Made by a program: the position numbers and the translations under genes. From a virus (Duplodnaviria > Caudoviricetes): a stretch of 64,000 nucleotides of DNA. The notes under the pieces were generated by a model. That model did not search any database. It was given only the letters and a program-made list of their open reading frames with translations, and was not told where the DNA came from. This document shows, one piece after another, positions 1 to 64,000 of the stretch; the first letter of the stretch is position 1; every line of letters starts with the position of its first letter. The DNA lies in the IMG/VR virus record IMGVR_UViG_3300014208_000024, positions 308,284-372,283 of that record; one strand, given 5' to 3'.

Positions 1-48
1 GAATATTGGGGAATTCATGAAATAAACATAAAGCCCTAAATGAGCCAG

Positions 49-69
49 AAACCCCGAAAGGGGTTTTTT
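49..69 (+). terminator. Intrinsic terminator
   Basis: AAACCCC-GAAA-GGGGTTT hairpin followed by T tract. Confidence 0.75.
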
Positions 70-100
70 AATATATTTATATGAAAGTTTTTAACCCAAA

Positions 101-802
101 ATGAATAGTAGAATAATATACGTACTAATAGGCCCACCAGCTATAGGAAAATCTACCTGGATTAATGCACACACAGATCCAGATAATACCATGGTGATTA
201 ACAGAGATGATATAGTGGAAAATGTTGCAAACTCTTATGGGTGGACATATGACGATTTATATGTATATCCACCAAATGACGCAGAAATTGGAAATGTGGA
301 TGAAAAATATGGAGAAGTTATTCCTGCCCCAGAAAATATGTACTGGAGAAAAACAGTGTTCAATAAAGTTACTGATGGTAACAATAGAGTTTCTGAAATC
401 TTAAATCAAAATTTGGAAAATGCAAAAACAACAAATAAAAACATTATTGTTGATTTAACAAATATGAGAGTTAAAGATAGATTGGCTTCCCTTGAAAAAA
501 TTTCTAACCCCAAAGATATTAAAATAGCAGTGGTATTTAATTTTAAAGGAAAAGAAAATATAATAAAAACAGTTTCTAGAAAAAGAGCTGAAACTGCAGC
601 TCGAATGGGGAAATCTAAAACAATCCCCGATTCAGCAATAGATAGAATGATCGATAAATATGAACCCCCAACTCCACAAGAAGGATTTGATAAAATTATT
701 TACTCTAATACCATTCCTCAACTTAAAAAATTCGCTGGACTGAAAGAAGTAAGAAGAATTATTAGAAAAACTATAAACGAATTGTTTGACCGTAATTATT
801 GA
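101..802 (+). CDS. P-loop kinase/AAA_33-like protein (polynucleotide-kinase-like)
   Basis: N-terminal Walker A GPPAIGKST, VINRDDI and IIVDLTN motifs, lid-like region. Confidence 0.75.
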   Translation: MNSRIIYVLIGPPAIGKSTWINAHTDPDNTMVINRDDIVENVANSYGWTYDDLYVYPPNDAEIGNVDEKYGEVIPAPENMYWRKTVFNKVTDGNNRVSEILNQNLENAKTTNKNIIVDLTNMRVKDRLASLEKISNPKDIKIAVVFNFKGKENIIKTVSRKRAETAARMGKSKTIPDSAIDRMIDKYEPPTPQEGFDKIIYSNTIPQLKKFAGLKEVRRIIRKTINELFDRNY

Positions 803-1452
803 GCCCTACCAACAGCCCTGTCTATTACTCTATGTCCAGAATAATCTGAATGTTTGGACCCAACTCCAGCAGGAACATGACTCAATCCCATACTTTTCTT
901 TAATAACGGAGACATTATATGTGCCTTCCACTTATCTGCCAAATCGCTTTTTTCCTCATCGCTTATTTCTCCACCACTAAAATCTTTTAATGAAATTAGT
1001 TTATTGTCTTTTCCAACCCTAATTACCCAAGATCCATCTATGTGAAATTCACCCCTGGATTCCTCGTTTAATTCATCCACAATGTCTTTTAAAGTAAATC
1101 TGTCCTCTGGCATCTTCCAAAAGGAAATTATTTTATCGTCAACCCATAAACGACCATTATATTTTGTGTCTTCCATTAATTCTTGTTCATAAGCACTCCA
1201 ATCACCATCTTCAAAGTTTTCTAAATTTTTCTCTGTAACTTCTTTATCAATAATGTCATTTATAATATCCCAATGACTTTCTTCTTTATAAAGATAACCT
1301 TCATTATCTCTTAAGTGTAACTTATCTTCATAATAAAGAAAAGGTATAGCTCCACTACTCGTCATATCATACTCTCTACCGTCTGGAGCCATAAAATAAT
1401 CAATCTCAAATAATTTGCTAATCTCTTCTCTTATAAGCTTTCTTAAATTCAT
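796..1452 (-). CDS. Hypothetical protein with N-terminal LRKLIREEI tag
   Basis: Likely start MNLRKLIREEISKLFE at 1452, preceded by TATTTATA. Confidence 0.7.
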   Translation of the reverse strand: MNLRKLIREEISKLFEIDYFMAPDGREYDMTSSGAIPFLYYEDKLHLRDNEGYLYKEESHWDIINDIIDKEVTEKNLENFEDGDWSAYEQELMEDTKYNGRLWVDDKIISFWKMPEDRFTLKDIVDELNEESRGEFHIDGSWVIRVGKDNKLISLKDFSGGEISDEEKSDLADKWKAHIMSPLLKKSMGLSHVPAGVGSKHSDYSGHRVIDRAVGRAQ

Positions 1453-1485
1453 ATTGGGTAATTTTAATATAAATATTTGAAAAAA

Positions 1486-1517
1486 TTTGTTTAATAAATT
1501 ACTTTTACATATCTTTG
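1486..1517 (+). promoter_or_regulatory. Bacteroidota housekeeping-type promoter (-33/-7)
   Basis: TTTG-N20-TATCTTTG upstream of ORF 1538. Confidence 0.7.
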
Positions 1518-1537
1518 CATTATAAAAACATTTATAT

Positions 1538-1723
1538 ATGCAAAAAATAATATCCGTAAAACCATCCAATCAAAAAGATATTGATGCAATGCAAAATTTG
1601 CTCGATGATGGTTACAAAGTTGTATTCGCAACGCCAAACAAAGTAGCAATCACAGGAAGAGGTTCATCAATTAGTTCTGATGAAATTGAAGGTCATATTG
1701 TCTATATCCTTGAAAAAAATTAA
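1538..1723 (+). CDS. Hypothetical protein
   Basis: ORF behind host-type promoter, first gene of operon. Confidence 0.65.
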   Translation: MQKIISVKPSNQKDIDAMQNLLDDGYKVVFATPNKVAITGRGSSISSDEIEGHIVYILEKN

Positions 1724-1728
1724 TAGCT

Positions 1729-2697
1729 ATGGAATTCATTAAAAACATTAATGGAACTTTTATTCTGAAACCAGAATTTAACCTATTAAAAAATCTTTTA
1801 GAAGGTAAAGTAGCTTACGAAGTTAAACAAAACATACCAAAAGAAACTTTCTCAGAAATAAACGTGAGAATCACCAACATTGATCTTGGTGGTGTAACTT
1901 TTTCAATCGTAAACCCACAAGTCCTAGAAAAACTCCCAGAAAAAATTACTTCCACCCTAATCGATAACCTTAAAAAAAATATAGAAAAAACAAAGAAAGT
2001 AGCCAATAAAGTTATTGATGCCTGGGAGAATAACCCAAAGAAGTTTATTAAAAAAGAACAAAGCTGGGGAAAAATAGTATATGAGTATAAAAAACTCCTA
2101 ACTGATGATGAATATCATACAGGTGCCTTTTTCTTTTTTGACAAAATATCTTACCACTTCGAATTATCTTTTGTAACTGGATGCGGTTCTCATACTTATT
2201 ACAACAAAGATTATTTCGTTAAAGCTCTCGAAAAAATAGACCAATGGTTCGAAGATACTTGTAAAATAGTTAAAACTGAAAAAATACAAAAAAGAATATT
2301 TAAATATTTATCAAAAATTGAAATAAGTTTGTCTTTTCCAGAGGTAATTAAATATATCTCAATCCCCAAAGAAGAAATAAAATTAAAAGAAGAAAAAAAA
2401 CCCCCATTCCCCATTGTTTTAAATGGAGATGAATTAAATTCTATTCTTTCAGCATTTGATGGTGGAATTATTGATCAAGAATTTATTGATATCATAAAGG
2501 AAGAATATGATATAGACATTTCTTCATTGTTAGATTGGGAACTATCATCAACCACCGAAGGATATCACCATAATGATGGAGATTTTTGTGACTATACCGT
2601 CACATTCACCTCCCCAAATGGTCATTCTTATGAATTATACAATAGCCACTGCTTAGTTACTGGATACACATTTTCTGGAAAATTAATACCTGAATAA
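1729..2697 (+). CDS. Hypothetical protein
   Basis: 322-aa ORF in tight operon. Confidence 0.75.
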   Translation: MEFIKNINGTFILKPEFNLLKNLLEGKVAYEVKQNIPKETFSEINVRITNIDLGGVTFSIVNPQVLEKLPEKITSTLIDNLKKNIEKTKKVANKVIDAWENNPKKFIKKEQSWGKIVYEYKKLLTDDEYHTGAFFFFDKISYHFELSFVTGCGSHTYYNKDYFVKALEKIDQWFEDTCKIVKTEKIQKRIFKYLSKIEISLSFPEVIKYISIPKEEIKLKEEKKPPFPIVLNGDELNSILSAFDGGIIDQEFIDIIKEEYDIDISSLLDWELSSTTEGYHHNDGDFCDYTVTFTSPNGHSYELYNSHCLVTGYTFSGKLIPE

Positions 2698-2730
2698 AAT
2701 ATACAAATCTTATAAAAAACAAAATACTAT

Positions 2731-3147
2731 ATGAACAGAGAAGAAATTAAAAAAGTAGACCTGGATAGATCTGGATTACTATATGGCTTAAGTGGAATAA
2801 ATTACGATACCATTAAAAGCTATATGCAACAAATTGATTATGATAGACCAAAATATGCAGAAACAATTCAAGCTATCGCCCCAGCCATTAGAAGAACTTT
2901 ATGTGAAATATTAGACACAAAAGATCAAATGATACCAATAATAAATGACCAAAAATTAAAAATTGATGTGATGGGGTTATTTAGAGTAAATGATTTAATA
3001 GACGGATTAGATGGGCTATATTCAGTAATCCCATCTATTGCAAATCATTTCAAAGCCACTGATATTGAAGCTGAACTAGTCAGTTTGTTTTGTAGCGACT
3101 ATGTTAGAACACTTATAGGAAACAGTAGAAAAATAAATAACAAATAA
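2731..3147 (+). CDS. Hypothetical protein
   Basis: ORF in tight operon. Confidence 0.7.
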   Translation: MNREEIKKVDLDRSGLLYGLSGINYDTIKSYMQQIDYDRPKYAETIQAIAPAIRRTLCEILDTKDQMIPIINDQKLKIDVMGLFRVNDLIDGLDGLYSVIPSIANHFKATDIEAELVSLFCSDYVRTLIGNSRKINNK

Positions 3148-3148
3148 T

Positions 3149-3667
3149 ATGGAAGAAATCGATTTTAAACAGTGCTGTGCAATAGAAATTAGAAAAATTT
3201 GGATGTTGGCTGGTCCAATGGATGTTGTTAGATATGAAAATAAATGTCCAATATGTGATCACTATATCGGATTAACCCAAACTTCTTTCGAAGAAGCTAA
3301 CGAATTCTTGGAAAAATTTAATCTGGAAAAATTGCCAGCAAAATTTGACCCCAGCAAAATTGCAAAAATAAAACCCAACAAAGAACATGTCACCAAACTT
3401 ATTGACTTTATATTTCACGAAGTAATATCTTCTGGAGGTGACGGTGATGCAATCTTGTATACAAGACTTTTTGACCTAAATGAAATTATTGACATCGTAA
3501 AAGAATATAATGAAGTTAATAATATCGGTTGGGAAATTAATGAAGATAAATCAAGAGGTTCCCGCATATTTAGTTGGGGAAAATATCAAGAATGGGTTTC
3601 AATAACCGATAGCAAAACTGCGTTTGATCAATCCCCAGAATGGATTCAAATTAAAATTATATATTAA
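3149..3667 (+). CDS. Hypothetical protein with N-terminal Cys cluster
   Basis: CC...CPIC motif; tight operon spacing. Confidence 0.7.
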   Translation: MEEIDFKQCCAIEIRKIWMLAGPMDVVRYENKCPICDHYIGLTQTSFEEANEFLEKFNLEKLPAKFDPSKIAKIKPNKEHVTKLIDFIFHEVISSGGDGDAILYTRLFDLNEIIDIVKEYNEVNNIGWEINEDKSRGSRIFSWGKYQEWVSITDSKTAFDQSPEWIQIKIIY

Positions 3668-3668
3668 A

Positions 3669-3914
3669 ATGAAACCCCCACTATTTGACCCATTATTACA
3701 TAGAGTAAAATGGGAACCAGAAATGTCAGACAAAGAAGTTGTCGAATATTACTATAAACACATCCGCCCAAATGATAAGTGGGAAGAAGAAAATGGAAAA
3801 TTCTATTATTTTGTTGAAGATTACAATATGTTCTTCGAACATTCTGGATCAGATATTTTTATGTGTATGAGACCAGCAGTTTTTGCTCACATTAAGAAGG
3901 TGCAAAATTTATAG
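3669..3914 (+). CDS. Hypothetical protein
   Basis: Likely start MKPPLF just after previous stop. Confidence 0.6.
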   Translation: MKPPLFDPLLHRVKWEPEMSDKEVVEYYYKHIRPNDKWEEENGKFYYFVEDYNMFFEHSGSDIFMCMRPAVFAHIKKVQNL

Positions 3915-3989
3915 AAAAATCATTTTTTATTTTGATAATTATAATTTTTTTATTTCTTTTGCAGAACCTAGTTTCATTAAATATAAGTC

Positions 3990-5726
3990 ATGGGAAAAAA
4001 ACCAAAAAAAATTTTCACAAAGGAAGAATGTGCAGAAATTGTAAGTAAATGTAAAACAATTTCAGATTTTAGTATTAATTTTTTTCCAGCCTATTATTGT
4101 GCAAAAAAAAACAATTGGCTTGATGAAATTTGTTCTCATATGAAAATCACATTTACAAAAAAATATTGGACAAAAGAATTATGTCAAAAAGAAGCAGATA
4201 AATATTCTACAAGAGGAGAATTTGTTAATAATAGTAGTGGTGCATATTGTGCCGCTATTAGAAACGGTTGGCTTGATGAAATTTGTTCTCACATGATTAG
4301 ATTGGTGCCAATAAGAGGATATTGGCAAATTAAAGAAAATTGTATTAAAGCTGCATTAAGTTGTGAAAATATAAAAGAATTCAGACAAAAATATAAAACT
4401 GCAAATAACTCTTTTATAAAAAATGGATGGGTAAAAGAATTAAATAATATCTTTCAAAAAGACTATAAAAAAGATTTTAGATTTAAAGAAAATTGTATTG
4501 AAGCTGCTTTAAATTGTAAAACAAGAACTGAATTTAGAGATAAATACAGGGGGGCTTATAAATCTGCAAAAAAAAATGGCTGGTTATATGAAATTTATCA
4601 ATTATTTCCAATTGTGGGAAATAAATATAAAAGATTAATATATGCTGTTGAATTCCCAGATAATAATGTATATATAGGATTAACATATAATCTTAAAATA
4701 AGAATGATTCAACACACATGTTCAAAAAGGTCTCAAGTATATAAACATATACAAAAAACTCAATTAAAACCTTTTTTTAAAGAGTGTACAGAATTTATGG
4801 ATATAACAGATGCTACAATTTATGAAGGAAAAATATTAAATTCATATATAAAAAATGGTTGGAATATTTTAAATAAAGCAAAGACAGGAGGTTTGGGAGG
4901 AAATAATAAAAGAGAGTATGAAAAAGAAGATTGTCTTAATATTGCATTAATGTTCCTTTCTAAAGAAGAATTTAATGCAAATTATCCGAAAATATATAGA
5001 GCAGCTTATAAGTTTGGGTGGTTAGATGAAATATGTTCTCATATGGAAATAAAAAGTAAAAAAGAAATATTTTTTATTGAATCATTAAAATATAGTTCCA
5101 GAAGAGAACTTCGCTTAAATAACATAAACCTTTATAATAAAATATTAATAAATAAGTGGATGGATGAGTTTTTTTCTAAAAAACAAATTACAAAAGAAGA
5201 ATGTCAAAAAATCGCAAATCAATATGTTTTATTTGATAAATTTAAAGAAGAGAATTTAAAAATTTTTTATTTTTTAAAGAAAAATGGATGGACAAAAGAA
5301 GTTACAAAAAAATTAAAAAAAATAAGAGTAAATTGGAATATAAAAGAAAAATGTCACCAAGAAGCTCTTAAATATAAAACCAGATTTGAATTTGGTAGAA
5401 AATCTTCACAAGCATATAAAGCTTCATATAAAAATGGTTGGCTTGATGAAATATGTTCTCACATGATAGAAATTAGAAAACCAAAAAAATATTGGAATAA
5501 AGAAACTTGTTTAAAAGCAGCTTTAGAATGTCATAATTCAAAAGATTTTTGCAAAAAATATCCCCGTGCATACAGAATAGCTTGTGAGAATAAATGGATG
5601 AAAGAAATAAAAGAAAATTGGAAACTATTAAAAAACAATTCTAATATTGTTAATGAATTTATACCAGTGTTTTCACAAACAGAAAACTCAAAACAACTGG
5701 TTCTAAATTTTGACCAAAAAAATTAG
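3990..5726 (+). CDS. GIY-YIG homing-endonuclease-like protein with tandem NGWLDEICSHM repeats
   Basis: Central IYAVEF...VYIGLT and R..QH motifs flanked by multiple C...A.KY.SR.EF...AY..A.KNGWLDEICSHM repeats. Confidence 0.75.
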   Translation: MGKKPKKIFTKEECAEIVSKCKTISDFSINFFPAYYCAKKNNWLDEICSHMKITFTKKYWTKELCQKEADKYSTRGEFVNNSSGAYCAAIRNGWLDEICSHMIRLVPIRGYWQIKENCIKAALSCENIKEFRQKYKTANNSFIKNGWVKELNNIFQKDYKKDFRFKENCIEAALNCKTRTEFRDKYRGAYKSAKKNGWLYEIYQLFPIVGNKYKRLIYAVEFPDNNVYIGLTYNLKIRMIQHTCSKRSQVYKHIQKTQLKPFFKECTEFMDITDATIYEGKILNSYIKNGWNILNKAKTGGLGGNNKREYEKEDCLNIALMFLSKEEFNANYPKIYRAAYKFGWLDEICSHMEIKSKKEIFFIESLKYSSRRELRLNNINLYNKILINKWMDEFFSKKQITKEECQKIANQYVLFDKFKEENLKIFYFLKKNGWTKEVTKKLKKIRVNWNIKEKCHQEALKYKTRFEFGRKSSQAYKASYKNGWLDEICSHMIEIRKPKKYWNKETCLKAALECHNSKDFCKKYPRAYRIACENKWMKEIKENWKLLKNNSNIVNEFIPVFSQTENSKQLVLNFDQKN

Positions 5727-5785
5727 AAAAAAATTTTTTGACAGAACTAATTATAAAAACCAATATGTTTTTTTCCGCTGTCCAA

Positions 5786-5830
5786 AAAGGTGCAAATTTT
5801 AACCAAAAATTTTGGGAAAAAATTTTTTTA
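5786..5830. repeat. About 45-bp direct repeat (copies at 5705-5739 partial, 5786-5830, 8228-8274)
   Basis: AAAGGTGC(C)AAATTTTRACCAAAAA..TTGGG(G)AAAAAA(A)TTTTTTTA on both sides of the DUF4379 gene. Confidence 0.75.
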
Positions 5831-5893
5831 AGGTCTTAACTTTAAAAAAACAAAAAGATTTTCAAGCTATGCCTTTAATTAAACAGAATTTAA

Positions 5894-8245
5894 ATGTGCC
5901 AAAGTTGTGATAAAAATTCAACTGTAAAAAAAAGAACAGTTATAGTTACAGATGAAAATGTGTTTTCAAAAAACTTTCCAGAACTACTAATAGAATGGGA
6001 TTGGGATAAAAACAACGCATTAGAAATTTTTCCAGATAAAATAACAAAATCAAATTCAAAAAAAGTTTGGTGGATCTGTAAAGATTGTGGATACGAATGG
6101 AATACAATCATATCAACTAGAACAAAATATAAATCTGGATGTCCAAAATGTAATATAGGACTTTTTAATAAATATGGAGATAACTATATATCCATTAATT
6201 ATCCACATCTGCTTAAAGAATGGGATTATGAAAAAAACAACCCATTAACCCCAGATAAATATAAAGCATTTACAAATCATGTTGTTTGGTGGATTTGTCC
6301 AGACTGTGGCCATAGCTATCAAGAATATATTTATAAAAGAACAAAATTTAATCTTGGGTGTAAAATATGTAGAAAAAAAGAAAAAATTCTAAGGTCAAGA
6401 ATTGTAAAATGTGTTAATTGTGGAAATGATTTTGATTATAAATTAGATTTTGGATGGAATGATTCAAAAAAAAATCATGACAAATGCAAAAAATGCCATG
6501 AAAAATTAATAAAACAAAGAATTGAAAATGTAAAAACTAAAAAAGAATTATTAAAGAAAACAAGAAATAAAACAAAAGAAATAAAAAAATTAAAAAACTC
6601 TAATCCAGAATTATTTAAAAGTCTTCATCCAACAAAAAATGTTGGAGTAGATTTTGAAAACATTCTTCATAACTCTGAAAAAAAATATTATTGGATTTGT
6701 ACAAATTGTAAAAGAGAAATGTTTGAAAGTGTTTCTACAATGGTAAAAAAAGTTGTTTGTAGAAAATGTGTTTCCAAAAGAGCATCTGGAATAGAAAGAA
6801 AATTTTATTTCTTTATAGAAAGCGTTTTGGGGGAAAATAATGTTGAAAACACTTATAATTTTACAACCATAGATAATAAAAAAATAGAGATAGACATATA
6901 TATTCATCCTCTAAAATTGGGAATTGAATATGATGGAGCTTACTTTCATAATAACAAACATGAAGCTGATATAAAAAAAACAAAAATATTGAACTCTCAT
7001 GGAATTGACGTTATCAGAATTAGAGAAATCGGATTAAGTAAAATAAGAGAAGAAGATATAATATACAATTATAAGAAAAATAAATTTTCTAAAGCTCTTG
7101 TAGAATTGTTTTGGTATATTCAAAGAAAATATAAACTTACAATAGAACAAGGAGATATCTTGAAAAATTTTTTAAAACAAGATTTAAACAACTATGTTCT
7201 TCCAAAAGAATATCTTGTTTACCCACTTAAAAAAAACTCTCTCATGCAAAAAAATCCACATTTATCAAAATTGTGGCACTATGAAAAAAATCATCCATTA
7301 AAACCAGAAATGGTTTCTTTTAATTACTCAAAAAAATTGTGGTTTCATTGTAAAAACTGCGCAGAGCCAGTCAATGCTTTAATATACGATTTGTTAAATG
7401 GACTCCATTGGGGATTATGTAAAGAATGTTCAAATATAAAAAGAAAAACAAAATCTATTGTTAAAAATATTATTGACTTTAGACCTGAATTAATTAATTG
7501 GTTTATTAAAGAAAAAAATAGAGATTATAAAACATATGGAAAGTCTTCTGATGAAAAATTATGGTGGAGATGTCCAGAGTGTGGAGAAGAATTTTTAGAA
7601 GAAGCAAGAGTAATGGTAAACAAAAAAATAAAAAATTTATGTCCTAATCGCAAGAATCACAAAGATTGGATAGACACTGAAGAATTCTATAAAAGAACTA
7701 AAAAAAAATATAGTGAAAAAAATAAGACAATAACCAGTAGAAACAAAAAGTTGGATATCAAATATCCACAAGTATTATGTCAATGGGACTGGGATAAAAA
7801 TATAACTACCCCAGATAAAGTTCAAAAATATGATGACATTTTAATTTGGTGGAAATGCTCAAAATGTGGACACTCCTGGCAAGAAACACCATTCAACAGA
7901 ATTTCATATCATGAAAATTGCCCTAAATGTAATCCTAAATATAATGAAAAAAGTGTCTATGGATATAAATTTTGTACACTTAAAAAAACATCCCTACTTG
8001 CAAAATCCCCTAAAATTGCAAAAGATTGGGATATTGAAAAAAATCATAATGTAGACGCAAGCCATGTTTCTAATATTTATTCAGATAAAGTATTTTGGAA
8101 ATGTCACAAGTGTGGTCATTCATGGGAAGAATCTGTTTACAACAGAACTAGAAAAGATAGAGTCACAAGTTGTAATTGTCCTGGGTGTGAACATAGAGCA
8201 AAACCTGTAGATAATTTAAAAAAAAATAAAGGTGCCAAATTTTGA
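5894..8245 (+). CDS. Zinc-ribbon (DUF4379-like) repeat protein with PD-(D/E)XK endonuclease domain
   Basis: Repeated EWDxxKN...VWWxCxxCGHxW...CPxC units; central IDIYIHPLKLGIEYDGAYFH nuclease motif. Confidence 0.8.
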   Translation: MCQSCDKNSTVKKRTVIVTDENVFSKNFPELLIEWDWDKNNALEIFPDKITKSNSKKVWWICKDCGYEWNTIISTRTKYKSGCPKCNIGLFNKYGDNYISINYPHLLKEWDYEKNNPLTPDKYKAFTNHVVWWICPDCGHSYQEYIYKRTKFNLGCKICRKKEKILRSRIVKCVNCGNDFDYKLDFGWNDSKKNHDKCKKCHEKLIKQRIENVKTKKELLKKTRNKTKEIKKLKNSNPELFKSLHPTKNVGVDFENILHNSEKKYYWICTNCKREMFESVSTMVKKVVCRKCVSKRASGIERKFYFFIESVLGENNVENTYNFTTIDNKKIEIDIYIHPLKLGIEYDGAYFHNNKHEADIKKTKILNSHGIDVIRIREIGLSKIREEDIIYNYKKNKFSKALVELFWYIQRKYKLTIEQGDILKNFLKQDLNNYVLPKEYLVYPLKKNSLMQKNPHLSKLWHYEKNHPLKPEMVSFNYSKKLWFHCKNCAEPVNALIYDLLNGLHWGLCKECSNIKRKTKSIVKNIIDFRPELINWFIKEKNRDYKTYGKSSDEKLWWRCPECGEEFLEEARVMVNKKIKNLCPNRKNHKDWIDTEEFYKRTKKKYSEKNKTITSRNKKLDIKYPQVLCQWDWDKNITTPDKVQKYDDILIWWKCSKCGHSWQETPFNRISYHENCPKCNPKYNEKSVYGYKFCTLKKTSLLAKSPKIAKDWDIEKNHNVDASHVSNIYSDKVFWKCHKCGHSWEESVYNRTRKDRVTSCNCPGCEHRAKPVDNLKKNKGAKF

Positions 8246-8381
8246 CCAAAAAATTGGGGAAAAAAATTTTTTTAGACTCACTTTTAAATAAAATGTCCCT
8301 AAAAAAGGTGTTTTTCAGTGGTTTTAAATCGCTGGTTGGGGTGGCAAAAAAAATGTATGCGGTCTGGGACGGGGTATATTT

Positions 8382-8468
8382 AAGGGGTCTAAACTACCCT
8401 TATTATCGTGCCGAAGGGGTCTAATTAGTGGGTCTATTTAAGGGGTCTAATCTATATAGGGGGTTTAA
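8382..8468. repeat. AAGGGGTCTAA iteron-like repeats
   Basis: Exact copies at 8382, 8414 and 8440; degenerate copies near 8427 and 8458. Confidence 0.75.
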
Positions 8469-8494
8469 ATTAACCCCCTTATTCTTTAGCCACC

Positions 8495-8668
8495 TTACAG
8501 GCTTTTGTACTCATTCATTAACCTGTCATACTCAGGTTCGTCAATACCTTTTAATTCGTTGAGGAATTTTGCGGTGAACTTTGCTTTTTCAGCTTTTGAT
8601 TCCTGTCCGCTTTTGATCTTTTTAATTCTCTCTTTGATGTAGCGTGAGATTTCGATTGAGCCTGCCAT
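8495..8668 (-). CDS. Small hypothetical protein driven by the only minus-strand class-A promoter
   Basis: Start MAGSIEISRY behind minus-strand CCCACTTT-N9-TTTGCTTTATAGA at 8695-8724. Confidence 0.7.
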   Translation of the reverse strand: MAGSIEISRYIKERIKKIKSGQESKAEKAKFTAKFLNELKGIDEPEYDRLMNEYKSL

Positions 8669-8782
8669 AACTTTTGGTTTTAATTGGTTTATGGATCTAT
8701 AAAGCAAATAAAAATAAAAAGTGGGAACGTACCACTTTATTAAATAATTTGCTTTATATACTCAACCAATAACTTTAACACT

Positions 8783-9223
8783 ATGGATAATTACGAAAAA
8801 TCAAACAGTATTGAGGCTTTGCCCAATGTAAAATTTTCAAGTACAAAAACTCTTTTTTCTTATATGAGGGAAAAAGGCGTGGTAACTCAAGACGACTTGC
8901 AAAGAGTAGCAGACGCTATATGCAATGATTTAAAAGTATCAAAGGTAAATATTATCTTTGGGGGCGTACAAAACAATACAAGGGTAAATGGCAAACTCAA
9001 ATCAAAAACTCTCGGTACTTATAACACAGGGTCAACAAACATAAGAATTTTTCAATTTACTGCTGTAAAAAAACAGGCGGTTGCCACGAAAACAACCTTT
9101 GACACCTTGCTTCACGAATTAATGCACCATTTCGACTATAAGATATTAAATTTACAACAGTCAATTCATTCGGGGGGCTTTTACAAAAGAATAGGAAATT
9201 TAAAAACTGCTTTGTTAAGTTAA
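8783..9223 (+). CDS. SprT-like zincin metallopeptidase-domain protein
   Basis: TLLHELMHH (HExxH) with downstream H; class-A promoter. Confidence 0.7.
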   Translation: MDNYEKSNSIEALPNVKFSSTKTLFSYMREKGVVTQDDLQRVADAICNDLKVSKVNIIFGGVQNNTRVNGKLKSKTLGTYNTGSTNIRIFQFTAVKKQAVATKTTFDTLLHELMHHFDYKILNLQQSIHSGGFYKRIGNLKTALLS

Positions 9224-9367
9224 GGGAAAGGGGGCAACCCCTTTTTTTATTTTCTTTTTTTTAATTTCTGTTTTGTAGTAAACCAATAGACAAAAATACA
9301 AAAAGGTCAATTCCCACTTTTTCAGAAAATTTGCTTTATATACTCACCAACCAACCAAACCAAAAAT

Positions 9368-9673
9368 ATGAAAACAATCGTAACGCCTTTCGAGCAGGCA
9401 CAGGAAGCTGTCCGCAATGGAAAACTGACAACCCCAACAGTTGTTGCAGAGGGAAAACAAATCGATTATTTCGGTTATCAGATCAGTGTTCACAGGTTTA
9501 ATCTGAGAATAATGGCAGGGGATATGAAATTCAGGGGCGTCAAATTAAGAGATTTAAAGAATTATTACGGTCTGACAGGTCGCAGTGCAAGTGAATGCCT
9601 TGCACAGTTTGAAAATGTAGTAGCGGACTATCGCAGGCGGTTCAATCTACTGCAATCAGTAAACAAAAATTAA
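9368..9673 (+). CDS. Hypothetical protein
   Basis: ORF behind class-A promoter; ends at terminator. Confidence 0.75.
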   Translation: MKTIVTPFEQAQEAVRNGKLTTPTVVAEGKQIDYFGYQISVHRFNLRIMAGDMKFRGVKLRDLKNYYGLTGRSASECLAQFENVVADYRRRFNLLQSVNKN

Positions 9674-9965
9674 AAGGTGTGAAAGCCGAAAAAAGGGGGT
9701 GTGAAAGCCCTCTTTTATTTTTTTTTTAATTTTTTAAATTTCGGTATTGTCGTAAACCAACAAGCCAAACATCCAAAAATGGCAATTCCCACTTTTCCAG
9801 AAAATTTGCTTTATATAGTCACGTTCTTTCGGTAGTTAAAAAAAGCGATCACAGGGAAACAAAAAATTCCCACTTTTTCAGAAAATTCGCTTTATATACT
9901 CACAAGCTCTTTGACATACTGAAATCAGAAAAAATAAAGTTACCAAACCATAAAAAACAAAAATT

Positions 9966-10523
9966 ATGAAAGCTACTACATTATTACAGTTAATCGAAAG
10001 TTTCGATTTTTCAGGTGTGTCCTTTATTTCGATAAAAGGATATTGTTCAGACGAAAGTGAAAACAGCGAAATCGCTGATGTTGTTGTGAATGTTGGTGCG
10101 TCTTATGGAAATATGAAAGATGCCGATTTGATTACCCTTCAGGGTGCAGATGTTTCAAAACTTGCTTCAGACAATTTTGGTTTTGCAATTCTTGAACAGG
10201 CTGTAAAAGAAAAAATTCAGTCAATTATTGCACCAAACGAAAACCGTTCAAACGGTCAAAAAGATGCCTACATCAACCTTAACCCCAAAGGTACTCTGAA
10301 ATATTGCAAATCTACGGGCAGTGTTTTGATACAGGGTACGGTTGTTCGTAAAACTGTGATTAAAGAGGGTATTTTCAAAACAACAAATTCACGCCCTTTA
10401 ACCCTTGCAAAAAAACATATTGACAAGGTTCTTGATCTGAAAGTCGCAAAAATGCGATATTACAAAATTGCAAATATCACACGAAATGTAAAAGTTTCAG
10501 GTGATTGTATCGAAATCGAATAA
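9966..10523 (+). CDS. Hypothetical protein
   Basis: ORF behind class-A promoter; ends at terminator. Confidence 0.8.
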   Translation: MKATTLLQLIESFDFSGVSFISIKGYCSDESENSEIADVVVNVGASYGNMKDADLITLQGADVSKLASDNFGFAILEQAVKEKIQSIIAPNENRSNGQKDAYINLNPKGTLKYCKSTGSVLIQGTVVRKTVIKEGIFKTTNSRPLTLAKKHIDKVLDLKVAKMRYYKIANITRNVKVSGDCIEIE

Positions 10524-10863
10524 CGAAAGAAAACGATCAGGGAGAGGGGGGCAGGTTGCCCCTCTTTTTTTTTCTTTTTTTTTAAAAACCTTTCCCTGAT
10601 ATGGTGGTTTACGAGCAAACCGAAATTTAAAAAAAAGTTTTTAAAAACTTTCCCTGACATAAACTTTCCCTTGCGTTTCCCTGTATATAGAAAACGTTCC
10701 CTTTAAAACGGTTTTTAGGCTATTTTACAGGCTTTTTTTTATTACTGAATGATATTTGATATGTTTCCCCGATCAAAACGCTTTAAAATGCTTTAAAATG
10801 TTTCCCCAAAAACGTTCCCTCTTTTTCAATTTATTTGCTTTATATATTTTAAATAATTTAATT

Positions 10864-11517
10864 ATGAAATTAGATTTTTCAGGTCGCATAAATACTGATT
10901 ATACAAAGGTTTCCCTTACTCGCTCTTTTAAATATAAGGGCGGTTTTATTTCACCTAAGAGATTAAAAAACGGCAATGAAAAATTACATCATTGTTTTGT
11001 TTTCGATTTACCTGCTGTATTAAGTTGTCCTAATTGTAAAGGTTGCAAAGATAGTTGCTACGCTTTACAGGCACAAATGCAATATCCCGATGTAAGAGTT
11101 TTCAGGCATACAAATTTACATCTTGCTGTTTTTAATATAAGCAAGTTAAAAGAGTTAATTTGTTCACAATTGCAGACATCACGAACAAACATTGTTCGCA
11201 TACATGGTAGCGGTGATTTTTTCAGTCAACAGTATGTGGATATGTGGCTCGAAATAATTAAAATGTTTCCTGATAAAAAGTTTTACGCTTATACAAAAGC
11301 TGAGAAATTATTTACCTTTAAAAAATTATCAAACTTTAACCTTATTACATCGTTTATAGGGGGCAAATTGAATTACGGTGACATTGATTATTGCAACAGT
11401 TTAAAAGATCGTTATAACGCTTTTATTTGCCCTTGCGGAATTGATAAAACTGTTAAATGTGGAATTGATTGTAATTATTGTATAACGAATAAAAAGGTTT
11501 GTTTTTTGAAACATTAA
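10864..11517 (+). CDS. GP88-like (radical-SAM-related) phage protein
   Basis: FDLPAVLSCPxCxxCxxSCYA, RIHGSGDF and FYAYTK motifs typical of the phage GP88 family; likely start MKLDF. Confidence 0.7.
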   Translation: MKLDFSGRINTDYTKVSLTRSFKYKGGFISPKRLKNGNEKLHHCFVFDLPAVLSCPNCKGCKDSCYALQAQMQYPDVRVFRHTNLHLAVFNISKLKELICSQLQTSRTNIVRIHGSGDFFSQQYVDMWLEIIKMFPDKKFYAYTKAEKLFTFKKLSNFNLITSFIGGKLNYGDIDYCNSLKDRYNAFICPCGIDKTVKCGIDCNYCITNKKVCFLKH

Positions 11518-11797
11518 ACCTTTCTCACTTTCCCAGAAAATTTGCTTTATATATCCATGAGAAAATAAATAAACAAACCAAAAAGGAATTTAAAATGCGA
11601 AAGTAAGTTTGTCTTTTCCTCTTAGTAATATTAAAATAGTAACTCGCACTCACAAGGTGCGGGAAAAACGTTTTTTATTTTGTTTTTTTAAATTTCTGTT
11701 TTGTCGTAAACCAATTACAAAAAACTCCATAACTCTTTTTCCCTCTTTTTCATTTTATTTGCTTTATATATTCACAAACCAATTAAAACCAAAAGCT

Positions 11798-12034
11798 ATG
11801 AGTTTAACAATTCACATACAGGCAAAGTCCAAAAAAGAGATCAATGAAAAATTGGCTCAGGGTAAAAAAGTTTACGGAGAAAGTTATTCATTATTTGGCG
11901 GTGGTGGTACGTATGAATTGAACAAAGATTTGCCCACAGGTACGGTAATTAAAATCTTTGAGAAATATGTATCGGGCAACCCGTTTGTAAAATCTTATGG
12001 TACGTGGGCTGCGAGTAAAAACAAGGTGATATAA
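11798..12034 (+). CDS. Hypothetical protein
   Basis: Start MSLTI behind class-A promoter. Confidence 0.75.
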   Translation: MSLTIHIQAKSKKEINEKLAQGKKVYGESYSLFGGGGTYELNKDLPTGTVIKIFEKYVSGNPFVKSYGTWAASKNKVI

Positions 12035-12096
12035 AAATTCCCACTTTCCCAGAAAATTTGCTTTATATCTTTATAAACCAATTAAAACTGACAATC

Positions 12097-12381
12097 ATGA
12101 AAAGATCAATAGGTTTCAAAAGGAGTGAGGAAAGAGAAATTGAAGTTTCAAACAATTCTTTACCTGCCACAAATGAAGATCGTCCCAGTGAAATTTCCGT
12201 ACCAATGAGTTCTGCTCAGGTTGATCTACTTGAAACGATTCAAAACCTGTCTGAAATAATTGTGGACAAAAGTTTTGCAAAGTTTGCAGAAAACCAAAGA
12301 GTTTTATTTATTAAACAGCTTATCAATGCAGTTTCATTAAATTCTGAACTGACAACAAAAACAGCTATGCTGATGGTTTAA
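12097..12381 (+). CDS. Hypothetical protein
   Basis: Start MKRSI behind class-A promoter. Confidence 0.7.
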   Translation: MKRSIGFKRSEEREIEVSNNSLPATNEDRPSEISVPMSSAQVDLLETIQNLSEIIVDKSFAKFAENQRVLFIKQLINAVSLNSELTTKTAMLMV

Positions 12382-12875
12382 TCCCACTTTTTGAAATAAT
12401 TTGCTTTATACAGACATAAGAAATTGCCCGAAACAAATAATACTACAAATCATGAATAGAATAAGAGAACCCGATGTAAGTAAAAAAATTTATTTAGAAT
12501 TTATAAAACAATCCGTTGATCAAAAACTTTCGTAAAAAAGCAAAAAGGTATGCCGAGAATAAGATGCCCGAATAGGATAAAAACCCACTGAAAATTAACA
12601 AGAGTATTAACCCTAAATGAAAAATAGTATGATAAGAGCCTCTCCGAAATAAGCACATCTAATAATCTATAATATATAATAATCCGATTAAAACCCCTAC
12701 CCGTTTATATTTGGGCGGGGGTTTCTTTTTTTTATTTCTTTTTTTTAAATTTCTGTTTTGTCGTAAACCCTCCCTTTGAAACTTTCCCCAACCTTTCCCT
12801 GTTTTCCCCAGAGTTTTCCCACTTTTTCTTTTTATTTGCTTTATATACTTGTCAAACCAATTAAAACCAAAGATC

Positions 12876-13067
12876 ATGTCAAAAACAAAAAAATTCCACA
12901 AGCCGTCAAAAAGTGAAGTTGACGAAATGTATCTGAAAGCAAACCGCAAAGGTAGCAGACAGGCAGAACTTGAAAACGCCACAGGTTTTACCTCAAATCA
13001 CAAAGCACACAAAAGTAAAAAAGATTACAACAGAAAACCAAAGCACAAAGGAAGTTGGGATTGTTAA
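12876..13067 (+). CDS. Small basic protein
   Basis: Start MSKTKK behind class-A promoter; HKSKKDYNRKPKHK motif. Confidence 0.7.
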   Translation: MSKTKKFHKPSKSEVDEMYLKANRKGSRQAELENATGFTSNHKAHKSKKDYNRKPKHKGSWDC

Positions 13068-13122
13068 TCCCACTTTTATTTTTTATTTGCTTTATATAAT
13101 CACAAACCAAAAACAAAAACCA

Positions 13123-13455
13123 ATGAAAAGCATATTTGTAAAATTCGGGAACATGAGAGGTGAAGCGCAAGATTTTACCCTGTATCCGTACAATGGTGGT
13201 GATACGATTGTAATTCAATCAGACAAAAGAATTGCACAGATCAATCTGAAAACAGGTGAAACGATACTGAGCAAACAGGTTCAGGGCGGGGCTTATTTCA
13301 TGCACTTAAACGCATTTTTAGGGGCAACAGTTTGCCAATTTCCAAAAGATGAACTGATAAAAATTCAGGAATATTTGTGGAACAATGCAGGTGAAAAAAT
13401 TCATGGAGGTATTTTGATCACAGAAGACAAACCACTATTTTCAGTAAAATTATAA
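13123..13455 (+). CDS. Hypothetical protein
   Basis: Start MKSIF behind class-A promoter. Confidence 0.75.
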   Translation: MKSIFVKFGNMRGEAQDFTLYPYNGGDTIVIQSDKRIAQINLKTGETILSKQVQGGAYFMHLNAFLGATVCQFPKDELIKIQEYLWNNAGEKIHGGILITEDKPLFSVKL

Positions 13456-13524
13456 AAGAGGGGGCTTTCCCTCTTTTCCAGATAATTTGCTTTATATATT
13501 TACAAACCAATTAAAACCAAAAAG

Positions 13525-13881
13525 ATGAAAAAATCATTAGCATTATTAGCAAAAGGGTTTGAAAGCTCATGTTCAACCACACCCGAATTTGCCCAGTTTT
13601 TTCGCACCTTTAAAAGCGAATTTACAAAAGAACTTCAAAGCATTGGGGCAACCAAAATCGAAATGAACAGGGGTCATTTTTACCTGTCAGGTTTTTTTAC
13701 AAAAGGTGAAAAGATTTTCTATTTTTCTCTTTCCGATGTAAGAGGTTCAGACTTTGTTTTGGGCAGTGGTGGTGATCTTGATCTACTTTACAGAACTGCA
13801 AAACACTACAAAGATTGGTCAGGGGGTACAAATTGTTATGTAATAATCGAGGCGGGAATGGCTCAAAAAATGAGGTTATAA
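13525..13881 (+). CDS. Hypothetical protein
   Basis: ORF behind class-A promoter. Confidence 0.75.
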   Translation: MKKSLALLAKGFESSCSTTPEFAQFFRTFKSEFTKELQSIGATKIEMNRGHFYLSGFFTKGEKIFYFSLSDVRGSDFVLGSGGDLDLLYRTAKHYKDWSGGTNCYVIIEAGMAQKMRL

Positions 13882-13949
13882 AAAAGAGGGAACTTTCCCT
13901 CTTTTCTTTTTTATTTGCTTTATATATTTATAAACCAAAACTAATTTTT

Positions 13950-14174
13950 ATGAAAACAAATATTTTAAAATACAGTTTATACCTCATTTTTGTTTTAGCT
14001 TTAATTTCTAAAGTTGACGGTTGGGGTGCAATTCTTTCAGCAGTAAAAGAGTTTTCGTCTTTTGTTTTATTTATGGCAGTTATCATCGCCTTTGTTGTTT
14101 TGCTTTATATAATGTTCAACAAATCAAAATCTCTCAAACGTTTTGTTGACGACAAAGATAATGAACTGAAATGA
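13950..14174 (+). CDS. Small membrane protein
   Basis: Two hydrophobic segments; class-A promoter. Confidence 0.7.
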   Translation: MKTNILKYSLYLIFVLALISKVDGWGAILSAVKEFSSFVLFMAVIIAFVVLLYIMFNKSKSLKRFVDDKDNELK

Positions 14175-14238
14175 TCGTTTCCCACTTTTCAAAGAAATTT
14201 GCTTTATATAATCACAAACCAATTAAAAACCAAAAATC

Positions 14239-14583
14239 ATGAAAAAAGCAAACATAGTATTTAATGACCAGAGAATACCATCGGAATATCTGAACACAAT
14301 TCTCGTTGAAAATGTTAAAGATCTCATAAGCGCCCACAATTTTGTATTTGGATCTACATTCAGCGATTTTGCAAAAAAAGCATTAACAGGACTTAAAAAA
14401 ACAAGCGATATAACATTCAGGATTGAAAGTTTAATAAGGAATGAAAATCTTGCCCCTCAAACAAAAATCTGCTTTATAAATCAATTAAAAGCTGTCCTTT
14501 CGGGTAATTTTATCAGAATGAATAATGCAGGGGGTTACTTTGATTTTGACCCTAACAAAGCAACAATAACGAAATTAAAATAG
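14239..14583 (+). CDS. Hypothetical protein
   Basis: ORF behind class-A promoter; followed by terminator. Confidence 0.75.
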   Translation: MKKANIVFNDQRIPSEYLNTILVENVKDLISAHNFVFGSTFSDFAKKALTGLKKTSDITFRIESLIRNENLAPQTKICFINQLKAVLSGNFIRMNNAGGYFDFDPNKATITKLK

Positions 14584-14772
14584 GTTTTTTCATAGTTTAA
14601 TTGTTTAAATTGGTTTGAAGGGGGGCTGGTTACCTCCCTTTTTTTTATTTTCTTTTTTTAAATTTCGGTTTGGTCGTAAACCATACCTTTTTGATTTTTC
14701 ACCTGTGACTTCCCATGTTCCACTTTCTCAAATAATTTGCTTTATATACTCATAGCAAAAAACCATAAACAA

Positions 14773-15009
14773 ATGAAAACAATAGATAAAATTATAACCA
14801 AAGTAGATTGCAAATTCGGAGCGCCAATGGGAAGATATAATATAGGCAACAAGCCAACAAACAAAAGAGTTTTTGATTGTGCAGTCCCAATGAGTTGTGA
14901 CGGTGCTTATGATAAAGGTGGGGCATATTTTGGGATTGGAAAACAATTAAGAGTTGAGTACACAAAAGATTTATCTTATGTGAAATTTTACAGGAGGGGA
15001 GAAAAATAA
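14773..15009 (+). CDS. Hypothetical protein (GAPMGR family)
   Basis: CKFGAPMGR...YDKGGAYFG motif; class-A promoter. Confidence 0.75.
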   Translation: MKTIDKIITKVDCKFGAPMGRYNIGNKPTNKRVFDCAVPMSCDGAYDKGGAYFGIGKQLRVEYTKDLSYVKFYRRGEK

Positions 15010-15064
15010 TTCCCACTTTTCAAAGAAATTTGCTTTATATACTCATAACCAAAAACCAAAACCA

Positions 15065-15256
15065 ATGACAAAAGAAAAAACTTATACAGGTGCTTATAAA
15101 GTAGTTCAAATTTTCAGAGTTTCTAAAAGGCGTAAAACTTTAAAGCGTGGTTTAACAAAAGAAGAAGCAATGAGGGTTGTTAACAGATACCCCAACAGTT
15201 CTCGGAGTATGGTTGTATTTATGAAGCAATTTAGTGCTGATAAATATTTTGTTTAA
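15065..15256 (+). CDS. Hypothetical protein
   Basis: ORF behind class-A promoter. Confidence 0.7.
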   Translation: MTKEKTYTGAYKVVQIFRVSKRRKTLKRGLTKEEAMRVVNRYPNSSRSMVVFMKQFSADKYFV

Positions 15257-15281
15257 CGGTTGTATAATAAAAAACAATTAA

Positions 15282-15668
15282 ATGAGATTCATTCTAAGAC
15301 CATTTTGCATATTGATAGTAAAGTTTTTACAAAGAAGGTATAAACAAATAACTATTAAAAACAGGCACAATCAGACAAATCAGGTTTTATCAAAATTAAA
15401 ACTGATACAATCAATTTTATATTATTTTAAAAGTCAATTTCATGCTTGGGGTTATTTTCACCCCGATTGTGGATGGAGCGAAAAAGATGAATTTAAGTTT
15501 AGGAAACTGTTTCCTACAAAAGATTTTGAAGAGCTTGATTTAGTTGTTTTGCACAATCCTAATGCGATAACTTATTATCAGAATAGGATATATGACCTAA
15601 CAAACGGAAAGAGCGTTAAATCCAGCGATATTGAGAAACAGTTAAGAAAGTGGAATGATTGGAATTAA
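15282..15668 (+). CDS. Hypothetical protein
   Basis: ORF co-transcribed with previous gene. Confidence 0.65.
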   Translation: MRFILRPFCILIVKFLQRRYKQITIKNRHNQTNQVLSKLKLIQSILYYFKSQFHAWGYFHPDCGWSEKDEFKFRKLFPTKDFEELDLVVLHNPNAITYYQNRIYDLTNGKSVKSSDIEKQLRKWNDWN

Positions 15669-15720
15669 TCCCACTTTCTACAATAATTTGCTTTATATCC
15701 ACAACCAAAACCTTAAAATT

Positions 15721-15942
15721 ATGACTGAATTACAATTTATTCTTTTAGAAATTATTATTTTAATAATTATTTATCTTGGGTGTTTCTGTTTAATTTTTAA
15801 GTCAATGGTTTTTAATACAGCAGAAGAAGAAATTAAAAACATGAAAATAAGCAATATAGTTGCTTTGATAGTAGTTTCAATCTGTGTTATTTGTATTTAC
15901 ATAAATTATCCGACATTCCCAATTTCCCACTTTCCCCAATAA
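15721..15942 (+). CDS. Small membrane protein
   Basis: Two TM-like segments; class-A promoter. Confidence 0.7.
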   Translation: MTELQFILLEIIILIIIYLGCFCLIFKSMVFNTAEEEIKNMKISNIVALIVVSICVICIYINYPTFPISHFPQ

Positions 15943-15978
15943 TTTGCTTTATATATTCATAACCAAAAATCAAAAGTC

Positions 15979-16197
15979 ATGATAGAATATCGCAAAAGAT
16001 ACAGTGAATCAACCACACGTTCAACTTCACCCATAACAAAAAAGGGTCAGGCAATAACTGTTCGCAAAGGAAAAAAGAAATTTAAAGTTATAATCACGCA
16101 CCCGAATTATGCTGGAAGCAATATAACTGAGGGGGATGCAAACGGAAAACATTATGTATGTTGGTTCAATTATGGTTCATGGTCTGTATCTAATTAA
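15979..16197 (+). CDS. Hypothetical protein
   Basis: ORF behind class-A promoter. Confidence 0.7.
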   Translation: MIEYRKRYSESTTRSTSPITKKGQAITVRKGKKKFKVIITHPNYAGSNITEGDANGKHYVCWFNYGSWSVSN

Positions 16198-16251
16198 TTC
16201 CCACTTTTTATTTTAATTTGCTTTATATATCCATAACCAAAAATAAAAGCC

Positions 16252-16488
16252 ATGCAATTAACTAAAGAAGAAAAAACAAATATATTCTGGTCGTTGCTTA
16301 AAGAATATCCCGAATTTGAAAGGAGCCGTAAACAAATGCCTTTAATTTTTAAAGGAGAAGAAAAAATATCAAAAATGATTAAAATCATTAATGATGGAGA
16401 AAAAAAAGCTTATGATTTGATCAAAAAGTTTGCTGATGAAATTGGAGAAAATATACCCGAATACAAGAATCCAAATTTGAGGGGGTAA
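16252..16488 (+). CDS. Hypothetical protein
   Basis: ORF behind class-A promoter. Confidence 0.7.
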   Translation: MQLTKEEKTNIFWSLLKEYPEFERSRKQMPLIFKGEEKISKMIKIINDGEKKAYDLIKKFADEIGENIPEYKNPNLRG

Positions 16489-16548
16489 TAATATTCCCAC
16501 TTTCCCAGGAAATTTGCTTTATATATCCATAACCAAAAAATAAAAGCC

Positions 16549-16974
16549 ATGCCAAAATTTGAATTAAGATCAAACCAGTACATTCCTTATCGTGGAAAAA
16601 GATTACAAAGTGGGATGCCTGCCAGTGCTACATACTTTTATTTCGTAAATGAAAACGGAAAAGTTGTGGACTTACAAACATTAAAACCATATAAGGGAAA
16701 ACAAATGAATCGTTATGCAATGCACGATAAAAAAGAGGCAAATTCTTTTCTTAAATTGATTAATAAAACTACAACTCACAAAGTTGAAAAGCCAAAGGGT
16801 ACTTTTTATTCTGATTATACCATAAAAGGTGATTGCTGTTATGCAATATTTGAAAACTGTGATGGAAGGGTTAATACAAAATTAGTTTGCAAAACAAAAA
16901 AAACGAATGACGATTGGAAAACTTTTAATATAAAGGAAACAAAAAGGAATTTATTTATAAATCTGGGAGAATAA
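16549..16974 (+). CDS. Hypothetical protein
   Basis: ORF behind class-A promoter. Confidence 0.7.
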   Translation: MPKFELRSNQYIPYRGKRLQSGMPASATYFYFVNENGKVVDLQTLKPYKGKQMNRYAMHDKKEANSFLKLINKTTTHKVEKPKGTFYSDYTIKGDCCYAIFENCDGRVNTKLVCKTKKTNDDWKTFNIKETKRNLFINLGE

Positions 16975-17027
16975 ACTCTCCCACTTTTCTTTTTTATTTG
17001 CTTTATATATTCACAAACCGCAAAGCT

Positions 17028-17405
17028 ATGTATAAAGTTTACAGATATGAAAGCCCTTATGATCAAACGGGGGTTTTTAATTGTAGCCTTTCAAAATTTC
17101 CTGATAAATACAAAGTTTCAAAATTGTGTGATAAAATTCATGGAGATCATATCGGAAATAAAGATCACCCCACTTTACAAACTGACGGGTTAGATTTTGC
17201 ACTTGAAATGACTGGGTTTTTATGTGCTTGTAATAGCATAAAAGAATTATTGAATTGGTTTGATAAATACAATAAAAAACTTATTAAAAGCGGTTTTGTA
17301 ATTGCTGAATATATTGTAATTGCAAAGTTTGACGGCAAATCTGGATTGCAATGTGTTTTCAATGAAAAGGCAATAATTGAAAGAAATGTTATTTCCACTT
17401 TTTAA
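17028..17405 (+). CDS. Hypothetical protein
   Basis: Start MYKVYRYE behind class-A promoter. Confidence 0.7.
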   Translation: MYKVYRYESPYDQTGVFNCSLSKFPDKYKVSKLCDKIHGDHIGNKDHPTLQTDGLDFALEMTGFLCACNSIKELLNWFDKYNKKLIKSGFVIAEYIVIAKFDGKSGLQCVFNEKAIIERNVISTF

Positions 17406-17448
17406 TAAAATTTGCTTTATATACTTATAACTTTAAAACCTTTCCCCA

Positions 17449-17718
17449 ATGAAAAAAACAATGTATTTAACGGTCAATGTTTCTGAAGGAAACGCTGAAC
17501 ATATTGGAACGATGAAAATTACATCGGCAGGTCAAATTGAAGGTAAATTAAAAGAAATGTTAGATTCACATTTTGATGCCAATGTTGAAGTTAAAAACGA
17601 TACACCGTTTCAATTAGAAGATTTTCTCTACGGCAGAACCGTTGAGCTTAAAGTGAAAGTTGATTCTGAAATAGACAGCATTGAAGAAATTATTATTCAG
17701 GAAACATGGTTATATTAA
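17449..17718 (+). CDS. Hypothetical acidic protein
   Basis: ORF behind class-A promoter. Confidence 0.7.
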   Translation: MKKTMYLTVNVSEGNAEHIGTMKITSAGQIEGKLKEMLDSHFDANVEVKNDTPFQLEDFLYGRTVELKVKVDSEIDSIEEIIIQETWLY

Positions 17719-17774
17719 ACTCCCACTTTCCCCAATAATTTGCTTTATATACTTATAAAACCAAAACTTTCCCA

Positions 17775-17930
17775 ATGGAAGAATTGAAAAAGAAAGTAAT
17801 TGCAAAGTTAATTACATACGGCAACAATGCAGAAGAAGTGAAAATTATGGTTGCAAAACACTTTGAATATGCTGCAAGTAATTATAAGACAGTGAAGACA
17901 ATTTGTGAATGTATCAGAACAATATATTAA
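17775..17930 (+). CDS. Small hypothetical protein (51 aa, not in ORF track)
   Basis: MEELKKKVIAKLITYG... directly behind class-A promoter. Confidence 0.65.
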   Translation: MEELKKKVIAKLITYGNNAEEVKIMVAKHFEYAASNYKTVKTICECIRTIY

Positions 17931-17949
17931 AACCTTAGAGCTTAACAAA

Positions 17950-18108
17950 ATGAATATAGAGAAAAGAAAAAAAAGCAATGCAGCTCACAAAGTTTTATCG
18001 CTAATGGATAAAGATTTTTCTTATGAAAAAGCTTTGAGAAAAGTTTTAAAATCAGATAAAAGATTAAACAAAGTAAAGCTTGAAAAAGAACTGGACTTTT
18101 ATATTTAA
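17950..18108 (+). CDS. Small hypothetical protein
   Basis: Likely start MNIEKRKK. Confidence 0.55.
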   Translation: MNIEKRKKSNAAHKVLSLMDKDFSYEKALRKVLKSDKRLNKVKLEKELDFYI

Positions 18109-18166
18109 AACTCCCACTTTTATTTTTTATTTGCTTTATATATCCATAACCAAAAACCACAACAAA

Positions 18167-18376
18167 ATGAAAAAATTAAGAGTATTTGAATTTTCCCTTG
18201 ATGTTGACTATGGAGGTGGTATAATGTTAATCGCTGCCAAAGATACAGATCGTGCAATAGAATTGTGTCCAGTGCTTAGTCGTTTTCATGGTACTTGGGT
18301 ATATTCAGGTGAACATACAGAATTGTCCTATAAAGGAAAAGAGGGTGAAATTTTGAGTTTTACAAGAGTGGATTGA
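18167..18376 (+). CDS. Hypothetical protein
   Basis: Start MKKLRVF behind class-A promoter. Confidence 0.7.
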   Translation: MKKLRVFEFSLDVDYGGGIMLIAAKDTDRAIELCPVLSRFHGTWVYSGEHTELSYKGKEGEILSFTRVD

Positions 18377-18433
18377 ATTTCCACTTTTCCCAATAATTTG
18401 CTTTATATATCCATAACCAAAAACCACAACAAA

Positions 18434-18745
18434 ATGAAAAAAGATACTTACAAAACAGATGTGATTTTCAGAGTTCTCACTATTGGTGATATAACAGAAG
18501 TCACAGCATTGTTTCCTCATGATGTTGAAACGCCTGAAGGTCATATAAGCTGTTATGCTCACGTTGGTCAGCATGGGTCAGCAGATTACAGATATTGCGT
18601 ATCAAAAAGCCGTCTTGCCACAAAAGAAGAATACAGGGATCTCAAAAACGAACTTGAAAACGCTGTGGGATATAACCTGAATATTGTTCAAAAACAGAAC
18701 AGAACAAAATATCTGAAAAGTTATTACGAAACAAGAAAAAGATAA
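18434..18745 (+). CDS. Hypothetical protein
   Basis: VTALFP...SCYAHVGQHG motif; class-A promoter. Confidence 0.75.
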   Translation: MKKDTYKTDVIFRVLTIGDITEVTALFPHDVETPEGHISCYAHVGQHGSADYRYCVSKSRLATKEEYRDLKNELENAVGYNLNIVQKQNRTKYLKSYYETRKR

Positions 18746-18844
18746 TCTGGGTTCATATTGGTTTGGTTTGATCGGGGAGGAGTGGTTTCCTCCCCTCTTT
18801 TTTAAATAATTTGCTTTATATATTCATAACCAAAAATTAAACAA

Positions 18845-19300
18845 ATGGGACACGATATATCCGCTTTTAAAATAGAATCAAAAAACGATGACAATATTGG
18901 TTTTCGTGAAGGAGAAGAAATTTCTTATGCTTGTTTTTCCGCTGGGAACATTGTGGGTCAATATCTTTTTTATGAAAGCCTAAATGCCCAAAAATTTAAC
19001 GCTGGGTGCAGTGGTGGTGGTGGTCGGGATGTTTATACTATTGACCAAATAAAAACCGCCAAATCAAAGCTAAACTACATTTCCTCAGATGATAATGTGA
19101 GTGCAGAAATTAAAAGGTATTCATTTGATGAAAAACACAATATTTTTAAAAATCTTATTGATAGGCTTAATGGCAACCCCGAAAGTGCTTTATTAAAAGG
19201 AGATGCTGAAAGAATTAAACATGAAATTAAAAAGATCAATCAGTTTTATGATAATATTTTAAACAGCGGAGAGGAAACAATTATGATAGGGTTTTATTGA
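18845..19300 (+). CDS. Hypothetical protein
   Basis: ORF behind class-A promoter. Confidence 0.75.
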   Translation: MGHDISAFKIESKNDDNIGFREGEEISYACFSAGNIVGQYLFYESLNAQKFNAGCSGGGGRDVYTIDQIKTAKSKLNYISSDDNVSAEIKRYSFDEKHNIFKNLIDRLNGNPESALLKGDAERIKHEIKKINQFYDNILNSGEETIMIGFY

Positions 19301-19408
19301 AAACCCTTTTTTATTTTCTTTTTTTAAATTTCTGTTTTGTCGTAAACCCATATACAAAATTCCCCCACAAGACAACTTCCCACTTTTTCAAATAATTTGC
19401 TTTATATA

Positions 19409-19600
19409 CTCACGAAGCGAAAGGAAAAACAGGGTTTCAGGTTTTTGTTACTTAGAGTTTTTGTGCAGTCAGCTTCAAAGGGTTAAATTCCCTTGCAAAA
19501 CTCACTTGAAAGTTAAAACCTCCTGATCTGGTTAAACCCCAGATAACTTCGATGGTGTGAAAACCGAAAAAAAGAGGGGTGAAATCCTCTTTTTTTATTT
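19409..19600 (+). ncRNA. Candidate structured small RNA (about 190 nt)
   Basis: Class-A promoter, no ORF, nested helices AGGTTTT/AAAACCT, GAGTTTT/AAAACTC, AAGGG/CCCTT and ATCTGG/CCAGAT, then a terminator. Confidence 0.55.
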
Positions 19601-19653
19601 CCCACTTTTTCAAATAATTTGCTTTATATACTCACAAACCAACAATTAAAACA

Positions 19654-19911
19654 ATGGCAACAAAAAAATTAAGAATTTCAACGATAATGGGTGATTACAA
19701 TTTAGGATTGTTTCAAAACAAAATTGAATTTAAAGAACCTTTAAGCTCTTTTGAAAAAGATGAATTAAAAGCAAGTGTTTTGCACAGGGAATTTAAAACA
19801 ATTGAAGAACATGATGCCTATTTGACTGCTTTAAAAGATGCAAGTGAATATCTTAACATAAGAGTTTTGACAGCAGAAGAAGTGAAAAAAATTAACAGAA
19901 TGAGAATATGA
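19654..19911 (+). CDS. Hypothetical protein
   Basis: ORF behind class-A promoter. Confidence 0.7.
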   Translation: MATKKLRISTIMGDYNLGLFQNKIEFKEPLSSFEKDELKASVLHREFKTIEEHDAYLTALKDASEYLNIRVLTAEEVKKINRMRI

Positions 19912-20090
19912 AAGAAATTAATTTAACCATTGAAGGAACTTTCACAACTCAGGAGGAACTTGAAAAGTATCTAAATGCAGTTTTGGAAAGCGTGAAATTG
20001 GCAAACAGCCTTAAACTCCCTTTTCACAATTTCTGTGGACACGATAATGACAGAAAAAATGAAATTTTCGCAACCGCAAAACACAAATAA
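19908..20090 (+). CDS. Hypothetical protein
   Basis: ATGA overlap with previous gene. Confidence 0.65.
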   Translation: MKEINLTIEGTFTTQEELEKYLNAVLESVKLANSLKLPFHNFCGHDNDRKNEIFATAKHK

Positions 20091-20091
20091 T

Positions 20092-20361
20092 ATGGCAAAT
20101 TTTAAACCACAAGTCACAATTATAACAAGTGAAACCCGTAGGGAATATGCAAACAGTTTTGGCACAAAAAACCCCTATAAAACAATTTCTTACCCCACCT
20201 ATAAAGATCTTTTAAAAAACATTAAAAGGCACTTAGAGGAAAACCTTGAAGATACTGTATCCGTATCCCGATCAAAGCGGGGCGAATGGGGTGAATGGTT
20301 TGAAATATGGAAATTAAATTGGCTCAATAAACCTGAAATTATAAAACAGGGCTGGATGTAA
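20092..20361 (+). CDS. Hypothetical protein
   Basis: Start MANFK 1 nt after previous stop. Confidence 0.7.
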   Translation: MANFKPQVTIITSETRREYANSFGTKNPYKTISYPTYKDLLKNIKRHLEENLEDTVSVSRSKRGEWGEWFEIWKLNWLNKPEIIKQGWM

Positions 20362-20421
20362 TTCTCCCTCTTTTCCAAATAATTTGCTTTATATACTCAT
20401 AACCAATTAATTTTACACAAT

Positions 20422-20649
20422 ATGAAAATAACATTTGAACCATCAGAAGAACAAAGTGGATCGTGGATATTCCATTACGGAAATGTTGAGCAAAACGGCA
20501 AAGAGTTTGAATTTAGCCTACTTGAAATGAAAGATGGAAATTCTGATTCAAAGGCATTTGAATTAACATGGTGCGAAGAAACACCAGACAATGCAATAGA
20601 AATTGAAAAAAAGGTTATTAGGGAATTTGAAGTATTACAAATTGCTTAA
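20422..20649 (+). CDS. Hypothetical acidic protein
   Basis: ORF behind class-A promoter. Confidence 0.7.
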   Translation: MKITFEPSEEQSGSWIFHYGNVEQNGKEFEFSLLEMKDGNSDSKAFELTWCEETPDNAIEIEKKVIREFEVLQIA

Positions 20650-20707
20650 CTCTCCCCTCTTTTCCAAATAATTTGCTTTATATACTCATAACCAAAACCA
20701 CAACAAA

Positions 20708-21031
20708 ATGGAAAGAAGAAAACTACCAGAAATTCCAAGCGAATTTATCGAACCATATTTGACAAAATTCATGGGAAATATAATAGAATTTGCGTCAACT
20801 GCTTGCACAGAAGAAGAACTAAAAGAAAGAAATGGTGTGGGTTGGACTATTGCTGAATTAAAACAATGGATTAAAGGTGTTGAAATGTTTGTTTCTTGGA
20901 CTTGTGGTATTCATGCCAGACTTGCAATGTCAAATGAATTTTACAACAGATGGAAATATATGCCTGATGATGAAATTAAAAGAATTTGCAAAAAGGTTAT
21001 GGATAAAATTTATAGTGATCCCACTTTTTAA
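20708..21031 (+). CDS. Hypothetical protein
   Basis: ORF behind class-A promoter. Confidence 0.7.
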   Translation: MERRKLPEIPSEFIEPYLTKFMGNIIEFASTACTEEELKERNGVGWTIAELKQWIKGVEMFVSWTCGIHARLAMSNEFYNRWKYMPDDEIKRICKKVMDKIYSDPTF

Positions 21032-21076
21032 AATAATTTGCTTTATATACTCATAACCAATTAAACAAAAAAAATT

Positions 21077-21394
21077 ATGCCAAAGAAAAAACTTTCTCCA
21101 GCTGATGAAAAATTCATCGCAAAATTTCTCAATGCTGATGGCAAACTGAATTTTGATGCTGCTAAAATCTTTCGTGAGAATCGTTTTACTGGTGAGAAAT
21201 TTGAAGTTGATCCTATTTGTGCCAAAGCAATTGATTTCGTCTTTGCAGTTGAAAGAGCAATGCAATTTGGGGATGCAGCACTCAAAAGAGTTCACCCCGA
21301 TCTTAAAATGAGCAATGCAGTCATGAATTTTGACAGAGCCAGGATGCTCGTTTGCAAACTCGATACAAAAGTTTATATGGGAATTTTGGACTAA
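21077..21394 (+). CDS. Hypothetical protein
   Basis: ORF behind class-A promoter; terminator follows. Confidence 0.75.
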   Translation: MPKKKLSPADEKFIAKFLNADGKLNFDAAKIFRENRFTGEKFEVDPICAKAIDFVFAVERAMQFGDAALKRVHPDLKMSNAVMNFDRARMLVCKLDTKVYMGILD

Positions 21395-21467
21395 ATGAAA
21401 AGGGGGAACTTTCCCTCTTTTTTGTTTTATTTGCTTTATATACTCACTAACCAAAAAAAATAAAAAA

Positions 21468-21969
21468 ATGCACAATCTTCACTTTGTAATTACAACAGCA
21501 GACAGCCCCGAAGATGCCTGTAATAATGTGGAAACATTGATTTCCGATTTCGGGAATGAAAACAACTGGCGTACTGTTTGTGGGTGCGTTTCAGAAAAAA
21601 AATGAGGTTTACAATGCAAGTGATGGCCGCTATGAACCAAAAAACACCGAATACACAACCATTGCAAAGATTAATAAATGTGTAAGAGGTTGGATGAAAG
21701 AATGTTTTTATGGTGATACTGCAAAGAAAAAACTTGCAGAAGCAAAGGGAAAAATTAACTTAAACAAATGGACAAGTTCTGAATTGTTCTCCCTTAAAAG
21801 CCTTGCAACTCATCTTGACCAAACTATTGCTTTCAGGAAAAAGAAATTTAATGTTCTTGAAAATGAATTTTTCGCTTGGAGTTTTGATGAATATGGAGTT
21901 ACACAAGACAATAACTCAAATGATGATGAAGGTCAAAAATATGTCGTGTTTATTGATATGCATAGTTAA
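21468..21969 (+). pseudogene. Frameshifted hypothetical gene (extra A in A8 run at 21595-21602)
   Basis: MHNLHF...CVSEK from the promoter-proximal ATG joins NEVYNASDGRY...IDMHS if one A is removed. Confidence 0.7.
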
Positions 21970-22062
21970 AACATTGAAAATCAGAGTATTAATAGTTAAA
22001 AAGGGATTTTCCCTCTTTTTCTTTTTATTTGCTTTATATACTTGTAACAAAAAACAATCATT

Positions 22063-22359
22063 ATGAAAGCTACTTGCAAAACCAGTTTTTTAGCCCTTAA
22101 AGGAATTATTGACATTGGGGATGTTGTTGAAATTGAATCTATACTTTCAACAGAAGATAAAGTTTTGAATACGAAAATAATAGTTACAAGGGATGAAAAC
22201 GAACGTATAATATCTTCAGTTGTTGTCAGTGATGTTGTAAGTCCCAAAGGTAGCTTTGAAGGTTACAGAATAAAATCAAAAAACGGGAATACATATTCAG
22301 ATAAAGAAATTTTAGGAATGATCGAATATAAACCACTGTCTGAAATTTTTGAAAAATAA
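22063..22359 (+). CDS. Hypothetical protein
   Basis: ORF behind class-A promoter. Confidence 0.7.
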   Translation: MKATCKTSFLALKGIIDIGDVVEIESILSTEDKVLNTKIIVTRDENERIISSVVVSDVVSPKGSFEGYRIKSKNGNTYSDKEILGMIEYKPLSEIFEK

Positions 22360-22415
22360 TTCTCCCACTTTTCAAAATAATTTGCTTTATATAATCACTA
22401 ACCAAAACAATAATC

Positions 22416-22709
22416 ATGGAAACAAAAACGAAATCGGGATTTAGTGTAATCCAAATGGTAGAAATACCTGAAACCTTTTTGAGAAAAGGAGTTTTAAAAG
22501 AATTATCTGGGCGTGAAATTTACACTGATACAGATGATGAACTGAATGAACAAATTTTCGCTGGTAATGTGTTTGAAACAATAGCCTGTGACCAAGCTGA
22601 AATACCCGAAAATTCACCCCTCAAATTAAGCGCTGAAGACTTAAAACAAGTCGATGAACTTGCAGAAGAATTGGGAGAATATGAACTTATCAGAATAAAC
22701 AAAATATAA
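22416..22709 (+). CDS. Hypothetical acidic protein
   Basis: ORF behind class-A promoter; terminator follows. Confidence 0.7.
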   Translation: METKTKSGFSVIQMVEIPETFLRKGVLKELSGREIYTDTDDELNEQIFAGNVFETIACDQAEIPENSPLKLSAEDLKQVDELAEELGEYELIRINKI

Positions 22710-22878
22710 TTTTTGGTTTGGTGAAGCAAGTGAAGGGAGGAAAGTGGTTCCTCCTTTTTTATTTTCTTTTTTTTAAATTTCTGTTTTGTCGTAAACCTCC
22801 CTATGTAAACTTTCCCTGGCAGGATTCCCACTTTCCAAAATAATTTGCTTTATATAGTTATAACCAAAAAATAAAGAA

Positions 22879-23415
22879 ATGAAAAAAACATCATTAACTG
22901 AAAAACAGAAAAAGATAGTTTCTGATCTGATCGCTGAATTTGAGGGCATAAACGCTCAGAAAAAATGCGACCACAATGACCTGTTTGCTTATATTGATAA
23001 CACACTCAATGAGCGCAAAAGAATACAGGAAGAAATTATCCAGCATAACAAATTAATGTGTGCAAAACACCTTGAATACCTTGCTTCTATTGTTGGTGAT
23101 GTTCGTAAAATGTGCGAAAGATATAATGTTTCGGTTGATTTTTCAAAAAGTATTTCGGGGACTATGAGAATAAGCTTTTATTTTTACAAAAGCAAAGATA
23201 TGTTTGAAAAGTACGGAGAAAAAAGAGTGGGGTTTGATTGTTCACAACATGTTGATGTACTTATTGAAAACAGTAGAATTGAAGATGTAATGAAATACGG
23301 AGAAATTGTCGAATTAAGATGGAAAAAATCAAATTATGGATATGACATTGTAAAAAGAGAAGATTTCCCCAAATTTCTTGCCGACAAAATCATCGAAGTA
23401 AACAAAACTTTTTAA
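22879..23415 (+). CDS. Hypothetical protein
   Basis: ORF behind class-A promoter. Confidence 0.75.
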   Translation: MKKTSLTEKQKKIVSDLIAEFEGINAQKKCDHNDLFAYIDNTLNERKRIQEEIIQHNKLMCAKHLEYLASIVGDVRKMCERYNVSVDFSKSISGTMRISFYFYKSKDMFEKYGEKRVGFDCSQHVDVLIENSRIEDVMKYGEIVELRWKKSNYGYDIVKREDFPKFLADKIIEVNKTF

Positions 23416-23485
23416 AAGAAAAGTGGGAACTCTCCCACTTTTTTATTATATTTGCTTTATATAGTCATAACCAATAATTAAGACA

Positions 23486-24436
23486 ATGGCAAAAAGAAAT
23501 AATTTTTTCAATAAAAGAAAAAATAACTATTACGATTTTGGAGATAACATTTGGGGTCAAATATTATCCACAAGTGGAATAAATGGTTTTATGCACGATA
23601 TGTTTGTAGACATGAGCAGACGTGAACACCAAGAAAAACTGAAAAAAGCTGGAATCGTATTAAACGAAGAACATAATCTCTTTGGAGTGCCAAGCAAAAA
23701 TATTCCATTTAAGTATATTAAAATTGATTTCATTCATGACAAATTTTATGTTTGTTATGTTAAAATGGATTATGTTAAAATGGATATTGACGATGATTTT
23801 CAAATGGTTACTGTTTGTAAAGAAGATGGAACAGAAATGTTTACAGTTGAAGAAAAGAGTTTTGATTACCTGCACTTTGAAGATTTTTTTCTTGTAAAAG
23901 AAAGAAAAGAAAAAAACTATATGCTTCATGGTCTTTGTGGCACAATTAAAACAAAACACGTTTTCAGACCAATGTTTCATTCTAAATTTGATAAAGATTC
24001 TGATTTCTGTATTCTGGGGAATAATGATTTCTCTGGTGAATGTGTTATAAACAAAAAAGGTGAAGTTGTTTTTGAAAAGAAAGATTACAATAGCCTTTAT
24101 CTTCATGGAAACATTTTAAGCACAGGAAGTAAAAATTATAACCTGTTTACGGGGGAATTAATTTGTGATAAAAGTTATCACAGTTCCCTCGATATAAAAG
24201 AATTTATGTTTATTCAGGTTGATGTTAATCAGGTTTATAAGATCAACAAAAAAACCTGTGAATTTGAAGTCTTTGGAGAACCAAAACAAGCCCCTAAGTT
24301 AAACGATATTAAAATTTGTGAACACTCAGACACCACAGTTGCAGAAGTTCTCCCCAAACTCATTAAACAGGGCAGAAATGATATTTGTCAATGTGGTTCA
24401 GGTAAGAAGTTTAAAAACTGTTGCATGAAAAAGTAA
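23486..24436 (+). CDS. Beta-rich protein with C-terminal SEC-C zinc motif
   Basis: C-terminal KQGRNDICQCGSGKKFKNCC; WG-repeat-like central segments. Confidence 0.75.
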   Translation: MAKRNNFFNKRKNNYYDFGDNIWGQILSTSGINGFMHDMFVDMSRREHQEKLKKAGIVLNEEHNLFGVPSKNIPFKYIKIDFIHDKFYVCYVKMDYVKMDIDDDFQMVTVCKEDGTEMFTVEEKSFDYLHFEDFFLVKERKEKNYMLHGLCGTIKTKHVFRPMFHSKFDKDSDFCILGNNDFSGECVINKKGEVVFEKKDYNSLYLHGNILSTGSKNYNLFTGELICDKSYHSSLDIKEFMFIQVDVNQVYKINKKTCEFEVFGEPKQAPKLNDIKICEHSDTTVAEVLPKLIKQGRNDICQCGSGKKFKNCCMKK

Positions 24437-24473
24437 CTCTCCCTCTTTTTAAAATAATTTGCTTTATATCTAC

Positions 24474-24920
24474 ATGGAAGAAAAAAAAGAAATAGGCATT
24501 AGGGCTCCTCTCCCCGAAATTGATCCCTTAAAAGATGTTACTATTATTGGCGCTGGTCATGTTGGCGTTGGAAAATCTTCTCTCATACAAGTTGAGGCAG
24601 CAATAAGAATGATGGCAGAAGGAAAAAAGGTAATTGTTATCACAGGTGATACAACTCCAAACATTGATCTTTCAAAAATTGATTTGGATAGCATTTCAAT
24701 TCCTGTTTTAAAAAAGATAAGTGAATTTCCAAGTCCAGTAATTTACGACCATGATACTCCAAACAAATTGGAAATGTTAAGGAATTTAAAACTTTCTCCT
24801 GAGCAAATTGATTACTTCCAAAATTCACCACCACAAAGATTGGAAGGGGAAAAACAAGAAGATTATAAAACTCGTAGAATGTTAAATAAATTAATTATAA
24901 AATATAGGGGGCAATTCTAA
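24474..24920 (+). CDS. Hypothetical protein with glycine-rich loop
   Basis: IIGAGHVGVGKSS near the N-terminus; class-A promoter. Confidence 0.6.
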   Translation: MEEKKEIGIRAPLPEIDPLKDVTIIGAGHVGVGKSSLIQVEAAIRMMAEGKKVIVITGDTTPNIDLSKIDLDSISIPVLKKISEFPSPVIYDHDTPNKLEMLRNLKLSPEQIDYFQNSPPQRLEGEKQEDYKTRRMLNKLIIKYRGQF

Positions 24921-25097
24921 TGATTCTATTAAATAACAGTCAAAGTTTATTGCAACTTCCTGTGGAATATGCTTATTTTGTAGGTATTTTAATCGTTTTA
25001 TTTTTAATTGGATTGCCTATAAGAATTTGGCTTTACAGAAGAAAGACAGGAAAAAATCAATAGTTCTTCCACTTTTTTAAAAAATTTGCTTTATATA

Positions 25098-25492
25098 GTT
25101 GTAACAAAAAAAACGGGTTATCCGTATAAAATATTGGGAAAGGGTCGCTAAGGTTCCACCCCAAAACTGCGAAAGCGGTTCCGCAATGCCCAAAGCTTGC
25201 TTTATGGGAACCACCGACAGCCCGTCCCAAAGGTTCATTGAGAATATAAAAAAATCTCCTATAACAGCCGAGTACGGTTGGTTGGAAAATGGAGATTCTG
25301 TCCGTACAACAGTTTTGGGATAAATGCTCATAATTAATAATCCCGCCGACATTTGAATGATCGGTTATGCCCCGTATGAAGCCGAGACCCTTAAGTGGCT
25401 CTGGCAATGACTGGGGCGCTAATAATCCTGAATAAAGAGCAATCCCGATGAACCGAAGGGGGGTAGGCAGTTCGCCTGTTCCCTCTTTTTTT
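25098..25492 (+). ncRNA. Candidate large structured ncRNA (about 390 nt)
   Basis: Class-A promoter, no plus-strand ORF, GC-enriched, long-range helices CCCAAAACTG/CAGTTTTGGG and AAGGGTC/GACCCTT, GAAA and CUUG tetraloops, terminal hairpin + U tract. Confidence 0.65.
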
Positions 25493-25547
25493 ATTCCCAC
25501 TTTTATAAATAATTTGCTTTATATACTCATAACCAAAAATTAAGGTC

Positions 25548-25748
25548 ATGGAAACAAAAAGTTTAGACAAAAAAAAGAAATCAATAAAAGTAAAAGAAAT
25601 GTATAAATTTCTTGGGAAGTTAATTAAAGAAGGAAAAGGCGACTATAAAATGAAAATTGACTTAAATGAATATTATGTAAGTTTAAAACGAATTTCAGTA
25701 ATTGATGAATCAACTGTTTGTGAAAACAAAACTATAAATGTTTCATAA
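25548..25748 (+). CDS. Hypothetical protein
   Basis: ORF behind class-A promoter. Confidence 0.7.
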   Translation: METKSLDKKKKSIKVKEMYKFLGKLIKEGKGDYKMKIDLNEYYVSLKRISVIDESTVCENKTINVS

Positions 25749-25822
25749 TTCCCACTTTTGTAAATAATTTGCTTTATATACTTGAAAGAAATTTTTATTA
25801 ACTAACACTAAATCAATTAATT

Positions 25823-26295
25823 ATGGGCTTCACGCACTACTTCTACAGAAAAGAAAAGTTAGATCAGAAAACATTTGATCTCTTTGTTAAAGATGTAAAA
25901 GCAATCTTCGCTGATACCAAAAGGCAAAAAAGAATTGCAATAGTTAACGGCTGGGGTGAAATGGGAACTCAACCAATAGCAAACTCAGAAGAAATTTGTT
26001 TCAATGGAGTTCAAAACACAAAAACAAATGTTGACAACAGCCATGAAACAATGTACATTTCACGTGTTGCAAACAAGAGCATTTTTACACCTGATTCCCC
26101 CTCGCTTTCGGGTTTTGCAAAACAGCAAGGAAGCCTTATGACAGGGTTGTAACAGCGGTTCTTATAGCATTTAAACATCATTTTCCTCATGCACAAATTC
26201 ATTCTGACGGTGATATTGAAGATTTTGAGCTTGGCCGCAAAACTTGTACAAAACTCTTTGGTTACGGTTTTGGCTTTGAACTTGACAAAGATTAA
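25823..26295 (+). pseudogene. Frameshifted conserved-type phage gene (missing C in C5 run at 26097-26101)
   Basis: MGFTHYF...FNG...HET continues as PLAFGFCKTARKPYDRVVTAVL...SDG in the -1 frame. Confidence 0.75.
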
Positions 26296-26345
26296 AAAGA
26301 TTGGGTTCACCGTTATCCCCCCCTGGAAAACGGTTTGGTTATGAT

Positions 26346-26374
26346 GGCTCGGAGTGGTTAACCGAGCCTTTTTT
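26346..26374 (+). terminator. Intrinsic terminator
   Basis: GGCTCGG-AGTGGTTAA-CCGAGCC-TTTTTT. Confidence 0.8.
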
Positions 26375-26492
26375 ATTTTCTTTTTTTAAATTTCGGTTTG
26401 GTCGTAAACCCCATATCCACAATTCTGGTCCAGACAATTCCCACTTTTTCATTTAATTTGCTTTATATAGTCACAAACAAAAAATAATTTAT

Positions 26493-26642
26493 ATGAAAAA
26501 CTTTGATGTAAAAATTACAGGTTCAGGCACAAAAAGCGAGATCGTTGAATCTTTAAAAGCTATTATTGAAACAATAGAGAGTTCAGAATCAGAAAGAGAA
26601 ATTGAAGCTGAAGATGAAACTCTTGTGGCAGAAATAAATTAA
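26493..26642 (+). CDS. Small acidic protein (49 aa, not in ORF track)
   Basis: MKNFDVKITGSGT... between two class-A promoters. Confidence 0.6.
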   Translation: MKNFDVKITGSGTKSEIVESLKAIIETIESSESEREIEAEDETLVAEIN

Positions 26643-26697
26643 TTCCACTTTTTCATTTAATTTGCTTTATATAGTCATAACCAAAATACTTATCTAA

Positions 26698-27018
26698 ATG
26701 AACGAAACAGAAAAAAATATAAAGAAATTTGCCCAAATGATCGAAAATGAAATTGGAATTAAAGTTTTTCAATCATTTGAAAGTCGATACGGAGGATGGT
26801 GCAATTTTTACTTTAACGAATTATACTCAGACGATATGATAAAGTTGGGTAATTTTATTAATAAACATTTCTCAACCCCTGGGGCATTTACAGAACGTTG
26901 TTTGAGATTGGTTGTAAGTCCTGAAAATCGTTTAAGTCTTGTTGTTATTGCACAAAGATTAAATGATTTTATGAAAAATGGCAAAATAACAGATATTCGA
27001 TGTTATCCCACTTCTTAA
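26698..27018 (+). CDS. Hypothetical protein
   Basis: ORF behind class-A promoter. Confidence 0.7.
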   Translation: MNETEKNIKKFAQMIENEIGIKVFQSFESRYGGWCNFYFNELYSDDMIKLGNFINKHFSTPGAFTERCLRLVVSPENRLSLVVIAQRLNDFMKNGKITDIRCYPTS

Positions 27019-27062
27019 AATAATTTGCTTTATATAGTCATAACCAATAAAAAAATAAAGTC

Positions 27063-27515
27063 ATGGGCGGATTTACTTCTATAAAATTAAAAGATTGTTC
27101 GAGAGGAAACATTGTCAGACAGAATACAATTCTGGACATTTACAAAGTACCCAAAAAATATCGTTTCTCCTGCTTGGAAAATGAACAGGCAATTGAATAC
27201 GAATACTTCAAAAGGGGCATGGGTTCTTTTCCTGAAAGACAATTCCCCAAAAACAAAATCAATTCTCTGGAAGATTTCAAAAAATTCTGGACACCTGAAG
27301 CTCTTGGAGAAGTGTTTGTGCCTCCCTCTGGCACTCTGCAATTTGATTGTTATTTCGGCAGAACTTCAAAAAAAGCAATGCGTAAAATGGGAAGATACAT
27401 AGCTGAAAACATAAGGGAATTTAAAGAGTTTGAAGGTTCATTCTCAACCTTTATGGAAAGAGGAATGACAGCTATTGAACGTAAAATTGTTGATGAAAGC
27501 GGAATTTCATATTAA
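27063..27515 (+). CDS. Hypothetical protein
   Basis: ORF behind class-A promoter. Confidence 0.75.
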   Translation: MGGFTSIKLKDCSRGNIVRQNTILDIYKVPKKYRFSCLENEQAIEYEYFKRGMGSFPERQFPKNKINSLEDFKKFWTPEALGEVFVPPSGTLQFDCYFGRTSKKAMRKMGRYIAENIREFKEFEGSFSTFMERGMTAIERKIVDESGISY

Positions 27516-27629
27516 ATAAAAGGGGGGTTCTCTCCCTCTTTTTCTTTTTATTTGCTTTATATAGTTATAAATAGTAAAAAATTTCATGTATTACGAAATA
27601 ATTTATAAACCACTAAAAAACAAATAGTT

Positions 27630-28532
27630 ATGTCGTATGAAATCGTATATTTAAAGCAGTTCATCAAAGCTGAAAAAGATAACAAAACTGTTTTCTTTCC
27701 AATGATTTACGGAGGTTCAAATAACTGTATTCAGTTTGACCGCTCAAGTAGGGGCAGACGTGAAAGAAGCTGGTTTTTAATGACACACATACTGGAAGGA
27801 AAACGTTTCGGTACGATGGAAGAAATGTTAAAAAGGGCAGATCAGGAAAGAGAAGGTGTAATTAAAAGAAACAAAGAAAGCAATGAACATTACAGGGCTG
27901 AAGGAAATGAAAGCTGGTGTTCAGAATACTCTGATAAAAGTTTTGGCTGGTTTACATCATTGGCAATTGGCGGAAGTACCTCAAACACTTCCTTTGGAAA
28001 ATACAAAGGTTTGTTTTCTATTGGTTGCAAAAAAGCCCTGACGGTTGAAGAATTAAAAGAATTTCGTGTTAATGTAAGAATTCATTCTTATGTATATGAC
28101 GACAAAAAAAGAGAAGCATTTGAAGCACTGGGGAAAAAAGATATAAATTTCATACCCCAAACTTCCGCTGAACTACTCGAAAAATTAGATGAGTTTGATG
28201 AATACCTGAAAGATACTCCTTATGTTTTTATGTATGTTACAATTGATGCAAATGAATCTACAATGAAACGTATTCTCAGGGAAAAATTTCCCACAAAAAA
28301 ACACGTACCTGAATACAAAGAGGTTGATAAATATTTTGTGATGCACATTGTTAATTACGGATATTTTTATGATTCTAAAAGATATGGGTTTCGTTACACT
28401 CCCTATCAAAATTCAGGAAAAAGATTTGCTTCCCAAAAAGCTGCTGAAAGATTTCAAAAAAGATTTGCACAAAAACATTCTTATACAACTGTAATTGAAA
28501 CAGTAAACGAAAAAGCAAAGGTGAAAGTATAA
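27630..28532 (+). CDS. Hypothetical protein
   Basis: 300-aa ORF behind class-A promoter. Confidence 0.8.
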   Translation: MSYEIVYLKQFIKAEKDNKTVFFPMIYGGSNNCIQFDRSSRGRRERSWFLMTHILEGKRFGTMEEMLKRADQEREGVIKRNKESNEHYRAEGNESWCSEYSDKSFGWFTSLAIGGSTSNTSFGKYKGLFSIGCKKALTVEELKEFRVNVRIHSYVYDDKKREAFEALGKKDINFIPQTSAELLEKLDEFDEYLKDTPYVFMYVTIDANESTMKRILREKFPTKKHVPEYKEVDKYFVMHIVNYGYFYDSKRYGFRYTPYQNSGKRFASQKAAERFQKRFAQKHSYTTVIETVNEKAKVKV

Positions 28533-28591
28533 CGATCTCTCCCTCTTTTTTAAATAATTTGCTTTATATAATCAAATCAAAAACAAACATT

Positions 28592-28993
28592 ATGAAACTC
28601 ACTTTAATAAAAGATTTAAAAGCACCCCGTTGGGCGCACGTTGTAACTACAATTAAAAAAGGAACAGAGGTAGAATGTTCAATACAGAAAAATGGTGATG
28701 TTTTTGTGGAACATCAAACACTCAAAGGTATCAGCATCATTGTTGAAAAAGAAAAAAGATCAAAATACTTTCTTGAAAACCCAAAATCTCCCCAAAAGAA
28801 AGTTGTGAAGAAAACTTACAAACTTTGGATTACAATTGAAGAACACACAGAGTTTTCCGATGGTTCTGATAAGTACAGGGATATGAAAGAAGAAGATACA
28901 AGATCGCTGGGAACATTTTCAACAGTGGAACTGGCAAATGAACACATGAATTTTATGGGGGATAATCACCAAAGTGATGGAGATGTTGAATAA
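28592..28993 (+). CDS. Hypothetical protein
   Basis: Start MKLTLI behind class-A promoter. Confidence 0.7.
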   Translation: MKLTLIKDLKAPRWAHVVTTIKKGTEVECSIQKNGDVFVEHQTLKGISIIVEKEKRSKYFLENPKSPQKKVVKKTYKLWITIEEHTEFSDGSDKYRDMKEEDTRSLGTFSTVELANEHMNFMGDNHQSDGDVE

Positions 28994-29092
28994 AAATTTC
29001 TCCCACTTTTCAAAATAATTTGCTTTATATAGCCAACATATTAGCCAATATCAAAAGAAATTAAACAAAATAGATAATATATTATCCAAAAT

Positions 29093-29521
29093 ATGAAAAC
29101 AATTTTAATTCTCTCAATTTTACTTCTCTCCCTGAATATCTTTTCACAAACTGTTTCTTATAAAGATATAACAGTAATTTCCCATTGTGACACTCTTAAT
29201 GAGAAATGGCTCGACTGCAGTTCAACAGTTTTTTATAAAGGAACAAAAACAAACAATTCAAATCTATTCAATAAAGATTCAATTGTTTTACTCGAAAGAT
29301 TGAATGAACAAATTAAAAAAGAATTCATTTCTAATTTGGAAGATTTCCCCGACTGCCTTAATGGAGTTTCTCTCCCTAATAGTTTCCCCCTAAATGAAAT
29401 GAATGTTTTTATAGAAAAACCTGATATGATATTTGATATAAAGTTTGCGCAAATGGATTGTTCAAAAGCAAATATTCGTATTCGTATTCCTTTAAATGAA
29501 ATTGATTTGTATCTGAGATAA
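29093..29521 (+). CDS. Secreted/periplasmic protein
   Basis: Sec signal MKTILILSILLLSLNIFS-Q of Bacteroidota style. Confidence 0.65.
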   Translation: MKTILILSILLLSLNIFSQTVSYKDITVISHCDTLNEKWLDCSSTVFYKGTKTNNSNLFNKDSIVLLERLNEQIKKEFISNLEDFPDCLNGVSLPNSFPLNEMNVFIEKPDMIFDIKFAQMDCSKANIRIRIPLNEIDLYLR

Positions 29522-29567
29522 TCCCACTTTTTCAAATAATTTGCTTTATATATAAAACAAAAAGATA

Positions 29568-29822
29568 ATGAAAAAACAGATTATTGATGAATGGCACTTT
29601 TTACCTGAACTCCCAGAAGAGTGTGAAGAAGTTCTTATTGCAATTAAATATGAGAAAATTCCTATACAAGCTTATTTGATGGGAGGCAAATGGAAAATGT
29701 CTTTTGAATTAAAAAGCTGGTTACAGGATAAAGAATCTGTTAATCCATTATTAGAATGTGAAGAGTTTGTATATGCTTGGAAAAAACTTCCTTCTGTTCC
29801 TGATGTTCCAGATCCATTTTGA
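29568..29822 (+). CDS. DUF551-like hypothetical protein
   Basis: WH...ELPE...EVLI...YAW..LP pattern. Confidence 0.55.
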   Translation: MKKQIIDEWHFLPELPEECEEVLIAIKYEKIPIQAYLMGGKWKMSFELKSWLQDKESVNPLLECEEFVYAWKKLPSVPDVPDPF

Positions 29823-29897
29823 AAATAAATTTAAAACTTAATTATTTGTTAACCTTATGTTAACGTAGTTATCTTTTATTTAAGTATTTATAGGCAA

Positions 29898-30104
29898 ATG
29901 AAAACAAAAATTATATTATTATCTTTTATTTTATTTTACTCATGCAGTTCAACTGTTCATGTTTATAATTCTAAAAAACCATATTCTTTAGCAAAAGATA
30001 TTAATTCAGAAATCATTTCAGAATTTTACAAAAAAGACACAAACGGAATTTCAAAAAAGATTTATCTATTAGACCAAAAAAATAACCATACGCCCCACAA
30101 TTAA
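29898..30104 (+). CDS. Small putative lipoprotein
   Basis: Signal peptide with FYSC lipobox-like Cys. Confidence 0.55.
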   Translation: MKTKIILLSFILFYSCSSTVHVYNSKKPYSLAKDINSEIISEFYKKDTNGISKKIYLLDQKNNHTPHN

Positions 30105-30178
30105 TTGGTCATTGTGGCAAACGGTGAGTTATTCTTTTTTGGAAATTCTAAATTAATTTAAAAATATTTAAAAATTTA

Positions 30179-30214
30179 TTTGCTTTTTTGTAACCTTTTT
30201 TATATCTTTGCGTA
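30179..30214 (+). promoter_or_regulatory. Overlapping host-type and ECF-type promoters for the tRNA cluster
   Basis: TTTG-N20-TATCTTTG (30179-30210) overlapping TGTAAC-N16-CGTA (30189-30214). Confidence 0.65.
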
Positions 30215-30341
30215 TAGATGATTGGAAACAGTGGCAATCAAAAAGGGTTACTTCGTAAAATTCATAATTTTTATCTAAAGCACCCTCTGAATCTTACCCT
30301 GTTTTTTGATTTTAAAAATTTTTGACTATTTAATAATATAT

Positions 30342-30414
30342 TGCAAGGTAGAGCAGTAGTTAGCTTGCGGCGCTCATAACGCCGAGGTCGTCGGTGCAAA
30401 TCCGACCTTTGCAA
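30342..30414 (+). tRNA. trnM: tRNA-Met(CAT), initiator-like features
   Basis: Full cloverleaf; anticodon arm CGGCG-CTCATAA-CGCCG; A11-U24; T-loop TGCAAAT; lacks the three consecutive G-C anticodon pairs. Confidence 0.9.
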
Positions 30415-30562
30415 CAAAGAAAAAATAAAAATGAAAGTTAATTTTAACATAGAGGAAAGCGAGGAACGTTTACTGAAAAGTATCCCTGCTAAAACTATGT
30501 AAAAGTACTGAAAAAGTAATTTGAAAAGAGGGATGCGAAAGTTTCCCTCTTTTTTTATTTAT

Positions 30563-30634
30563 GCCCTGTTCGTATAGAAGTCAGTACAACGGTTTTTCAA
30601 GCCGTAAAGGAGATAGCATAATTCTCACAGGGTA
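30563..30634 (+). tRNA. trnE: tRNA-Glu(TTC), atypical T arm
   Basis: Acceptor GCCCTGT/ACAGGGT; anticodon arm ACGGT-TTTTCAA-GCCGT; T arm GAGAT-AGCATAA-TTCTC. Confidence 0.8.
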
Positions 30635-30641
30635 CAAAAAC

Positions 30642-30713
30642 GCTCGGTTCTTCTAACAGTAAGGATACCGCTCTTTCACAGCGGAGATACGATAGCATAA
30701 TTCGTACCGAGTT
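30642..30713 (+). tRNA. trnE: tRNA-Glu(TTC), atypical T arm
   Basis: Acceptor GCTCGGT/ACCGAGT; anticodon arm CCGCT-CTTTCAC-AGCGG; T arm ACGAT-AGCATAA-TTCGT. Confidence 0.82.
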
Positions 30714-30723
30714 CAAGTGTTTG

Positions 30724-31848
30724 TTATTTTACAACTAATAACTTATAACGTAAACCATTATAAGTCGAAGAACAACTTAAAGAACAAAATTTACTTTTTG
30801 TTTCTTTTCCACATTGCAAACAATTATTCATCTTTTTTTGCTTACCTGAAAAATTTCTTAAATTAGCTGCTCTCCCCGAACATTCCCTACTACAATAATC
30901 GTTTTTTGCAGGCTTACCACAAACTTTACATATATTTTTCTTTTCATTATATGGATTTCCTTCGTATAGTTTTACAAAATCACTTCCGTAAGTTTCTTTT
31001 ACATATTTAAAAATCTCCCCCAGGTCTTTTTTAAACAACACTCTAAGTTTATGCGGAAAACTCTTAAATTTAGCATCATCATTTTTTCTTTTAAATCCTT
31101 TTATTTCGTAGTAAATTTCTTCTTTAATAAAATCAGGGTAATACTTATGAGTTTCCCCTTCGTAAAAATAATCAAACCCCTCAGTATTTCTTTTAAATTC
31201 AATTTTATGATCAATATTGTAAATTATCCAAGCAAGCTCATAGCTGCTTCCACAATAAAATCCTTTATACCATCCGCTCTTACTGCGTCCAGATCCTTCT
31301 CTAATTCCTCCTCCACCACATTTTCTAAACTCTGCATTTTTATCATTATTATAGCATTCTTTAGAACAATATATTTTTTTAGTTTTACAAGGTAAAACTT
31401 TAAATTCCTTTTTACATATAGGACATTCTTTTTTTATTAATTCCCTCTCTGAAATTTTTCGTCTTACCTTAAAGTTTTTTATTCTTGACTCTTTTGCTTT
31501 TTCAGAATTTTTAATAGATTTACTAATATTTTCTTTTGTTTCTTTTGTTTGTTTTCTGCTATGTGCACAAAAAGAAGAACAAAACTTTTTTTCATCTTTC
31601 CCAGAAACTGTTTCAAATTCTTTATTACATTTGGGGCATGTTTTTTTAATTACTTTATTTTTTAATTTTTCACTGGCACATATAACAGAGCAATAATTTC
31701 CATTAGCAAGGTATTTCGGACTTAAAATAGTAGACTTAATATAATGTTTAGTTTTATAAAAAGTTTTACCACACTCTAAACATTCAATTGGTAACAAGTC
31801 ATTAGACTTAGCTAAATTTAGTTCTTCATCTGTAAATAGTTGTTTCAT
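30724..31848 (-). CDS. Homing-endonuclease-like protein (PD-(D/E)XK core with CxxC..CSxxC zinc fingers)
   Basis: KYYPDFIKEEIYYEIKG motif; multiple C.xC...YCS..C units; antisense and immediately 3' of the tRNA cluster. Confidence 0.75.
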   Translation of the reverse strand: MKQLFTDEELNLAKSNDLLPIECLECGKTFYKTKHYIKSTILSPKYLANGNYCSVICASEKLKNKVIKKTCPKCNKEFETVSGKDEKKFCSSFCAHSRKQTKETKENISKSIKNSEKAKESRIKNFKVRRKISERELIKKECPICKKEFKVLPCKTKKIYCSKECYNNDKNAEFRKCGGGGIREGSGRSKSGWYKGFYCGSSYELAWIIYNIDHKIEFKRNTEGFDYFYEGETHKYYPDFIKEEIYYEIKGFKRKNDDAKFKSFPHKLRVLFKKDLGEIFKYVKETYGSDFVKLYEGNPYNEKKNICKVCGKPAKNDYCSRECSGRAANLRNFSGKQKKMNNCLQCGKETKSKFCSLSCSSTYNGLRYKLLVVK

Positions 31849-31985
31849 AATTTTGTTTTTCTATAAATAGTTAGAAAAAATAAAATCAATCAAAAAATAT
31901 AAGTTCGATTTTCTAACCAATTACACTCCCTCCACTTTTTCAAAAAATTCGCTTTATATACTCACAAACAAAAAAAATAAATTTT

Positions 31986-32330
31986 ATGGCAAAAGTATTT
32001 AACGCACCTGCGGAACTTAAAGTTCCTGATCTCAATTGGAAAGACATCCCACAGTATCATAAAGACTGTGATAAGTATTTTGAAGATTTGAAAAAACTTC
32101 TGATCGAAAAGTACAAACGCACTGGCGCAAACGTTGGGGAAATAATTAAATTCCCTGTTGCTGATGGTTATGCTTTATATATGGTTGCAGGAATGAAACC
32201 TGTTGAATTGATACATATTGAGATCGGTGATGCTTGGCACTTTCAGTATGCCAATCGTCTTACGGCAAAAGATGTTCAGCAAAAAATTGATCAGGAAAAG
32301 GCTCTTGCGAAATTGTTCTCCAAAAAGTAA
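31986..32330 (+). CDS. Hypothetical protein
   Basis: GEIIKFPVADGYALYMV motif; class-A promoter. Confidence 0.75.
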   Translation: MAKVFNAPAELKVPDLNWKDIPQYHKDCDKYFEDLKKLLIEKYKRTGANVGEIIKFPVADGYALYMVAGMKPVELIHIEIGDAWHFQYANRLTAKDVQQKIDQEKALAKLFSKK

Positions 32331-32338
32331 TTTAAAAA

Positions 32339-32418
32339 GGGTGATTAACATTAATGCAAGAACAGTATTCTTGAAATAGAAGTAACGCTGCGTGTGGGTT
32401 CGATTCCCACATCACCCA
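32339..32418 (+). ncRNA. tRNA-like element (intact acceptor stem and T arm, degenerate D and anticodon arms)
   Basis: GGGTGAT/ATCACCC-A acceptor; GTGGG-TTCGATT-CCCAC T arm; CTTGAAA loop and ACG-CTG-CGT variable arm resemble tRNA-Ser(TGA). Confidence 0.6.
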
Positions 32419-32466
32419 CTTTTCCAAATAATTCGCTTTATATAGTCATAATCAAAAATAAACATC

Positions 32467-32988
32467 ATGAAAATAGAACTTAAGAATGTGAAAATTAGCG
32501 AAAGCTTAAGTGAAGAAACTACAGCTTTTACAGCCGACATATTTGTGAATGGGAAAAAAGCGGGATATGCAAGAAACGACGGCAGAGGAGGGTGCACTGA
32601 ATATCACTCATTTCCTGAAACAAGAGAATTGTTTGATAAAGCTGAAAAATTTGCTTTGACACTTCCAAAAAAGGTTGAGGAATTTAACGGGAAAATATAC
32701 GAGTTCAATTCAAATTTAGAACTTATTATTGATAACATAATTGAGAACGTTCTCAAAGAAAAAGACAAAAAGAAACTTGAAAAAGCTTGTCTTAAAGGAA
32801 TATTTAAAGGAAATACATTTGATTATTCAGGCGTTTCTTACAAACTTCCCCTGAAAGATATTGTTAGAATTCATAAAGAAAAAGGTGTTGCACATCTTCA
32901 GGGGGCTTACAACAAAATGAAGTCTGAACTTAAACAAGGAGAAAAAATACTAAATACGAACTTAGAAGAATTGGGGATTATACTTTAA
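32467..32988 (+). CDS. Hypothetical protein
   Basis: ORF behind class-A promoter. Confidence 0.75.
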   Translation: MKIELKNVKISESLSEETTAFTADIFVNGKKAGYARNDGRGGCTEYHSFPETRELFDKAEKFALTLPKKVEEFNGKIYEFNSNLELIIDNIIENVLKEKDKKKLEKACLKGIFKGNTFDYSGVSYKLPLKDIVRIHKEKGVAHLQGAYNKMKSELKQGEKILNTNLEELGIIL

Positions 32989-33017
32989 TCCCCCGTTCTT
33001 CTTTAAAGTTATTTTAT

Positions 33018-33326
33018 ATGGCACAGCATTATGAATTAAAACGGCACATCGAGCCTAAGATCTTTAAAAGCGTAGATCGGGTTGCTGAATATTATGTAAG
33101 AGCATCAAAGTATATCACACGCTATTTAAATGATTATACAGAGGAGGTTGTATATAAGAAGAAGACAACCAAACTCCCCGACGAATATAAGATCTTTGCA
33201 GAGGATCACCTCGTTTTAAAAGTTGGGAAATATGATCTTCAAGAAACCAAGGATCTCTTTGGATTATATCTCGAATGTCATATCGATGAAAAAGGGAAAG
33301 TACTTTCTATCTATATTGTAATGTAA
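33018..33326 (+). CDS. Hypothetical protein
   Basis: ORF following previous gene. Confidence 0.65.
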   Translation: MAQHYELKRHIEPKIFKSVDRVAEYYVRASKYITRYLNDYTEEVVYKKKTTKLPDEYKIFAEDHLVLKVGKYDLQETKDLFGLYLECHIDEKGKVLSIYIVM

Positions 33327-33386
33327 AAACTCTCCCCCACTTTTTCAAAAAATTTGCTTTATATAGCCATAACGAAAAACTTCATC

Positions 33387-33587
33387 ATGGAATATGTAAT
33401 AAAACTTTTAAGATATGATTTGGAATGCCTATGCGAAGATTTATCTTCATCTGAGATAAAATTAAATATTTCAGTAAAAAACAAAATTGAAGATAATATA
33501 AAATTTTATTCTGAAGAAATAAAAATACTTTCAACAAACATTGAGCAGGTGAAAAAAGCTATTAAAATTTTAACTGACAAAAAATAA
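33387..33587 (+). CDS. Hypothetical protein
   Basis: Start MEYVI behind class-A promoter. Confidence 0.65.
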   Translation: MEYVIKLLRYDLECLCEDLSSSEIKLNISVKNKIEDNIKFYSEEIKILSTNIEQVKKAIKILTDKK

Positions 33588-33644
33588 CAAATCCCACTTT
33601 TTCAAATAATTTGCTTTATATAGTCATAACAAACAAAAAATCAA

Positions 33645-33830
33645 ATGGAAAAAGAACTTGGAATTGGCGTTGTAACAGATAAAGGGACTGTCATGGATAT
33701 TGATGTAAGTTATAAGCCTAAAATTAAAGGCCAAACAATTTATTATGTTACAAAAACTCCTGAAAAATATGCAAAAGGAGTAAATTGTGGAATATGGAAG
33801 TTGAAAGAAGAACTTGTTTTACTTCAATAA
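33645..33830 (+). CDS. Hypothetical protein
   Basis: ORF behind class-A promoter. Confidence 0.65.
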   Translation: MEKELGIGVVTDKGTVMDIDVSYKPKIKGQTIYYVTKTPEKYAKGVNCGIWKLKEELVLLQ

Positions 33831-33924
33831 TAAATCCCACTTTTTCAGAAAATTCGCTTTATATACTTGTTAATGTAAAAAAAAATAAATAACTTTGCTA
33901 ATTATTAACTAAATTTTTTTAAAA

Positions 33925-34737
33925 ATGGGATACAATAGTGAGTTCAAAGGGGGCTTCCTCCTTAACAAAGCATTGGACGATGTAACGTTCAATTTCTTAA
34001 ATAAATTGGCCAACACTCGCAGAATGGCCAGAAAAGTAGATGCCAAATATGGTGTCCAAGGTGAATTTTATGTTGACGGCACAGGAGATTCTGGCCAAGG
34101 ACGTGAACCAAATGTTATTGATTTTAACGTAGCTCCAAGAACACAGCCAGGTTTATGGTGCCAGTGGGTTCCTACAGAAGATCGCAGAGGCATTGAGTGG
34201 GACGGTGGAGAAAAATTTTATGCCTATATTCAGTGGATTGAATATATTATTTCCAAAGTTCTTGCCCCCAGAGGATATGTTCTCAACGGTAATGTAAAAT
34301 GGAGAGGTGAAGATTTTGATGACACTGGTGTTATTGAAATCCATGACAACATGGTTCAGGGAAAACGTTTGATTGTGGATTATTCAATCAACAAACTTTT
34401 GGGGGCTGTTGGCGCTTCTACTGGTGTAAAAAATTCCACTCCATCTGTTTCTACCAATAACAAACGCAAAGCTGGTGTAAGACCTGATGGAACAAAAACA
34501 AAACATCAGATTTACAAAGAGAAGCAAGAAGCTGCAAAAAAACTTCTTGAAGATCAGATTGCAAAATTAGAAGCTGATCTGAAAGCTGCAGATGAGGAGC
34601 TGAAAAAGAAAAAAGTAGCAATTACAAAGAAGCTGACCGTAAATGATGTTGTTCTGGATCAGATCAGGAAAAAAGCTGAATTTGGAAGTACACTGGAAGA
34701 TTTCAAAAAAACACTGAGGAATTTACTGGAAGATTAA
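33925..34737 (+). CDS. Hypothetical protein with C-terminal coiled coil
   Basis: PGLWCQWVP...WDGGEKFY motif; class-A promoter. Confidence 0.8.
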   Translation: MGYNSEFKGGFLLNKALDDVTFNFLNKLANTRRMARKVDAKYGVQGEFYVDGTGDSGQGREPNVIDFNVAPRTQPGLWCQWVPTEDRRGIEWDGGEKFYAYIQWIEYIISKVLAPRGYVLNGNVKWRGEDFDDTGVIEIHDNMVQGKRLIVDYSINKLLGAVGASTGVKNSTPSVSTNNKRKAGVRPDGTKTKHQIYKEKQEAAKKLLEDQIAKLEADLKAADEELKKKKVAITKKLTVNDVVLDQIRKKAEFGSTLEDFKKTLRNLLED

Positions 34738-34798
34738 ATTCCCACTTTTTTAAATAATTTGCTTTATATAGTTGTTAGATAAATTAAAACTTAAGAAA

Positions 34799-35425
34799 AT
34801 GAAAGACGTAAAAGAGATGAGTAAGAGTGCAATAGCCGATTTGGAATTGGTTAACGCCATCAAAAGTGAAGACAAAAGAAAATCAGAAAAGGCTTTTTCT
34901 CTGCTGTTTAAAAAATACCATGATACTATGCTGTTTCACTTCAGGGGATTGGTAAAAGATGAAGAAGATGCAAAAGAAATTGTTCTCGAAGCTTTTGTAA
35001 AAGTAAGTTCAAACATTGAAAAATTCAATCAGGATTCCGCTGTGTTCAGCACATGGTTATTCAGACTTACACAGAATCTTTTCATCGATAAACTGAGAAA
35101 GAAAAAAGATGATGTTGTTTCTCTTAGCGACATGGCTACATATGACGAAGATAGCCATACTTTCGAGTTCGACTTTGAAGATTGTGATGGAACTCCTGAA
35201 TCTAAAATACTGGATTCAGAAAAAGAAAGAAGAGTAAATGAAGTTCTTTCAAAAATGGAAAATCAGGAACTTGCCGAAATGATAAAAATGAGATATTTCC
35301 AAGGTCTGTCATACGAAGAAATCTCTAATGTTACGGGTAAACCTTTGGGAACTATAAAAGCTTTTATCTTCAGAGCAAAACAATTTCTGAAAAAAGACCT
35401 TAAAAGAGCTAAATTAAATTTTTAA
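34799..35425 (+). CDS. ECF (sigma-70 group 4) RNA polymerase sigma factor
   Basis: Region 2 AFSLLFKKY...DAKEIVLEAF...FSTWLFRL..N..ID..RK; region 4 MRYFQGLSYEEIS..TGKPLGTIKAFIFRAK. Confidence 0.9.
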   Translation: MKDVKEMSKSAIADLELVNAIKSEDKRKSEKAFSLLFKKYHDTMLFHFRGLVKDEEDAKEIVLEAFVKVSSNIEKFNQDSAVFSTWLFRLTQNLFIDKLRKKKDDVVSLSDMATYDEDSHTFEFDFEDCDGTPESKILDSEKERRVNEVLSKMENQELAEMIKMRYFQGLSYEEISNVTGKPLGTIKAFIFRAKQFLKKDLKRAKLNF

Positions 35426-35493
35426 AATTCTACTTGATAATTTTTAAAGAAATCCTTATATTTACTTATAAGGATTTTTTTTTATTTATTATT

Positions 35494-36000
35494 ATGGTAC
35501 CACAACAAGCAGGCCGTCCCCTCACTCCAGCAGAAAAGAAACAATATCTTTTGGCCAAATACACAAAGAGAGACTACAATGTAGGTGATTTAGAAAGTTG
35601 TAAAAAATATGCAGTATATTTTTGTCCAAATTTGGAACTTGTAAAAGAATGGAAATTATTACATGTATGTGGGAATCTGAATGAAGCAAAACAACAGATT
35701 TTTTGGAGAAAACAATACATGAGTACAAAGGATGGGGATTTAATTATAGATAATTGTGAAGATTTTAAGACATGGAGAGATGAAACAAAAAATGTTGACT
35801 CTAACGGGAATGCTTATGAGCCAGGAGAAGAATTAATGAAAATTGATTATAATGCTCCAGGAAATATGATTCAGGTAATAGCAAGTTCGACTCCAGCTCA
35901 ACAAAATTCTAATGGATTCAAAGGATTTGGGTTTTATACAGGAATTGAGATTGGAAATTATCAAGGTTTTTATAAAATTGAGGAAATTTACGAAGTATAG
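35494..36000 (+). CDS. Hypothetical protein (TATTTAT promoter)
   Basis: Likely start MVPQQ behind TATTTATT. Confidence 0.7.
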   Translation: MVPQQAGRPLTPAEKKQYLLAKYTKRDYNVGDLESCKKYAVYFCPNLELVKEWKLLHVCGNLNEAKQQIFWRKQYMSTKDGDLIIDNCEDFKTWRDETKNVDSNGNAYEPGEELMKIDYNAPGNMIQVIASSTPAQQNSNGFKGFGFYTGIEIGNYQGFYKIEEIYEV

Positions 36001-36057
36001 TAAAATAAACTCCCACTTTTTCAAATAATTTGCTTTATATAGTCAAAAGTTATTAAT

Positions 36058-36519
36058 ATGAAAAAAATTATTGAAGCTACGTATCATTTATTGTTCTTTA
36101 AAACTTATACCCACTTTTCAAGGTGGTTTGAAATTAGTAGCGGCATACTTGTTTGGTTAAATATTGCATTATTAGTTTGTATAATGAGTGGATGTGTAAA
36201 AGAAGGCCCCAGTGGATATGCAGAAATTTCAAGTGTTGAAGAACAGGAAAAATATGAAGTCAGTCATGATTCAACTTGGTCCAATGCTGATTCTATTGAA
36301 TATGGTTTACTTCCAGTTTGGTATAAAGTAAAAAATACTGGCTTCGGAGAAATACATAAATATTCCATAACATTCGCTGTACTTCTTACAAATGGAAACT
36401 ATATATACACTGAATCTTTTGGTACTGGAGTTAGAGATTATTCAACATCTTTAATATACATAGAAACCAACGGGCAAGAAGCGCAAGATGTTTTAATAAC
36501 CAATCTTCAAGTTGAATAA
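36058..36519 (+). CDS. Putative lipoprotein/membrane protein
   Basis: Hydrophobic segment ending MSGC; class-A promoter. Confidence 0.6.
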   Translation: MKKIIEATYHLLFFKTYTHFSRWFEISSGILVWLNIALLVCIMSGCVKEGPSGYAEISSVEEQEKYEVSHDSTWSNADSIEYGLLPVWYKVKNTGFGEIHKYSITFAVLLTNGNYIYTESFGTGVRDYSTSLIYIETNGQEAQDVLITNLQVE

Positions 36520-36579
36520 TTTGTTTTATCAACAAAATAATTACTTGGTTTTAACTTTTTTGTACTATTTATAAATAAA

Positions 36580-37518
36580 ATGGATACAAAAGAATTTATA
36601 GAAAAATCGAAAAAAATTCATGGGGATAAATATGATTATTCAAAAAGCATATATGTAAAGTCAAAGATAAAATTGACAATCATTTGTCCAATTCATGGAG
36701 AATTTTTTATGGCACCACAATCGCATTTGTATGGAAAAAACGGATGTCAAAAATGTGCAAAAATAAAAGGTCTACAAAATTTAATTAATAATTCAAATAA
36801 AAAAAGAATAACATTTGAATCATTTTTAGAAAGAGCAAAAAATATTCATAACAACAAATATGAATATGAAAAAATTGAAATTAAAAATTTTTATCAAAAA
36901 GTTCGAATTAAATGCCCTGTTCATGGATGGTTTATTCAATCTGTAGCTGATCATTTAAGAAAGCATGGATGTATTGAATGTCACAGACCAAATAGAGGAA
37001 GCTCTCAACGATTGCTGTTAGGAGAATTTATAGAAAAAGCAAATAATATTCATAATAATATATATGATTATTCAAAGGTAGTTTACACTAATAATCATAC
37101 AAAAATAATAATAGGGTGTAAAACCCATGGAGATTTTCAACAAACACCTGCATCTCATTTAAAATCTAATGGATGTCCAATTTGCAAAAGTTCTAAAGGA
37201 GAAATAAAAATAAAAGAATTTTTAGAAAAAAGAAACATTTTGTTTAAACAACAAAAAACATTTTCTGGATGTAAAAATAAACAACTTTTGCAATTTGATT
37301 TTTATCTTCCTGATTTAAATTCTTGTATTGAATATGATGGAATGCAACATTTTAAAGCAATAGAATATTTTGGAGGGGAAAAAGGTTTAATTGAAACTAA
37401 AAAGCGTGATATTATAAAAAATGAATATTGTAAACAAAACAATATTTCTTTATTAAGAATAAAGTACAATGAAAAAATAGAAAATAAAATTACTTCTTTT
37501 TTAAAAACTTTTTTTTAA
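36580..37518 (+). CDS. DUF723-repeat homing-endonuclease-like protein with C-terminal PD-(D/E)XK domain
   Basis: Three KxIHGxKYDYSK...I.CP.HG.F...HL...GC..C repeats; FDFYLPDLNSCIEYDGMQH. Confidence 0.85.
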   Translation: MDTKEFIEKSKKIHGDKYDYSKSIYVKSKIKLTIICPIHGEFFMAPQSHLYGKNGCQKCAKIKGLQNLINNSNKKRITFESFLERAKNIHNNKYEYEKIEIKNFYQKVRIKCPVHGWFIQSVADHLRKHGCIECHRPNRGSSQRLLLGEFIEKANNIHNNIYDYSKVVYTNNHTKIIIGCKTHGDFQQTPASHLKSNGCPICKSSKGEIKIKEFLEKRNILFKQQKTFSGCKNKQLLQFDFYLPDLNSCIEYDGMQHFKAIEYFGGEKGLIETKKRDIIKNEYCKQNNISLLRIKYNEKIENKITSFLKTFF

Positions 37519-37635
37519 ATTTCGGTTTGCTCGTAAACCCCACAGTAAATCCACAAATCCAAAACTCCCACTTTTTCAAATAATTTGCTTTATATACTCA
37601 CATAAACTAAATATTAACAATTTAAATTTAAAAAA

Positions 37636-38475
37636 ATGGTACGTGAATTAAGTGAAAAAATAGGCTGGGAAATTGAAAGTAAAAATATTTTCTCAGGAGA
37701 TCAAATAGGTCTCGAAAAAATTTTAGGGTACAAAGCTGTTACTCGTAATGATAACGGAGGAGTTCTCTCAGTTATGAAAAAATCTTATTCCCCCATGACC
37801 AACACAGAGTTTTTAGAAGTGGTTTCAAAAATTCAAGAAATATCTGGATTTAAACTTGCAGGGTTTAATGAATTCAGACAAGGGAGGAAAGTTTTGGGGT
37901 TCCTTGAAAATGATAAAGAGGATTTATATATTGGAGGACATAAAATAAAAGATTATTTTTTAGTTGGAAACAGCTTTGATGGATCTACATCTTTCTTCCA
38001 AGGTACATCGACAATTCTAATCCGCTGTCAAAATCAGTTCAGCCAAATTAATGTAATGAACAAAATCCGCCATACGAAAAGTATAGGAAGAAAACTTGAA
38101 GAATTTTATTCCTACTTAGATTTTTATTTCAACAAAAGAAATGAATTATATAAAACTTTCGAGCAACTTGGAAATATTACCCTCACAGAAAATTTACGTG
38201 AAAATCTTATTAAAGCTGCCCTTGGAGTTAAAGAAGTTACTGACAAAGAAATATCAGCTCGTAAACAAAATCAAATCGACCTGCTGAGATCAACAATACT
38301 CGCAGAAACTTTGGAACTGGGCGAAAATATGTGGGGGGCATTTAATGGAGTTACAAAATATACAACCCACGAAATCGAAACAAAAAACCCCATCTTCGGA
38401 AATGTCTTCGGAAATCAGGCCGATATCAATAACAGAGCAATGGAATTTGCAACCAAAGAACTGGTAATGTCATAA
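37636..38475 (+). CDS. DUF932/DUF945-family protein
   Basis: KAVTRNDNG..LSV..KSY.P..N, NSFDGS, IRCQNQF, IRHT and NMWGAFNGVTKYTTH motifs. Confidence 0.8.
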   Translation: MVRELSEKIGWEIESKNIFSGDQIGLEKILGYKAVTRNDNGGVLSVMKKSYSPMTNTEFLEVVSKIQEISGFKLAGFNEFRQGRKVLGFLENDKEDLYIGGHKIKDYFLVGNSFDGSTSFFQGTSTILIRCQNQFSQINVMNKIRHTKSIGRKLEEFYSYLDFYFNKRNELYKTFEQLGNITLTENLRENLIKAALGVKEVTDKEISARKQNQIDLLRSTILAETLELGENMWGAFNGVTKYTTHEIETKNPIFGNVFGNQADINNRAMEFATKELVMS

Positions 38476-38538
38476 AGAAACTGGGGGAGGAAACTCTCCC
38501 CCACATTTTTTAAATGTTTAACTTAATAATTTATAATC

Positions 38539-38967
38539 ATGCATAAATCATTTGTAATTTTACTTTCGATTTTATTTAGCTTTATTATATTTGTAGACAT
38601 AGGAACTATTGCATCTATCGCATATAGAGATAATCAAAGAATCAATCAAGAAATAACTGTAAACAAAGACAGTTTCGAAGATCAATATCCCAGACTTGGA
38701 CCATTTATTACCATTGAAGATTTTATACATGTAGATAGTATTTATAAAGCAGAAATGGACAGGATAAATAAATTAAAAAACAAACCTTTTAAAATGATTA
38801 CAAAATGTAAATTTATTCCCGAAGTTGAATTTGTTGATTATGGAACATTCAAAGAAATAGATAGTCTTAAATGTATTCGACAAAAAGAAATGGAAAATCT
38901 TATCAAGCAAGAGAAAGAACAAGAAAAAGAACTTGATCTATTAAATAATAAACCCTGTAATAATTAA
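38539..38967 (+). CDS. Membrane-anchored hypothetical protein
   Basis: N-terminal TM helix. Confidence 0.65.
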   Translation: MHKSFVILLSILFSFIIFVDIGTIASIAYRDNQRINQEITVNKDSFEDQYPRLGPFITIEDFIHVDSIYKAEMDRINKLKNKPFKMITKCKFIPEVEFVDYGTFKEIDSLKCIRQKEMENLIKQEKEQEKELDLLNNKPCNN

Positions 38968-39049
38968 AAAGCCAAAGGGGGAGGAAACTCTCCCCATTTT
39001 TTTCTCTTTTTTTTTGCATATTTAATGGAAATTCAAAACACCATTATCT

Positions 39050-39286
39050 ATGAAACCAAAAGAAACATTTAAGGAAATGCTCACTCTTTGCTATGAAGAA
39101 GATTTCCCAGAATTACACAAAGAATTAATTTCACTTGAAAGTGAAACAAAAAAGATCAGAGACTCGTATAAGTATGAAAAAGCAATGGAGGAAATATTTA
39201 ATCTTATACCCCTATTTTCTGAAGACTTTCCCCAGGAAATAATGTTGCAACTGGAAAAACTATATGAAGATTGTATAGAAGAATAA
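39050..39286 (+). CDS. Hypothetical acidic protein
   Basis: ORF after terminator. Confidence 0.65.
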   Translation: MKPKETFKEMLTLCYEEDFPELHKELISLESETKKIRDSYKYEKAMEEIFNLIPLFSEDFPQEIMLQLEKLYEDCIEE

Positions 39287-39301
39287 CTTAATTTAAATAA
39301 A

Positions 39302-39904
39302 ATGAAAAAAATCTCTGGAGACGTTATCGCTCACCTCCTGTTTGGAGTGGCTGCAATTGGTTTATTAATCGGTGGAGCTATTATGCTAATAGCATCTTTC
39401 TTTACAGCTCTCCCTATATTTAATGCTTTTATCGTATTAACACTGGGAGCTATCCTATATGTGGGAGTTAGACTTTATTTTGTATTCGGCGATGTACTGG
39501 AATCTATAACTAAATTAATAGAAATTTCTTCCTCTCCCCAGATAAATAAGAACGGTAGAATATATAAAAATGGATTGTTAACAAAACAAATGGGATTTGG
39601 AGACCTGCCAACTCATGATCTATCAAAAATTCCACATCCTGCACCAGGATTAATTGATGAAATTCTTATTGATGAAAATACAACCCCAGAGGAAATTGAA
39701 AATATTAAAAAGAAATATCCTGGGTTCTCTCATGCAATTGATGAAATACTGGAAAAGGTTGGGGGGATTTCACGTACATCTACTTTACCCCTATCTTCTC
39801 TCTCTTCTTTTAAATTAGAAAAACTTCTTCAGGAAGCTATTGATAAAAATGATTTTGAAAGAGCTGCTGAAATAAGAGACGAAATTAATAGAAGGAATAA
39901 GTAA
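39302..39904 (+). CDS. Membrane protein with C-terminal UVR (UvrB/UvrC) motif
   Basis: Two N-terminal TM helices; LEKLLQEAIDKNDFERAAEIRDEI. Confidence 0.7.
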   Translation: MKKISGDVIAHLLFGVAAIGLLIGGAIMLIASFFTALPIFNAFIVLTLGAILYVGVRLYFVFGDVLESITKLIEISSSPQINKNGRIYKNGLLTKQMGFGDLPTHDLSKIPHPAPGLIDEILIDENTTPEEIENIKKKYPGFSHAIDEILEKVGGISRTSTLPLSSLSSFKLEKLLQEAIDKNDFERAAEIRDEINRRNK

Positions 39905-40071
39905 CCTTTTAAAAATTAATCCGTATAAGATAGTAAGAGTAATTTATATAACAAGTTGTATCTACTAATCGCATGATTAAAACCCCACACCCAAAATTTG
40001 CTGGGGTTTTTTTATTCCCACTTTTTAAAATAATTTGCTTTATATAGTTATTGTTAAAAAAAACTAAAGCT

Positions 40072-40242
40072 ATGTTTGAAAAACTAATCTGGAAACTGTT
40101 TAAAATGAACAGGAATGATTTCAATAAGGCAGATAAGAAAATTGAAAAGATACTGCTTGAAGTTTATGAAAAAGGTAAAAAGGATGGCAAAAAAGAAATG
40201 TCAAAATTAATGTCGATATTAGTTAAAAAAACAATATTATGA
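40072..40242 (+). CDS. Small hypothetical protein
   Basis: Start MFEKL behind class-A promoter. Confidence 0.65.
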   Translation: MFEKLIWKLFKMNRNDFNKADKKIEKILLEVYEKGKKDGKKEMSKLMSILVKKTIL

Positions 40243-40628
40243 AATTAGAAATTAAGCAATACAAATATGAAAAAATAGAGGTGTCATCAAAAGAAATTGA
40301 ATTGCCAACTGAAACCTCTTACTTTTTTCAAACTGGAATAAGACGTTCAATAAAAATAACTCCACGTTTTACAACTTGGAATAAAAAACACTATAATAAA
40401 GAAGAAGAGTTATATGAACTTATAGTTGTTTGTTTATACCAAAATTTTGAATGTAAAGCAGAAAAGTTCAGCTTAAGAGTTAATGAATTAGAAAATATTT
40501 ATTATTCTGAAAAAGACGAAAATAAAGAATTTGTAACTGCATTGATTGATGGTTGTTTTAATAAAAGAACTAAAGAACAATTTGATGCTGATTTTAAACA
40601 CATATTTTCAGAAATGCAGTGTCTTTAA
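40239..40628 (+). CDS. Hypothetical protein
   Basis: ATGA overlap with previous gene. Confidence 0.7.
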   Translation: MKLEIKQYKYEKIEVSSKEIELPTETSYFFQTGIRRSIKITPRFTTWNKKHYNKEEELYELIVVCLYQNFECKAEKFSLRVNELENIYYSEKDENKEFVTALIDGCFNKRTKEQFDADFKHIFSEMQCL

Positions 40629-40629
40629 A

Positions 40630-41160
40630 ATGAAAAAATTTCTCCTGTTCATATTCAATTTATTCAATAAGAAATCTCTGGAGCCCCCAAAACCAGAACT
40701 CATCGTCATTAGCAAAAAATCAAATAGCGGAAGTACAATACAAAACCATTTTGTCTATACAGCTGCAAACCCCAGTATTAAATCTCTGGCCGCTTCTGTG
40801 CTTCTTAAAAATGATCTTATGTTTCAAGATGTAGACTACCTGGAAGATGAACTTCATAAATGGCTCGAATTTCGTGAAAGATATCTATATAAACAACTGA
40901 TATTAAAAAAAGGTCTGATATGTACCTATTGTGGAAAACCCCACCTGGAAATCGGAGGTAGAACCCCCAAAGATATTATCGCTAATAACAAAAACCCAAA
41001 CCTGGCAACTATAGACCATATTACAGCGCTCGCTAATGGGGGATCAAAGTATGATGAAGATAATCTATGCGTTAGCTGTAAAAAATGCAACAGAAACAAA
41101 GGAACAACCCCAGTGGAAGAATTTAAAAGAAAATTAAATTTTAAAAATTTTAATCAATAG
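40630..41160 (+). CDS. HNH endonuclease
   Basis: CTYCG...TIDHITALANGG....DNLCVSCKKCNRNKG. Confidence 0.85.
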   Translation: MKKFLLFIFNLFNKKSLEPPKPELIVISKKSNSGSTIQNHFVYTAANPSIKSLAASVLLKNDLMFQDVDYLEDELHKWLEFRERYLYKQLILKKGLICTYCGKPHLEIGGRTPKDIIANNKNPNLATIDHITALANGGSKYDEDNLCVSCKKCNRNKGTTPVEEFKRKLNFKNFNQ

Positions 41161-41498
41161 TTGTAACCTTTTTTAATTTTTCTCGTATTAATAGGTAACT
41201 TGGATAACTTGGACGCCCGTCCTTAAACTATTCAAGTCTTTGTATTCTTTGTCTGTTTTATTTTTTAGAAACCCCTGAGCTTGTCCCTCTGGGGTTTCAG
41301 TTTTTTAAAAACTTTTTTTTAAATTTCGGTTCCGTCGTAAACCCCCACAAACAATCTCTTTTTCTATTTTTTATTTTTCTTTTTTTAAATTTCGGTTTGC
41401 TCGTAAACCCCCATAGTAAAACCCCCAATCTAAAATTCCCACTTTTTTAAAAAATTTGCTTTATATAACTTTTGCCTTTTTTCTGCGTATAAACCATT

Positions 41499-41774
41499 AT
41501 GGAAATATCAGTAACAATTGAATCTATAAAACCAATTACCCTGGACCAGCTGTCCAGAGAAAAAACATACGTGGTTTTTAACTCAACATCATTCTATATT
41601 CACTCTGGGGATGATCTAAAGTGTCTGACAAACCAGGATGACATTAACATGACAACATCTCAGCTCTTTGATAATATAGGCCCCGCAGGATCGCATTACG
41701 TAGCTGAATGTGAATCTATGGACGCTGCACTGGATTACTTTAATTCAGGTCACTGGAGATCATATAGTGAATAA
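41499..41774 (+). CDS. Hypothetical protein, last gene of the array
   Basis: Behind overlapping class-A and TATAAC-N16-CGTA motifs. Confidence 0.65.
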   Translation: MEISVTIESIKPITLDQLSREKTYVVFNSTSFYIHSGDDLKCLTNQDDINMTTSQLFDNIGPAGSHYVAECESMDAALDYFNSGHWRSYSE

Positions 41775-42429
41775 TTATAACTAAGTTTTGTTACAGAGCC
41801 CTTGGGGATTATCCCAGCTTATTTTCATATCTGTTTTAAAAACTTTTTTTTTAATTTCTTTTTTGTCGTATACGCAGTTTTCCAAAAACTAAATAAAAAA
41901 TAGAATTAGAATAGAACTACATCTTCTCTACCAATGTGCGTCACTTCAGATTTTTTATTCCTGGGCCCAATTTTTTCTCAGGGACCTGTAACATTCTCAA
42001 TAAAATCACGTACCAATTAGTACAAGGGGGAAACCCCACAATTTTTAGATGACAACATTTAAAAACTAACGAATAAGAAAGGAGTATACTATGAAAAGGT
42101 AATTTGAAAATAATCTGATAGACTTTTGGGAATGAAACAATATAGTTGTCTCTCCCCAGAAGAAAACAATAAAGTTATTATTGTTATCAGGATTACTATT
42201 TTTTGATCGCTAATTTTTGGGGATTATTTCCCCCTAGGATAACTACACCTCTTCCTTAAAAAAATGAAGTGAGTTCTCCCCACAAAATAACTATGCCCAA
42301 AAATATTTAAAATTTGTAAATTTATTTAAGGTTTACATAGGGGGATTTCTATAACCAAAAACTCTGGGGGCTTACTCTCATCCAAAACCCCCCACTATTT
42401 ATTGTAAATTTATAATTTCACTTATTCTT

Positions 42430-42447
42430 TTGTTCCACGTGGAACAA
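42430..42447. promoter_or_regulatory. parS: parS-type ParB binding site
   Basis: Perfect palindrome TTGTTCCACGTGGAACAA matching the chromosomal parS consensus TGTTYCACGTGRAACA, inside a 1.2-kb gene-free region. Confidence 0.8.
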
Positions 42448-43057
42448 CTATATCCCCCTCAGTCATTTTAAAAATATTTAAAAGGTCCCTTATTTTTTTA
42501 AAAATCAAAGGTGAGTATTTGGGGGCACTGAGTGTGAGTCAGTTGCGTCCCACCCCAGACCCCAAAAAGTATTTTTCACAACAACAATTTTTTCTTCTAA
42601 CTTTACATTTAACCATTTATCTAAAAACCAGTTAGTTACTTATTTAAAAGTGCAAATAAGTGGGATAAAGTGGTAAATCTCCCCAGATTTCCCCCATAGT
42701 TTTTCCCTCAATCTTTCCCCAGAAATTCCCCATTAATAATTTGGGTAATTCTCCCTTAATATTCTGTAACAATATTATGTTATAAATGTTACATTTCTCC
42801 CCAGGAAATTCTGCAGGTAATTTAAGTAATTTCTGTCGCATATTTAGCATATATATGTGACAAGCAACATGCAACATCTCCCTGATAATTAATTAGAAGT
42901 GGGGGTTAAAATAGCGGAGGGGGGTCGGCGGATTAAAGAGGTAATTCTCCCCATAATATTAAGAAGTTAAAATTGGTACTTCTCCCCATGGTTTTTATCT
43001 ATCTTTGTTTTTTGAAATAATTTTGTTTATATTTATTTTATATAAAACAAAAATAGA

Positions 43058-43783
43058 ATGAGATCGATCACAGAAGAAAGGTTAGCACGACAATTAATAA
43101 GGGAAGAAATAAAGAGGTGTATTATATATGAGGGATTAATTTTTTCTTATTCTCCAGCTTTTATATTTACTAGTTTAAAGGGCATGGGTTATAGTGATAT
43201 TTTTTACAATAAGCACAGGAAGGTATTTAGTATAAATTTCGCTTTGGGTTCTGATAATGAATCAAGGTATAGGGATCTGGATCATTTTTTAGACAATGTT
43301 TGTGGATGGTTTCATGGTTCGAGTATTTCTAACAAAAATGTTTTACCAAACAAAACAAGTTTCATTGATATAATATCTGGGAATGTTTTTCTTCAGTATG
43401 AAGCGAAGTTTAATATAAGAGTTGAAAAATTACCAGGGAAGATATATCATTTAACCACGGAGGAAAAGTTAAAAAAGATATTAAAAGTTGGGTTGACTCC
43501 AAAGAGTTCTATTTTGTTATTAAATTACAGAGACAGGATATATTTTTCTTTGAATTATGATTCATTAATAAATTTTTCCAAACAAAAATCTTCCATTACG
43601 AATAAAAATGATTTTATTATTTTAGAGGTAGAAACTTCTAAAATAAATCATGGGACAAGGTTTTTTGAAGATCCAAATTTTTTGAATGGGGTTTACACTT
43701 TAGAGAATATTCCCCCATATGCAATTAAGCCTTTTATTAAAATAAAGGTTGATGGAGAATTGGTGGATAAAGTTTTCATATAG
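43058..43783 (+). CDS. ADP-ribosyltransferase-fold (Tpt1/ART-like) protein with N-terminal tag
   Basis: KIYHLT....KILKVGLTPK...RIYFS...ILEV...GVYTLENIPP pattern; TATTTAT promoter. Confidence 0.55.
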   Translation: MRSITEERLARQLIREEIKRCIIYEGLIFSYSPAFIFTSLKGMGYSDIFYNKHRKVFSINFALGSDNESRYRDLDHFLDNVCGWFHGSSISNKNVLPNKTSFIDIISGNVFLQYEAKFNIRVEKLPGKIYHLTTEEKLKKILKVGLTPKSSILLLNYRDRIYFSLNYDSLINFSKQKSSITNKNDFIILEVETSKINHGTRFFEDPNFLNGVYTLENIPPYAIKPFIKIKVDGELVDKVFI

Positions 43784-44335
43784 ACCTATCGGTCTTTGCT
43801 TTTTTGAAATATTTTTCTTATATTTGAATTAAAAACATTTATGGAATCACAAAAGAACAAACCTATAAAAAGGATTAGGATAACTAATAAGTTAATGGAT
43901 TTACTGGTATTAAAACTTTTCAGGTCTGAGCAAATAAACAGAGATCGTTATTTAAAGAACAAAATGAATGGAGAGTGGGAGATGGAAGTTCCTCCATTGG
44001 TAATAGATTTAAACAACAGATTAAACATTTCTATAAAGGATATACATAGGTATATAAGGAAGCAAGAAGAAAGCATGAATTCTTTTTCTACAGTGATTGG
44101 TTATCCTTATATTTCTTTGGTATCAAACAATTCGGAGAATGATTTACAGATTTTCATTAATTCTTTTAGTTATGATAGTGATGGGGGAATTTCCTGTAAT
44201 GATATAAGGGCATATTCAAGATATTTTATTATGCATTATGACAAAAAGAAGAAGTATACGTTTTATAATAGATAAATAAAAAACCCCCACCCAAAGGTTT
44301 CAGATTTTCATATAGACCTATCGGTCTTTGCTTTT
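43773..44335. repeat. 31-bp direct repeat flanking gene 43841-44275
   Basis: TTTTCATATAGACCTATCGGTCTTTGCTTTT at 43773-43803 and 44305-44335; shorter cores near 47070 and 52851. Confidence 0.85.
43841..44275 (+). CDS. Hypothetical protein
   Basis: ORF behind TTTG-N19-TATATTTG promoter. Confidence 0.7.
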   Translation: MESQKNKPIKRIRITNKLMDLLVLKLFRSEQINRDRYLKNKMNGEWEMEVPPLVIDLNNRLNISIKDIHRYIRKQEESMNSFSTVIGYPYISLVSNNSENDLQIFINSFSYDSDGGISCNDIRAYSRYFIMHYDKKKKYTFYNR

Positions 44336-44373
44336 GGAATAATTTTGCTTATATTTATAGAAAAATTAATTTC

Positions 44374-45351
44374 ATGAAAAGAATAAAAGAATTTATAAAA
44401 GAAGAAATAAACATTTTTTTAGAATCTTGGGGAAAGCAAGATGACATAAGCAATCATTCAAAAGAACTTGCTGAATTAATAGTTTCTTTTTTGGGGAATT
44501 ATATAAAAATCAACAAAGAAGATTTATACGATGGGTATGAATGGGAATTTAGTAGAAAAGAAATTATAAAAACTGATTATTTCAAAAAAAGCACTTTAAT
44601 TGGTGGCATTAAATTAAGTGTAAATTATTTAAACTCTAAAGAAAATAAAATATCTGGTTTTTTTAAAAGAGTTCAATTGTTAGATAATGGTTATTATTTA
44701 GTATTTTTAGAAATAAATGTAAAAATAAAAGATAATATAGAAAATTATATAAATCAAATAGAATATTGGATTTCACACGAATTGCATCATGCTTTTAGAT
44801 ACATAAAAACTATTAATAAAAAATCAAAGTCAAATAGTTTGAATTGGGTTAAAAATAAAACTAGGAATCTAGCTGCTGATTTTTTACACAAGCACCCCTC
44901 TCTCAACGAATTTGTTGACATGATTTATTTATCTTTGCCACAAGAGGTGGAAGCAAGAAAACAAGAAACAGCATCTCAGTTAAAATACGATAAAAGTATA
45001 AATCCAGATCAAACGTATGAATATTTAATGCAATTTCAACCAATAACAGATTCAAGGAAAATGAGAAATTATTCCACAGAAGAAGTTTTAAAGATTGATA
45101 TAAATACATTAAAACAATTTATGGATATATTTAACAAAAATTTAAAAGAGAAGGGTTTAGATACCTGGATTCGAAAAGATATAAATATATTTTTTGAATT
45201 CTGGAAAGAAAGGATTGTTGATGCTGGGGTAGAACTTAAAAAAAACATTAACAGGATGGTTTCAGATAAATATCTTTATAAGAACGAATCTGAATTATAT
45301 GATAATGTAGACTGGGATATTATAAGTGAAGCTTATGGTATTAAGGATTAA
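44374..45351 (+). CDS. Zincin metallopeptidase-like protein (paralog A)
   Basis: SHELHHAF (HExxH) and downstream EVEAR; TATTTATA promoter. Confidence 0.7.
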   Translation: MKRIKEFIKEEINIFLESWGKQDDISNHSKELAELIVSFLGNYIKINKEDLYDGYEWEFSRKEIIKTDYFKKSTLIGGIKLSVNYLNSKENKISGFFKRVQLLDNGYYLVFLEINVKIKDNIENYINQIEYWISHELHHAFRYIKTINKKSKSNSLNWVKNKTRNLAADFLHKHPSLNEFVDMIYLSLPQEVEARKQETASQLKYDKSINPDQTYEYLMQFQPITDSRKMRNYSTEEVLKIDINTLKQFMDIFNKNLKEKGLDTWIRKDINIFFEFWKERIVDAGVELKKNINRMVSDKYLYKNESELYDNVDWDIISEAYGIKD

Positions 45352-45379
45352 TATCTTTTACCCACTCGCCTTGATCATT

Positions 45380-45637
45380 TTAGATATCATCTGAAGATTG
45401 GGAATAGTTATATTTTGCTTCATCTTGGGTTTTACACCATCTAATTATTGATGAGCTATTAATTTCTCTGTCGTATGGATCGACATAGCAAAAGACATCA
45501 TTTCCTTTTTTCACTTGTTTATTTAGCCCCAGAGAATCTTCGCAAGTACCTTTCATAACATCTTCTACTTGCACTGCTGTTTGAAGTTTTGTTTTACGAA
45601 AGTTTTCTTTATTTGGTTGTCTAATGTATATAGCCAT
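45380..45637 (-). CDS. Hypothetical protein
   Basis: End of minus-strand operon. Confidence 0.65.
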   Translation of the reverse strand: MAIYIRQPNKENFRKTKLQTAVQVEDVMKGTCEDSLGLNKQVKKGNDVFCYVDPYDREINSSSIIRWCKTQDEAKYNYSQSSDDI

Positions 45638-45639
45638 AA

Positions 45640-46254
45640 TTATTTAAAATCATCACATTCATTACACTTTTTCTTACTACAAGATTTAAAAGAAGATGAT
45701 CCTTCTAAATCAGCACAACACGTTTTCTTATTTTCTTCATTAGTAGTTTCGATATTGTATTCTTGTTTAAGTTCTTCAATTAATTTTTTGTTATTTAGGA
45801 TTTGGTTTACATGAGATTTTATTTGAGAATTGTATTCTTTTATTTTCTCATTAACTTTTTGGTTTATAAAATCTTTTTCATTGAAGTCGATAAGTTCATT
45901 GATGGTGATAGAGAAATCAACATCACAATGTCCCCCATATGCCCAGTGATCTGTATAATTAAGATAAATTTCTTTTTCTTCTAAGTCAATGTCTGTAACA
46001 GAAAGGTTACCTCTTGTATGACTTATTTCAGAATCAAACTTGGTATGGGTAAAATTAAATTTATTACAGATTTCAATATATTTGTTAACATAATTACAAG
46101 CAGCTTCACAAATTTGTGTTTTTAATAAAGATCTTTCTTCTTTAATAGACTTCTCTTTTGCAAGATCAATAATTTTCTTTCCGTCTATTATTTCGGAGTA
46201 AGAGTGTTTTAAAGACTTTTTATAATTATTGATTACTTCCTGTATGTTTTTCAT
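45640..46254 (-). CDS. Hypothetical protein
   Basis: Operon member. Confidence 0.7.
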   Translation of the reverse strand: MKNIQEVINNYKKSLKHSYSEIIDGKKIIDLAKEKSIKEERSLLKTQICEAACNYVNKYIEICNKFNFTHTKFDSEISHTRGNLSVTDIDLEEKEIYLNYTDHWAYGGHCDVDFSITINELIDFNEKDFINQKVNEKIKEYNSQIKSHVNQILNNKKLIEELKQEYNIETTNEENKKTCCADLEGSSSFKSCSKKKCNECDDFK

Positions 46255-46265
46255 GTTTAAAGTTT

Positions 46266-46628
46266 TTACATTGATTTAATAATAGATTGAAGGATTTCTA
46301 TTCTTTTTTTGGTTCCTATTTTTGTTCCTACTGGAAACCAATAGCACCCCAAAGATAAGTTTTTTTCTTTTGGTTTATATTTCAGCAATTCTTTATAGAT
46401 TGATTTATTGTTTAGATAATATCGGTTTTTTTGAATATATGAAACAAATTGGTCGAAGAAAAGTAAATTTGAAACTGCTAACTCTATAGTAAGACAAAAC
46501 CCATAAGTGTATACTCCATTTATTTTTGAATTTTCAATAATTCTCAGGGCTTCACAATAGATTTTTTTTCTAATAATTTTTGTGTTTCTAGTTTCGTTTG
46601 AAATTGGTATTAATAAACTATTTTTCAT
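46266..46628 (-). CDS. Paralog family member 1 (RKKIY..GFC..YWFP)
   Basis: Shared motifs with 46641, 54520 and 54847. Confidence 0.75.
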   Translation of the reverse strand: MKNSLLIPISNETRNTKIIRKKIYCEALRIIENSKINGVYTYGFCLTIELAVSNLLFFDQFVSYIQKNRYYLNNKSIYKELLKYKPKEKNLSLGCYWFPVGTKIGTKKRIEILQSIIKSM

Positions 46629-46640
46629 GATTGGTTTAAA

Positions 46641-46991
46641 TTACATTGATTTAATAATATCTTTCAGTATTTGGATTCTTTTACCGAAACCTTCTTTATT
46701 AGTTGGAAACCAATATCCGAACGCTCCTTTTTTTTTATATTTAAACAATTCGGTATATACATATCCATCCCAAAAGAGGTTAAATTTATCGTGTATTTTG
46801 TAGTTGGTTAACTTATTGAAATCAATAGCATTGAAAATAGCATAGCAGAATCCGAATGTAGGGTGATTATCTTTATTGATTTCAAAGATTTTCAAAGCTT
46901 TTTGATAGATTTTTTTTCTGAGGGCTTTGGTATTTCTTGTTTTATCTGTAATAATAATTTTTTCCATTGGAGGAAATATATATGCGGCCAT
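46641..46991 (-). CDS. Paralog family member 2 (RKKIY..GFC..YWFP)
   Basis: Shared motifs; behind TGAAAC-N16-CGTA. Confidence 0.75.
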   Translation of the reverse strand: MAAYIFPPMEKIIITDKTRNTKALRKKIYQKALKIFEINKDNHPTFGFCYAIFNAIDFNKLTNYKIHDKFNLFWDGYVYTELFKYKKKGAFGYWFPTNKEGFGKRIQILKDIIKSM

Positions 46992-47012
46992 AATTTTATT
47001 TTTATTAAGTTA

Positions 47013-47038
47013 TACGAAAAAATCCCCCAAAGGTTTCA
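47013..47038 (-). promoter_or_regulatory. ECF-type promoter TGAAAC-N16-CGTA (further copies 50639-50664 -, 55523-55548 -, 56318-56343 -, 41162-41187 +, 52875-52900 +, 30189-30214 +, 39900-39925 +, 41464-41489 +)
   Basis: Invariant 16-nt spacer between (T/A)(G/A)WAAC and CGTA; matches the sigmaW-type ECF consensus. Confidence 0.75.
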
Positions 47039-47075
47039 GATATTCTTTTCTGGGTATTTGTTTTTATGTATAGAC

Positions 47076-47615
47076 CTATCGGTCTTTGGCTTTATATAAT
47101 AAATCATTAATAAGGGAATCGGCTTCTTTGTTTTTAATTAGATCATTTACTTCTTTTTTTATTCTATTCATGTCTTTATTAAAAACTTCTGTTCTTGATT
47201 TAATCAATGTATCCATTTCAATTTTCAAATCATGTTTCCAGGTTTGTGGTTTTAGAGTAAAAAATCTCATAGAAGAAGAAAAATCTACTAAGAAAAAATG
47301 GTAATTCATACATTCGTCTTTCAAAGCAGCGCTGCATCCCATAGGTTTTACATCATGTTTTACTGAAAAGTTTGTCCATTTTGTGTTTTTTTCTTCTCCT
47401 TTATGAAAATTTATTTTTACATAATCAATGTCATAAATTATCGATCCTTTAAAAATGATGCATAATATTTGATCATCTTTTTCCAAGTCTGATAGTAAAT
47501 TTTTTTCTTTTGATTGTTTAACAAAAGCTTTTTTAATATCAACAATTTTCAATTGATCTTCTACTTCTTGTTTTACTTTTAGAAGTTCTGTTTTTGATAG
47601 GTCTTTTAAATTCAT
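47076..47615 (-). CDS. Hypothetical protein
   Basis: Operon member; C-terminus encoded by the AGACCTATCGGTCT repeat. Confidence 0.7.
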   Translation of the reverse strand: MNLKDLSKTELLKVKQEVEDQLKIVDIKKAFVKQSKEKNLLSDLEKDDQILCIIFKGSIIYDIDYVKINFHKGEEKNTKWTNFSVKHDVKPMGCSAALKDECMNYHFFLVDFSSSMRFFTLKPQTWKHDLKIEMDTLIKSRTEVFNKDMNRIKKEVNDLIKNKEADSLINDLLYKAKDR

Positions 47616-47626
47616 ATTTTTATAAT

Positions 47627-48637
47627 TTATGGTATTAATTTATCTACTTGATTCATTATGATGTTTTCAATTTTTTGTGTATCTTCCAGTGATGGTTTGT
47701 TGTAGGTATTTTTTCCGCTGGAAACTTCAATGGGAGAGCATATATAGAATCCGTCCCCTCTTTTAAATCTAAAGTTTATGGTCATTTTTCTGAACATTAG
47801 AATAGAATTGCATCCAAAAGTTATTTCCAGGTCTAAGGAATTATCAATTTCTTTTTTTGCCCACTCATTAAATTTTTTAACGACATTATGGATTACTGTT
47901 TTTTCATGATAATTTTCTCTTAATCTTTTTTCTACTTTTTCCTCTAATGATTTGCTTCTATTTAGCAGAGAGTATGTAAAAAACTTTCCTTGTTCATAAT
48001 ATATTCTCATGAAAGATGAATAATCAAAATAGAATGATTCAATATATATCATTTTGCTATTAAAATAGTGTTTCATATATATTTTTACATCTATATTTTG
48101 TTCATTGAACAGTTCCAATAATTTCTTTGCCGTTTTAACATTTTTTATGGCAACTTTATCTGTTTTTTTAATTAAGAGAGCTTTCTCAAGAGTAATTGTT
48201 TCTGTTTTGGCTCCTGGTTTATAATTGTCTGGGACTTGTTTTAGCTTTGTATGCCAATCGTATTCTTTTTTAAGTCCAGGGGTTATGGATCTTTTAAGAT
48301 CAATGCTTGAGCCGAGTTTTCCATCTGATTTTACATGAACAAAATCTTTATAAATGACGGCCTTTCCAGTTCTTTTATTTTTGCTGGTATCATAGGTGTG
48401 AAAATCGATATATGTTTTTCGTGGGGATACGCATCCAGACACATTTCCTTTGTGATCGAAAGTTGTATATCTTTCGTTTGGTTTTGTGCTTAATTGTTCG
48501 TTAAGAATTTTGGATACTTTTTCAGATTTTAGGTAATCAACCAGTTTATTAAACTCTTTTATTTTTTTCAGGACTTCTTCGGCTTCTTTTGAAGCTGGTA
48601 CAAACAAATCCTTTTCTTTTTTAAATTCTTTTTGCAT
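47627..48637 (-). CDS. Hypothetical protein
   Basis: Likely start MQKEFKK. Confidence 0.7.
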   Translation of the reverse strand: MQKEFKKEKDLFVPASKEAEEVLKKIKEFNKLVDYLKSEKVSKILNEQLSTKPNERYTTFDHKGNVSGCVSPRKTYIDFHTYDTSKNKRTGKAVIYKDFVHVKSDGKLGSSIDLKRSITPGLKKEYDWHTKLKQVPDNYKPGAKTETITLEKALLIKKTDKVAIKNVKTAKKLLELFNEQNIDVKIYMKHYFNSKMIYIESFYFDYSSFMRIYYEQGKFFTYSLLNRSKSLEEKVEKRLRENYHEKTVIHNVVKKFNEWAKKEIDNSLDLEITFGCNSILMFRKMTINFRFKRGDGFYICSPIEVSSGKNTYNKPSLEDTQKIENIIMNQVDKLIP

Positions 48638-48638
48638 T

Positions 48639-48863
48639 TTAATTAATTTTATACAATTCATACAGTACTCCATTTTTCTCAACAAACATTTTCAATGATA
48701 AAGACACATTGTTTGGGTTATAGACAGATGATGGCGTTCCATTTAAATTTGCATAATTTATTGTAAATCCGCTAAAAATTTTATCATTAACTTGTAACTC
48801 TTTTCCACCTCCGTAGAATTTACAGATCATTTTTTTTAATTTTTCTTCTGTAATTGTCTCCAT
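48639..48863 (-). CDS. Hypothetical protein
   Basis: Operon member. Confidence 0.65.
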   Translation of the reverse strand: METITEEKLKKMICKFYGGGKELQVNDKIFSGFTINYANLNGTPSSVYNPNNVSLSLKMFVEKNGVLYELYKIN

Positions 48864-49360
48864 TAACTTTTTTCTTTTAAAATTTTCAGTGCATATTTTA
48901 GCCCCATTTCCAAAGCTTCCTCATAACTGTCGAAATACATTTCAATACCAATATCATCAGATTGTGTATAGTTGTTTTCGTCAATAAAGTTAACTGACCA
49001 GATCCATTTTTTTAAACTATTACAATCTATCCAAATATTTATATTATGTTTTTGTATCAGCCATTTTTGAAGTTTTGCTTGAGTTGGGGCTGGATATAAC
49101 AAATTATGAATTTTTAGCATTCCCATGTATATTGGGAAGTCGCTGTTTCGTATATCAAAATAGTAATTACATGACCAATCAAAATCATTTTCTTTTGCAA
49201 GTTTTGCAGTTTCAAATGTTATTAGCGATTCTTCTTCTGAGTTTGTGATAGATAAATTTTCATTACCAGTAAGCAAATCCATAACTTTCCAGAATGCATC
49301 ATTTGATTCTATTTCTCCACTAACGAGTTTTTCTCGTATTTCGATTATTTCTTTTTGCAT
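48863..49360 (-). CDS. Hypothetical protein
   Basis: ITFETAKLAKE...APTQAKLQKWL motif; operon member. Confidence 0.7.
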   Translation of the reverse strand: MQKEIIEIREKLVSGEIESNDAFWKVMDLLTGNENLSITNSEEESLITFETAKLAKENDFDWSCNYYFDIRNSDFPIYMGMLKIHNLLYPAPTQAKLQKWLIQKHNINIWIDCNSLKKWIWSVNFIDENNYTQSDDIGIEMYFDSYEEALEMGLKYALKILKEKS

Positions 49361-49384
49361 TTTTTTTATAATTCATTTTTCTTA

Positions 49385-49720
49385 TTACCTGCTTCTGCGT
49401 GTATTTTGTATTTTTTGATACCACGATTCCAATATCAAAGAATTTTCTTTGTTTGCATTAACAAATCCCCCAAATGTGTACCATTCGAATTTTCCACCTT
49501 CACATTCTTCTCTTTGGAATGTCATCCATGGAGCGTTTGGATATTTACCATCTATTAGTCTTTTGTCATAATCTTTTCCCCACATACCTTGTGTTCTCAC
49601 ATAGAAGATTTTTTTTATTTTTTTCCCTATTGGTTCTATGACAATTTCTTCGTCTTGGTTTTCGATTTTTGGCACAAGATAATAATCTTTGCCTTCATAA
49701 TTAATTGTTTTATAATCCAT
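49385..49720 (-). CDS. Hypothetical protein
   Basis: Operon member. Confidence 0.65.
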   Translation of the reverse strand: MDYKTINYEGKDYYLVPKIENQDEEIVIEPIGKKIKKIFYVRTQGMWGKDYDKRLIDGKYPNAPWMTFQREECEGGKFEWYTFGGFVNANKENSLILESWYQKIQNTRRSR

Positions 49721-49745
49721 ATATAAAATTTATTATTTATTCATA

Positions 49746-50180
49746 CTATTCTAAGGTTTCTATTTCATTTTTCCAAATTAAAGATGAAAAATCTGGTTTC
49801 CAATTTTTAATTTGTCCGTTTTGATCAATATTCATAATAATATAGTCTCCATATCCACCTTCTTCTGGACAAAGCACTGGGGGAACATAATCTTGTTCTA
49901 TTGATAGGATTAAATTTCCCCTGTCGTCTTTCACAAAATACGAACCAGCGTCACATATTTTGAAGTGAATTTTTGCAGTTGTTTCTTTGGGCCAATCTCT
50001 TATAATACCTGTATCAATGTCAATAATTGGGCACCACAAATTACCTCTTTTAAATGGGGTTAATTTTCCTTCTTCATCTTTCACTCCGTTTATTATTGCA
50101 TCTTCCCAGTATCTTACGCTAGCTATAACTTCGAGGGTTTTAATCTCAACTTGTATTTCAGTTTTTATTATTATCTTCAT
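49746..50180 (-). CDS. Hypothetical protein
   Basis: VRYWEDA..NG...WCPIID..TG...HFKICDAG motif; likely start MKIII. Confidence 0.7.
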   Translation of the reverse strand: MKIIIKTEIQVEIKTLEVIASVRYWEDAIINGVKDEEGKLTPFKRGNLWCPIIDIDTGIIRDWPKETTAKIHFKICDAGSYFVKDDRGNLILSIEQDYVPPVLCPEEGGYGDYIIMNIDQNGQIKNWKPDFSSLIWKNEIETLE

Positions 50181-50362
50181 TTTCTTGATATTTTTGAAAT
50201 TTATTATATAATTCTTCGTAGACTCCAATTTTTTCAACATCGAATAAATAATCAACGAAGTCCTTTAAATCTTCGGCATCTTCGAAATATCCTTGTGTAA
50301 TTTGTATTGGTTGTTCTCTTAATCCCATTATTAAACCTATTTGTTAATTGTTTTAGTAGAGA

Positions 50363-50614
50363 TTATTTTCCATATTTAATTTGCAGTCCATGTGTTTCTT
50401 TTATTCTGTCTAAGGATGCTAGTTTCAATCCTTTAAATATTTCTTCTGGACTTTCTGCAATTTCTGATGTCCACCATTTGTCTTTTCCAAATGATATTTC
50501 GTAAACAGGCTTATTTTCTGTATATCTTATTCCTGTTACAATACCAGAAATTATTCTTAATCCGAACAATCCAGAATCAATTATTCCATATTTTGGCTTG
50601 CTTAGATTTTCCAT
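50363..50614 (-). CDS. Hypothetical protein
   Basis: First gene behind ECF-type promoter 50639-50664. Confidence 0.7.
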   Translation of the reverse strand: MENLSKPKYGIIDSGLFGLRIISGIVTGIRYTENKPVYEISFGKDKWWTSEIAESPEEIFKGLKLASLDRIKETHGLQIKYGK

Positions 50615-50727
50615 GTGTAAATTTTGTTTTATGATCTATACGAAAAAAAGTTTAAAATGTTTCAAAAATACCAATATTGTTTTTGGATTTTGGCATAATT
50701 TTGCTTATATTTATAGAAAATTACAAT

Positions 50728-51690
50728 ATGCAAAATAAATTAAGAGAAATAATAAAAGAGGCTATAGGCGGGATTTTCGAAAGCGGTCATAAACAGGATG
50801 AAATTTACGTATATACTGAAGAATTAGTTTTGAAATTAATAAGTTTTATTGTAAAACAAATTGAAGTTAATCCCTCTTTGGTGGATGGTGGAGAGTGGGG
50901 CTTAAAAAAAACATTTGAATGTGGTGAAGAATTTGCAGAAGCAACGAAGATATCAGAAATTATATTAGATATAGATTTTAAAAAAGATTTAAAAGAAAAT
51001 ATAAGTGCAGTATTTCAATCCAATAAAACAAGACTATTAAATAATGATTTTTATAAAATTAACATTAATATAAACATAAAAATTAATAGAAATATAAAAA
51101 ACTATAAAGAAAAAGTGGAAGACATATTATCTCATGAGTTGCTCCATGCATTTAAATACATAAAGACTATTAATATAATTTCCAAAACTAACTCTTTAAA
51201 TAAAGCCAAAAATTACACAAATAAAGAAATTAATCATTTAACTGTAAAATATCCAGAGATTAAAAGATTTATGGATATGATATATTTAAGTAATTTTTCT
51301 GAGATAGAAGCAAGACAACAAGAAACAGCTTCTCAATTAAAAAGGGCAGATCTTAAAACACCAAAAGAAACACTGGAATATTTATTACAATTTCAACCTC
51401 TTTCTGATGCAAATAAAATGATAAATTATTCAACCGAAGAAATTAAAAAAATAAACGAAAATATCTTAGAAGAATTTATCAATATTTTTAATAATAACCT
51501 AAAAAACTTAAGTTTAAACAACGACATAAAAAGTAATAAAAGCATTTTTTTTTCTTATTGGAAAAACAAGATTAATGATGCTGGGATAAAGTTAAGAAAG
51601 AATATAATCAATATGGTTTCATATAAATATAATTTGAAAGAGGGATTGGCTTTTTTAAACGCTGATGATTTGTTAGATGAAATATTTTGA
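50728..51690 (+). CDS. Zincin metallopeptidase-like protein (paralog B)
   Basis: SHELLHAF and EIEARQQETASQLK; clear paralog of 44374; start MQNKLREIIKE. Confidence 0.72.
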   Translation: MQNKLREIIKEAIGGIFESGHKQDEIYVYTEELVLKLISFIVKQIEVNPSLVDGGEWGLKKTFECGEEFAEATKISEIILDIDFKKDLKENISAVFQSNKTRLLNNDFYKINININIKINRNIKNYKEKVEDILSHELLHAFKYIKTINIISKTNSLNKAKNYTNKEINHLTVKYPEIKRFMDMIYLSNFSEIEARQQETASQLKRADLKTPKETLEYLLQFQPLSDANKMINYSTEEIKKINENILEEFINIFNNNLKNLSLNNDIKSNKSIFFSYWKNKINDAGIKLRKNIINMVSYKYNLKEGLAFLNADDLLDEIF

Positions 51691-51764
51691 TTCGGTTTGT
51701 ATATAAATAAAGATATTTTGTTTTAAGAATAATTTTGATTATATTTATAGAAAAATTAAAATTT

Positions 51765-52316
51765 ATGAGTAAAAATCTTAGAAAAATAATAAAAGATATT
51801 GTCAAAGAAACTTTTGATAACATTAACGATTTGCCAATTAATTTGAGAAAAGAAGAAGGTGAAAACAAAATTTATTATAAATTTCCTTTTAATAATATAG
51901 AATATGCAGTAGAAATATCAAAACTTACAGACATAGGAAACACTCAAATGCCAGATGAAAAATTAAAGAATTTTGTTCTTGAAAAATCTAATGGTTTTAT
52001 TTTTAGTTTTGGAATTATAAAAAATGGGATTTATTATGACGTAATTGATACTAAAGAAAACAAAGCAATTAAAATAATTAGTTTTGTGGCTGCAATTATA
52101 AATAAATTTTTAAAAGAAAATGATGTTAATGTAATAACTTTTCACGCAGAAAGTTCAAGAGATAAAATTTATGATTACATTTATAGAAAATATTTAAAAG
52201 ATGAATTTAAATATTATACAGCAAAGGAAAAATCAAATTACAATAGGTTTTATATAAAAAACGATTTGTATAATGAATTTTTAAATCAAACTAATAATGA
52301 AAAAAAAGAAATTTAA
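51765..52316 (+). CDS. Hypothetical protein with N-terminal tag (related to 57913)
   Basis: Start MSKNLRKIIKDIVKE; shared F.FG...V..II..FL.E...I.F.A...R..IY motif. Confidence 0.7.
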   Translation: MSKNLRKIIKDIVKETFDNINDLPINLRKEEGENKIYYKFPFNNIEYAVEISKLTDIGNTQMPDEKLKNFVLEKSNGFIFSFGIIKNGIYYDVIDTKENKAIKIISFVAAIINKFLKENDVNVITFHAESSRDKIYDYIYRKYLKDEFKYYTAKEKSNYNRFYIKNDLYNEFLNQTNNEKKEI

Positions 52317-52830
52317 AATAGGAATATGTAATGGGCTAATTTTGTCTTATAATTCTATAGAAAAGACGTTCAAAGAAAAACTTTTATGTAACATATTTGA
52401 CTGTAACATTTATACACATATTTCCATCAATTCTTTTGAATTAACATTTGATTGTAAAATAAACAAATATTCTTCAATAGAATTATTAATGAATAATTTA
52501 AATTATTATTTTACAGATTATTCAATCAAGAAAGAAAAAGAAAAAGATGTTTTGATTTTAAATGCCATTTTAAAAACACAAAATCCTTTTTTAGATAGTA
52601 TTTTTGAGTGCAACAATTTACATTCAAAAAAAGATTATTTTATATATATTAAAGACAGATTGTTTTATAAAAAAGATTTTGAGGAAATAATTTCAAATAT
52701 TATAAAAGATAAGTTGAACATTTTATCAATTGATATATCGAACAATGATTTTTTTGTTTTTACTTATAATAAACATGGAAATAAAATAGAAACAATAGAA
52801 TTGAGATACGAAAATTTTGTTACTTCTTAA
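52297..52830 (+). CDS. Hypothetical protein
   Basis: ORF overlapping previous stop. Confidence 0.55.
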   Translation: MKKKKFKIGICNGLILSYNSIEKTFKEKLLCNIFDCNIYTHISINSFELTFDCKINKYSSIELLMNNLNYYFTDYSIKKEKEKDVLILNAILKTQNPFLDSIFECNNLHSKKDYFIYIKDRLFYKKDFEEIISNIIKDKLNILSIDISNNDFFVFTYNKHGNKIETIELRYENFVTS

Positions 52831-52931
52831 TAATAAAGTTTTATTGCCAACTATCGGTCTTTGGCCTTTAATTTTGTAACTTTTTATTTAATTTTTCGTA
52901 TACTATAGTAAGAAACGAAAACGAAACAAAA

Positions 52932-53834
52932 ATGAAAAGTATTAATTATTCCGCAGTTCAGGTCAAGAGTGATTTGACAATAAAGACTGGAGATGAAACT
53001 TTTGACAGTTTTTTAAGCAATGATGGTGGTTTCATAGAGGGAAGCGCCATTTTTCTTACAGGAACCCCAGGGGCAGGCAAGACCACTCTTGCAATAGTTT
53101 TGCAGAAGTTGCTGAGGCAATACAAGACATCTCTTTATTCAAGAGAAATGACGGCATCCAGTGTTAAAGCACAGATGAAAAGGTATGCTGTTGATCATTC
53201 AAATGCTTACATTGCTGACAAAGACATGTGTCCAACGATAGATTCTTTTATCGAAGAATTAAATGAATTGAAGCCAAAGGTTGTTATTGTAGATTCTCTG
53301 CAGGTTATAATGAAAGAGGATTATGCAAATTCAACTGCAGAATCTTCAGGATTCAATATTATTCAGAAGCTTAGGGGATGGACCGAAAAGAACGAAGCTG
53401 TTCTTATTGTTGTTGGCCATGTAAACAAGGATGGTGAGTTTGAGGGCAGGAATACTATTCAGCACATGTTTGATTCACATTTGGAAATGATTTTTGACAA
53501 GAAAAAGGGAACAAGAACAATTTCCTGGGCAAAAAACAGGAAGGGTGCTGTTGGGGAAGTTCTTTATTATGAATTTGGTGAAGATTCTATAATTTTCCAC
53601 ACAAAGGAACAGTTTGAATCCATTAAGAACAGTAAAAAATTAGAGGATTATATTTTCGAAATGATTTCTTCTTTTCTTGGTTCTTTGGACAGAAAACATC
53701 CAGGTTATGAATCATTCAAAAAAGATTTGTTTAATAAATTCGAAGTTTTAAAGAATTCTAACAAAGATATGTTGGATGTTAACATAGAGTGTGTTTTGGC
53801 AATCAAAAGTCTTTTGAGTAAATATAAGATATGA
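52932..53834 (+). CDS. RadA/Sms-like RecA-family ATPase (lacks zinc finger and Lon-like domain)
   Basis: Walker A GTPGAGKTT, Walker B VVIVDSLQ, VGHVNKDG, IQHMFD and KNRKG motifs; TGTAAC-N16-CGTA promoter. Confidence 0.8.
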   Translation: MKSINYSAVQVKSDLTIKTGDETFDSFLSNDGGFIEGSAIFLTGTPGAGKTTLAIVLQKLLRQYKTSLYSREMTASSVKAQMKRYAVDHSNAYIADKDMCPTIDSFIEELNELKPKVVIVDSLQVIMKEDYANSTAESSGFNIIQKLRGWTEKNEAVLIVVGHVNKDGEFEGRNTIQHMFDSHLEMIFDKKKGTRTISWAKNRKGAVGEVLYYEFGEDSIIFHTKEQFESIKNSKKLEDYIFEMISSFLGSLDRKHPGYESFKKDLFNKFEVLKNSNKDMLDVNIECVLAIKSLLSKYKI

Positions 53835-53861
53835 TATTTTTGAACTCAAATAACGTGGAAA

Positions 53862-54421
53862 GTAAATACTCTTGTGCAGAATAATATAAAAAAACAGAGT
53901 TAAAATAAAATGTCTAGACATGCCGTTTAGACTCCTTTTGTAGAAAAATATAAAAAATTTTTAATTCAGAATTAAAGTCAATTTTGCGATTTTGACTCCA
54001 TTTGGATTGATATAAAAAACAGAATTTAATAGGCTAACAACTCACCTTGCCCGATTTTGACTCCATTGCGGAACAATATAATAAAAAAATTGTAAATCAC
54101 AATAAATTTTATTGTAATATTTGGACTCCATTGTAGATTGATATAATAAACAGTAAAAGTACAGAAGCAATAAGTTGTGTACACAGCTTTGCCTTTTGAC
54201 TCTATTATAGATAAATATAAGAAACAGAAATTGTGAAAAATCCAATCACTGGCCGCACATTTGAACTCTATTGTAGATAGATATAAAAAAACAGGACGCA
54301 TCGGTTGTTTTTTTCAACTACTGGTTTTTGACTCCATTCGGATCTATATAAGAAACGGGCTCAAATAGTTTTTTTATCTATTCGCATGTTGTGACTCCCC
54401 CAGTGGATCGATATAAGAAAC
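53862..54421 (-). CRISPR. Degenerate CRISPR-like array: 9 repeats (32-34 bp) and 8 unique spacers (about 29-41 bp), no cas genes in window
   Basis: Period 63-74 bp; minus-strand consensus GTTTYTTATATCNATCYRCAATRGAGTCAAAAT; conserved TCY/RGA stem with an 8-nt 3' tail. Confidence 0.65.
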
Positions 54422-54449
54422 ATGTTGAGAATAGGAAGGCAACGTTTAA

Positions 54450-54507
54450 ATCTCTTTCTAAGAGCTTTGGTGTTCTTTGTATTTTTGGTAATATCAATTT
54501 CATTCAT
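54450..54507 (-). pseudogene. Truncated fifth paralog of the RKKIY..YWFP family, running into the array
   Basis: MNEIDITKNTKNTKALRKR matches the N-termini MEKIIITDKTRNTKALRKK and MNQIIITEKTKNPKTLRKR. Confidence 0.7.
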
Positions 54508-54519
54508 AACGTTTTTGTT

Positions 54520-54834
54520 TTACATATTTGAAATTATTTCTTCCAGGATTTTAATACGTTTATTTTTACCTTTTTCGTCGATAGGAAACCAATAACAATT
54601 ATAAGGTCTTTTAGGTTTATATTTTAACAATTCTTCATAAACATTATTAATAGACATCAAAACAAATTTATCTCGTTCTGGATAGAATGAATTTTGGTTA
54701 TCGATTGAAAAGACAATTGCGCTGCAAAAACCACAACTTCTTTTATTTTTAATATTATCCAGCGCCCTCTTATATATTCTCTTTCTGAGAGTTTTGGGGT
54801 TCTTGGTTTTTTCCGTAATAATAATTTGATTCAT
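54520..54834 (-). CDS. Paralog family member 3 (RKRIY..GFC..YWFP)
   Basis: Shared motifs. Confidence 0.75.
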   Translation of the reverse strand: MNQIIITEKTKNPKTLRKRIYKRALDNIKNKRSCGFCSAIVFSIDNQNSFYPERDKFVLMSINNVYEELLKYKPKRPYNCYWFPIDEKGKNKRIKILEEIISNM

Positions 54835-54846
54835 AATGTTTTTGTT

Positions 54847-55176
54847 TTACATTGAATTAATAATTTCTTTCAGAATTTTTACACGTTTTTTTGAACCGTA
54901 TTCGTTTCTCGGAAACCAGTATATACTATATTGATAGTTTCTTTTTGGTTTGTATTCCATTAGTTCTGTATATATGTTGTTTGGGTTTGCCATTGAGAAA
55001 ACACTAAACTCAAATCCAGAAATATTTTTATTAAACGCCATAGAAATAGCATAACAAAATCCAGAGAAAAAACTACTTTTAGATTCTTCATCAATAAATT
55101 TCATCGCAGACTCATAAACTTTTTTTCTTAGTTTTTTAGAGTTTTTTGTATTATATGTGAGATTTATTTGTTTCAT
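54847..55176 (-). CDS. Paralog family member 4 (RKKVY..GFC..YWFP)
   Basis: Shared motifs. Confidence 0.75.
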   Translation of the reverse strand: MKQINLTYNTKNSKKLRKKVYESAMKFIDEESKSSFFSGFCYAISMAFNKNISGFEFSVFSMANPNNIYTELMEYKPKRNYQYSIYWFPRNEYGSKKRVKILKEIINSM

Positions 55177-55297
55177 ATTTTATATCTTTCTTGGCGTTTA
55201 AAATACTTTGGTATAATATGATGGAAATACTCTTTGCCATTATATATTATTTTCACCAAATTTGAATCTGTGTTATGAATATTTTTAGGAATTTTTC

Positions 55298-55504
55298 TCA
55301 TTTGACAAATTTTATAGTTTTATCTTCGAGGAGATCGTGAAGGTTTGCTAAAAGGATCTTTTCTTGATCATCAATTACATTATCCTCTGCAGCGATATTT
55401 GTAATTTTGTCATAGTTTTTTCTGGTAATTGTTCCAAACTTGATGGCCTCGTTGATTATTTCTCTAATCTCCAAAGCCGACTTAGAAATTTTCTTTTCTT
55501 TCAT
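55298..55504 (-). CDS. Hypothetical protein
   Basis: First gene behind ECF-type promoter 55523-55548. Confidence 0.7.
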   Translation of the reverse strand: MKEKKISKSALEIREIINEAIKFGTITRKNYDKITNIAAEDNVIDDQEKILLANLHDLLEDKTIKFVK

Positions 55505-55595
55505 ATGTTTTTTATTGTTTTATACGAAAAAATAACACAAATGTTTCACTAAGAATATTTTATTTTTAATACCAATCATCTTTTTTTTGTAAGTT

Positions 55596-56066
55596 TTAAT
55601 TAAATTCATTAATTCTTTTTTCTACAATTGGATATAGTATTTGCAAATATTCTTTTCCATGTTGTAAATTGTGTAAGTTATCGGTCATAAACCAACCTTT
55701 TATTTCTAAATTTTTTTGTAAATTCGAAATTTTATTTTTAGACCACATAAAATACTCTCCTCCACCATTTGATTTAACATAAGTGATATATCCGTCATAT
55801 ATTTCACTTGGATAGTCAATTCTATAATCATAATTTTCACTAAATTTTATAGAAGAATCAGTTATATATCCTTGTAAATATATGAAACCTCCAGTATTTT
55901 GTAATTTTTCAGTAATTACTTTTGTTACTGTTATTGTATCAATTTTCTGATTATTTCTTTCTGATATTTTTCCTGGCAATTCATAAATTTGGTATATTAA
56001 CATCAAATTAGAAATTAAAAGTGTTGGAAAAATAAAATTGCTTATGAGTGATAAAAAATTTTTCAT
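55596..56066 (-). CDS. Membrane-anchored hypothetical protein
   Basis: N-terminal hydrophobic helix. Confidence 0.65.
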   Translation of the reverse strand: MKNFLSLISNFIFPTLLISNLMLIYQIYELPGKISERNNQKIDTITVTKVITEKLQNTGGFIYLQGYITDSSIKFSENYDYRIDYPSEIYDGYITYVKSNGGGEYFMWSKNKISNLQKNLEIKGWFMTDNLHNLQHGKEYLQILYPIVEKRINEFN

Positions 56067-56299
56067 TAATAGTCCGCTGTTTGTTCTGTATAAAAATCTG
56101 CAATATTGTCCATAAATTTTTTAATTGCATCTTCCAGGGATAAAACTGAAAAACAATCTATTAATTGAGTTTTTTCATTTAACTCTTTGCACTTTTGATC
56201 TAATTCATTTTTGTCAAACGAAACATAATTTTCAAAAAAACCACTGGTTCCATTGGAAAAGTTTTTCACTATAACAAAAGTTTCTTTAAGATTTTTCAT
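56066..56299 (-). CDS. Hypothetical protein
   Basis: First gene behind ECF-type promoter 56318-56343. Confidence 0.7.
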   Translation of the reverse strand: MKNLKETFVIVKNFSNGTSGFFENYVSFDKNELDQKCKELNEKTQLIDCFSVLSLEDAIKKFMDNIADFYTEQTADY

Positions 56300-56454
56300 A
56301 GAGATTTTATTATCCTATACGAAAAATCCCCCAAAAGGTTTCAAATGTTCCTTTTTTGTTAATATGTTAAATATTTGTTAAAATTTATCATTCTATTGCT
56401 TTAATTGATATATTTTAATAACTTTGTGTTATAACAACGTTTAAACAAAACAAA

Positions 56455-57447
56455 ATGAAAACAAATGAAAGAATTGTAGAAGTCGAAGTAAAAAGATTTT
56501 ATGTTGACTTAAAAAACCCATTGAACATTTCTACTGACGAAAGGAAAAAAAATGAAATCCCAGTATGTTTAGAATATTGGTTATATCTTCCAGAACCAAA
56601 AGATGGTGAAATTTTATACAAATTAAGGGGAAACGAAAATTGGGGAAGTTTGATAAACATTAAAGATCCAAAATATTACTGTATAAAGCAGAATGAAACT
56701 AAGACCCAGTGGGTTTGTGAAATGGAAGGAAACTCTTATGTGCGAACTTTAATTGAATGGAATGATGTTAACAGAAAAGATACGATAACATGGCATTTAA
56801 ATAAAGATCAAGTTGAAGGAGAAACATATCTTTCAGAAGTTAGATTAGAAGAATTGTTTCGCTTAACCTCTAATACATTAAACAAAAAACCCAAAGAAGA
56901 AACTTTAACAATAAGAATAGACAATTCTAAAAAAAATGATTTTCAAAAAATTTGTGAATCTGAAAACAAAGATATGTCAAGAAGATTAAATGAATTTATT
57001 GAAAAAGAAATAAAAGAAAAAAGGAAAGCATCAATGTTTTTTTCAAACGGAATGAAGTTTGAAAAGTTTATTTACAAAGGGGTCAATGATGATGGTACAT
57101 TTAAAAACGAAGAAGGACAGATAGATGTTAATGGTGGAATTTTAAAAGGATATAGTGATGAAAACAATAATCCATTTATAACAATTTCTCTTCCAAGATC
57201 AGAAGATGGAGTGGTTGAGGGAATTAAAGTTACTTTTAAAAATATTGCCACTTATGATAGTATAATTTTAAGCAAAAACAAATCTGATTTAAATTATATA
57301 GCTGACTTGGAAAAAAGATGCAAATTGGCGCACTTTGCACCATTTGATGATAGAATTGAAAGTGGTGGCAATTTTAATTTTATATGGGATAGCTACACTA
57401 TTAACCTGGCAGAATCATGGATAAAAAAACATCATCCAGAATTATAA
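56455..57447 (+). CDS. Multi-domain protein with internal ribbon-helix-helix-like segment
   Basis: LTIRIDNSKKNDFQKICESENKDMSRRLNEFIEKEI. Confidence 0.55.
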   Translation: MKTNERIVEVEVKRFYVDLKNPLNISTDERKKNEIPVCLEYWLYLPEPKDGEILYKLRGNENWGSLINIKDPKYYCIKQNETKTQWVCEMEGNSYVRTLIEWNDVNRKDTITWHLNKDQVEGETYLSEVRLEELFRLTSNTLNKKPKEETLTIRIDNSKKNDFQKICESENKDMSRRLNEFIEKEIKEKRKASMFFSNGMKFEKFIYKGVNDDGTFKNEEGQIDVNGGILKGYSDENNNPFITISLPRSEDGVVEGIKVTFKNIATYDSIILSKNKSDLNYIADLEKRCKLAHFAPFDDRIESGGNFNFIWDSYTINLAESWIKKHHPEL

Positions 57448-57451
57448 AAAT

Positions 57452-57493
57452 AAATCCCCCAAAAGGTTTCAAATGTTCCTTTGTGGGGGATTT
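57452..57493. terminator. Bidirectional terminator; identical copy at about 58473-58514
   Basis: AAATCCCCCAAAAGGTTTCAAATGTTCCTTTGTGGGGGATTT hairpin. Confidence 0.75.
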
Positions 57494-57505
57494 ATTTATC
57501 ATATG

Positions 57506-57916
57506 TCACATTTGAACAATTATAAATTTGCCTTCTATATAGGAGTTATATCCAAATCTTTTTATCATATATCTTACCACAATATTTAATTGTTCAAGTT
57601 CACAGAGTTCAAATCCAATTTTTCCTTTATATTCGTTTTCTTCCACCCATTCTTTTATTTTATCAAAAGCCAATTTATATAATTTAAAAATCATTTCTTT
57701 ACAATCCATTGCTCCAAATTTTATTTTTCCCACACCCCAGTAAAAACAAAGAACATCATCTTTAATATATCCTATTATTTTTTGATACGGCAATGTATCA
57801 CAACAAAAGTATTCATCAACAATGCCAGTGTTTGGGTATTTGTTTTTATTTACAATACGCCACTTCCTATTTGCTATTGCTAAATATTTTTTTGGATGTT
57901 CTCCTCTGTCACTCAT
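57506..57916 (-). CDS. Hypothetical protein
   Basis: Overlaps upstream gene stop. Confidence 0.65.
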   Translation of the reverse strand: MSDRGEHPKKYLAIANRKWRIVNKNKYPNTGIVDEYFCCDTLPYQKIIGYIKDDVLCFYWGVGKIKFGAMDCKEMIFKLYKLAFDKIKEWVEENEYKGKIGFELCELEQLNIVVRYMIKRFGYNSYIEGKFIIVQM

Positions 57917-58431
57917 AGTAATTCTTTCTTTATTAAAAAAGTATTCATTATTCCTTCAATTTTTAAATAATTATTCATATTCATTTTATTAAACATCTTA
58001 TCGTAAATTAGTTTTCTTTTGTCTATTGCTTGGTAAAATATTATATCAGGATTATGTTCTTCTAAAAACTTTTTAATGATTGCGAAAACTGAATTAAATA
58101 CAAACAATTCCTCTTTATAATTTGTTTTTATGTTATCAATAGGAGTATTGTTTTCATCACATGTTCCCCAGCTTAAAAAAAATATATTATTATTTGAAAT
58201 TATAACATCGTTTATTTCATCTTTTTTTGTAAGAGCAAGAAGTTTATTTGCAGGAGTTTTTTCTAATTTGCTTTTTGGAACATCAAACAACACACAGTAA
58301 TTATTGTTTTTTGTTAAAAAACTATATGTAAATGAATTTTCTGTTTTTTTAAAAAGTAAATTTTTAGGAATTTCTAAATTGTCAAAAATTTCATTTAAAA
58401 TTTCTCTTATTATTTTTTTAATTTTTTTCAT
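57913..58431 (-). CDS. Hypothetical protein with N-terminal tag (related to 51765)
   Basis: Start MKKIKKIIREILNEIF; TATTTAT upstream. Confidence 0.7.
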   Translation of the reverse strand: MKKIKKIIREILNEIFDNLEIPKNLLFKKTENSFTYSFLTKNNNYCVLFDVPKSKLEKTPANKLLALTKKDEINDVIISNNNIFFLSWGTCDENNTPIDNIKTNYKEELFVFNSVFAIIKKFLEEHNPDIIFYQAIDKRKLIYDKMFNKMNMNNYLKIEGIMNTFLIKKELL

Positions 58432-58533
58432 AATAATAAATATAAAAAAAAACTTAACAAATGTCAAATTAAAATCCCCCAAAAGGTTTCAAATGTTCCT
58501 TTGTGGGGGATTTTATTTATATGAATTCTTTTT

Positions 58534-60123
58534 TTAAAGAGTTGTAATTGAAAACATAAGAGTTCTTAGTGTTATAGCACCCGTGGATGATTGATTTTGT
58601 ACTCTAATATCAAAATAATCATTAGGTGACATATCGTTAATAGCATTAAATGAAAATGGATATGGTTGTGCGTTAGTTGCGCATCTAACATCTAAGTCTT
58701 GAAGTCTAACATTTCCATTTTTATATAATGCAACAGAACAAACTTGGTTTGTACCAACTACACTTAAATCACCAGAAATCATAAATGTCCCCTTTCTTGT
58801 TATTGATGGAAGATAAGTGAAGAGTTGAGTTTCAGCCCCACCGCTAAATTTAATCATATCAACAACTACAATAGATGATTGTAATACAGATGCTTTAAAA
58901 TAATTAGTAGTATTAGCTATTGTTGTTGCCGTTGTGTTTCCACTCACCCACACCCAACATTCTGGTTTATAGTTTCTCAATCCAGCATTATTTTCATATC
59001 TAACATCTGATTGTGTTGATGAAGTAAATGTTAAACCGCTTATATAATTTCCTTCCCCATAAAATGCGTTTCCTGTTGCATAATGGAATTCTGGTTTAAC
59101 TGTATTGTCGATATAATTAACTCCAGTTTGTCCAGTCAAAACATTAAAAAGAGTATTTTGAATTGCATAATGATTTGTTGTACCTGTTGGATTTAAATAA
59201 ATAGAATTTGTGCAATTATTTATTGTCAATTCTGACATTAAAATAGAGCCACCGTGAACCCAAACTCCGTTTACACAATTTTCAATTATAGAATCAAAAA
59301 ACCAAAATTCAGAATTTGCGTCAAGTTCTATTGCTTTGAAAAATCCATTAAAATAACATTGATGAATTTCTCCGTATAAATTATCTGTTCCACAATCTAA
59401 ACAACATTGATCATCAATAGAAGAAAGTCCACTTAAACCATAAAAAGACATTCCTTTGAAGTCAGCTTTTGTTTTTATATCAAAAAATGGAGTGGCTGAC
59501 ATTGCGGTTGTGGCACTTAAAACTGTTCCTTCTGTTCCAAAACTTTCAAGCATTAATGGATATGCACAATCTATTGTAATTTTTTCTGAAATGTTGTATG
59601 TGCCAGGATTTATTCTTATTCTTTTTGGACCATCTGCATAGTTGTTGCAATAATCAATACAATCTTTAATTGAAGTGAATAGTTGTGTACCACCAATTGA
59701 TACATCAATTGTTTCGTGAACAACCCTTTCGTTCATTTTTAATCTGTATAAGTATGATGTAGCTCCGCTGCTTCCATATTTATGTGCTATTAAATCCGCT
59801 CTATCATTTGAATTTCTTAGGCAGAAGTTCGGATCTCTTGATATTATTTGATTAGATGTAGTTCTAATAACAATTTCATTTCCAGATTGCACCAATCTTG
59901 GCTTAACAAAAGTCATTATTTTACCAGAATTCAAAGAACTTGCATCTGGAATAGTTATATTCATGTTTCCACCAGTATCATCAATGTGATATATGGTATT
60001 ATATTGAGAAACCGTCCAAGTACCAGCGGACACATATGTACAACCATTTGTTCCAGTTGATGTACCAGATGTTCCGCTAAATGTAAGATAACACAGGTTG
60101 TATGGTTGTGATAAATAGCTCAT
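58534..60123 (-). CDS. Putative virion structural/tail-associated protein with beta-helix-like region
   Basis: S/T/G-rich, repeated short beta strands (F.G....I......F.D..I.NC..GV), phage-fibre-like C-terminal domain. Confidence 0.5.
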   Translation of the reverse strand: MSYLSQPYNLCYLTFSGTSGTSTGTNGCTYVSAGTWTVSQYNTIYHIDDTGGNMNITIPDASSLNSGKIMTFVKPRLVQSGNEIVIRTTSNQIISRDPNFCLRNSNDRADLIAHKYGSSGATSYLYRLKMNERVVHETIDVSIGGTQLFTSIKDCIDYCNNYADGPKRIRINPGTYNISEKITIDCAYPLMLESFGTEGTVLSATTAMSATPFFDIKTKADFKGMSFYGLSGLSSIDDQCCLDCGTDNLYGEIHQCYFNGFFKAIELDANSEFWFFDSIIENCVNGVWVHGGSILMSELTINNCTNSIYLNPTGTTNHYAIQNTLFNVLTGQTGVNYIDNTVKPEFHYATGNAFYGEGNYISGLTFTSSTQSDVRYENNAGLRNYKPECWVWVSGNTTATTIANTTNYFKASVLQSSIVVVDMIKFSGGAETQLFTYLPSITRKGTFMISGDLSVVGTNQVCSVALYKNGNVRLQDLDVRCATNAQPYPFSFNAINDMSPNDYFDIRVQNQSSTGAITLRTLMFSITTL

Positions 60124-60206
60124 ATTCTAAATATTTTTCATTGTTATTTACAATAACTAGCTTGAAAAAATAATTAGAAAGAGTGAAATACAGTGTAAAG
60201 AGGATG

Positions 60207-60623
60207 TTAAATTACAACAAAAGGAGAATTTTTATTGCATTTAATTTTTTCTATTCTATCGACAAAATCATCATACCACTTTTTGTCACCTTCGCATAAA
60301 GGACATTTTGTAAAACTTTGATCAAGATAATAAATTCCACAAATATCGCATATATTCATTTTGTTTTTAGGATCTTTAAGATCACGAACACATGGTGATA
60401 CTTGGGAATACAAATCAACAATTTCTTTTTCCGCCTGTTTAATAGTTAAAGTTTCTTCTTTAACTTTTTTTAATATTTTTGTTAAATATGTTTGTTCATT
60501 ATTTTCACCAACAATTTCAACTTCTTTTTTTCTTTTTTTTACACCAGAAAAACACTCAGGATGTTCAGAGTAAAAATAATAGAAACTATCAAAAGCTTTA
60601 AGATCTTTTTTCTTTTTCCTCAT
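60207..60623 (-). CDS. Hypothetical protein with CxxC zinc finger
   Basis: CDICG...CPLC. Confidence 0.65.
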   Translation of the reverse strand: MRKKKKDLKAFDSFYYFYSEHPECFSGVKKRKKEVEIVGENNEQTYLTKILKKVKEETLTIKQAEKEIVDLYSQVSPCVRDLKDPKNKMNICDICGIYYLDQSFTKCPLCEGDKKWYDDFVDRIEKIKCNKNSPFVVI

Positions 60624-60830
60624 TTTAATAAATTTAAGATTCGCCCAACAATTCCTTTAATTTTCTTTCTAACAACAAAGCACGTCTTCCTTGGCGCTAA
60701 GCTATATTTATTAAAATATCTTTTGGATAATATTTTTCTGCATGTTCTTTCCATCCATCACCAAATGTTGCCGTGACAAAAGGCTGTTCAACCACTTCGT
60801 CTATCTTCTTTAAAATTTCTTCTGATTTTT

Positions 60831-61205
60831 TCATAATTTATTTTGTTTTTCTTGTGAATCTTCTTCTTTTTCATCCAAGTTACTATTACCACAAACTGGG
60901 CAGTAGCAGTCTCCATAATCGCCTGTATCTGCAATCTGTCCTCCACCATCAAGAAGTTCAGAACTTCCCCACCAGCCGCATTTTTTACACTCTGCTGTAT
61001 AGAATTGTCCTCCTGGTGGACAGAATTTAAAGCTGAGGGGTGCTATTTTCAAGTTTTTAACCAATCTGTCGAGACAATCAATTTTATTAACAATTTCCCA
61101 ATTAAACTTGTATTCTATTTTTTGGTTAATAGCACTCAGAATCTCTTTAATTTCATTAACTTGTTTAATATCGTCTTCTGTAATCATAATTTTTTTATTA
61201 TTCAT
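60831..61205 (-). CDS. Hypothetical protein with zinc ribbon
   Basis: CKKCGW...CYCPVCG. Confidence 0.65.
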   Translation of the reverse strand: MNNKKIMITEDDIKQVNEIKEILSAINQKIEYKFNWEIVNKIDCLDRLVKNLKIAPLSFKFCPPGGQFYTAECKKCGWWGSSELLDGGGQIADTGDYGDCYCPVCGNSNLDEKEEDSQEKQNKL

Positions 61206-61776
61206 TCTGAAGTTTAAGATTAAGCATTTCGCCTATTTTTTTCATGTGTTCATTCAGTGATACGCCTTTTAATCCAGTTCTTTCTTCAAACCAATCTCTC
61301 ATTCGTTTGTTTTGTTCGCTGGAACGTTCTTCTTCAACTTCTTTTTTGCACTGATTTAATTCATCCCAGTGAACAAAAACTTTTCTTAAATCTTTTTTAA
61401 GATTTTCAATGATAAATTCAAGTAATTCTTCTTCTGATGGATGTTCTTCAGCTGGAATGTTTAAAAGTTGATTTTGAATATATCTTAGCTCATCAATAAA
61501 AGCCCCTTCTTTAATCTTACTAAGCGATTTTTTCCAGCGTTTCTCTTTTATTAATTGAATTGCCCAATTTAGATAATCATTCCATTTTTCGTCAGTAAAT
61601 GACCAAACAAGTTCAATATATAAACCAGACATAATATCTCTAACGCCAAATTGTGCATTTCCAAATTCTTCCATTCCAGCTTCTACAAGTTGGGTTAACC
61701 TTTTTTTGGTTCTTTCTCTTAATTCGGGCTTACCGTATTCGTAGTAATCTTTGTCATTAATGTCTATTGCTTTCAT
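61198..61776 (-). CDS. Hypothetical protein
   Basis: Operon member. Confidence 0.7.
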   Translation of the reverse strand: MKAIDINDKDYYEYGKPELRERTKKRLTQLVEAGMEEFGNAQFGVRDIMSGLYIELVWSFTDEKWNDYLNWAIQLIKEKRWKKSLSKIKEGAFIDELRYIQNQLLNIPAEEHPSEEELLEFIIENLKKDLRKVFVHWDELNQCKKEVEEERSSEQNKRMRDWFEERTGLKGVSLNEHMKKIGEMLNLKLQNE

Positions 61777-61935
61777 AAAATTTGTTTAAAATTAAAAAAT
61801 AAAACATCCAGTTAAAAATCCAAAAAGAAAAGCCAACAGCCATGCTATCTCCCATTCATACCAACTGTAGTGATACTTTTTTCCAGTTTCATTGTTTATT
61901 ACTGTAAATTTTTTCATAATTGTTTCATAATTATT

Positions 61936-62331
61936 TCACTTTCCATACCACATATAAGCTGGTTTTACTGCCAGGACATTCCAGTCACCATCTACGTGTC
62001 CCCAGTCTTCTGTATAAGCTCTCCAACCAAGCTCATTGCTTCCATCGTGATCAGCATCGATATCCCATCCTTGCAGTGTTGTAGTTTTTGCTTCATCACC
62101 TTTTAGCCATTCGAAAACTAATTCGGCTACTGTTTCTGCTTTAAGGGGTACTGGGAATTTTTGTATATCTTTTTTGGAAGTAGAATCATATTGATAAAGA
62201 CAAATTCCTTTTTCTTTTTTAAATTTCCAGCCTTCGACTGTGTTATTTTCCAATGCTAAGCTGAGAGTTTTTTTTAATCTTTCTAAGCCAACTCCGTTGA
62301 CATTAAAAATTGCGTTGTCTGAATTCCACAT
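61936..62331 (-). CDS. Hypothetical protein
   Basis: Operon member. Confidence 0.7.
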   Translation of the reverse strand: MWNSDNAIFNVNGVGLERLKKTLSLALENNTVEGWKFKKEKGICLYQYDSTSKKDIQKFPVPLKAETVAELVFEWLKGDEAKTTTLQGWDIDADHDGSNELGWRAYTEDWGHVDGDWNVLAVKPAYMWYGK

Positions 62332-62342
62332 TGTAATAAGTT

Positions 62343-62864
62343 TTAAATTTTTTTGAATATATGATAAATCTTTTCGCTTTTGTCTATCTTGTATGTAGTG
62401 TTTCTATGTTCAATATCAACAGTGTCCAAATAGCAAACACAATTATGAAAATTGTTGGCATCAGTTTGATTCCATCTGGTATATTTATCATGTGTTCTTT
62501 GAAAATATGTAATTAAGAAAGCTTCTATATAACCATAGTGTGAAAGTCTAGAATTACTTGTATAGAAAGCAATTTTGTGGCCATTAATAATAGCAAAGAA
62601 AAAACTTATATACACAGGCAACACTTCTTTTGTGGTTTTTGTAATTTTTTTTGTTCCCATACAACTTTGTACACTTATCTCTAAGTTTACTATGTTATAT
62701 AATTTTCCACAATTAATATCTTCCCATTTATATCTATCATGGTTATCTCTCCACAATTGATGTCTTTCTTCATCTGAAGCTTCTACGATCCATTCAACAT
62801 CTTCCATAAAAGGATAGTTAAGAGCCAAGTGAAGTTTGTTTGTGTTGTTTAAACCTGTGTCCAT
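62343..62864 (-). CDS. Hypothetical protein
   Basis: Operon member. Confidence 0.7.
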   Translation of the reverse strand: MDTGLNNTNKLHLALNYPFMEDVEWIVEASDEERHQLWRDNHDRYKWEDINCGKLYNIVNLEISVQSCMGTKKITKTTKEVLPVYISFFFAIINGHKIAFYTSNSRLSHYGYIEAFLITYFQRTHDKYTRWNQTDANNFHNCVCYLDTVDIEHRNTTYKIDKSEKIYHIFKKI

Positions 62865-62872
62865 ATTGATTT

Positions 62873-63127
62873 TTATTTAATAAAATTTTTAATTTTCAGT
62901 TCTGGGAATTTAGAAGTGACACCATGATAAAATTTGCATCCAGTACAATTTCCAATTCCATAATGTAATGGAGTTACACAACTTACGCAACTTCCATGGA
63001 AAATAAAATGAATTTTTTCTGATGGATGTTGTTTTGCATATTCAATCTCATTTAATTTTCCTTTTTCTTCAAATTCAGAATATTCTTTATATTCTTTACT
63101 TGTTTTAAAAACTTTAATAATCCCCAT
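62873..63127 (-). CDS. Hypothetical Cys-rich protein
   Basis: Operon member. Confidence 0.6.
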   Translation of the reverse strand: MGIIKVFKTSKEYKEYSEFEEKGKLNEIEYAKQHPSEKIHFIFHGSCVSCVTPLHYGIGNCTGCKFYHGVTSKFPELKIKNFIK

Positions 63128-63129
63128 GT

Positions 63130-63531
63130 TTATAAATTTTTAACAAGAGCAATTCTTCTTTGAACTTTTTCGTAATGTTCCAAAAATTCTTCTTTAGTTA
63201 TTTCGTCCCATTTTTCTGCATCTTCTGCCCATCTTTTTGGATTAAAATGAGAATGATATTCTAAACCAAACCACGAATCTTCTTTGTCTTGCCAGTAGTT
63301 AATAAGCAAAGACATTGTATCACAACTTTCGTTGTCTATTCCATAAACAAATAAACATCTTATACACTTATCGTGAAATTTGTTTATTTCCTTGAAGCAT
63401 TTTCCAAAATATTTTTTTGATTCTTCCAATCTTTCTTCATGATCAATTTCATCAAGTAGTTTGCGAACTTCTTTTTGCTTATCTCGCAAATCAATTAATT
63501 GATCTACTAATTCTTCTTTTTTTGTTTTCAT
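63130..63531 (-). CDS. Hypothetical protein
   Basis: Operon member. Confidence 0.7.
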   Translation of the reverse strand: MKTKKEELVDQLIDLRDKQKEVRKLLDEIDHEERLEESKKYFGKCFKEINKFHDKCIRCLFVYGIDNESCDTMSLLINYWQDKEDSWFGLEYHSHFNPKRWAEDAEKWDEITKEEFLEHYEKVQRRIALVKNL

Positions 63532-63543
63532 TTATATTCAATG

Positions 63544-63747
63544 TTAAATTTTATTTTCATGAAGGCATCCTATACAAATAAAGAATTTTATTTCAGTAGG
63601 AGGTTGCAAAGCTCTTATTCCTGTGGCGCTTAAATCATATTCAGATCTTATGTCTGTTTCTTCAACTAATAAAACTGCCCCGCAATGTTTACATATAATT
63701 TCTTTTGGAAATTCTTTTTTTTTATTTCCTTCTTTTATAATTTTCAT
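63544..63747 (-). CDS. Small zinc-ribbon protein
   Basis: CKHCG...CIGC. Confidence 0.65.
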   Translation of the reverse strand: MKIIKEGNKKKEFPKEIICKHCGAVLLVEETDIRSEYDLSATGIRALQPPTEIKFFICIGCLHENKI

Positions 63748-64000
63748 GTTAAATTATTTTTTTATTAAATGAAACTATTTTCCCAATCTATTTCGTCAGA
63801 AGATATGTTGTTATTTGTCATGATCGGCCTGGATACTTTATAGTGATATTGAACCGTTCAATAAAATCTATGAAAACTTATGTTTCTTAAATTTTATTTT
63901 CTATAGATTAACTCTATATGGGTGAACGGCAACACCCTCTATTCCCTCCGCAAACGCATTGGGAAATACTTTTCTCATTATGTTATAACTACCATTAACA

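Follow-up and report, generated by a model that had tools for sequence, protein, structure and literature searches.

In the pre-early modules of SPO1 and T5, as among the early promoters of T4, the promoters are of the sigma-A/sigma-70 type of the host. They are located in terminal repeats or in the DNA that enters first, and their timing has been measured. In SPO1, a sigma cascade runs through gp28 and then gp33/34. A phage-encoded sigma is also described in phiEco32 and 7-11, where it is gp36 (PMC8948821). In T4-type phages, hyperplastic regions contain promoter-early stem-loop (PeSL) cassettes (Arbiol et al. 2010, PMC2839356; Comeau et al. 2014, PMC4122927), whose promoters conform to the sigma-70 consensus of the host.

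We analyzed a 64-kb window (the whole stretch of DNA to which positions refer) from the 372,283-bp genome of an uncultivated phage, a linear record without end repeats; whole-genome scans cover all 372,283 bp. The phage is assigned to the T4 superfamily on its T4-like portal and terminase, and its host is probably a member of the Bacteroidota. The window holds an array of small genes punctuated by a repeated module of about 45 bp, termed class A. The most fitting description of this block is a hypervariable region of ORFans that has its nearest counterpart in the PeSL regions of T4-type phages. Specifically, we assign a probability of roughly 0.7 to the reading that it is a hyperplastic accessory block of a huge T4-superfamily phage, with a private sigma-70-type promoter on each cassette and a phage factor as its reader.

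The PeSL analogy drawn in the original prediction is apt (PMC2839356, PMC4122927). In both systems a composite terminator/promoter motif recurs before ORFan genes and clusters in variable regions, its stem consists of a G-run and a C-run with the C-run adjoining the promoter, and relatives differ cassette by cassette; the T4-like portal and terminase are a further likeness. However, class A fits neither the Bacteroidota nor the E. coli consensus, and only about a quarter of its copies have a stem, whereas its C-rich box does not vary and always lies equally far from the -10-like box. Class A forms a single 33-kb one-strand array and PeSL cassettes occupy several scattered regions. For PeSL, crossovers have been mapped and mini-circles described, whereas this array is known from sequence. 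With the SPO1, T5 and T4 modules it shares dense sets of strong, near-identical promoters, many small genes of unknown function, and a reliance on the core polymerase of the host, with later classes left to phage sigma factors. With phage sigma cascades it shares a polymerase-less phage that would re-programme the host core with its own sigmas, a private consensus per sigma, and an earlier class encoding the sigma of a later one. It differs from the former, whose timing and place in the genome are established, in a consensus that is not host-like. From the latter it differs in that the cascade is read from sequence, would combine an RpoD-like with a textbook ECF sigma, and would have a variable ORFan array, not middle or late essential genes, as its largest regulon.

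The class A module and its array

The original prediction placed a bipartite motif before nearly every small gene from 8.7 to 41.5 kb, with no copy beyond. Both statements are confirmed: with up to 3 mismatches allowed, the window contains 58 matches where shuffles lead one to expect 0.02, and the 372-kb genome has none outside 8696-41467. The + strand carries 57 copies (8731-41467) and the - strand one (8696-8725), and the core 11-mer of the motif is the commonest complex 11-mer of the genome. A cassette layout with one signal per gene is likewise supported. The features of the array are as follows.

8696..41467, + strand: whole array, 58 class A modules, median unit 431 nt, about 70 small ORFs of median 104 aa
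8696-8725 (-) and 8731-8760 (+): divergent module pair at the left edge, the upstream boxes forming one inverted repeat
8667 down to 8495, - strand: divergent 57-codon ORF behind the - strand module copy, ending in a terminator
9262..41409, + strand with one copy on -: second repeat, AAATTTCKGTTTKSTCGTAAACC, array-only, 12 copies
10817..11517, + strand: GP88-family cassette, homologue differently placed in the arrays of G1 and other relatives
19379..19600, + strand: ORF-less cassette, class A module, about 190 nt, terminator at the end
23417..23463, + strand: full composite module, a terminator hairpin (3' arm and T-run being the upstream box) and then the TTTGCTTTATATA box
25068..25495, + strand: ORF-less cassette, class A module, G+C-richer and strongly structured RNA of about 400 nt, terminator
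34741..35425, + strand: class A module and ECF-type sigma gene (34799-35425, 208 aa)
35494-36000: ORF after the ECF sigma gene, without a module of its own, kept beside the sigma gene in relatives
37636-38475, + strand: DUF932 protein, in the conserved distal array end (37567..41160)
39302-39904, + strand: protein with UvrB/C motif, conserved distal array end
40549-41160, + strand: HNH endonuclease, conserved distal array end

Genes within the span that do not use class A are listed separately.

30179..30634, + strand: tRNA islet without class A; its two tRNA genes lie behind a Bacteroidota-type TTTG-N19-TATCTTTG promoter
30342-30415 and 30563-30634, + strand: the tRNA genes of the islet
30724..31848, - strand: 374-aa ORF of a genome-dispersed family, class B (CTATTTATA) promoter in front; probably a mobile gene that inserted here
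36580..37518, + strand: zinc-finger ORF (DUF723/DUF4379) behind a class B promoter of its own, with paralogues in other parts of the genome; probably a homing-endonuclease-like gene that inserted here

Only the signal repeats, as the cassette genes have no paralogues. Class A is concentrated in a variable, ORFan-rich region where family matches are almost nil; for nearly all cassette proteins, searches of Pfam, PHROGs, NCBIfam and Atlas yielded no function, and the host-takeover or anti-defence role named in the original prediction is a conjecture. Five class A units have no credible ORF, and the fold of the ORF-less cassette at 19379..19600 is no better than that of shuffles (z = -1.3). The array adjoins a 1.3-kb non-coding region with repeats, which could be a genome landmark.

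Each module consists, in order, of a CCCnCTTTT box, a 13-nt gap, a CTTTATATA box (preceded by TTTG in the source phage) and an A/C-rich leader, and the information profile has two conserved blocks with a sharp edge on the upstream side. The spacer had been described as constant in length and variable in sequence; the constancy stands, with N13 between the boxes in 48 of 50 relaxed matches, and the variability does not, as the 9-nt spacer has the consensus t-c-a-a-a-t-A-A and is not free sequence. Two blocks, a fixed-length spacer and an A/T-rich downstream block with TAnnnT are features of the sigma-70 family, and TATAnT at motif positions 27-32 allows a -10 to be read there, 16-17 nt after the T-run. 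Bacteroidota sigma-A promoters have TTTG at -33 and TAnnTTTG at -7, about 19 nt apart, and ECF promoters have AAC in the -35 and CGT in the -10, 16-17 nt apart. The class A consensus contains neither TAnnTTTG at the proper distance nor the AAC and CGT elements; E. coli-type promoter matches within the array are at chance level, and a relaxed class A pattern matches once among 401 Bacteroidota genomes. A literature search with the motif string returned solely unrelated vector sequences. Based on geometry, position and conservation, we propose that the boxes are putative -35-like and -10-like elements of a lineage-private, sigma-70-family promoter class. The earlier idea that the array has its own promoter class is borne out by a motif that is genome-unique, sigma-70-like in geometry, unlike the three other promoter-like classes and near-absent from the Bacteroidota genomes. 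The CCCnC box, invariant also at copies without a hairpin, could bind another protein. A MotA-box reading of TTTGCTTTA, which we take to resemble the T4 element, was dropped because the sequence lies at the wrong distance from the -10 and MotA is not detectable.

The anticipated TCAYAACCAA-type leader is real; it is semi-conserved, has the consensus nTCAtaAcCAAAAA and contains no Shine-Dalgarno sequence. The distance from TATATA to ATG has a median of 23 nt and is mostly 21-28 nt (first ATG, ORFs of at least 30 codons), and across five phage sequences, this one and four relatives, leaders have medians of 22-30 nt. For instance, the ATG of a 316-aa ORF lies 22 nt beyond the composite module at 23417..23463. 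Transcription by the host core RNA polymerase would begin just a few nucleotides past TATATA, yielding short-leader mRNAs with one start per gene. Packing is tight, and the predicted overlap with stop codons is found: 31 of 56 motifs overlap the preceding stop codon or begin within 10 nt of it. Terminator-like sites are enriched (42 versus 11.4 +/- 3). The further claim that the upstream box forms a terminator arm stands in part, in that the hairpin at 23417-23444 is real (-14.1 kcal/mol) but the CCCnC box is the 3' arm of a strong hairpin in only about 12-15 of 57 copies, the remainder having the C-rich arm and no pairing partner. In these copies, about a quarter, the upstream box doubles as the terminator 3' arm and U-tract of the preceding gene; where the hairpin is absent, transcripts probably read through and overlap.

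The array-only repeat AAATTTCKGTTTKSTCGTAAACC is found at 9262, 9736, 10628 (-), 11690, 12747, 14660, 19326, 22775, 26388, 37517, 41321 and 41387. Eleven of the 12 copies follow a T-rich tail, which in 9 of these 11 comes after a strong terminator hairpin, and 10 lie about 25-50 nt upstream of a class A box; the exceptions are 41321, which precedes the next copy of the repeat, and 10628 (-), which has no class A box. As an anti-leader AAATTTCKGTTTKSTCGTAAACC was rejected, its duplex energy with leaders (-5.55) being no better than shuffled (-5.18 +/- 0.73).

Cassette turnover among related phages

The array is present in at least four related phage contigs, which keep the boxes and their spacing and differ in most genes. 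G1 has 42-52 class A copies on a single strand at 41-84 kb, L052 has at least 27 copies in 12.5 kb, and L073 and L074 also keep boxes and spacing. N13 is found in all five phage sequences, with N12 as a minor form in G1, and box position 4 is lineage-dependent (A, T or C). In G2 (229 kb, 82% complete), the contig stops short of the region and contains no array, just two isolated copies. A megablast search of 20 kb against GenBank phages gave no match.

That gene content would vary had been predicted, and we find homologues in G1 for 17 of the 71 array ORFs compared with 190 of the 427 ORFs elsewhere (p = 0.001), while the promoter is kept across relatives. Cassettes shared with G1 are collinear except for two that are transposed, and differences go cassette by cassette. 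The order of the DUF932, UvrB/C-motif and HNH genes at the distal end is identical in relatives. The GP88 homologue sits at a different relative place, so this cassette, judged by gene order, is one that has moved.

The repeated modules would provide homology patches for the gain, loss and movement of cassettes. The similarity of neighboring modules is 0.586, versus 0.540 +/- 0.012 for random pairs. Because intergenic space is almost all motif, breakpoints at the motif are close to unavoidable, and the relatives, 50-70% identical at the protein level, are too diverged for placing junctions. Logan contigs from two groundwater DNA runs over 10000-29999 terminate at repeated modules; as recombination joints they were rejected, with sides of 20-43 nt that mark assembly breaks at the repeat.

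Candidate readers of class A

Four promoter-like classes can be told apart in the genome, which has two sigma genes. There are 42 Bacteroidota-type TTTG-N18-20-TAnnTTTG sites, versus 7-16 in shuffles, and they precede SSB, UvrD, PolA, ClpB, PhoH, tRNAs and the sigma operon. Because class A is unlike these host-type promoters in the same genome, its reading most likely needs a phage-supplied specificity factor, and a phage-made factor may come first. Searches of the genome for the RNA polymerase domains Rpb2_6 and Rpb1_2 gave no match, nor did T4 gp55 and gp45 queries with phmmer and jackhmmer. Searches for the T7-type polymerase and MotA families were also blank, though uninformative as these families matched no control genome either. 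Two candidates were rejected: a 1167-aa ORF with a DLDID motif is DNA polymerase III alpha and not an RNA polymerase, and a weak sigma region-4 match at genome position 34.5 kb is an HTH-HNH endonuclease.

The best candidate reader is the phage RpoD-like sigma, whose gene lies behind a conserved host-type promoter. The protein is 86% identical between the source phage (G0) and G1, genomes that average 62%. It keeps region 2.4, and its region 4.2 reads LTNERVRQIK versus the bacterial LTRERVRQIK, with Asn in place of the -35-contacting Arg of Bacteroidota sigma-A. This one substituted residue, and co-occurrence in three phages that all have both sigmas, are the basis of the assignment; it is just as conceivable that the protein reads the TATTTATA class, or that it merely takes the place of host sigma-A. 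The host-type promoter would express the RpoD-like sigma, which would then recognize class A; with this reader, the array would therefore be delayed-early and not the very first to be expressed.

The array in turn encodes the ECF sigma, for which SigW is the best model match. TGAAAC-N16-CGTA is a textbook ECF target of the sigma-W-type consensus. The genome has 11 GAAAC-N16-CGTA sites (other spacings give 0-2 each), a separate set that carries the ECF promoter elements, and they are found before genes for RtcB, NAPRTase, DUF3228 and a KaiC-like ATPase, which lie outside the array. Given an ECF sigma in the array and its target before non-array genes, on which it would act, the array would stand upstream in a sigma cascade. 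The most complete version is a three-sigma relay in a lineage of huge Bacteroidota phages, in which host sigma-A would express the Arg-to-Asn RpoD-like sigma, the sole reader of CCCnCTTTT-N13-CTTTATATA, this sigma would switch on the array of about 60 cassettes, and the ECF sigma would follow with RtcB/NAPRTase repair and NAD salvage, while the private promoter would shield the accessory genes from host regulation and act as a portable docking sequence through which any captured gene is expressed immediately. We consider this full chain tentative, with the odds against it.

It is rather unlikely that the class A promoters are immediate-early, as the original prediction of a first-expressed region implies, read at DNA entry by host RNA polymerase either unmodified or altered by an injected protein, in the manner of T4 early or SPO1/T5-like promoters. 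Small, unknown and variable genes in a dense one-strand layout do match the early regions of large phages, PeSL is a precedent (PMC2839356), the module has TATAnT and a T-run where a -33 element is expected, the array carries a sigma gene for a later class, and the adjoining repeat-bearing region is a possible landmark. However, canonical Bacteroidota-type promoters in the same genome look different, and the sigma operon, replication genes and tRNAs, all expected to be early, are already on them. In addition, the relaxed motif is nearly missing from Bacteroidota genomes, and T4 early promoters match the host consensus while class A does not. Class A may also be read by an unusual sigma of the host, itself a probable assignment.

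ECF sigma genes are usually autoregulated, and in G0, L073 and L074 the ECF gene is behind a class A module. A self-amplifying regulon, with class A as the cognate promoter of this ECF sigma and some other sigma reading GAAAC/CGTA, is nevertheless very improbable: class A lacks the ECF elements and has an A/T-only -10 typical of group 1-3 sigmas, the SigW-like protein has its 11 exact TGAAAC-N16-CGTA sites elsewhere in the genome, and a self-dependent regulon would require a separate trigger. Least probable of all is a non-promoter module (a processing or translation-enhancer site, a factor-dependent termination signal, or a mobile cassette end), for which one can cite the CCCnCTTTT box as a terminator arm in some copies, a leader conserved right to the ATG and the second array-only repeat, but against which stand fixed-distance blocks, a semi-free spacer and a sharp upstream edge that fit one protein complex on double-stranded DNA, five copies with no ORF downstream, a divergent copy that shares no upstream transcript, and the absence of any recombinase or integrase associated with the module.

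Implications for huge phages

Almost everything known of huge phages comes from metagenomes, and how they programme gene expression is uncharted. With the phage-read, one-promoter-per-cassette array proposed here, a known principle, that of PeSL-type variable regions, would reach a new phage group, on a larger scale and with a promoter unlike those of the host. Few arrays show so cleanly a portable promoter attached to each accessory gene, and the four promoter-like classes together with the two sigma genes make up a testable wiring diagram. If a phage sigma reads class A, sigma and promoter together would give Bacteroidota an orthogonal expression system that is ready for use. Lastly, the cassette genes offer a defined pool in which to seek host-manipulating or counter-defence functions.

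Anatomy and conservation of the array module

The original prediction described a bipartite motif confined to a 33-kb array of single-gene cassettes, and both the motif and its confinement are borne out. Allowing up to three mismatches, the window contains 58 matches to CCCWCTTT-N9-TTTGCTTTATATA, compared with 0.02 expected from shuffled sequence. The window forms the final 64 kb of an IMG/VR virus record (372,283 bp), and a search of that whole record recovers the array copies and no others. The core 11-mer of this module, which we call class A, is the commonest complex 11-mer in the genome. A position profile extends the consensus to tTCCCaCTTTTtcaaatAATTTGCTTTATATAnTCAtaAcCAAAAA, with a sharp loss of conservation upstream of the first T and a gradual decay through the leader. 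The same profile shows that the spacer is fixed in length, as claimed, but semi-conserved in sequence rather than freely varying. With one exception, the copies lie on the plus strand.

Class A copies in the window
8731-41467, + strand: 57 copies
8696-8725, - strand: one divergent copy, predicted to drive a 57-codon minus-strand ORF at the array edge

The one-promoter, one-gene layout holds for most of the array, where the median unit is 431 nt and TATATA is mostly followed after 21-28 nt by the first ATG of a reading frame of 30 codons or more; five units lack a credible ORF. The reported overlap with the previous stop codon is frequent (31 of 56 modules overlap it or start within 10 nt). The claim that the motif forms the 3' arm of a terminator is correct for a minority: a strong hairpin with the C-rich box as its 3' arm occurs in only about 12-15 copies. 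Terminator-like sites overall are enriched in the array (42 versus 11.4 +/- 3).

We infer from anatomy and comparison that class A is a promoter. Relaxed matching in this genome (G0) gives 50 hits, of which 48 have N13 between the blocks; the other four phage sequences keep this spacing, one of them with N12 as a minor form. Past the T-run of the upstream block by 16-17 nt, the downstream block admits the reading TATAnT. The start codon follows at a constant distance, with medians of 22-30 nt across the five sequences. Such strictly fixed spacing between two conserved blocks is the signature of a single protein complex that contacts both on DNA, in the manner of sigma regions 4 and 2. A processing site in one long transcript fits poorly, given that class A also precedes ORF-less units ending in terminators and that one copy diverges at the edge.

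Class A in G0 and related phage sequences
G0: 58 copies; upstream box CCCACTTTT
G1 (related genome, IMG/VR, 290,886 bp): 42-52 copies on a single strand, 41-84 kb; upstream box CCCTCTTTT
L052 (12.5-kb metagenome contig): at least 27 copies; upstream box CCCTCTTTT
L073 (related phage locus): 10-16 copies; upstream box CCCCCTTTT
L074 (related phage locus): 4-5 copies; upstream box CCCTCTTTT

L073 and L074 were obtained through homologues of the ECF sigma factor encoded in the array. The downstream core CTTTATATA is kept across the relatives, with a variant CTTAATATA in L074.

Turnover and contents of the array

The class A signal is conserved whereas the array genes are not. G0 and G1 have 207 of 498 proteins in common (mean identity 62%), and a G1 homologue exists for 17 of 71 array ORFs compared with 190 of 427 ORFs outside the array (Fisher p = 0.001). 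Shared cassettes are collinear save two, a GP88-family cassette and the ORF at 16549-16974, which lie elsewhere in G1. The distal end is kept in every relative seen and encodes a 270-aa protein, the ECF sigma factor, a co-transcribed ORF, a DUF932 protein, a UVR-motif protein and an HNH endonuclease. None of the cassette genes has a paralogue, so the array did not grow through gene duplication; its sole multi-copy genes are two endonuclease-like insertions with promoters of another class (class B, below). At variable positions, neighbouring modules resemble each other more than randomly paired ones do (0.586 versus 0.540 +/- 0.012; 0 of 5000 permutations reach 0.586). The excess decays by lag 10, a pattern suggestive of gene conversion or local copying.

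The closest known system is the hyperplastic region of T4-type phages, with its PeSL cassettes (PMC2839356, PMC4122927). The two share ORFans, cassette-wise variation, a T4-like core and, for about a quarter of the class A copies, a composite terminator/promoter. Unlike PeSL, class A departs from the host consensus, and its C-rich box keeps its sequence and its fixed spacing in copies that lack a stem; all 58 copies form a single one-strand 33-kb block. The cassette turnover and neighbour likeness are compatible with PeSL-type shuffling. Contigs of a near-identical population sample end at the repeats, and G0 and its relatives are far diverged.

Besides the ECF sigma factor, family matches in the array are to GP88, DUF932, SEC-C motif, UVR motif and HNH, and an Atlas look-up of three conserved cassette proteins gave no lead. 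By analogy, the array could reasonably be guessed to serve "host takeover" or "anti-defence"; the genes most suggestive of counter-defence, RtcB and NAPRTase, lie outside it in the class C set described below.

Class A units lacking a credible ORF (window)
25098-25495, + strand: RNA of about 400 nt, richer in G+C, that follows a class A module and ends in a terminator
9788-9868: further unit
11524-11740: further unit
12383-12817: further unit
19379-19600: further unit

At -124.9 kcal/mol, the fold of the RNA at 25098-25495 is far more stable than those of shuffled versions (z = -4.05); Rfam yields no match up to E = 1, and blastn finds no copy in G1, in a second related genome (G2) or in the other loci. 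Three of the four further units fold no better than shuffles (z = -1.3, -1.1 and +1.5).

Other elements in and beside the array (window)
9262-41409: 12 copies of a second array-only repeat, AAATTTCKGTTTKSTCGTAAACC
32339-32418, + strand: tRNA-like sequence (29.8 bits, barely over the Rfam threshold; no ARAGORN call), its 3' end running into the CCCA of the next class A module
8372-8472: four overlapping GGGTCTAWTTAAGGGGTCTAA-type repeats in the gap immediately left of the array, on the downstream side of the divergent minus-strand cassette
41780-43050: non-coding stretch of about 1.3 kb directly past the array
42431-42448: perfect 18-bp palindrome TTGTTCCACGTGGAACAA, parS-like, within that stretch

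The AAATTTCKGTTTKSTCGTAAACC repeat also occurs in L052 and L074. Eleven copies follow a T-rich tail, nine of those after a strong terminator hairpin, and in ten cases a class A box follows about 25-50 nt later; its complementarity to the leaders is no better than chance. The stretch at 41780-43050, which also holds many TTCTCCCCA copies, may be an origin, partition site or packaging landmark.

Promoter-like classes, sigma factors and a possible cascade

The genome (28.7% G+C) encodes DNA polymerase III alpha, ribonucleotide reductase (RNR) and a T4-like, intein-bearing portal and terminase; the inteins lie in the portal and the large terminase subunit (genome 140349-146586; loci L156 and L157), the terminase one with a LAGLIDADG domain. 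A domain search of G0 detected no RNA-polymerase domains. Near-identical phage DNA is present in groundwater metagenomes of two studies. The host is likely a member of the Bacteroidota or a related group, based on leaders devoid of Shine-Dalgarno sequences, on the Bacteroidota-type pattern TTTG-N18-20-TAnnTTTG (42 genomic sites versus 7-16 in shuffles) and on an RpoD-like sigma factor whose closest cellular relatives are primary sigmas of Bacteroidota and Gemmatimonadota (41-45% identity).

Outside the array, k-mers enriched upstream of genes separate three further promoter-like classes, from each of which class A differs.

Promoter-like classes B, C and D
Class B: (A/C)TATTTATA, about 90 copies genome-wide, 10-25 nt before start codons, no -35 element; includes the terminase-portal block
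Class C: TGAAAC-N16-CGTAta, 11 sites with precisely the N16 spacing against 0-2 for other spacings (genome, e.g. 11442, 65697, 95749, 355320, 358946, 363830, 364625); before RtcB, NAPRTase, DUF3228, a KaiC-like ATPase and small ORFs
Class D: TTTG/TAnnTTTG, host type; before SSB, UvrD helicase, family A DNA polymerase, ClpB, PhoH, the tRNA islet within the array and, conserved in G1, a two-gene operon ending with the RpoD-like sigma

Class B resembles T4 late promoters in form and, as it includes the terminase-portal block, is read as a T4-late-like class; phmmer detects no gp55 or gp45 homologues. Exact class C-type sites number 11 in each of G1 and G2 too.

Phage sigma factors
Genome 98736-99575: RpoD-like, 279 aa
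Window 34799-35425, inside the array: ECF-type, 208 aa

TGAAAC-N16-CGTA matches the textbook consensus for ECF factors of the sigma-W type, and the best model match of the phage ECF protein is SigW; by sequence, this factor fits class C and not class A. A common host sigma does not appear to be the class A reader either, and direct reading by the host holoenzyme is unlikely: a search of 401 Bacteroidota species genomes found a single occurrence of the relaxed pattern CCCNCTTT-N13-CTTTATATA, and matches to E. coli-type promoters within the array are at chance level. The RpoD-like sigma or an unrecognised factor would thus be left.

The RpoD-like sigma is 86% identical between G0 and G1, compared with 62% for the mean shared protein. 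Its operon (genome 98736-100160, locus L009; G1 289150-290606) lies behind a conserved host-type promoter, TTG/TTTG-N20-TATTTTTG, in both. Proteins labelled "primary sigma factor" at source (56-60% identity) are phage genes too and share the RNR-sigma-UvrD neighbourhood. Relative to true Bacteroidota sigmas, region 2.3-2.4 is kept and region 3.0 differs; in region 4.2, LTRERVRQIK becomes LTNERVRQIK, placing Asn for Arg in the helix that reads the -35 element. The replaced Arg corresponds to R584 of E. coli sigma-70, a -35 contact.

Based on the narrowed choice of reader, this conservation and the region 4.2 change, we tentatively propose a sigma cascade, to which as a whole we give about one chance in three. 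Host sigma-A would make the phage RpoD-like sigma from its class D promoter, the RpoD-like sigma would read class A, and the ECF sigma encoded in the array would in turn read class C. The original prediction had taken the array to be the first region expressed; under such a cascade it would instead be delayed-early.

Follow-up and report, generated by a model that had tools for sequence, protein, structure and literature searches.

The window analyzed here is a stretch of 64,000 nucleotides (positions 308,284 to 372,283) from the 372-kb genome of an uncultured groundwater phage. Positions 8746 to 41467 of the window, and only these (genome 317–350 kb), hold a 33-kb array of class-A promoters, which is an early-gene array. 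Accompanying a subset of these promoters is an asymmetric element of about 30 bp, here called motif B, with the consensus T7-WRW-TTTC-K-GTT-NNN-TCGTA-W-ACC, where T7 is a run of seven Ts. The genome contains 13 copies of B, namely 11 forward, one intact and reversed (10606–10628), and one degenerate (41852–41874). Table 1 lists these copies together with the class-A promoters linked to them.

Table 1. Copies of motif B and B-linked class-A promoters in the window.
Feature	Coordinates	Strand	Remarks
B copy 1 (T7 + TAATTTCTGTTTTGTAGTAAACC)	9255..9284	+	follows terminator ending 9245
B-linked class-A promoter (TCCCACTTTT-N-AATTTGCTTTATATA)	9312..9342	+	
B copy 2	9729..9758	+	follows terminator ending 9716; precedes 185-aa gene
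B-linked class-A promoter	9787..9817	+	
Reversed intact B	10606..10635	-	CTTTCCCT boxes on flanks
B copy	11683..11712	+	follows terminator
B-linked class-A promoter	11740..11770	+	
B copy, long gap	12740..12769	+	73 nt to TATA-like box; extra TTTCCC boxes in gap
B-linked class-A promoter, long gap	12817..12847	+	
B copy, full GGTTT-N6-AAACC dyad	14653..14682	+	TATA-like box 61 nt away
B-linked class-A promoter	14718..14748	+	
B copy	19319..19348	+	follows terminator; downstream promoter drives ORF-less cassette
B-linked class-A promoter	19378..19408	+	
B copy	22768..22797	+	follows terminator; CTTTCCCTG box within gap
B-linked class-A promoter	22826..22856	+	
B copy, full dyad	26381..26410	+	follows terminator
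B-linked class-A promoter	26439..26469	+	
B copy	37510..37539	+	no G+C-rich terminator upstream
B-linked class-A promoter	37566..37596	+	
Tandem pair, upstream B	41314..41343	+	follows terminator
Tandem pair, downstream B	41380..41409	+	53 nt to TATA-like box of last class-A promoter
B-linked class-A promoter	41437..41467	+	3' end overlapped by ECF-type promoter
Degenerate 13th B (G9 to T, C23 to G)	41845..41874	+	array end; no class-A promoter behind

Searching the window with the 23-mer consensus, allowing up to three mismatches, returned 12 matches, whereas 100 shuffles put the expectation at 0.00. When the entire 372-kb genome was scanned with a weight matrix, the same 12 copies came up (scores 31–41), followed by the degenerate 13th at 17.5 and the next match at 12.5. 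The 23-mer scan recovered all 11 forward copies reported in the initial annotation, which had missed the intact reversed one. Its statement that every copy falls within the array or at its edge is borne out genome-wide, there being none elsewhere, and the copy ending at 41343, noted as a tandem duplicate, is indeed the upstream member of a pair with 41387–41409. The element is longer than was described, because the invariant run of seven Ts is part of it.

B is also present in six other uncultured phage lineages, which gives 35 distinct copies over seven lineages whose orthologous proteins are only 60–70% identical. Seventeen positions show little or no variation, whereas positions 8, 12–14, and 20 vary freely; both flanks are unconserved, and conservation ends sharply after C23 (ACC). 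The pattern fits base-specific protein contacts in two major grooves and is at odds with homology maintained by recent copying. The element precedes the 185-aa gene in four lineages (9729..9758 here, with the same placement in L054, L055, and L060) and a GP88-family gene in four, and the copy at 12740..12769 is positionally orthologous to one at position 4102 of the L039 reverse complement.

Wider searches added little to this set. Exact-pattern scans of viral contigs for B and the class-A promoter gave no match, and a looser B pattern found one record, G001, with the same two copies as L039. A single metagenome scan returned 27 matches, of which only L039 is a relative and the others are chance matches in genes; the genome-contig collection yielded 26 single chance matches in coding DNA, which gave no hint of a host regulon and included no prophage. 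A megablast of the array against the phage collection had no match, a terminase search found short relatives only (none with the array), and a related-locus search with the 185-aa protein found nothing. The literature search for the motif strings returned only unrelated vector sequences.

Two recognition blocks can be distinguished within B, TTTC-n-GTT and TCGTA-n-ACC, in addition to the T run. Their centers lie about 10.5 bp apart, or one helical turn, and therefore both face the same side of the helix; the T run may provide a narrow minor groove or a bend. The GGTTT-N6-AAACC dyad that had been put forward does not hold as a conserved feature of B. It is complete in only five window copies (four forward and the reversed one); of two further matches, the one at 10606 is the reversed B seen from the opposite strand, and the one at 19290 is the stem of a terminator. 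Among the 35 copies, its pairs are broken in 8–25 without compensation (the outer pair is kept in 7, and the two inner pairs are broken in 8), and covariation scores 0.015, the same as the mean of the shuffles. These broken, uncompensated pairs rule out B as an RNA or DNA hairpin, a cruciform, or a palindromic recombinase core. At the gathering score, Rfam reported two tRNAs only between 8000 and 43000, and no family at B.

A class-A-type promoter lies downstream of nearly every forward B across the lineages, the exceptions being the upstream members of tandem pairs, a copy truncated where its contig stops, and the degenerate copy at the array end. No forward copy serves a gene without an intervening class-A promoter. 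Element and promoter are co-oriented in 33 of the 35 copies; the reversed intact B, which two lineages share, is not followed by a class-A promoter when read in its own direction.

In the window, the distances between AAACC and the T in the TCCCAC box are 27, 28, 27, 47, 35, 29, 28, 28, 26, and 27 nt, which reproduces the earlier 27–48 nt series within 1 nt of counting convention. Measured instead to the TATA-like box, the spacing is 52–57 nt in 20 of 29 cases (69%), 61–66 nt in 5, and 71–75 nt in 4, and none falls at 58–60 or 67–70 nt. What had been called a fixed distance is better described as a modal one with steps of about +10 and +20, a few copies lying outside the 52–75 nt range at about 130–210 nt from a promoter, among them two or three forward ones at about 130 nt. 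In a Monte-Carlo test (V-type), spacings outside the main cluster fall on the same helical phase as those within it (p = 0.017 for a period of 10 bp, 0.039 for 10.5), a modest signal drawn from only nine informative spacings and from copies that are not fully independent. Simple insertion of TTTCCC boxes is insufficient to explain the +10 and +20 spacings, since only some of the long gaps hold extra boxes. Class-A promoters do not require B, as the four related arrays that lack it altogether demonstrate. B-linked and B-less promoters are of equal strength by sequence (Mann–Whitney p = 0.54); the former are not weaker, and so nothing shows that they need help.

The gap between B and the promoter is C-rich and G-poor in this genome (29% C, 8% G), and several gaps in the window share their opening letters (CCATA...), suggesting that the modules have an ancestor in common. 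Similar gap lengths within this genome may stem partly from that shared ancestry. The G-poor composition is not shared by the relatives. The gap sequence, earlier called unconserved, is not entirely free in this genome.

On the other side of B, a G+C-rich hairpin with a T-run precedes 9 of the 11 forward window copies, which agrees with the initial annotation that B usually comes right after a terminator. Counting all lineages, a hairpin or terminator stands directly before 28 of 35 copies (80%). Among the seven without one are 37517, three copies in L060, and the downstream members of tandem pairs; at the first of these, the stop codon of ORF 36580–37518 falls at the start of the B core. B is thus neither always behind a terminator nor at a set distance from it: the hairpin lies 8–27 nt away, varying freely in the very loci where the promoter distance is constrained. 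The geometry is tied to the promoter and not to the terminator, because only the promoter spacing is modal and stepwise. B does not mark every block of the array: roughly half of the window's junctions between a terminator and a promoter lack it.

We tentatively interpret B as an asymmetric two-block site for a putative DNA-binding protein acting on the adjacent promoter, an interpretation that we regard as plausible though a little short of probable. If transcription starts about 6–7 nt after the TATATA box, B would span about −66 to −95. A sequence-specific protein, encoded by the phage or the host, would bind double-stranded B and touch the RNA polymerase complex at the class-A promoter, tuning its output. 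Activation would be the most likely effect, in the manner of class I activators or of the single-protein, two-helix binders of the marbox. As for class I sites, B lies upstream of a −35-like box, within about 100 bp (29 cases measured), and in fixed orientation. It is an optional accessory of a particular early-gene subset and not part of the promoter itself, and is usually found at the first promoter behind a stand-alone terminator. A protein site in register with the promoter, as originally suggested, is still the best reading, given that B is kept while its flanks diverge and that the spacing is modal with steps of about 10 bp; the dyad and the strictly fixed distance no longer belong to it.

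Candidates for such a protein were sought among the encoded genes. With Pfam, the array contains no helix-turn-helix regulator except an ECF sigma factor, and the genome contains no AraC-type or MotA-type protein; Pfam and PHROGs together gave no usable candidate regulator and no phage RNA polymerase. The suggestion that B is a loading site for a virion RNA polymerase or a stop during DNA entry found no support, as no such polymerase is detected by Pfam.

B could instead be an independent promoter of a further class that heads terminator-delimited blocks and is read by the host RNA polymerase with a phage factor, or by an unrecognized phage or virion polymerase. Each block would be transcribed from B at one time, and its genes from their own class-A promoters at another. 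We consider this rather unlikely, although several observations speak for it. In 28 of 35 copies B stands directly behind a terminator, heading a unit as an operon promoter would, and its conserved stretch of roughly 30 contiguous nt, which has an AT-rich run upstream and stops abruptly on the 3' side, resembles promoters of single-subunit polymerases. However, no T7-like or multisubunit polymerase was found in the genome with Pfam; a divergent one is possible because several very large ORFs have no recognizable family. The reversed B faces a bidirectional terminator and could give an RNA of about 65–70 nt, an arrangement kept after the orthologous gene in L060, yet no gene is served by B alone. 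The gap in this genome is A/C-rich and G-poor, as in transcribed leaders, but this is not common to the relatives; by inspection, about 8 of 19 of their gaps have a G-run that could pair with the promoter C-box just ahead of its T-run, giving a hairpin at which a transcript started at B might be halted after some 45 nt. This reading would also leave unexplained why the class-A promoter lies at modal, stepwise distances.

Nor do the known promoter types accommodate B. Its blocks are 10.5 bp apart, in place of the 16–19 bp spacer of the sigma-70 family, and only the T-run is conserved at −35 distance from TCGTA. TCGTA is itself the −10 motif of the phage's ECF-type promoters (AAC, 16–17 nt, CGT(A/C)) and counts in favor of a promoter, but the T-run sits where the −35 AAC should be, TTT replacing it, and the genuine ECF-type sites in the genome are a set distinct from B. 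By inspection, neither B nor the gap matches the Bacteroidota primary-sigma type (TTTG, 19–21 nt, TAnnTTTG) used elsewhere in the genome. An IHF site, a FliA-type promoter, a sigma-54 promoter, an integron attC core, and a sequence likeness to Tus–Ter were rejected, and a T7 class II pause signal was rejected as ATCTGTT occurs in only two B copies.

Some of the same evidence bears on B as a terminator-side boundary, where a bound protein would form a polar roadblock or insulator that reinforces termination, shields the next promoter from read-through, or stalls head-on replication forks. A 23-bp asymmetric site, co-oriented with transcription throughout the array and in 80% of cases directly after a hairpin and T-run, would suit this role. 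B's own T-run often doubles as the terminator T-tract, and the array-end and reversed copies stand behind a plus-strand terminator with no promoter in B's orientation. The unconstrained hairpin distance, set against the constrained promoter distance, makes this improbable to our minds, as do the seven copies that lack an upstream terminator and the junctions without B, which are about half of those in the window and all of those in the four related arrays.

A broader conjecture, which we think unlikely, would make B either a head-of-block promoter for machinery unrecognizable by sequence or a polar boundary insulating domains of the 33-kb early array. In the former case, a virion-delivered or highly divergent polymerase or factor, for example, would be involved, and the array would be read twice, initially in about ten long blocks transcribed from B and afterwards one gene at a time from the class-A promoters.

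It is very improbable that B is kept mainly as a recombination module, a repeated junction mediating the duplication, inversion, gain, and loss of gene cassettes, or as the target of a homing-type nuclease of the array: tandem duplications at B (41321/41387; L054 10612/10699), a B-containing inversion (window and L060), presence or absence at orthologous junctions (window 11690 versus L048, where hairpin and promoter are kept and B is absent; the GP88 junction in L056), gene order shuffled between relatives, and HNH and GIY-YIG nucleases in and beside the array all point that way, but free positions beside invariant ones and unconserved flanks indicate base-specific recognition rather than upkeep of homology, the inverted arms expected of tyrosine or serine recombinase sites are not conserved, and recombination is an expected by-product of any repeated regulatory site.

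Returning to B as a protein site coupled to the promoter, it is useful to compare it with known systems. Class I CRP sites lie at −61.5, −72.5, −82.5, and −92.5, and B likewise lies upstream of the −35 region, with spacings that may step by helical turns. The marbox of MarA, SoxS, and Rob is asymmetric and 20 bp long, and B shares its asymmetry, its two recognition blocks one turn apart, and its fixed orientation relative to the promoter. B has no sequence resemblance to either, and an invariant T7 run belongs to it. Pfam detects no AraC-type protein in the genome, activation by B would be by analogy, and its promoter is of a non-canonical phage class, unlike the sigma-70 promoters of class I activators.

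In T4-type phages, promoter-early stem-loop (PeSL) cassettes lie at the boundaries of hyperplastic early-gene regions and have been proposed as a route of gene-cassette shuffling. The array resembles these in its repeated modules of terminator and early promoter between small, fast-changing genes, with signs of duplication and reshuffling. It differs in that, at some junctions only, a third element with conservation of its own stands between terminator and promoter, and the mix of invariant and free positions inside that element favors recognition by a protein. Reb1 and TTF-I sites (the Sal box after a T-rich element) lie behind Pol I terminators, and Tus–Ter is a 23-bp asymmetric polar barrier; B, too, is asymmetric and measures about 23 bp, it directly follows a T-rich termination element, and its copies share one orientation along a region of heavy transcription. 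Unlike these, its distance to the terminator is not fixed and many terminators have no B. No homologous binding protein is known from such bacteria.

What is known of huge uncultured phages is almost entirely their protein content, and their regulatory logic has gone unread. The sequence of this phage reveals at least four promoter classes, and B adds a fifth cis-element, one that singles out a specific early-gene subset, is kept in several lineages, and is coupled in its geometry to a promoter. The motif marks one subclade of these phages and by itself changes no general principle. It does offer a 30-bp bait for a new phage or host regulator of transcription and a defined test case for how such phages stage early gene expression.

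One further likeness is to ECF sigma promoters (AAC-N16-CGTA, SigW type), since in B, too, A-rich bases come after TCGTA and a T-rich stretch lies upstream; B lacks AAC at −35, and its first block falls inside the would-be spacer. The phage uses ECF-type promoters as a separate class, and one of them, AAC-N16-CGTA, starts at 41467, at the 3' end of the last class-A promoter of the array.

Up to three mismatches from its 23-mer consensus, the second conserved element, B (a roughly 30-base asymmetric motif, T7-WRW-TTTC-K-GTT-NNN-TCGTA-W-ACC, numbered to end at C23), has 12 matches in the window against 0.00 expected; these recover the 11 forward copies of the initial annotation and include a reversed one. 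Scored with a weight matrix, the complete genome yielded only the same 12 copies at 31–41, then a degenerate thirteenth, and a next-best score of 12.5. The earlier B-to-promoter gap values were reproduced to within 1 nt, and B does usually follow a terminator, nine of the 11 forward copies having a G+C-rich hairpin and T-run upstream. B is missing from about half of the window's terminator-to-promoter junctions, and in these the promoter C-box is itself the 3′ arm of the hairpin, or the box comes straight after the T-run.

The element is real and is conserved beyond one genome. L039, a related contig found among metagenome matches, has two copies, each 3′ of a terminator and 26–28 nt upstream of a diverged class-A promoter, one of them orthologous in position to window 12747. 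Further arrays were reached through homologues of the array's 185-aa protein, most relatives being surveyed over 8–20 kb of sequence, and yielded two copies in L053, six in L054, five in L055, four in L060 (one reversed), and five in L062, of which L063 is a near-identical strain. An upstream B recurs at the 185-aa gene and at the GP88-family gene, in four lineages each. It was not found in the approximately 5–10 kb of array available from L048, L049, L056, and L091, all of which carry class-A-type promoters; B is thus a subclade accessory, dispensable for class-A promoters as such. When window 11690 is compared with the orthologous junction in L048, hairpin and promoter are retained and only the B module of about 65 nt is absent.

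In a gap-free alignment of 35 distinct copies, the invariant or near-invariant positions are the T-run (−6 to 0), T4–T6, C7, G9, T10, T11, T15, C16, G17, T18, A19, A21, C22, and C23, the variable ones are 1–3, 8, 12–14, and 20, and information drops to background right after C23 and 5′ of the T-run. This profile resolves B into two blocks, TTTC-n-GTT and TCGTA-n-ACC, with centres 10.5 bp apart, plus the T7 run. The GGTTT-N6-AAACC dyad that was thought to characterize B proved to be a trait of one subfamily only. Its outer pair is kept in 7 of the 35 copies, each of the two inner pairs is broken in eight, compensatory changes are absent from the alignment, and all measures equal those of shuffled controls; a hairpin or palindromic recombinase-type site is thus unsupported.

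Spacing was taken as the distance between C23 and the start of the TATA-like box in the 29 copies that allowed it. Instead of the strictly fixed distance proposed earlier, there are three clusters, at 52–57 nt (n = 20), 61–66 nt (n = 5), and 71–75 nt (n = 4), with no copy at 58–60 or 67–70 nt. By Monte-Carlo simulation, the nine non-modal spacings appear to be in helical phase with the main cluster (p = 0.017 for a 10-bp period, 0.039 for 10.5 bp). Orthologous junctions differ (e.g., 73 versus 53 nt, or 55, 56, 63, and 75 nt at the GP88 gene), which implies separate indel events. In the same intergenic regions the hairpin-to-B distance varies freely, from 8 to 27 nt, and the terminator T-tract is often B's own T-run. 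With spacing modal on the promoter side and free on the hairpin side, it is the promoter, rather than the terminator, to which B is geometrically tied. For a transcription start 6–7 nt after TATATA, as inferred, B would span approximately −66 to −95, with blocks centred near −70 and −80.

A class-A-type promoter lies downstream of almost every forward copy, the exceptions being upstream members of tandems, a copy truncated where its contig stops, and the degenerate copy at the array end. For the forward copies at L062 1062 and L060 8182 the next promoter is about 130 nt away (by eye), with other repeats between. Promoter scores are the same with and without B (p = 0.54). The reversed copy and its flanking CTTTCCCT boxes, whose distances match, are kept after the orthologous gene in L060, so B can persist where no promoter shares its orientation. 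Around this copy, five to six plus-strand AACTTTCCCT boxes, identical to the class-A upstream box, reach the GP88-gene promoter, and extra ones occur in several B-to-promoter gaps.

Judged from these patterns, B is most likely a site for a protein, set in phase with a phage promoter, and we tentatively regard it as a putative protein-binding regulatory site. Such a site would explain why B has two blocks one turn apart, free positions inside, and sharp edges, as well as the fixed orientation, modal and stepwise spacing, and class-A dependence. The central proposal of the initial annotation, a protein site in register with the promoter, is upheld to that extent; its polymerase-loading and DNA-entry ideas are not. 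Protein-family searches gave no candidate B-binding protein. Elements of this kind are already known; we know of no description of the B motif, its phage group, or its partner promoter class, and a literature search for the motif strings found no paper mentioning B or the promoter motifs.

That B is instead an independent promoter is a possibility we consider unlikely. It stands at the head of units, its conservation is contiguous, it contains a TCGTA motif, and the reversed copy points at a terminator; however, its block spacing is unlike that of the sigma-70 family, the ECF −35 position lacks AAC, B serves no gene by itself, and the B-to-class-A spacing would go unaccounted for. In about 8 of 19 copies in relatives (from a reading of the listed gaps), a G-run in the gap can also pair with the promoter C-box before the promoter's T-run, so that a B transcript could stop early. 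A terminator-side roadblock or insulator appears distinctly improbable: 80% of copies are associated with terminators and promoter-less copies exist, but the distance to the hairpin is unconstrained and many terminators lack B. A recombination module, suggested by duplications, inversion, and patchy presence, does not fit the conservation pattern and is very unlikely. A small share of the probability falls to none of these four readings.

Class-A promoters precede almost every small gene of the array, and a genome-wide search confined the motif to 317–350 kb; leaders are A/C-rich, without a Shine–Dalgarno sequence. The window, which forms the final 64 kb of a 372,283-bp IMG/VR record of groundwater origin, has a G+C content of about 30%. 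The (A/C)TATTTATA and TTTG..TATATTTG classes are promoters for the remainder of the genome. No RNA polymerase, T7-like or multisubunit, was detected in the phage, and there are two further sigma-like ORFs besides the ECF sigma gene; together these point to redirection of the host RNA polymerase, most likely through several factors. The ECF-type promoters and the ECF sigma gene, itself under a class-A promoter, read as a putative early-to-middle cascade. An ECF-type promoter overlaps the final class-A promoter of the array, so that both classes appear to serve gene 41499-41774.

Positions of promoters, repeats, and other features (window coordinates unless a contig is named)
Feature	Motif	Position	Strand	Remarks
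Reversed B copy		10606-10628	−	Intact; additional to 11 forward copies
Degenerate 13th B copy		41852-41874		Score 17.5; immediately past last array gene
Class-A promoter	TCCCACTTTT-N6-AATTTGCTTTATATA	8746-41467		~58 co-oriented copies
Bacteroidota primary-sigma-type promoter	TTTG...TAtaTTTG, i.e., TTTG..TATATTTG	Genome outside array		
Further promoter class	(A/C)TATTTATA	Genome outside array		
ECF-type promoter, typical	TG(A/T)AAC-N16-TCGTATA	Whole phage genome (G000)		~23 genome-wide
ECF-type promoters in window		30192, 39903, 41165, 52878	+	
ECF-type promoters in window		47013, 50639, 55523, 56318	−	
ECF sigma gene		34772-35425		Inside array
ECF-type/class-A overlap		41455-41490		AAC 41467, CGTA 41486
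Divergent class-A pair	AAAGTGGGAACGTACCACTTT (common hairpin)	8690-8760		Array start
70-aa gene		8495-8707	−	
Iteron-like repeats	(A)GGGGTCTAA/GGGTCTAT	8380-8455		Four, non-coding
Boxes around reversed B	AACTTTCCCT	10585-10830; L060 2355-2600	+	
Extra boxes in gaps	AACTTTCCCT	12770-12816, 22798-22825		
Tandem direct repeat	GCTTTAAAA(T/C)GCTTTAAAA	10777-10800; L049 10568-10929; L060 ~2548-2570; L062 ~1170-1195		Four lineages
Fused terminator-promoters	AAAAGAGGGAA..TTCCCTCTTTT	13882-13926, 21397-21442, 23417-23463, 27518-27563		
Stretch after array		41880-42700		~0.8 kb
Perfect palindrome	TTGTTCCACGTGGAACAA	42430-42447		parS-like
Array-edge palindromes	TGTCAGG-N6-CCTGACA	L060 8205-8320 (×3); L048 9200-9260 (×2)		
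Protein P0001		9966-10523		

The minus-strand promoter of the divergent pair opening the array serves a 70-aa gene, the sole leftward class-A unit. Immediately to the left of the array, the iteron-like repeats may represent an origin or operator cluster. The gene that follows the 185-aa gene belongs to the GP88 or RadC family; directly 5′ of its promoter lies the tandem direct repeat, probably an operator specific to that gene. In the fused terminator-promoters, a long hairpin provides the class-A upstream box through its 3′ arm and T-run. A convincing ORF is absent from the stretch after the array, which lies directly 3′ of the degenerate B copy and holds the perfect palindrome; other palindromes occur at relatives' array edges. 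Finally, the protein index places an exact copy of P0001 on a 455,767-base contig, which suggests that the phage may have an assembly longer than the 372-kb record.

Follow-up and report, generated by a model that had tools for sequence, protein, structure and literature searches.

A candidate family of structured non-coding RNA in an uncultured jumbo phage

Known phage RNAs and how the locus compares

Large structured RNAs without a known function are uncommon, and new families of them have tended to reveal new RNA biology; ROOL (roughly 580 nt in length), GOLLD and OLE proved to be assemblies of RNA only. ROOL and GOLLD are large, ornate RNAs of phages and prophages, of unknown function and often found near tRNA islands; many GOLLD members exceed 800 nt, and cryo-EM showed that the covarying kissing loops of both RNAs connect RNA copies within nanocages (bioRxiv 10.1101/2024.12.08.627333). 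The locus described here, which lies in a 64-kb stretch of phage DNA (the whole of which we call the window), bears a loose likeness to both: it appears to be a stand-alone, ORF-free phage gene for a highly structured RNA, its product is predicted to have a multi-domain fold with covarying loop-loop pairings, and it lies near a tRNA island. The RNA is nevertheless not a member of either family, as the covariance models of ROOL (RF03087) and GOLLD (RF01998) found no match at E ≤ 10 in the RNA region or in its homologue (contig L025; see below), and at about 355 nt, with two lineages known, it differs from the longer ROOL and GOLLD.

Other described RNAs share some of its features. The pRNA of phi29-type phages is a phage structural RNA of about 120–174 nt whose complementary hairpin loops pair between copies and which adjoins the genome end and the packaging genes. 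Our RNA resembles it in being phage-encoded and structural and in carrying complementary hairpin loops, but pRNA has its own Rfam family, which had no match to the window RNA. The small stable RNAs of T4-type phages (species 1 and 2, or bands C and D), are transcribed together with tRNA genes. Like our RNA, they are non-coding, without a known function and encoded by a large phage related to T4, but they are far shorter and their genes sit within the tRNA cluster. Finally, type A RNase P RNA is of similar size, and in a phage with many tRNAs the motifs GGAAAG...GACCCUUA recall its helix P4 at first sight. The P4-like pairing, however, lacks conservation and has a variable hairpin loop as its 3' strand, and the RNase P models gave no match.

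To compare the stretch with known RNA families, we searched it against Rfam and related models. At gathering thresholds, Rfam had no match in the RNA stretch of the window, and with cmscan relaxed to E ≤ 10 the region 24900–25700 returned no family, only two chance matches to snoRNAs; the same relaxed search of positions 5700–6300 of L025 gave no family match. Models of the RNase P clan (RF00010, RF00011 and the rest) did not match the window, while the best RNaseP_bact_a hit in L025 reached 8.5 bits (gathering threshold 100) and fell on the terminator. No tRNA or tmRNA was found in the stretch by ARAGORN, or by Rfam at E ≤ 10, and group I introns, group II introns and small self-cleaving ribozymes were likewise without a match at E ≤ 10. 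These searches agree with a first-pass annotation, made by a model from the letters alone, which had been unable to relate the element to tmRNA, RNase P or group I introns; the comparison with Rfam by Infernal which it had proposed yielded no family for either the window or L025.

Several specific identities were also tried and dropped. An RNase P-like P4 helix had a pairing probability of 0 and was not conserved. As an antisense regulator of phage genes, the RNA showed only A-rich, low-complexity matches to the phage genome and no extended complementarity. A sponge with GGA loops of the CsrB kind was set aside because the GGA motifs, judged by eye, are mostly part of stems, and a degenerate tRNA array because there was no tRNA-like match at E ≤ 10.

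Genomic setting, promoters and terminator

The window is the final stretch of an IMG/VR virus record of 372,283 bp (IMGVR_UViG_3300014208_000024), a freshwater/groundwater phage whose DNA was obtained from groundwater samples. The phage genome has a GC content of 28.7% and encodes 46 tRNAs, three of them with suppressor-type anticodons. Its terminase is only 23–30% identical to the terminases of cultured T4/RaK2-like and Flavobacterium phages and, judged by this protein, the host phage of the RNA appears to be a distant T4/RaK2-like jumbo phage. The target region was found in identical form in one JGI contig and one Logan contig.

Small genes on the plus strand make up most of the window, and each is preceded by a cassette promoter of about 30 nt, of which the window has 52 copies. 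The RNA gene, which is present in one copy per genome, sits between complete genes and not within one: upstream lies a gene for a P-loop protein (24474–24917) and downstream a 66-aa gene (25548–25748) with its own cassette promoter copy (25493–25525). Pfam and PHROG searches identified no defence-related neighbour. A small tRNA island is located a few kb from the RNA gene, and the tRNA-Met gene at 30342 was the sole ARAGORN find in the window.

The first-pass annotation had described this slot as GC-enriched and devoid of plus-strand ORFs, and both descriptions held. GC content over 25100–25499 is 0.44–0.47 against a genome mean of 0.287 (standard deviation 0.055, 200-nt windows), i.e., about 3.4 standard deviations above it. 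The longest plus-strand ORF of the RNA stretch is only 45 aa; all three plus frames contain a mixture of TAA, TAG and TGA stops, and the reassignment of any single stop codon opens none of them. Other GC islands in the phage genome are mostly tRNA arrays.

Two promoter-like elements precede the RNA. The outer one, at 25067..25097 on the plus strand, is the copy of the cassette ('class-A') promoter that the first-pass annotation had pointed out, and it consists of a TTCCAC-T-rich box followed by TTTGCTTTATATA; it belongs to the 52-member direct-repeat family D1/D4/D9 which precedes most small genes in the window. The inner one, TGTAAC-N17-CGTATAA (25100..25129, plus strand), lies directly 5' of the RNA body and is of ECF type; its TGTAAC-N17-CGTA part (25100–25126) is present just as had been described. 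Its counterpart in the homologue is GCAAC-N16-CGTATAA, and, counting from the C of CGTA, the first helix is 11 nt away in the window and in L025 alike. TGTAAC-N16-CGTAT sites occur repeatedly in the phage genome, and one of them is found at window position 30192, 150 nt upstream of tRNA-Met. Only the extended promoter consensus is informative: the bare pattern AAC-N16/17-CGTA is not enriched genome-wide (27 sites on one strand and 45 on the other, compared to about 40 expected).

The phage carries an ECF sigma factor gene of its own (34772–35425; matches to Sigma70_r2, Sigma70_r4 and Sigma70_ECF), and we infer that its product reads the conserved ECF-type promoter of the RNA gene. Under this model, transcription by means of the phage's own sigma factor would start about 7–10 nt past the promoter, which would put the RNA gene and the nearby tRNA-Met gene (the site at 30192) under promoters of one class; the upstream cassette promoter may add a second transcript. 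The RNA gene would then extend over 25130..25492 on the plus strand, with a predicted 5' end and, given a start at the ECF-type promoter, a length of about 355 nt.

At the other end, the terminal hairpin with U tract noted in the first pass is an intrinsic terminator (25458..25492, plus strand), with an 11-bp hairpin at 25458–25484 followed by the U tract. It begins 3 nt past the 3' domain of the RNA and is the only terminator-like site within 24300–26300. In L025 a terminator hairpin with a T run is found at the same place, and the letters of its stem differ.

Homologues and covariation-supported architecture

The upstream P-loop protein has 22 homologues (40–62% identity) on cassette-type phage contigs. 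Among these contigs is L025, an NCBI assembly of 34.5 kb (L026 is a second, identical copy), in which a gap of 387 nt with no called gene lies 1.4 kb downstream of the P-loop gene. The window RNA aligned to this gap with nhmmer (E = 3e-13) at about 70% identity overall, the best BLAST block having 77.5% identity over 98 nt. Relative to shuffled sequences, both stretches have low predicted fold energies, with z = −3.4 for the plus strand and −2.4 for the minus strand of the window, and z = −6.7 for L025. The gene downstream of the RNA is not the same in the two contigs, namely a 75-aa ORF in L025 versus the 66-aa gene in the window.

Two short variants, about 93–95% identical to the window, come from independent freshwater runs, and their indels are not multiples of three. 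The variant X3, from a freshwater DNA run, is a contig of 228 nt that spans 25155–25377 and has a net indel of +5, with 5 nt inserted in an A-rich linker. The variant X4, from a freshwater RNA-seq metatranscriptome, is 173 nt long and spans 25284–25456 at about 93% identity and a depth of 2.4; it has a net indel of −1, and its changes lie mostly in the inner hairpin loop of H2 (see below) and in the linker 25418–25436. The changes in both variants sit in predicted loops or linkers, or leave hairpins intact. X4 is the single contig from an RNA library; at a depth of 2.4 it could be contaminating DNA carried over into the library, and it shows neither transcript ends nor strand. Two further sequencing runs, X7 and X8, contain small shares of the words of the RNA and were left out of the evidence.

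Wider searches gave no further relatives in the collections covered. A distant-mode blastn of the window RNA and the L025 RNA against 50,697 phage records had no match. Exact scans returned three IMG/VR contigs (an 18-mer), all from one unrelated coding region, four chance matches in JGI metagenomes (a 19-mer), in unrelated contexts and with no Rfam family, and nothing in GTDB genomes (a 20-mer). Patterns of two or three motifs, built from blocks common to the window and L025, gave 71 matches in GTDB and 4+1 in IMG/VR, none of which was confirmed by nhmmer or by a covariance model, and a scan of IMG/VR with the cassette-promoter pattern added no further contig. The covariance model used for searches comprised 145 positions, not the full-length RNA; with it, the RNA was not found in 151 Bacteroidota genomes. 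As for neighbouring genes as baits, the RNA was absent from four IMG/VR fragments with related terminases (74–79% identity) and from the flanks of the many other P-loop homologue contigs, the neighbouring 316-aa protein had no IMG/VR relatives, and the antisense ORF described below retrieved only itself in full length and nothing with a 50-aa piece.

To quantify covariation, we aligned the window RNA and L025 with MAFFT on sequence only, i.e., without fitting the alignment to structure, and took the helices from the shared folds. All 41 pairs in 7 helices were paired in both sequences (100%), with 10 compensatory and 2 wobble changes, in what is one pairwise comparison between two divergent lineages joined by two short, low-depth variants. 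In slid controls, where the 3' partners were moved by 1–3 columns, there were no compensatory changes and only 22–45% of positions were paired. Alignment by hand, used where MAFFT was structurally off and therefore weaker evidence than the MAFFT count, adds 7 compensatory pairs (2 in the closing helix of the 5' domain and 5 in hairpin H1). Given compensatory changes in at least 7 helices, we conclude that pairing has been under selection. The collection of homologues proposed in the first pass thus produced a relative, in L025/L026, with 10 compensatory pairs in a sequence-only alignment.

The predicted RNA consists of two domains, the closing helices of which are one nucleotide apart. The 5' domain (25134..25230) is closed by UUGGGA (25134–39) and UCCCAA (25225–30), for which L025 has UUGAAAG and CUUUCAA, with two compensatory changes from G-C to A-U. 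Its interior, made up of GGUUCC/GGAACC and two hairpins with pairing probabilities of 0.7–1.0, is lineage-specific: a three-way junction with a GAAA-capped hairpin in the window and a single hairpin in L025. What both lineages keep in this domain is the closing helix and the hairpin after an AAAAC motif. Two helices from the first pass, GGUUCC/GGAACC and AACUGC-GAAA-GCGGUU, belong here and are recovered in the predicted ensemble of the window itself at a probability of at least 0.9, the domain interior of L025 being built differently.

The 3' domain (25232..25454), which is well conserved, is closed by GGUUCAUU (25232–39) and GAUGAACC (25447–54), a helix in which 8 of 8 pairs are kept, one of them by a compensatory change, at pairing probabilities of 0.86–1.0. 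Within it, an arm at 25253..25297 is formed by Pa (25253–58/25292–97; two compensatory changes) and Pb (25265–71/25278–84; two compensatory changes and one wobble change), separated by a conserved internal loop UAUAA / GAAAA. Pb is capped by the 6-nt loop GUACGG (25272–77), and the X3 variant changes a C-G pair of this helix to U-G (C25268U), retaining the pair. The adjacent hairpin Pc (25298–301/25309–12) has a 7-nt loop, CCGUACA, and four pairs that are all kept, one going from U-A to U-G. The loops of Pb and Pc are complementary over 6 bp (25272–77/25302–07), and this kissing pairing is 6/6 paired in both lineages, as GUACGG/CCGUAC in the window and GUGCAG/CUGCAC in L025, with two compensatory changes; the helix GUACGG/CCGUAC of the first-pass annotation is this loop-loop contact.

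The variable centre of the 3' domain is enclosed by two long-range helices that span 25317..25446, Pd (25317–21/25442–46), which is invariant (no compensatory change), and Pe (25325–29/25437–41), on which Pd is stacked and which has three compensatory changes in five pairs. Inside them lies hairpin H1 (25345–52/25357–65), with eight pairs and a conserved bulged A, which shows five compensatory and no broken pairs when aligned by hand to L025 6041–6063. It is followed by hairpin H2 (25369..25417), with an outer GCCCCG/UGGGGC stem, an inner hairpin at 25381–25405 and pairing probabilities of about 1.0. In X4 the changes to H2 fall in the loop or leave the inner stem re-registered, with the fold energy preserved (−21.1 compared to −21.8 kcal/mol), and in L025 the region forms a single long hairpin. 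Overall, L025 keeps the closing helices, Pa/Pb, Pc, Pd/Pe and H1; it differs in the H2 region and in how the 5' domain is built inside its closing helix. The A-rich linker 25240–25252, the Pa/Pb internal loop and the junction strands UUUGGGAUA and AUCCCGAUGAA are conserved as unpaired elements.

Other pairings suggested in the first pass fared less well in the fold models. AAAG-CUUG-CUUU has an ensemble pairing probability of 0. AAGGGUC/GACCCUU also has a probability of 0, and enforcing it would cost 14 kcal/mol; it lacks conservation, with a 3' strand that forms the loop of a hairpin and differs in a related contig, and we reject it. The 10-bp long-range helix CCCAAAACUG/CAGUUUUGGG, whose competition with AACUGC-GAAA-GCGGUU had been taken as a hint of alternative folds, is no more than a candidate. 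A perfect helix of at least 10 bp occurs in 7% of shuffles, i.e., at chance level, and this one clashes with Pc and Pd, has a probability of 0 in the nested ensemble and would cost about 10 kcal/mol to enforce. A core of 6–7 bp is nonetheless available, with wobbles, in the homologue, where the 6-bp core CUCGAA with UUUGGG (two wobble pairs) could form, so that 25160–66 may pair with 25313–19 as an alternative or pseudoknotted arrangement.

Taken together, the gene-free slot, the GC island, the promoter and terminator of its own and the covariation with a homologue lead us to read the stretch as an RNA gene, and we are highly confident that it is a genuine, functional and structured one. That it specifies a folded non-coding RNA of about 355 nt, as a stand-alone phage gene of a family absent from Rfam, is probably the best explanation overall. 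The claim of a new large phage non-coding RNA is hence sustained by the lack of an Rfam family, by homologue covariation and by the conservation of promoter and terminator. The locus would be a concrete example of uncultured jumbo phages keeping real RNA genes in cassette slots that lack an ORF, and its architecture is backed by covariation that includes a tertiary loop-loop contact. Its conserved ECF-type promoter, of a type also found before a nearby tRNA gene and with a phage ECF sigma factor as its putative reader, adds to the interest of the locus.

Function and alternative explanations

As to what the RNA does, we see about even chances that it is a trans-acting architectural or binding RNA and not a catalyst or a cis-regulator; it has no linked protein partner. 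It would then act as a folded particle, either as an architectural RNA or as a binding platform in the manner of ROOL and GOLLD, with the loop-loop pairing, the A-rich linker and the Pa/Pb internal loop serving tertiary contacts or contacts with other RNA copies or proteins. The two arms that bear the kissing loops are very unequal (about 13 bp plus the internal loop versus 4 bp). Joining them inside a single molecule would therefore take a sharp bend at the conserved internal loop; failing that, the contact would have to be made between molecules. Self-association through the kissing loops is a low-probability reading, which we put forward tentatively. The more specific proposal, namely that the Pb and Pc loops pair between copies and give rise to a self-assembled homo-oligomer, a compact third class of RNA-only assembly beside ROOL and GOLLD, is somewhat more doubtful; if the kissing is between copies, and if the proposal is true, the homo-oligomer would be made under a phage ECF sigma factor. 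At its modest length, the RNA is accessible to synthesis, chemical probing and cryo-EM.

Several alternatives can be weighed against the same observations. The RNA might serve as a decoy or sponge for a host defence protein or another RNA-binding protein, i.e., have an anti-defence role, which would be a sub-case of the trans-acting reading. The cassettes around the locus are small, change fast and are of early type, as is typical of host-takeover genes, and the single-stranded A-rich linker 25240–25252 and the Pa/Pb internal loop are conserved, but the RNA shows no recognisable mimicry of a known target, with no tRNA-like element and no CRISPR-repeat or retron-like feature, and no defence-related neighbour was identified; we consider a decoy unlikely. 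A ribozyme, whether self-cleaving or self-processing or a trans catalyst tied to the 46 tRNAs of the phage (e.g., a very divergent RNase P-like RNA), strikes us as distinctly improbable: with no RNase P, intron or small-ribozyme model matching at E ≤ 10, the P4-like AAGGGUC/GACCCUU not conserved and no cleavage-site signature visible, the case for it comes from the size of the RNA, its multi-helix junctions and loop-loop contact and the strictly conserved UUUGGGAUA and AUCCCGAUGAA, all of which would suit a catalytic core, and from the promoter type common to a tRNA gene in a phage with 46 of them.

Readings in which the stretch is not a trans-acting gene are more improbable still. Its position directly upstream of the 66-aa gene (25548–25748), on the same strand, would be that of a cis-acting leader or riboswitch, yet the two are kept apart by a strong terminator and by a complete copy of the cassette promoter (25493–25525), the homologue has a different gene downstream (the 75-aa ORF) and no riboswitch family matched, making this explanation very hard to sustain. 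We think it equally implausible that the element is a decayed remnant without function, e.g., a fragment captured from a host or else a dead gene or tRNA array. Although its GC content is foreign to the phage, in which the other GC islands are mostly tRNA arrays, a remnant is difficult to reconcile with compensatory changes in at least 7 helices and with a conserved promoter and terminator; moreover, there was no tRNA-like match at E ≤ 10, and no similar DNA was seen in the 151 Bacteroidota genomes, the GTDB pattern scan or the phage collection.

This leaves the open frame of 147 aa on the minus strand (25057..25500). If it were a real gene, the RNA structure would be incidental, and some observations do point that way: a fully open frame over 388 nt arises in only 0.9% of dinucleotide shuffles, gene callers reported the ORF on three assemblies, and one minus frame is open in the reconstructed X3 and X4 variants. 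In the variants, however, that frame is open only by passing between frames at the indels (net +5 in X3 and net −1 in X4), which shift the antisense frame. The ORF has a GTG start and no internal Met, it had no Pfam or PHROG match, and two protein searches, one of 5.8 billion clusters and one of 1.84 billion representatives, found only the ORF itself. Its GC content by codon position is flat (0.46/0.42/0.42) compared with about 0.40/0.30/0.26 in neighbouring genes, it opposes all of those genes and it lacks a promoter of its own. On the question raised in the first pass, of whether this ORF is conserved, the answer is negative: it is without homologues and is closed in L025, where the minus frames contain 2–6 stops each and no gene was called, and the antisense translations are 35% identical in amino acids where the nucleotides are 77% identical. 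We therefore judge the ORF to be spurious, a by-product of GC-rich, stop-poor sequence, and give scarcely any credence to its being a real gene. Gene callers, as this case also shows, put spurious antisense 'proteins' into slots of this kind.

Antisense ORF at the RNA locus

The strand opposite the predicted ~355-nt structured RNA gene (window 25130-25492, plus strand) carries an ORF (window 25057-25500, minus strand) that gene callers annotated as a protein on three assemblies. This antisense ORF is spurious, and its repeated annotation indicates that RNA genes of AT-rich phages, when GC-rich and devoid of ORFs, can seed orphan 'protein' clusters in large databases. Searching window 19412-19599 with R1, a covariance model of the RNA limited to 145 positions, gave no match, and this stretch is thus not a paralog of that RNA.

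The upstream P-loop gene and other ORF-free cassettes

Upstream of the RNA gene (window 24474-24917) lies P0003, a 148-aa P-loop protein with a SIMIBI-like Walker A motif, for which we found 22 homologs on cassette-type phage contigs. An identical P0003 sequence is also present on a contig of 455,767 bp, so this phage has either a longer assembly or a near twin.

In two related phages (contigs L102 and L023), the P-loop gene is immediately followed by a different ORF-free cassette (L102 1069-1309 and L023 4466-4657). The two cassettes have in common a strongly folding small RNA of ~130-150 nt (z = -7.4 and -3.5, respectively, by mononucleotide shuffle), which showed no sequence relation to the ~355-nt RNA. 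A further ORF-free cassette, common to L023 (5116-5275) and another relative (L022 4761-4974), contains two GC-rich hairpins (GGGAG...CUCCC and GGGGUUCGG...CCGAGCCC) followed by a T run, and is probably an additional small phage RNA.

Sigma factor, tRNAs and a GC island

The phage encodes an ECF-type sigma factor (window 34772-35425; Sigma70_r2, Sigma70_r4 and Sigma70_ECF). Extended TGTAAC-N16-CGTAT sites were found upstream of tRNA-Met (window 30192) and at window 39903, 41165 and 52878, with several more immediately before the start of the window.

ARAGORN predicted 46 tRNA genes across the whole genome, located at 1803-77067 outside the window and at 30342-30415 within it. One of the 46 carries the UAA-reading anticodon UUA and two the UAG-reading CUA, a hint that stop codons are suppressed or recoded in part of the jumbo phage genome.

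The strongest GC island in the 372,283-bp genome (positions 140601-141000; GC 0.575) falls within a minus-strand ORF of 1126 aa (140349-143729) that adjoins the terminase gene; this island may represent a captured segment, an intein or an intron.

Follow-up and report, generated by a model that had tools for sequence, protein, structure and literature searches.

A perfect 18-bp palindrome, TTGTTCCACGTGGAACAA, which by its sequence is a real parS site of the chromosomal type, is located in the 64 kb at the end of a 372,283-bp virus genome (an IMG/VR record, CheckV 100% complete, ~30% G+C). The palindrome lies at positions 42430-42447 (unstranded) of this 64,000-nucleotide stretch, referred to here as the window; all positions are those of the window unless indicated otherwise. 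The genome is that of a phage, with capsid, tail sheath, and replication genes of the T4 type. Chromosomal-type parS is the site at which ParB nucleates and is loaded as a CTP clamp. Judging from the sequence, the palindrome may well be a working loading site that recruits the ParB of the host, as in phage phi29, a reading in which we place middling confidence. Recruitment of host ParB had been proposed in an earlier examination of the letters of the window (here called the sequence-only reading) and, given the published precedent of phi29, remains by analogy the best explanation of the site.

The 16-bp core of the palindrome, TGTTCCACGTGGAACA (42431-42446, unstranded), is of the chromosomal parS type and matches the parS2 and parS3 sites of Pseudomonas aeruginosa at 16 of 16 positions (PMC4368675). 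In strain PAO1, these two sites are perfect palindromes that have been mutated and tested experimentally (PMC4368675), so the description of a perfect chromosomal-type parS at 42430-42447 in the sequence-only reading was borne out, with a core identical to that of validated Pseudomonas sites. P. putida is listed with the same core as its parS, and the site of Myxococcus xanthus differs from it by one base (PMC7022226). By the customary cut-off, a parS site has at most two mismatches to the canonical TGTTTCACGTGAAACA; the core differs from that sequence by two symmetric changes, T5C and A12G, and so falls inside the limit. A genome-wide count, which the earlier reading had proposed, returned a single site in 372,283 bp, even with the search pattern TGTTNCACGTGNAACA. 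The sole other site within two mismatches of canonical parS is asymmetric (genome position 97829). A single parS is reported in PMC4368675 to be enough for ParB function in P. aeruginosa. Contigs from a second, independent groundwater study (run X2) are identical across 42405-42614, and the palindrome is therefore not an assembly artifact.

As a palindrome, the site is unremarkable: there are 23 palindromes of at least 16 bp in the genome and 23 in shuffled sequences. The number of parS words expected per genome was 2e-5 under a first-order Markov model; calculated from real half-site counts, it was ~4e-4 for the exact spelling and ~1.5e-3 for the T/C family. Our screen covered ~250,000 windows, and an occasional chance match to parS is expected at that scale; since rare chance matches are then likely, we examined the frequency of the 18-mer in viral DNA at large. 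The exact 18-mer was present in at least 119 IMG/VR contigs, which fell into 67 clusters of unrelated flanks. The reversed palindrome, used as a control, was present in no IMG/VR contig, and a control in which CACGTG was changed to CAGCTG and both outer halves were kept was present in 7. The 18-mer is thus at least 17-fold over its matched control in viral DNA, indicating that chance accounts for at most ~1/17 of the viral cases. Other candidate signals were discarded. An excess of the GTTCCAC half-site, 2.8-fold under the first-order model, vanished under higher-order Markov models (51 observed versus 46 expected); the extended similarity of the parS flanks to L006, L070, and L065 was only AT-rich sequence plus the site itself; and the right half of parS (GGAAC) could not be read as an ECF -35 box, as no CGTA is suitably placed here and the spacing to CGTAT is variable in G073, a T4-type fragment described below.

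We looked for a protein that could read the site. At an E value of ≤1, searches of the whole genome in six frames found no match to ParB_N (PF02195), PF17762, TIGR00180, or the ParA-type AAA_31 (PF13614), and the ParB of G073, used as a query against the phage genome, detected only a homing-endonuclease-like ORF. The absence of parAB that had been noted for the window thus extends to all 372,283 bp, and the search for a phage parB offers no support for the alternative, also raised earlier, of a distally encoded ParB. In a phage with no detectable ParB, the ParB of the host is the only candidate reader. The plasmid-prophages P1 and N15 have phage-encoded ParB with parS sites of their own; since no ParA was found in the phage, it does not carry a partition cassette of the P1 type.

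Shine-Dalgarno motifs precede 1.8% of the ORFs, compared to 6.3% of random positions; the leaders are rich in A. Bacteroidota and their phages are known for leaders of this kind, and the host is probably a member of Bacteroidota; with translation signals of this kind, a host with a canonical ParABS system is plausible. A TTTG-N17-21-TAnnTTTG promoter was tried as a further clue to the host, but the number of occurrences genome-wide (51) did not differ significantly from that in shuffled sequence (43 ± 4). The one gene examined for a hint of hydroxymethyl-cytosine encodes a true thymidylate synthase and gives no sign of cytosine hypermodification. The frame of this gene (genome positions 276355-277548; L339:1501-2694) has 398 to 418 aa and is matched by ThyA models in three stretches, which suggests that it carries an insertion of ~100 residues.

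The exact 18-mer is also found in the genomes of at least 120 bacterial species from many phyla. Bacteroidota made up 24 of the 80 titles listed, and the genomes included metagenome-assembled genomes (MAGs) from groundwater, some of them Bacteroidota and others candidate-phyla bacteria. A frame of the GidA/MnmG family lies within 3 kb of the site at 61 of the 120 bacterial loci listed, and in a Flavobacteriaceae MAG, the start codon of mnmG is 8 nt downstream of the site. Six Bacteroidota genomes with the 18-mer have 2 to 12 clustered sites each, nearly all in the exact spelling. When Bacteroidota, the candidate host phylum, were sampled evenly, the exact spelling was present in 11 of 151 genomes (~7%) and the control in none. 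One groundwater Bacteroidetes MAG, G081 (L257), has an unusually regular chromosomal parS array, with seven sites arranged in tandem with an exact period of 99 bp (C24:13202-13810) and five more on other contigs.

In the phage, the palindrome is situated in a gene-free gap of 1,283 nt (41775-43057, unstranded) bounded by the last good unit of promoter plus ORF in an array and by an ORF at 43058-43783. We found no ORF of at least 90 aa in the gap under code 11, with TAG read as Q, or under code 4, so a gene-free region, given as ~1.2 kb in the sequence-only reading, stands at 41775-43057 under three genetic codes. A 77-aa frame on the minus strand (42644-42877), which is the reverse complement of repeats described below, is probably not a gene: all of its neighbors are on the other strand, and its ATG abuts a GGGAG word with zero spacing. 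The gap ranks first in size in the genome if this frame is set aside and second if it is counted. A tblastx comparison of the gap with the genome revealed no paralogue or pseudogene remnant of its interior.

Other viruses that carry the site mostly lack ParB as well. A match to ParB_N was found in only 4 of 63 parS-bearing IMG/VR records searched, and among those that are at least 90% complete, 8 of 10 had none. A 30-nt query around the site matched 99 records of cultured phages, including 23 Pseudomonas phages. Phage vB_PpS_SYP (OQ183418.1, L328) has six sites within ~8 kb around the record ends, UAVern (MZ605293.1, L329) has four, and Ep020 (OQ603351.1, L330) has three; KPP25 (AB910393.1, L331) and Pyxpy01 (PP179310.1, L334) have one each. 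In all five of these phages, the control palindromes are absent and no ParB_N match was found. The sites of the Pseudomonas phages are mostly intergenic where annotated, amid small genes, and their spelling is that of the validated parS of the host genus. We found no paper describing parS on these phages. One large cluster in IMG/VR has 35 members (L004-L012, L111, and others), with genomes of ~55 to 106 kb, several of which have direct terminal repeats. These phages keep the exact 18-mer within a 312-aa ORF that belongs to no known family. They resemble a Bacteroides uniformis phage in part of the genome, and no ParB_N was detected in the five records searched, three of which are complete. 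Exact parS matches of 18 to 20 nt also occur in several single-stranded DNA microviruses of 4.5 to 7 kb from animal guts (Microviridae, “bajarodmic virus,” “Dulem virus,” and microviruses of chicken and pig). Some of these matches are in or beside the replication-initiator gene, and the genomes cannot encode ParB.

The sole capsid-related T4-type record that we found among the parS-bearing contigs is G073, the IMG/VR record behind L120, a T4-type fragment of ~126 kb with 31% G+C whose capsid protein is 53% identical over the C-terminal half. It has five exact copies of TGTTCCACGTGGAACA within 3 kb (C1:84263-87234), all of them intergenic, and every copy has a terminator hairpin and CGTATAT promoter words next to it; the cluster is adjoined by an anti-restriction gene of the ArdC-like kind. 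G073 also has its own 306-aa protein with ParB_N and a weak HTH match (110065-110985), encoded 24 kb from the sites; these two regions are covered by L336 and L337. Its parS region has no homology in the phage genome studied here.

A search for TGTTNCACGTGNAACA in the 16 records that have a related capsid protein found no site. Two of these records are complete genomes, of 519 kb and 294 kb, and a third, of 222 kb, is 87% complete. Five of the 16, with two of these three complete or nearly complete genomes among them, also lack the genes on either side of the gap. A blastn search with 41000-44000 had no match among cultured phages, an IMG/VR search seeded with the 241-aa protein (43058-43783) and the DUF932 protein from the neighborhood yielded no relative, and the exact class-A promoter pattern had no match in IMG/VR. 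The sole metagenomic relative of the 241-aa ORF (L327) has that gene alone in common with the phage and shows dense coding DNA there, with no parS. The sole other copy of the gap stretch (run X2) is identical, leaving zero variation by which to gauge selection. The gap is lineage-specific DNA, with no syntenic region in the relatives. The sequence-only reading had held that a lack of conservation in relatives would count against it. The site is indeed missing from 16 of 16, so far as this can be judged, and the flanking genes are missing there too; the absence thus counts against an ancient, clade-wide role and not against ParB binding. As for the 241-aa ORF itself, it belongs to a paralogue family with at least three members in the phage (the others at genome positions 58182-58931 and 133516-133866); its homologue on the unrelated metagenome contig (L327) is 53% identical, and the family has no Pfam or PHROG match.

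These comparisons bear on a serious rival to recruitment of host ParB, namely, that the site is the remnant of a lost ParB-parS module like that of G073 or was captured recently. In its broader form, this explanation holds that the palindrome is neutral, whether as the last site of a lost module, as a captured scrap of host or plasmid DNA, or as a chance palindrome in decaying noncoding DNA, and that any ParB binding is without consequence. Since G073, with its related T4-type capsid, encodes its own ParB in addition to a five-site cluster, the site here could be the last remnant of such a module. The single copy, the absence of the site from 16 of 16 relatives, the restriction of the gap to one lineage that alone has the flanking genes among the relatives compared, and the degenerate copies of promoter repeats in the gap would all fit. 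So would the occurrence of the matched control palindrome in 7 viral contigs and the size of the screen, as an event of 1 in 1,000 will occur somewhere among ~250,000 windows. However, in a relic whose flanks had had time to disappear, the palindrome should have decayed too, and here 18 of 18 bases are perfect, yet the flanks match no bacterial or viral parS locus beyond ~22 to 39 AT-rich bases. There is, moreover, no homology to the ParB or the parS region of G073, and the at least 17-fold excess over the control in viral DNA argues against chance. We consider a neutral origin of the site possible but rather unlikely.

The gap has contents besides the palindrome. The promoter array that it follows is real and comprises nine to ten promoter-type repeats (31931-41467). 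Within the gap are a degenerate T-rich repeat of family D5 (41832-41876, plus strand), which elsewhere precedes the class-A promoter element, and a degenerate class-A promoter-type element of family D3 (43009-43052, plus strand) directly upstream of the ORF at 43058-43783; the array and its last degenerate “element B” were thus correctly recognized in the sequence-only reading, as were the G/C homopolymer tracts, for which we counted 10 runs of at least 5 nt in the gap compared to 0.69 expected (~15-fold). Four copies of the direct repeat GGTAAnTCTCCCCA (42672-42685, 42744-42757, 42940-42953, and 42975-42988, all on the plus strand) make up an iteron-like cluster at 42672-42988, in which bare TCTCCCCA/TCTCCC words are also found at 42796 and 42877 (plus strand). 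Further TCTCCCCA words occur in the gap at 42151 and 42275 (plus strand). Of the 11 plus-strand copies of TCTCCCCA in the genome, 6 are inside the gap, where ~0.04 would be expected, and all copies in the gap are on the plus strand. Given the enrichment of repeats and G/C runs, the gap probably has some cis function other than parS, and the TCTCCCCA repeats probably bind a factor other than ParB. Just downstream of the gap, we observed an exact 31-nt direct repeat with a short hairpin (AGACC-TATC-GGTCT) at 43773-43803 and 44305-44335; the copies are located 3' of two successive ORFs, each followed by a promoter-type element, and the repeat is probably a shared terminator-promoter junction.

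The sequence-only reading had also taken the region for an origin, and this was not supported. The relaxed DnaA-box-like word TTTTTCACA is present where it was reported (42572-42580, plus strand), but it carries no significance: the gap has one box of this family with 0.37 expected, and none is perfect. As the word is at chance level, we left it out of any origin. The GC-skew analysis that had been suggested placed the cumulative minimum at ~175 kb of the genome, where two gene arms diverge, and showed no inflection at parS, which is 47% of the genome away from the minimum and ~3 kb before the point where the arms converge (window position ~45.4 kb). No initiator-like, Rep-like, or HTH family was recognizable in the ORFs on either side of the gap, namely, an HNH endonuclease, a 91-aa ORF, and the 241-aa ORF. 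A+T content reaches 85% in just one 60-nt window of the gap, which overlaps the downstream promoter-type element. Of the features that define an iteron origin, the direct-repeat array is therefore present, whereas an adjacent initiator gene, an AT-rich unwinding element, DnaA boxes above chance level, and a skew signal were not found. Nor does the site belong to an origin-proximal cluster of the kind expected for chromosomal parS, being single and without a cluster of DnaA boxes.

These contents of the gap raise a second alternative to a parS role, that the palindrome is read by another DNA-binding factor and resembles parS by coincidence. It might be the operator of a dimeric DNA-binding protein of the phage or, together with the TCTCCCCA repeats, part of a replication origin or some other cis element. 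The strongly enriched same-strand repeats and the ~15-fold excess of G/C runs would be in keeping with such an element, as would the location of the gap between two promoter-type elements, and the T4 origin oriE has direct repeats. Against this, a coincidental match to parS at 16 of 16 positions has an expectation of ~1e-3 or less, there is no second copy or cluster of half-sites to mark a phage regulon, and no initiator-like or HTH gene is recognizable beside the gap. An origin is further disfavored by DnaA boxes at chance level and the lack of a skew inflection. We therefore regard a reader other than ParB as improbable.

Signals at the RNA level were sought in the same region. A search of 41000-43500 with Rfam found no family in the gap, its lone match being a sub-threshold one to U6atac at 43060-43164, outside the gap, and folds of the whole gap were uninformative, with no consistent signal across it. 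It is highly improbable that the palindrome serves as a hairpin (7-bp stem and 4-nt loop) in a noncoding transcript of the gap, such as a processing or termination signal: although the subregion 41956-42315 folds somewhat better than shuffled sequence (z down to -3.6 in sliding windows), windows bearing the palindrome have z values of about -1 on both strands, no T-run follows the palindrome on its 3' side, the terminator scan omits it, Rfam has no match within the gap, and a hairpin would leave the identity with parS unexplained.

We return to the reading of the palindrome as a loading site for host ParB. The support for a parS role comes from the identity with validated sites, the uniqueness of the site in the genome, its noncoding setting, the absence of parAB, and the over-representation of the 18-mer in viral DNA. 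Counting against a role maintained by selection are the presence of only one site, its absence from 16 relatives, and the occurrence of the exact spelling in only ~7% of the sampled genomes of the candidate host phylum. We infer that the ParB of the host reads the palindrome to the benefit of the phage. During infection, host ParB would nucleate on the palindrome and form a CTP-bound clamp that closes and slides across the neighboring kilobases, so that the phage DNA would acquire a partition complex of the host type. By analogy with phi29, the likeliest benefit would be that, in cells that grow slowly, a stalled phage genome is positioned or inherited; alternatively, the phage may gain from the loading of SMC onto its DNA or from titration of host ParB.

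The closest published case is the virulent Bacillus phage phi29, which is reported to have five parS sites for the host protein Spo0J and to use the host segregation machinery for entrapment in the spore (PMC2731898); Nf, another virulent Bacillus phage, keeps parS sites too (Meijer et al. 2005, as summarized in PMC2731898). The principle that a phage can make use of host parS is therefore already known. Like phi29, the phage described here has no ParB of its own and carries parS of a host type, in this case as known from the sequence. In contrast with the five sites of phi29 and their retention in Nf, however, it has one site, and its relatives have none. In addition, the benefit to phi29 is entrapment in Bacillus spores, whereas the present phage is a 372-kb phage of the T4 type whose host signals point to non-sporulating Bacteroidota. 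Because the probable host forms no spore, any benefit must differ from that of phi29.

The 16-bp word is the same as that of chromosomal ParABS systems (the Spo0J sites of B. subtilis, parS1 to parS10 of P. aeruginosa, and the consensus of Livny et al. 2007). Chromosomal parS sites, however, are clustered near oriC, often by mnmG/gidA, with parAB on the same replicon, while the phage site is alone, without parAB, and near no recognizable origin. As a phage that lacks ParB and has the exact parS spelling, this phage resembles vB_PpS_SYP, UAVern, Ep020, and KPP25. The first three of these have 3 to 6 sites within ~7 to 8 kb that are common to related phages, a mark of selection that the site described here does not bear. 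The phage and G073 have related T4-type capsids, similar G+C contents, and copies of one 16-mer located between genes, but unlike G073, the phage has neither a ParB-like protein of its own nor five sites.

A more far-reaching possibility is that parS and the iteron-like cluster together constitute a minimal maintenance module, by which this T4-type jumbo phage would persist as a slowly replicating, ParB-partitioned episome in starved, non-sporulating groundwater hosts. We offer this as a speculation to which we give little credence. If it were true, the module would provide a carrier state for a class of phages that is regarded as strictly lytic.

The wider pattern is the more useful lead. In viral DNA, the parS word shows an enrichment of at least 17-fold, for the most part in viruses without ParB, and cultured Pseudomonas phages carry 3 to 6 sites of the host type; unlike the uncultured groundwater phage, these phages make the question testable in laboratory strains. 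If host ParB truly loads at the palindrome described here, the strategy of phi29 would reach beyond spore-forming hosts to a giant phage of the T4 type, and lytic phages may make more general use of the segregation and SMC-loading machinery of their hosts.
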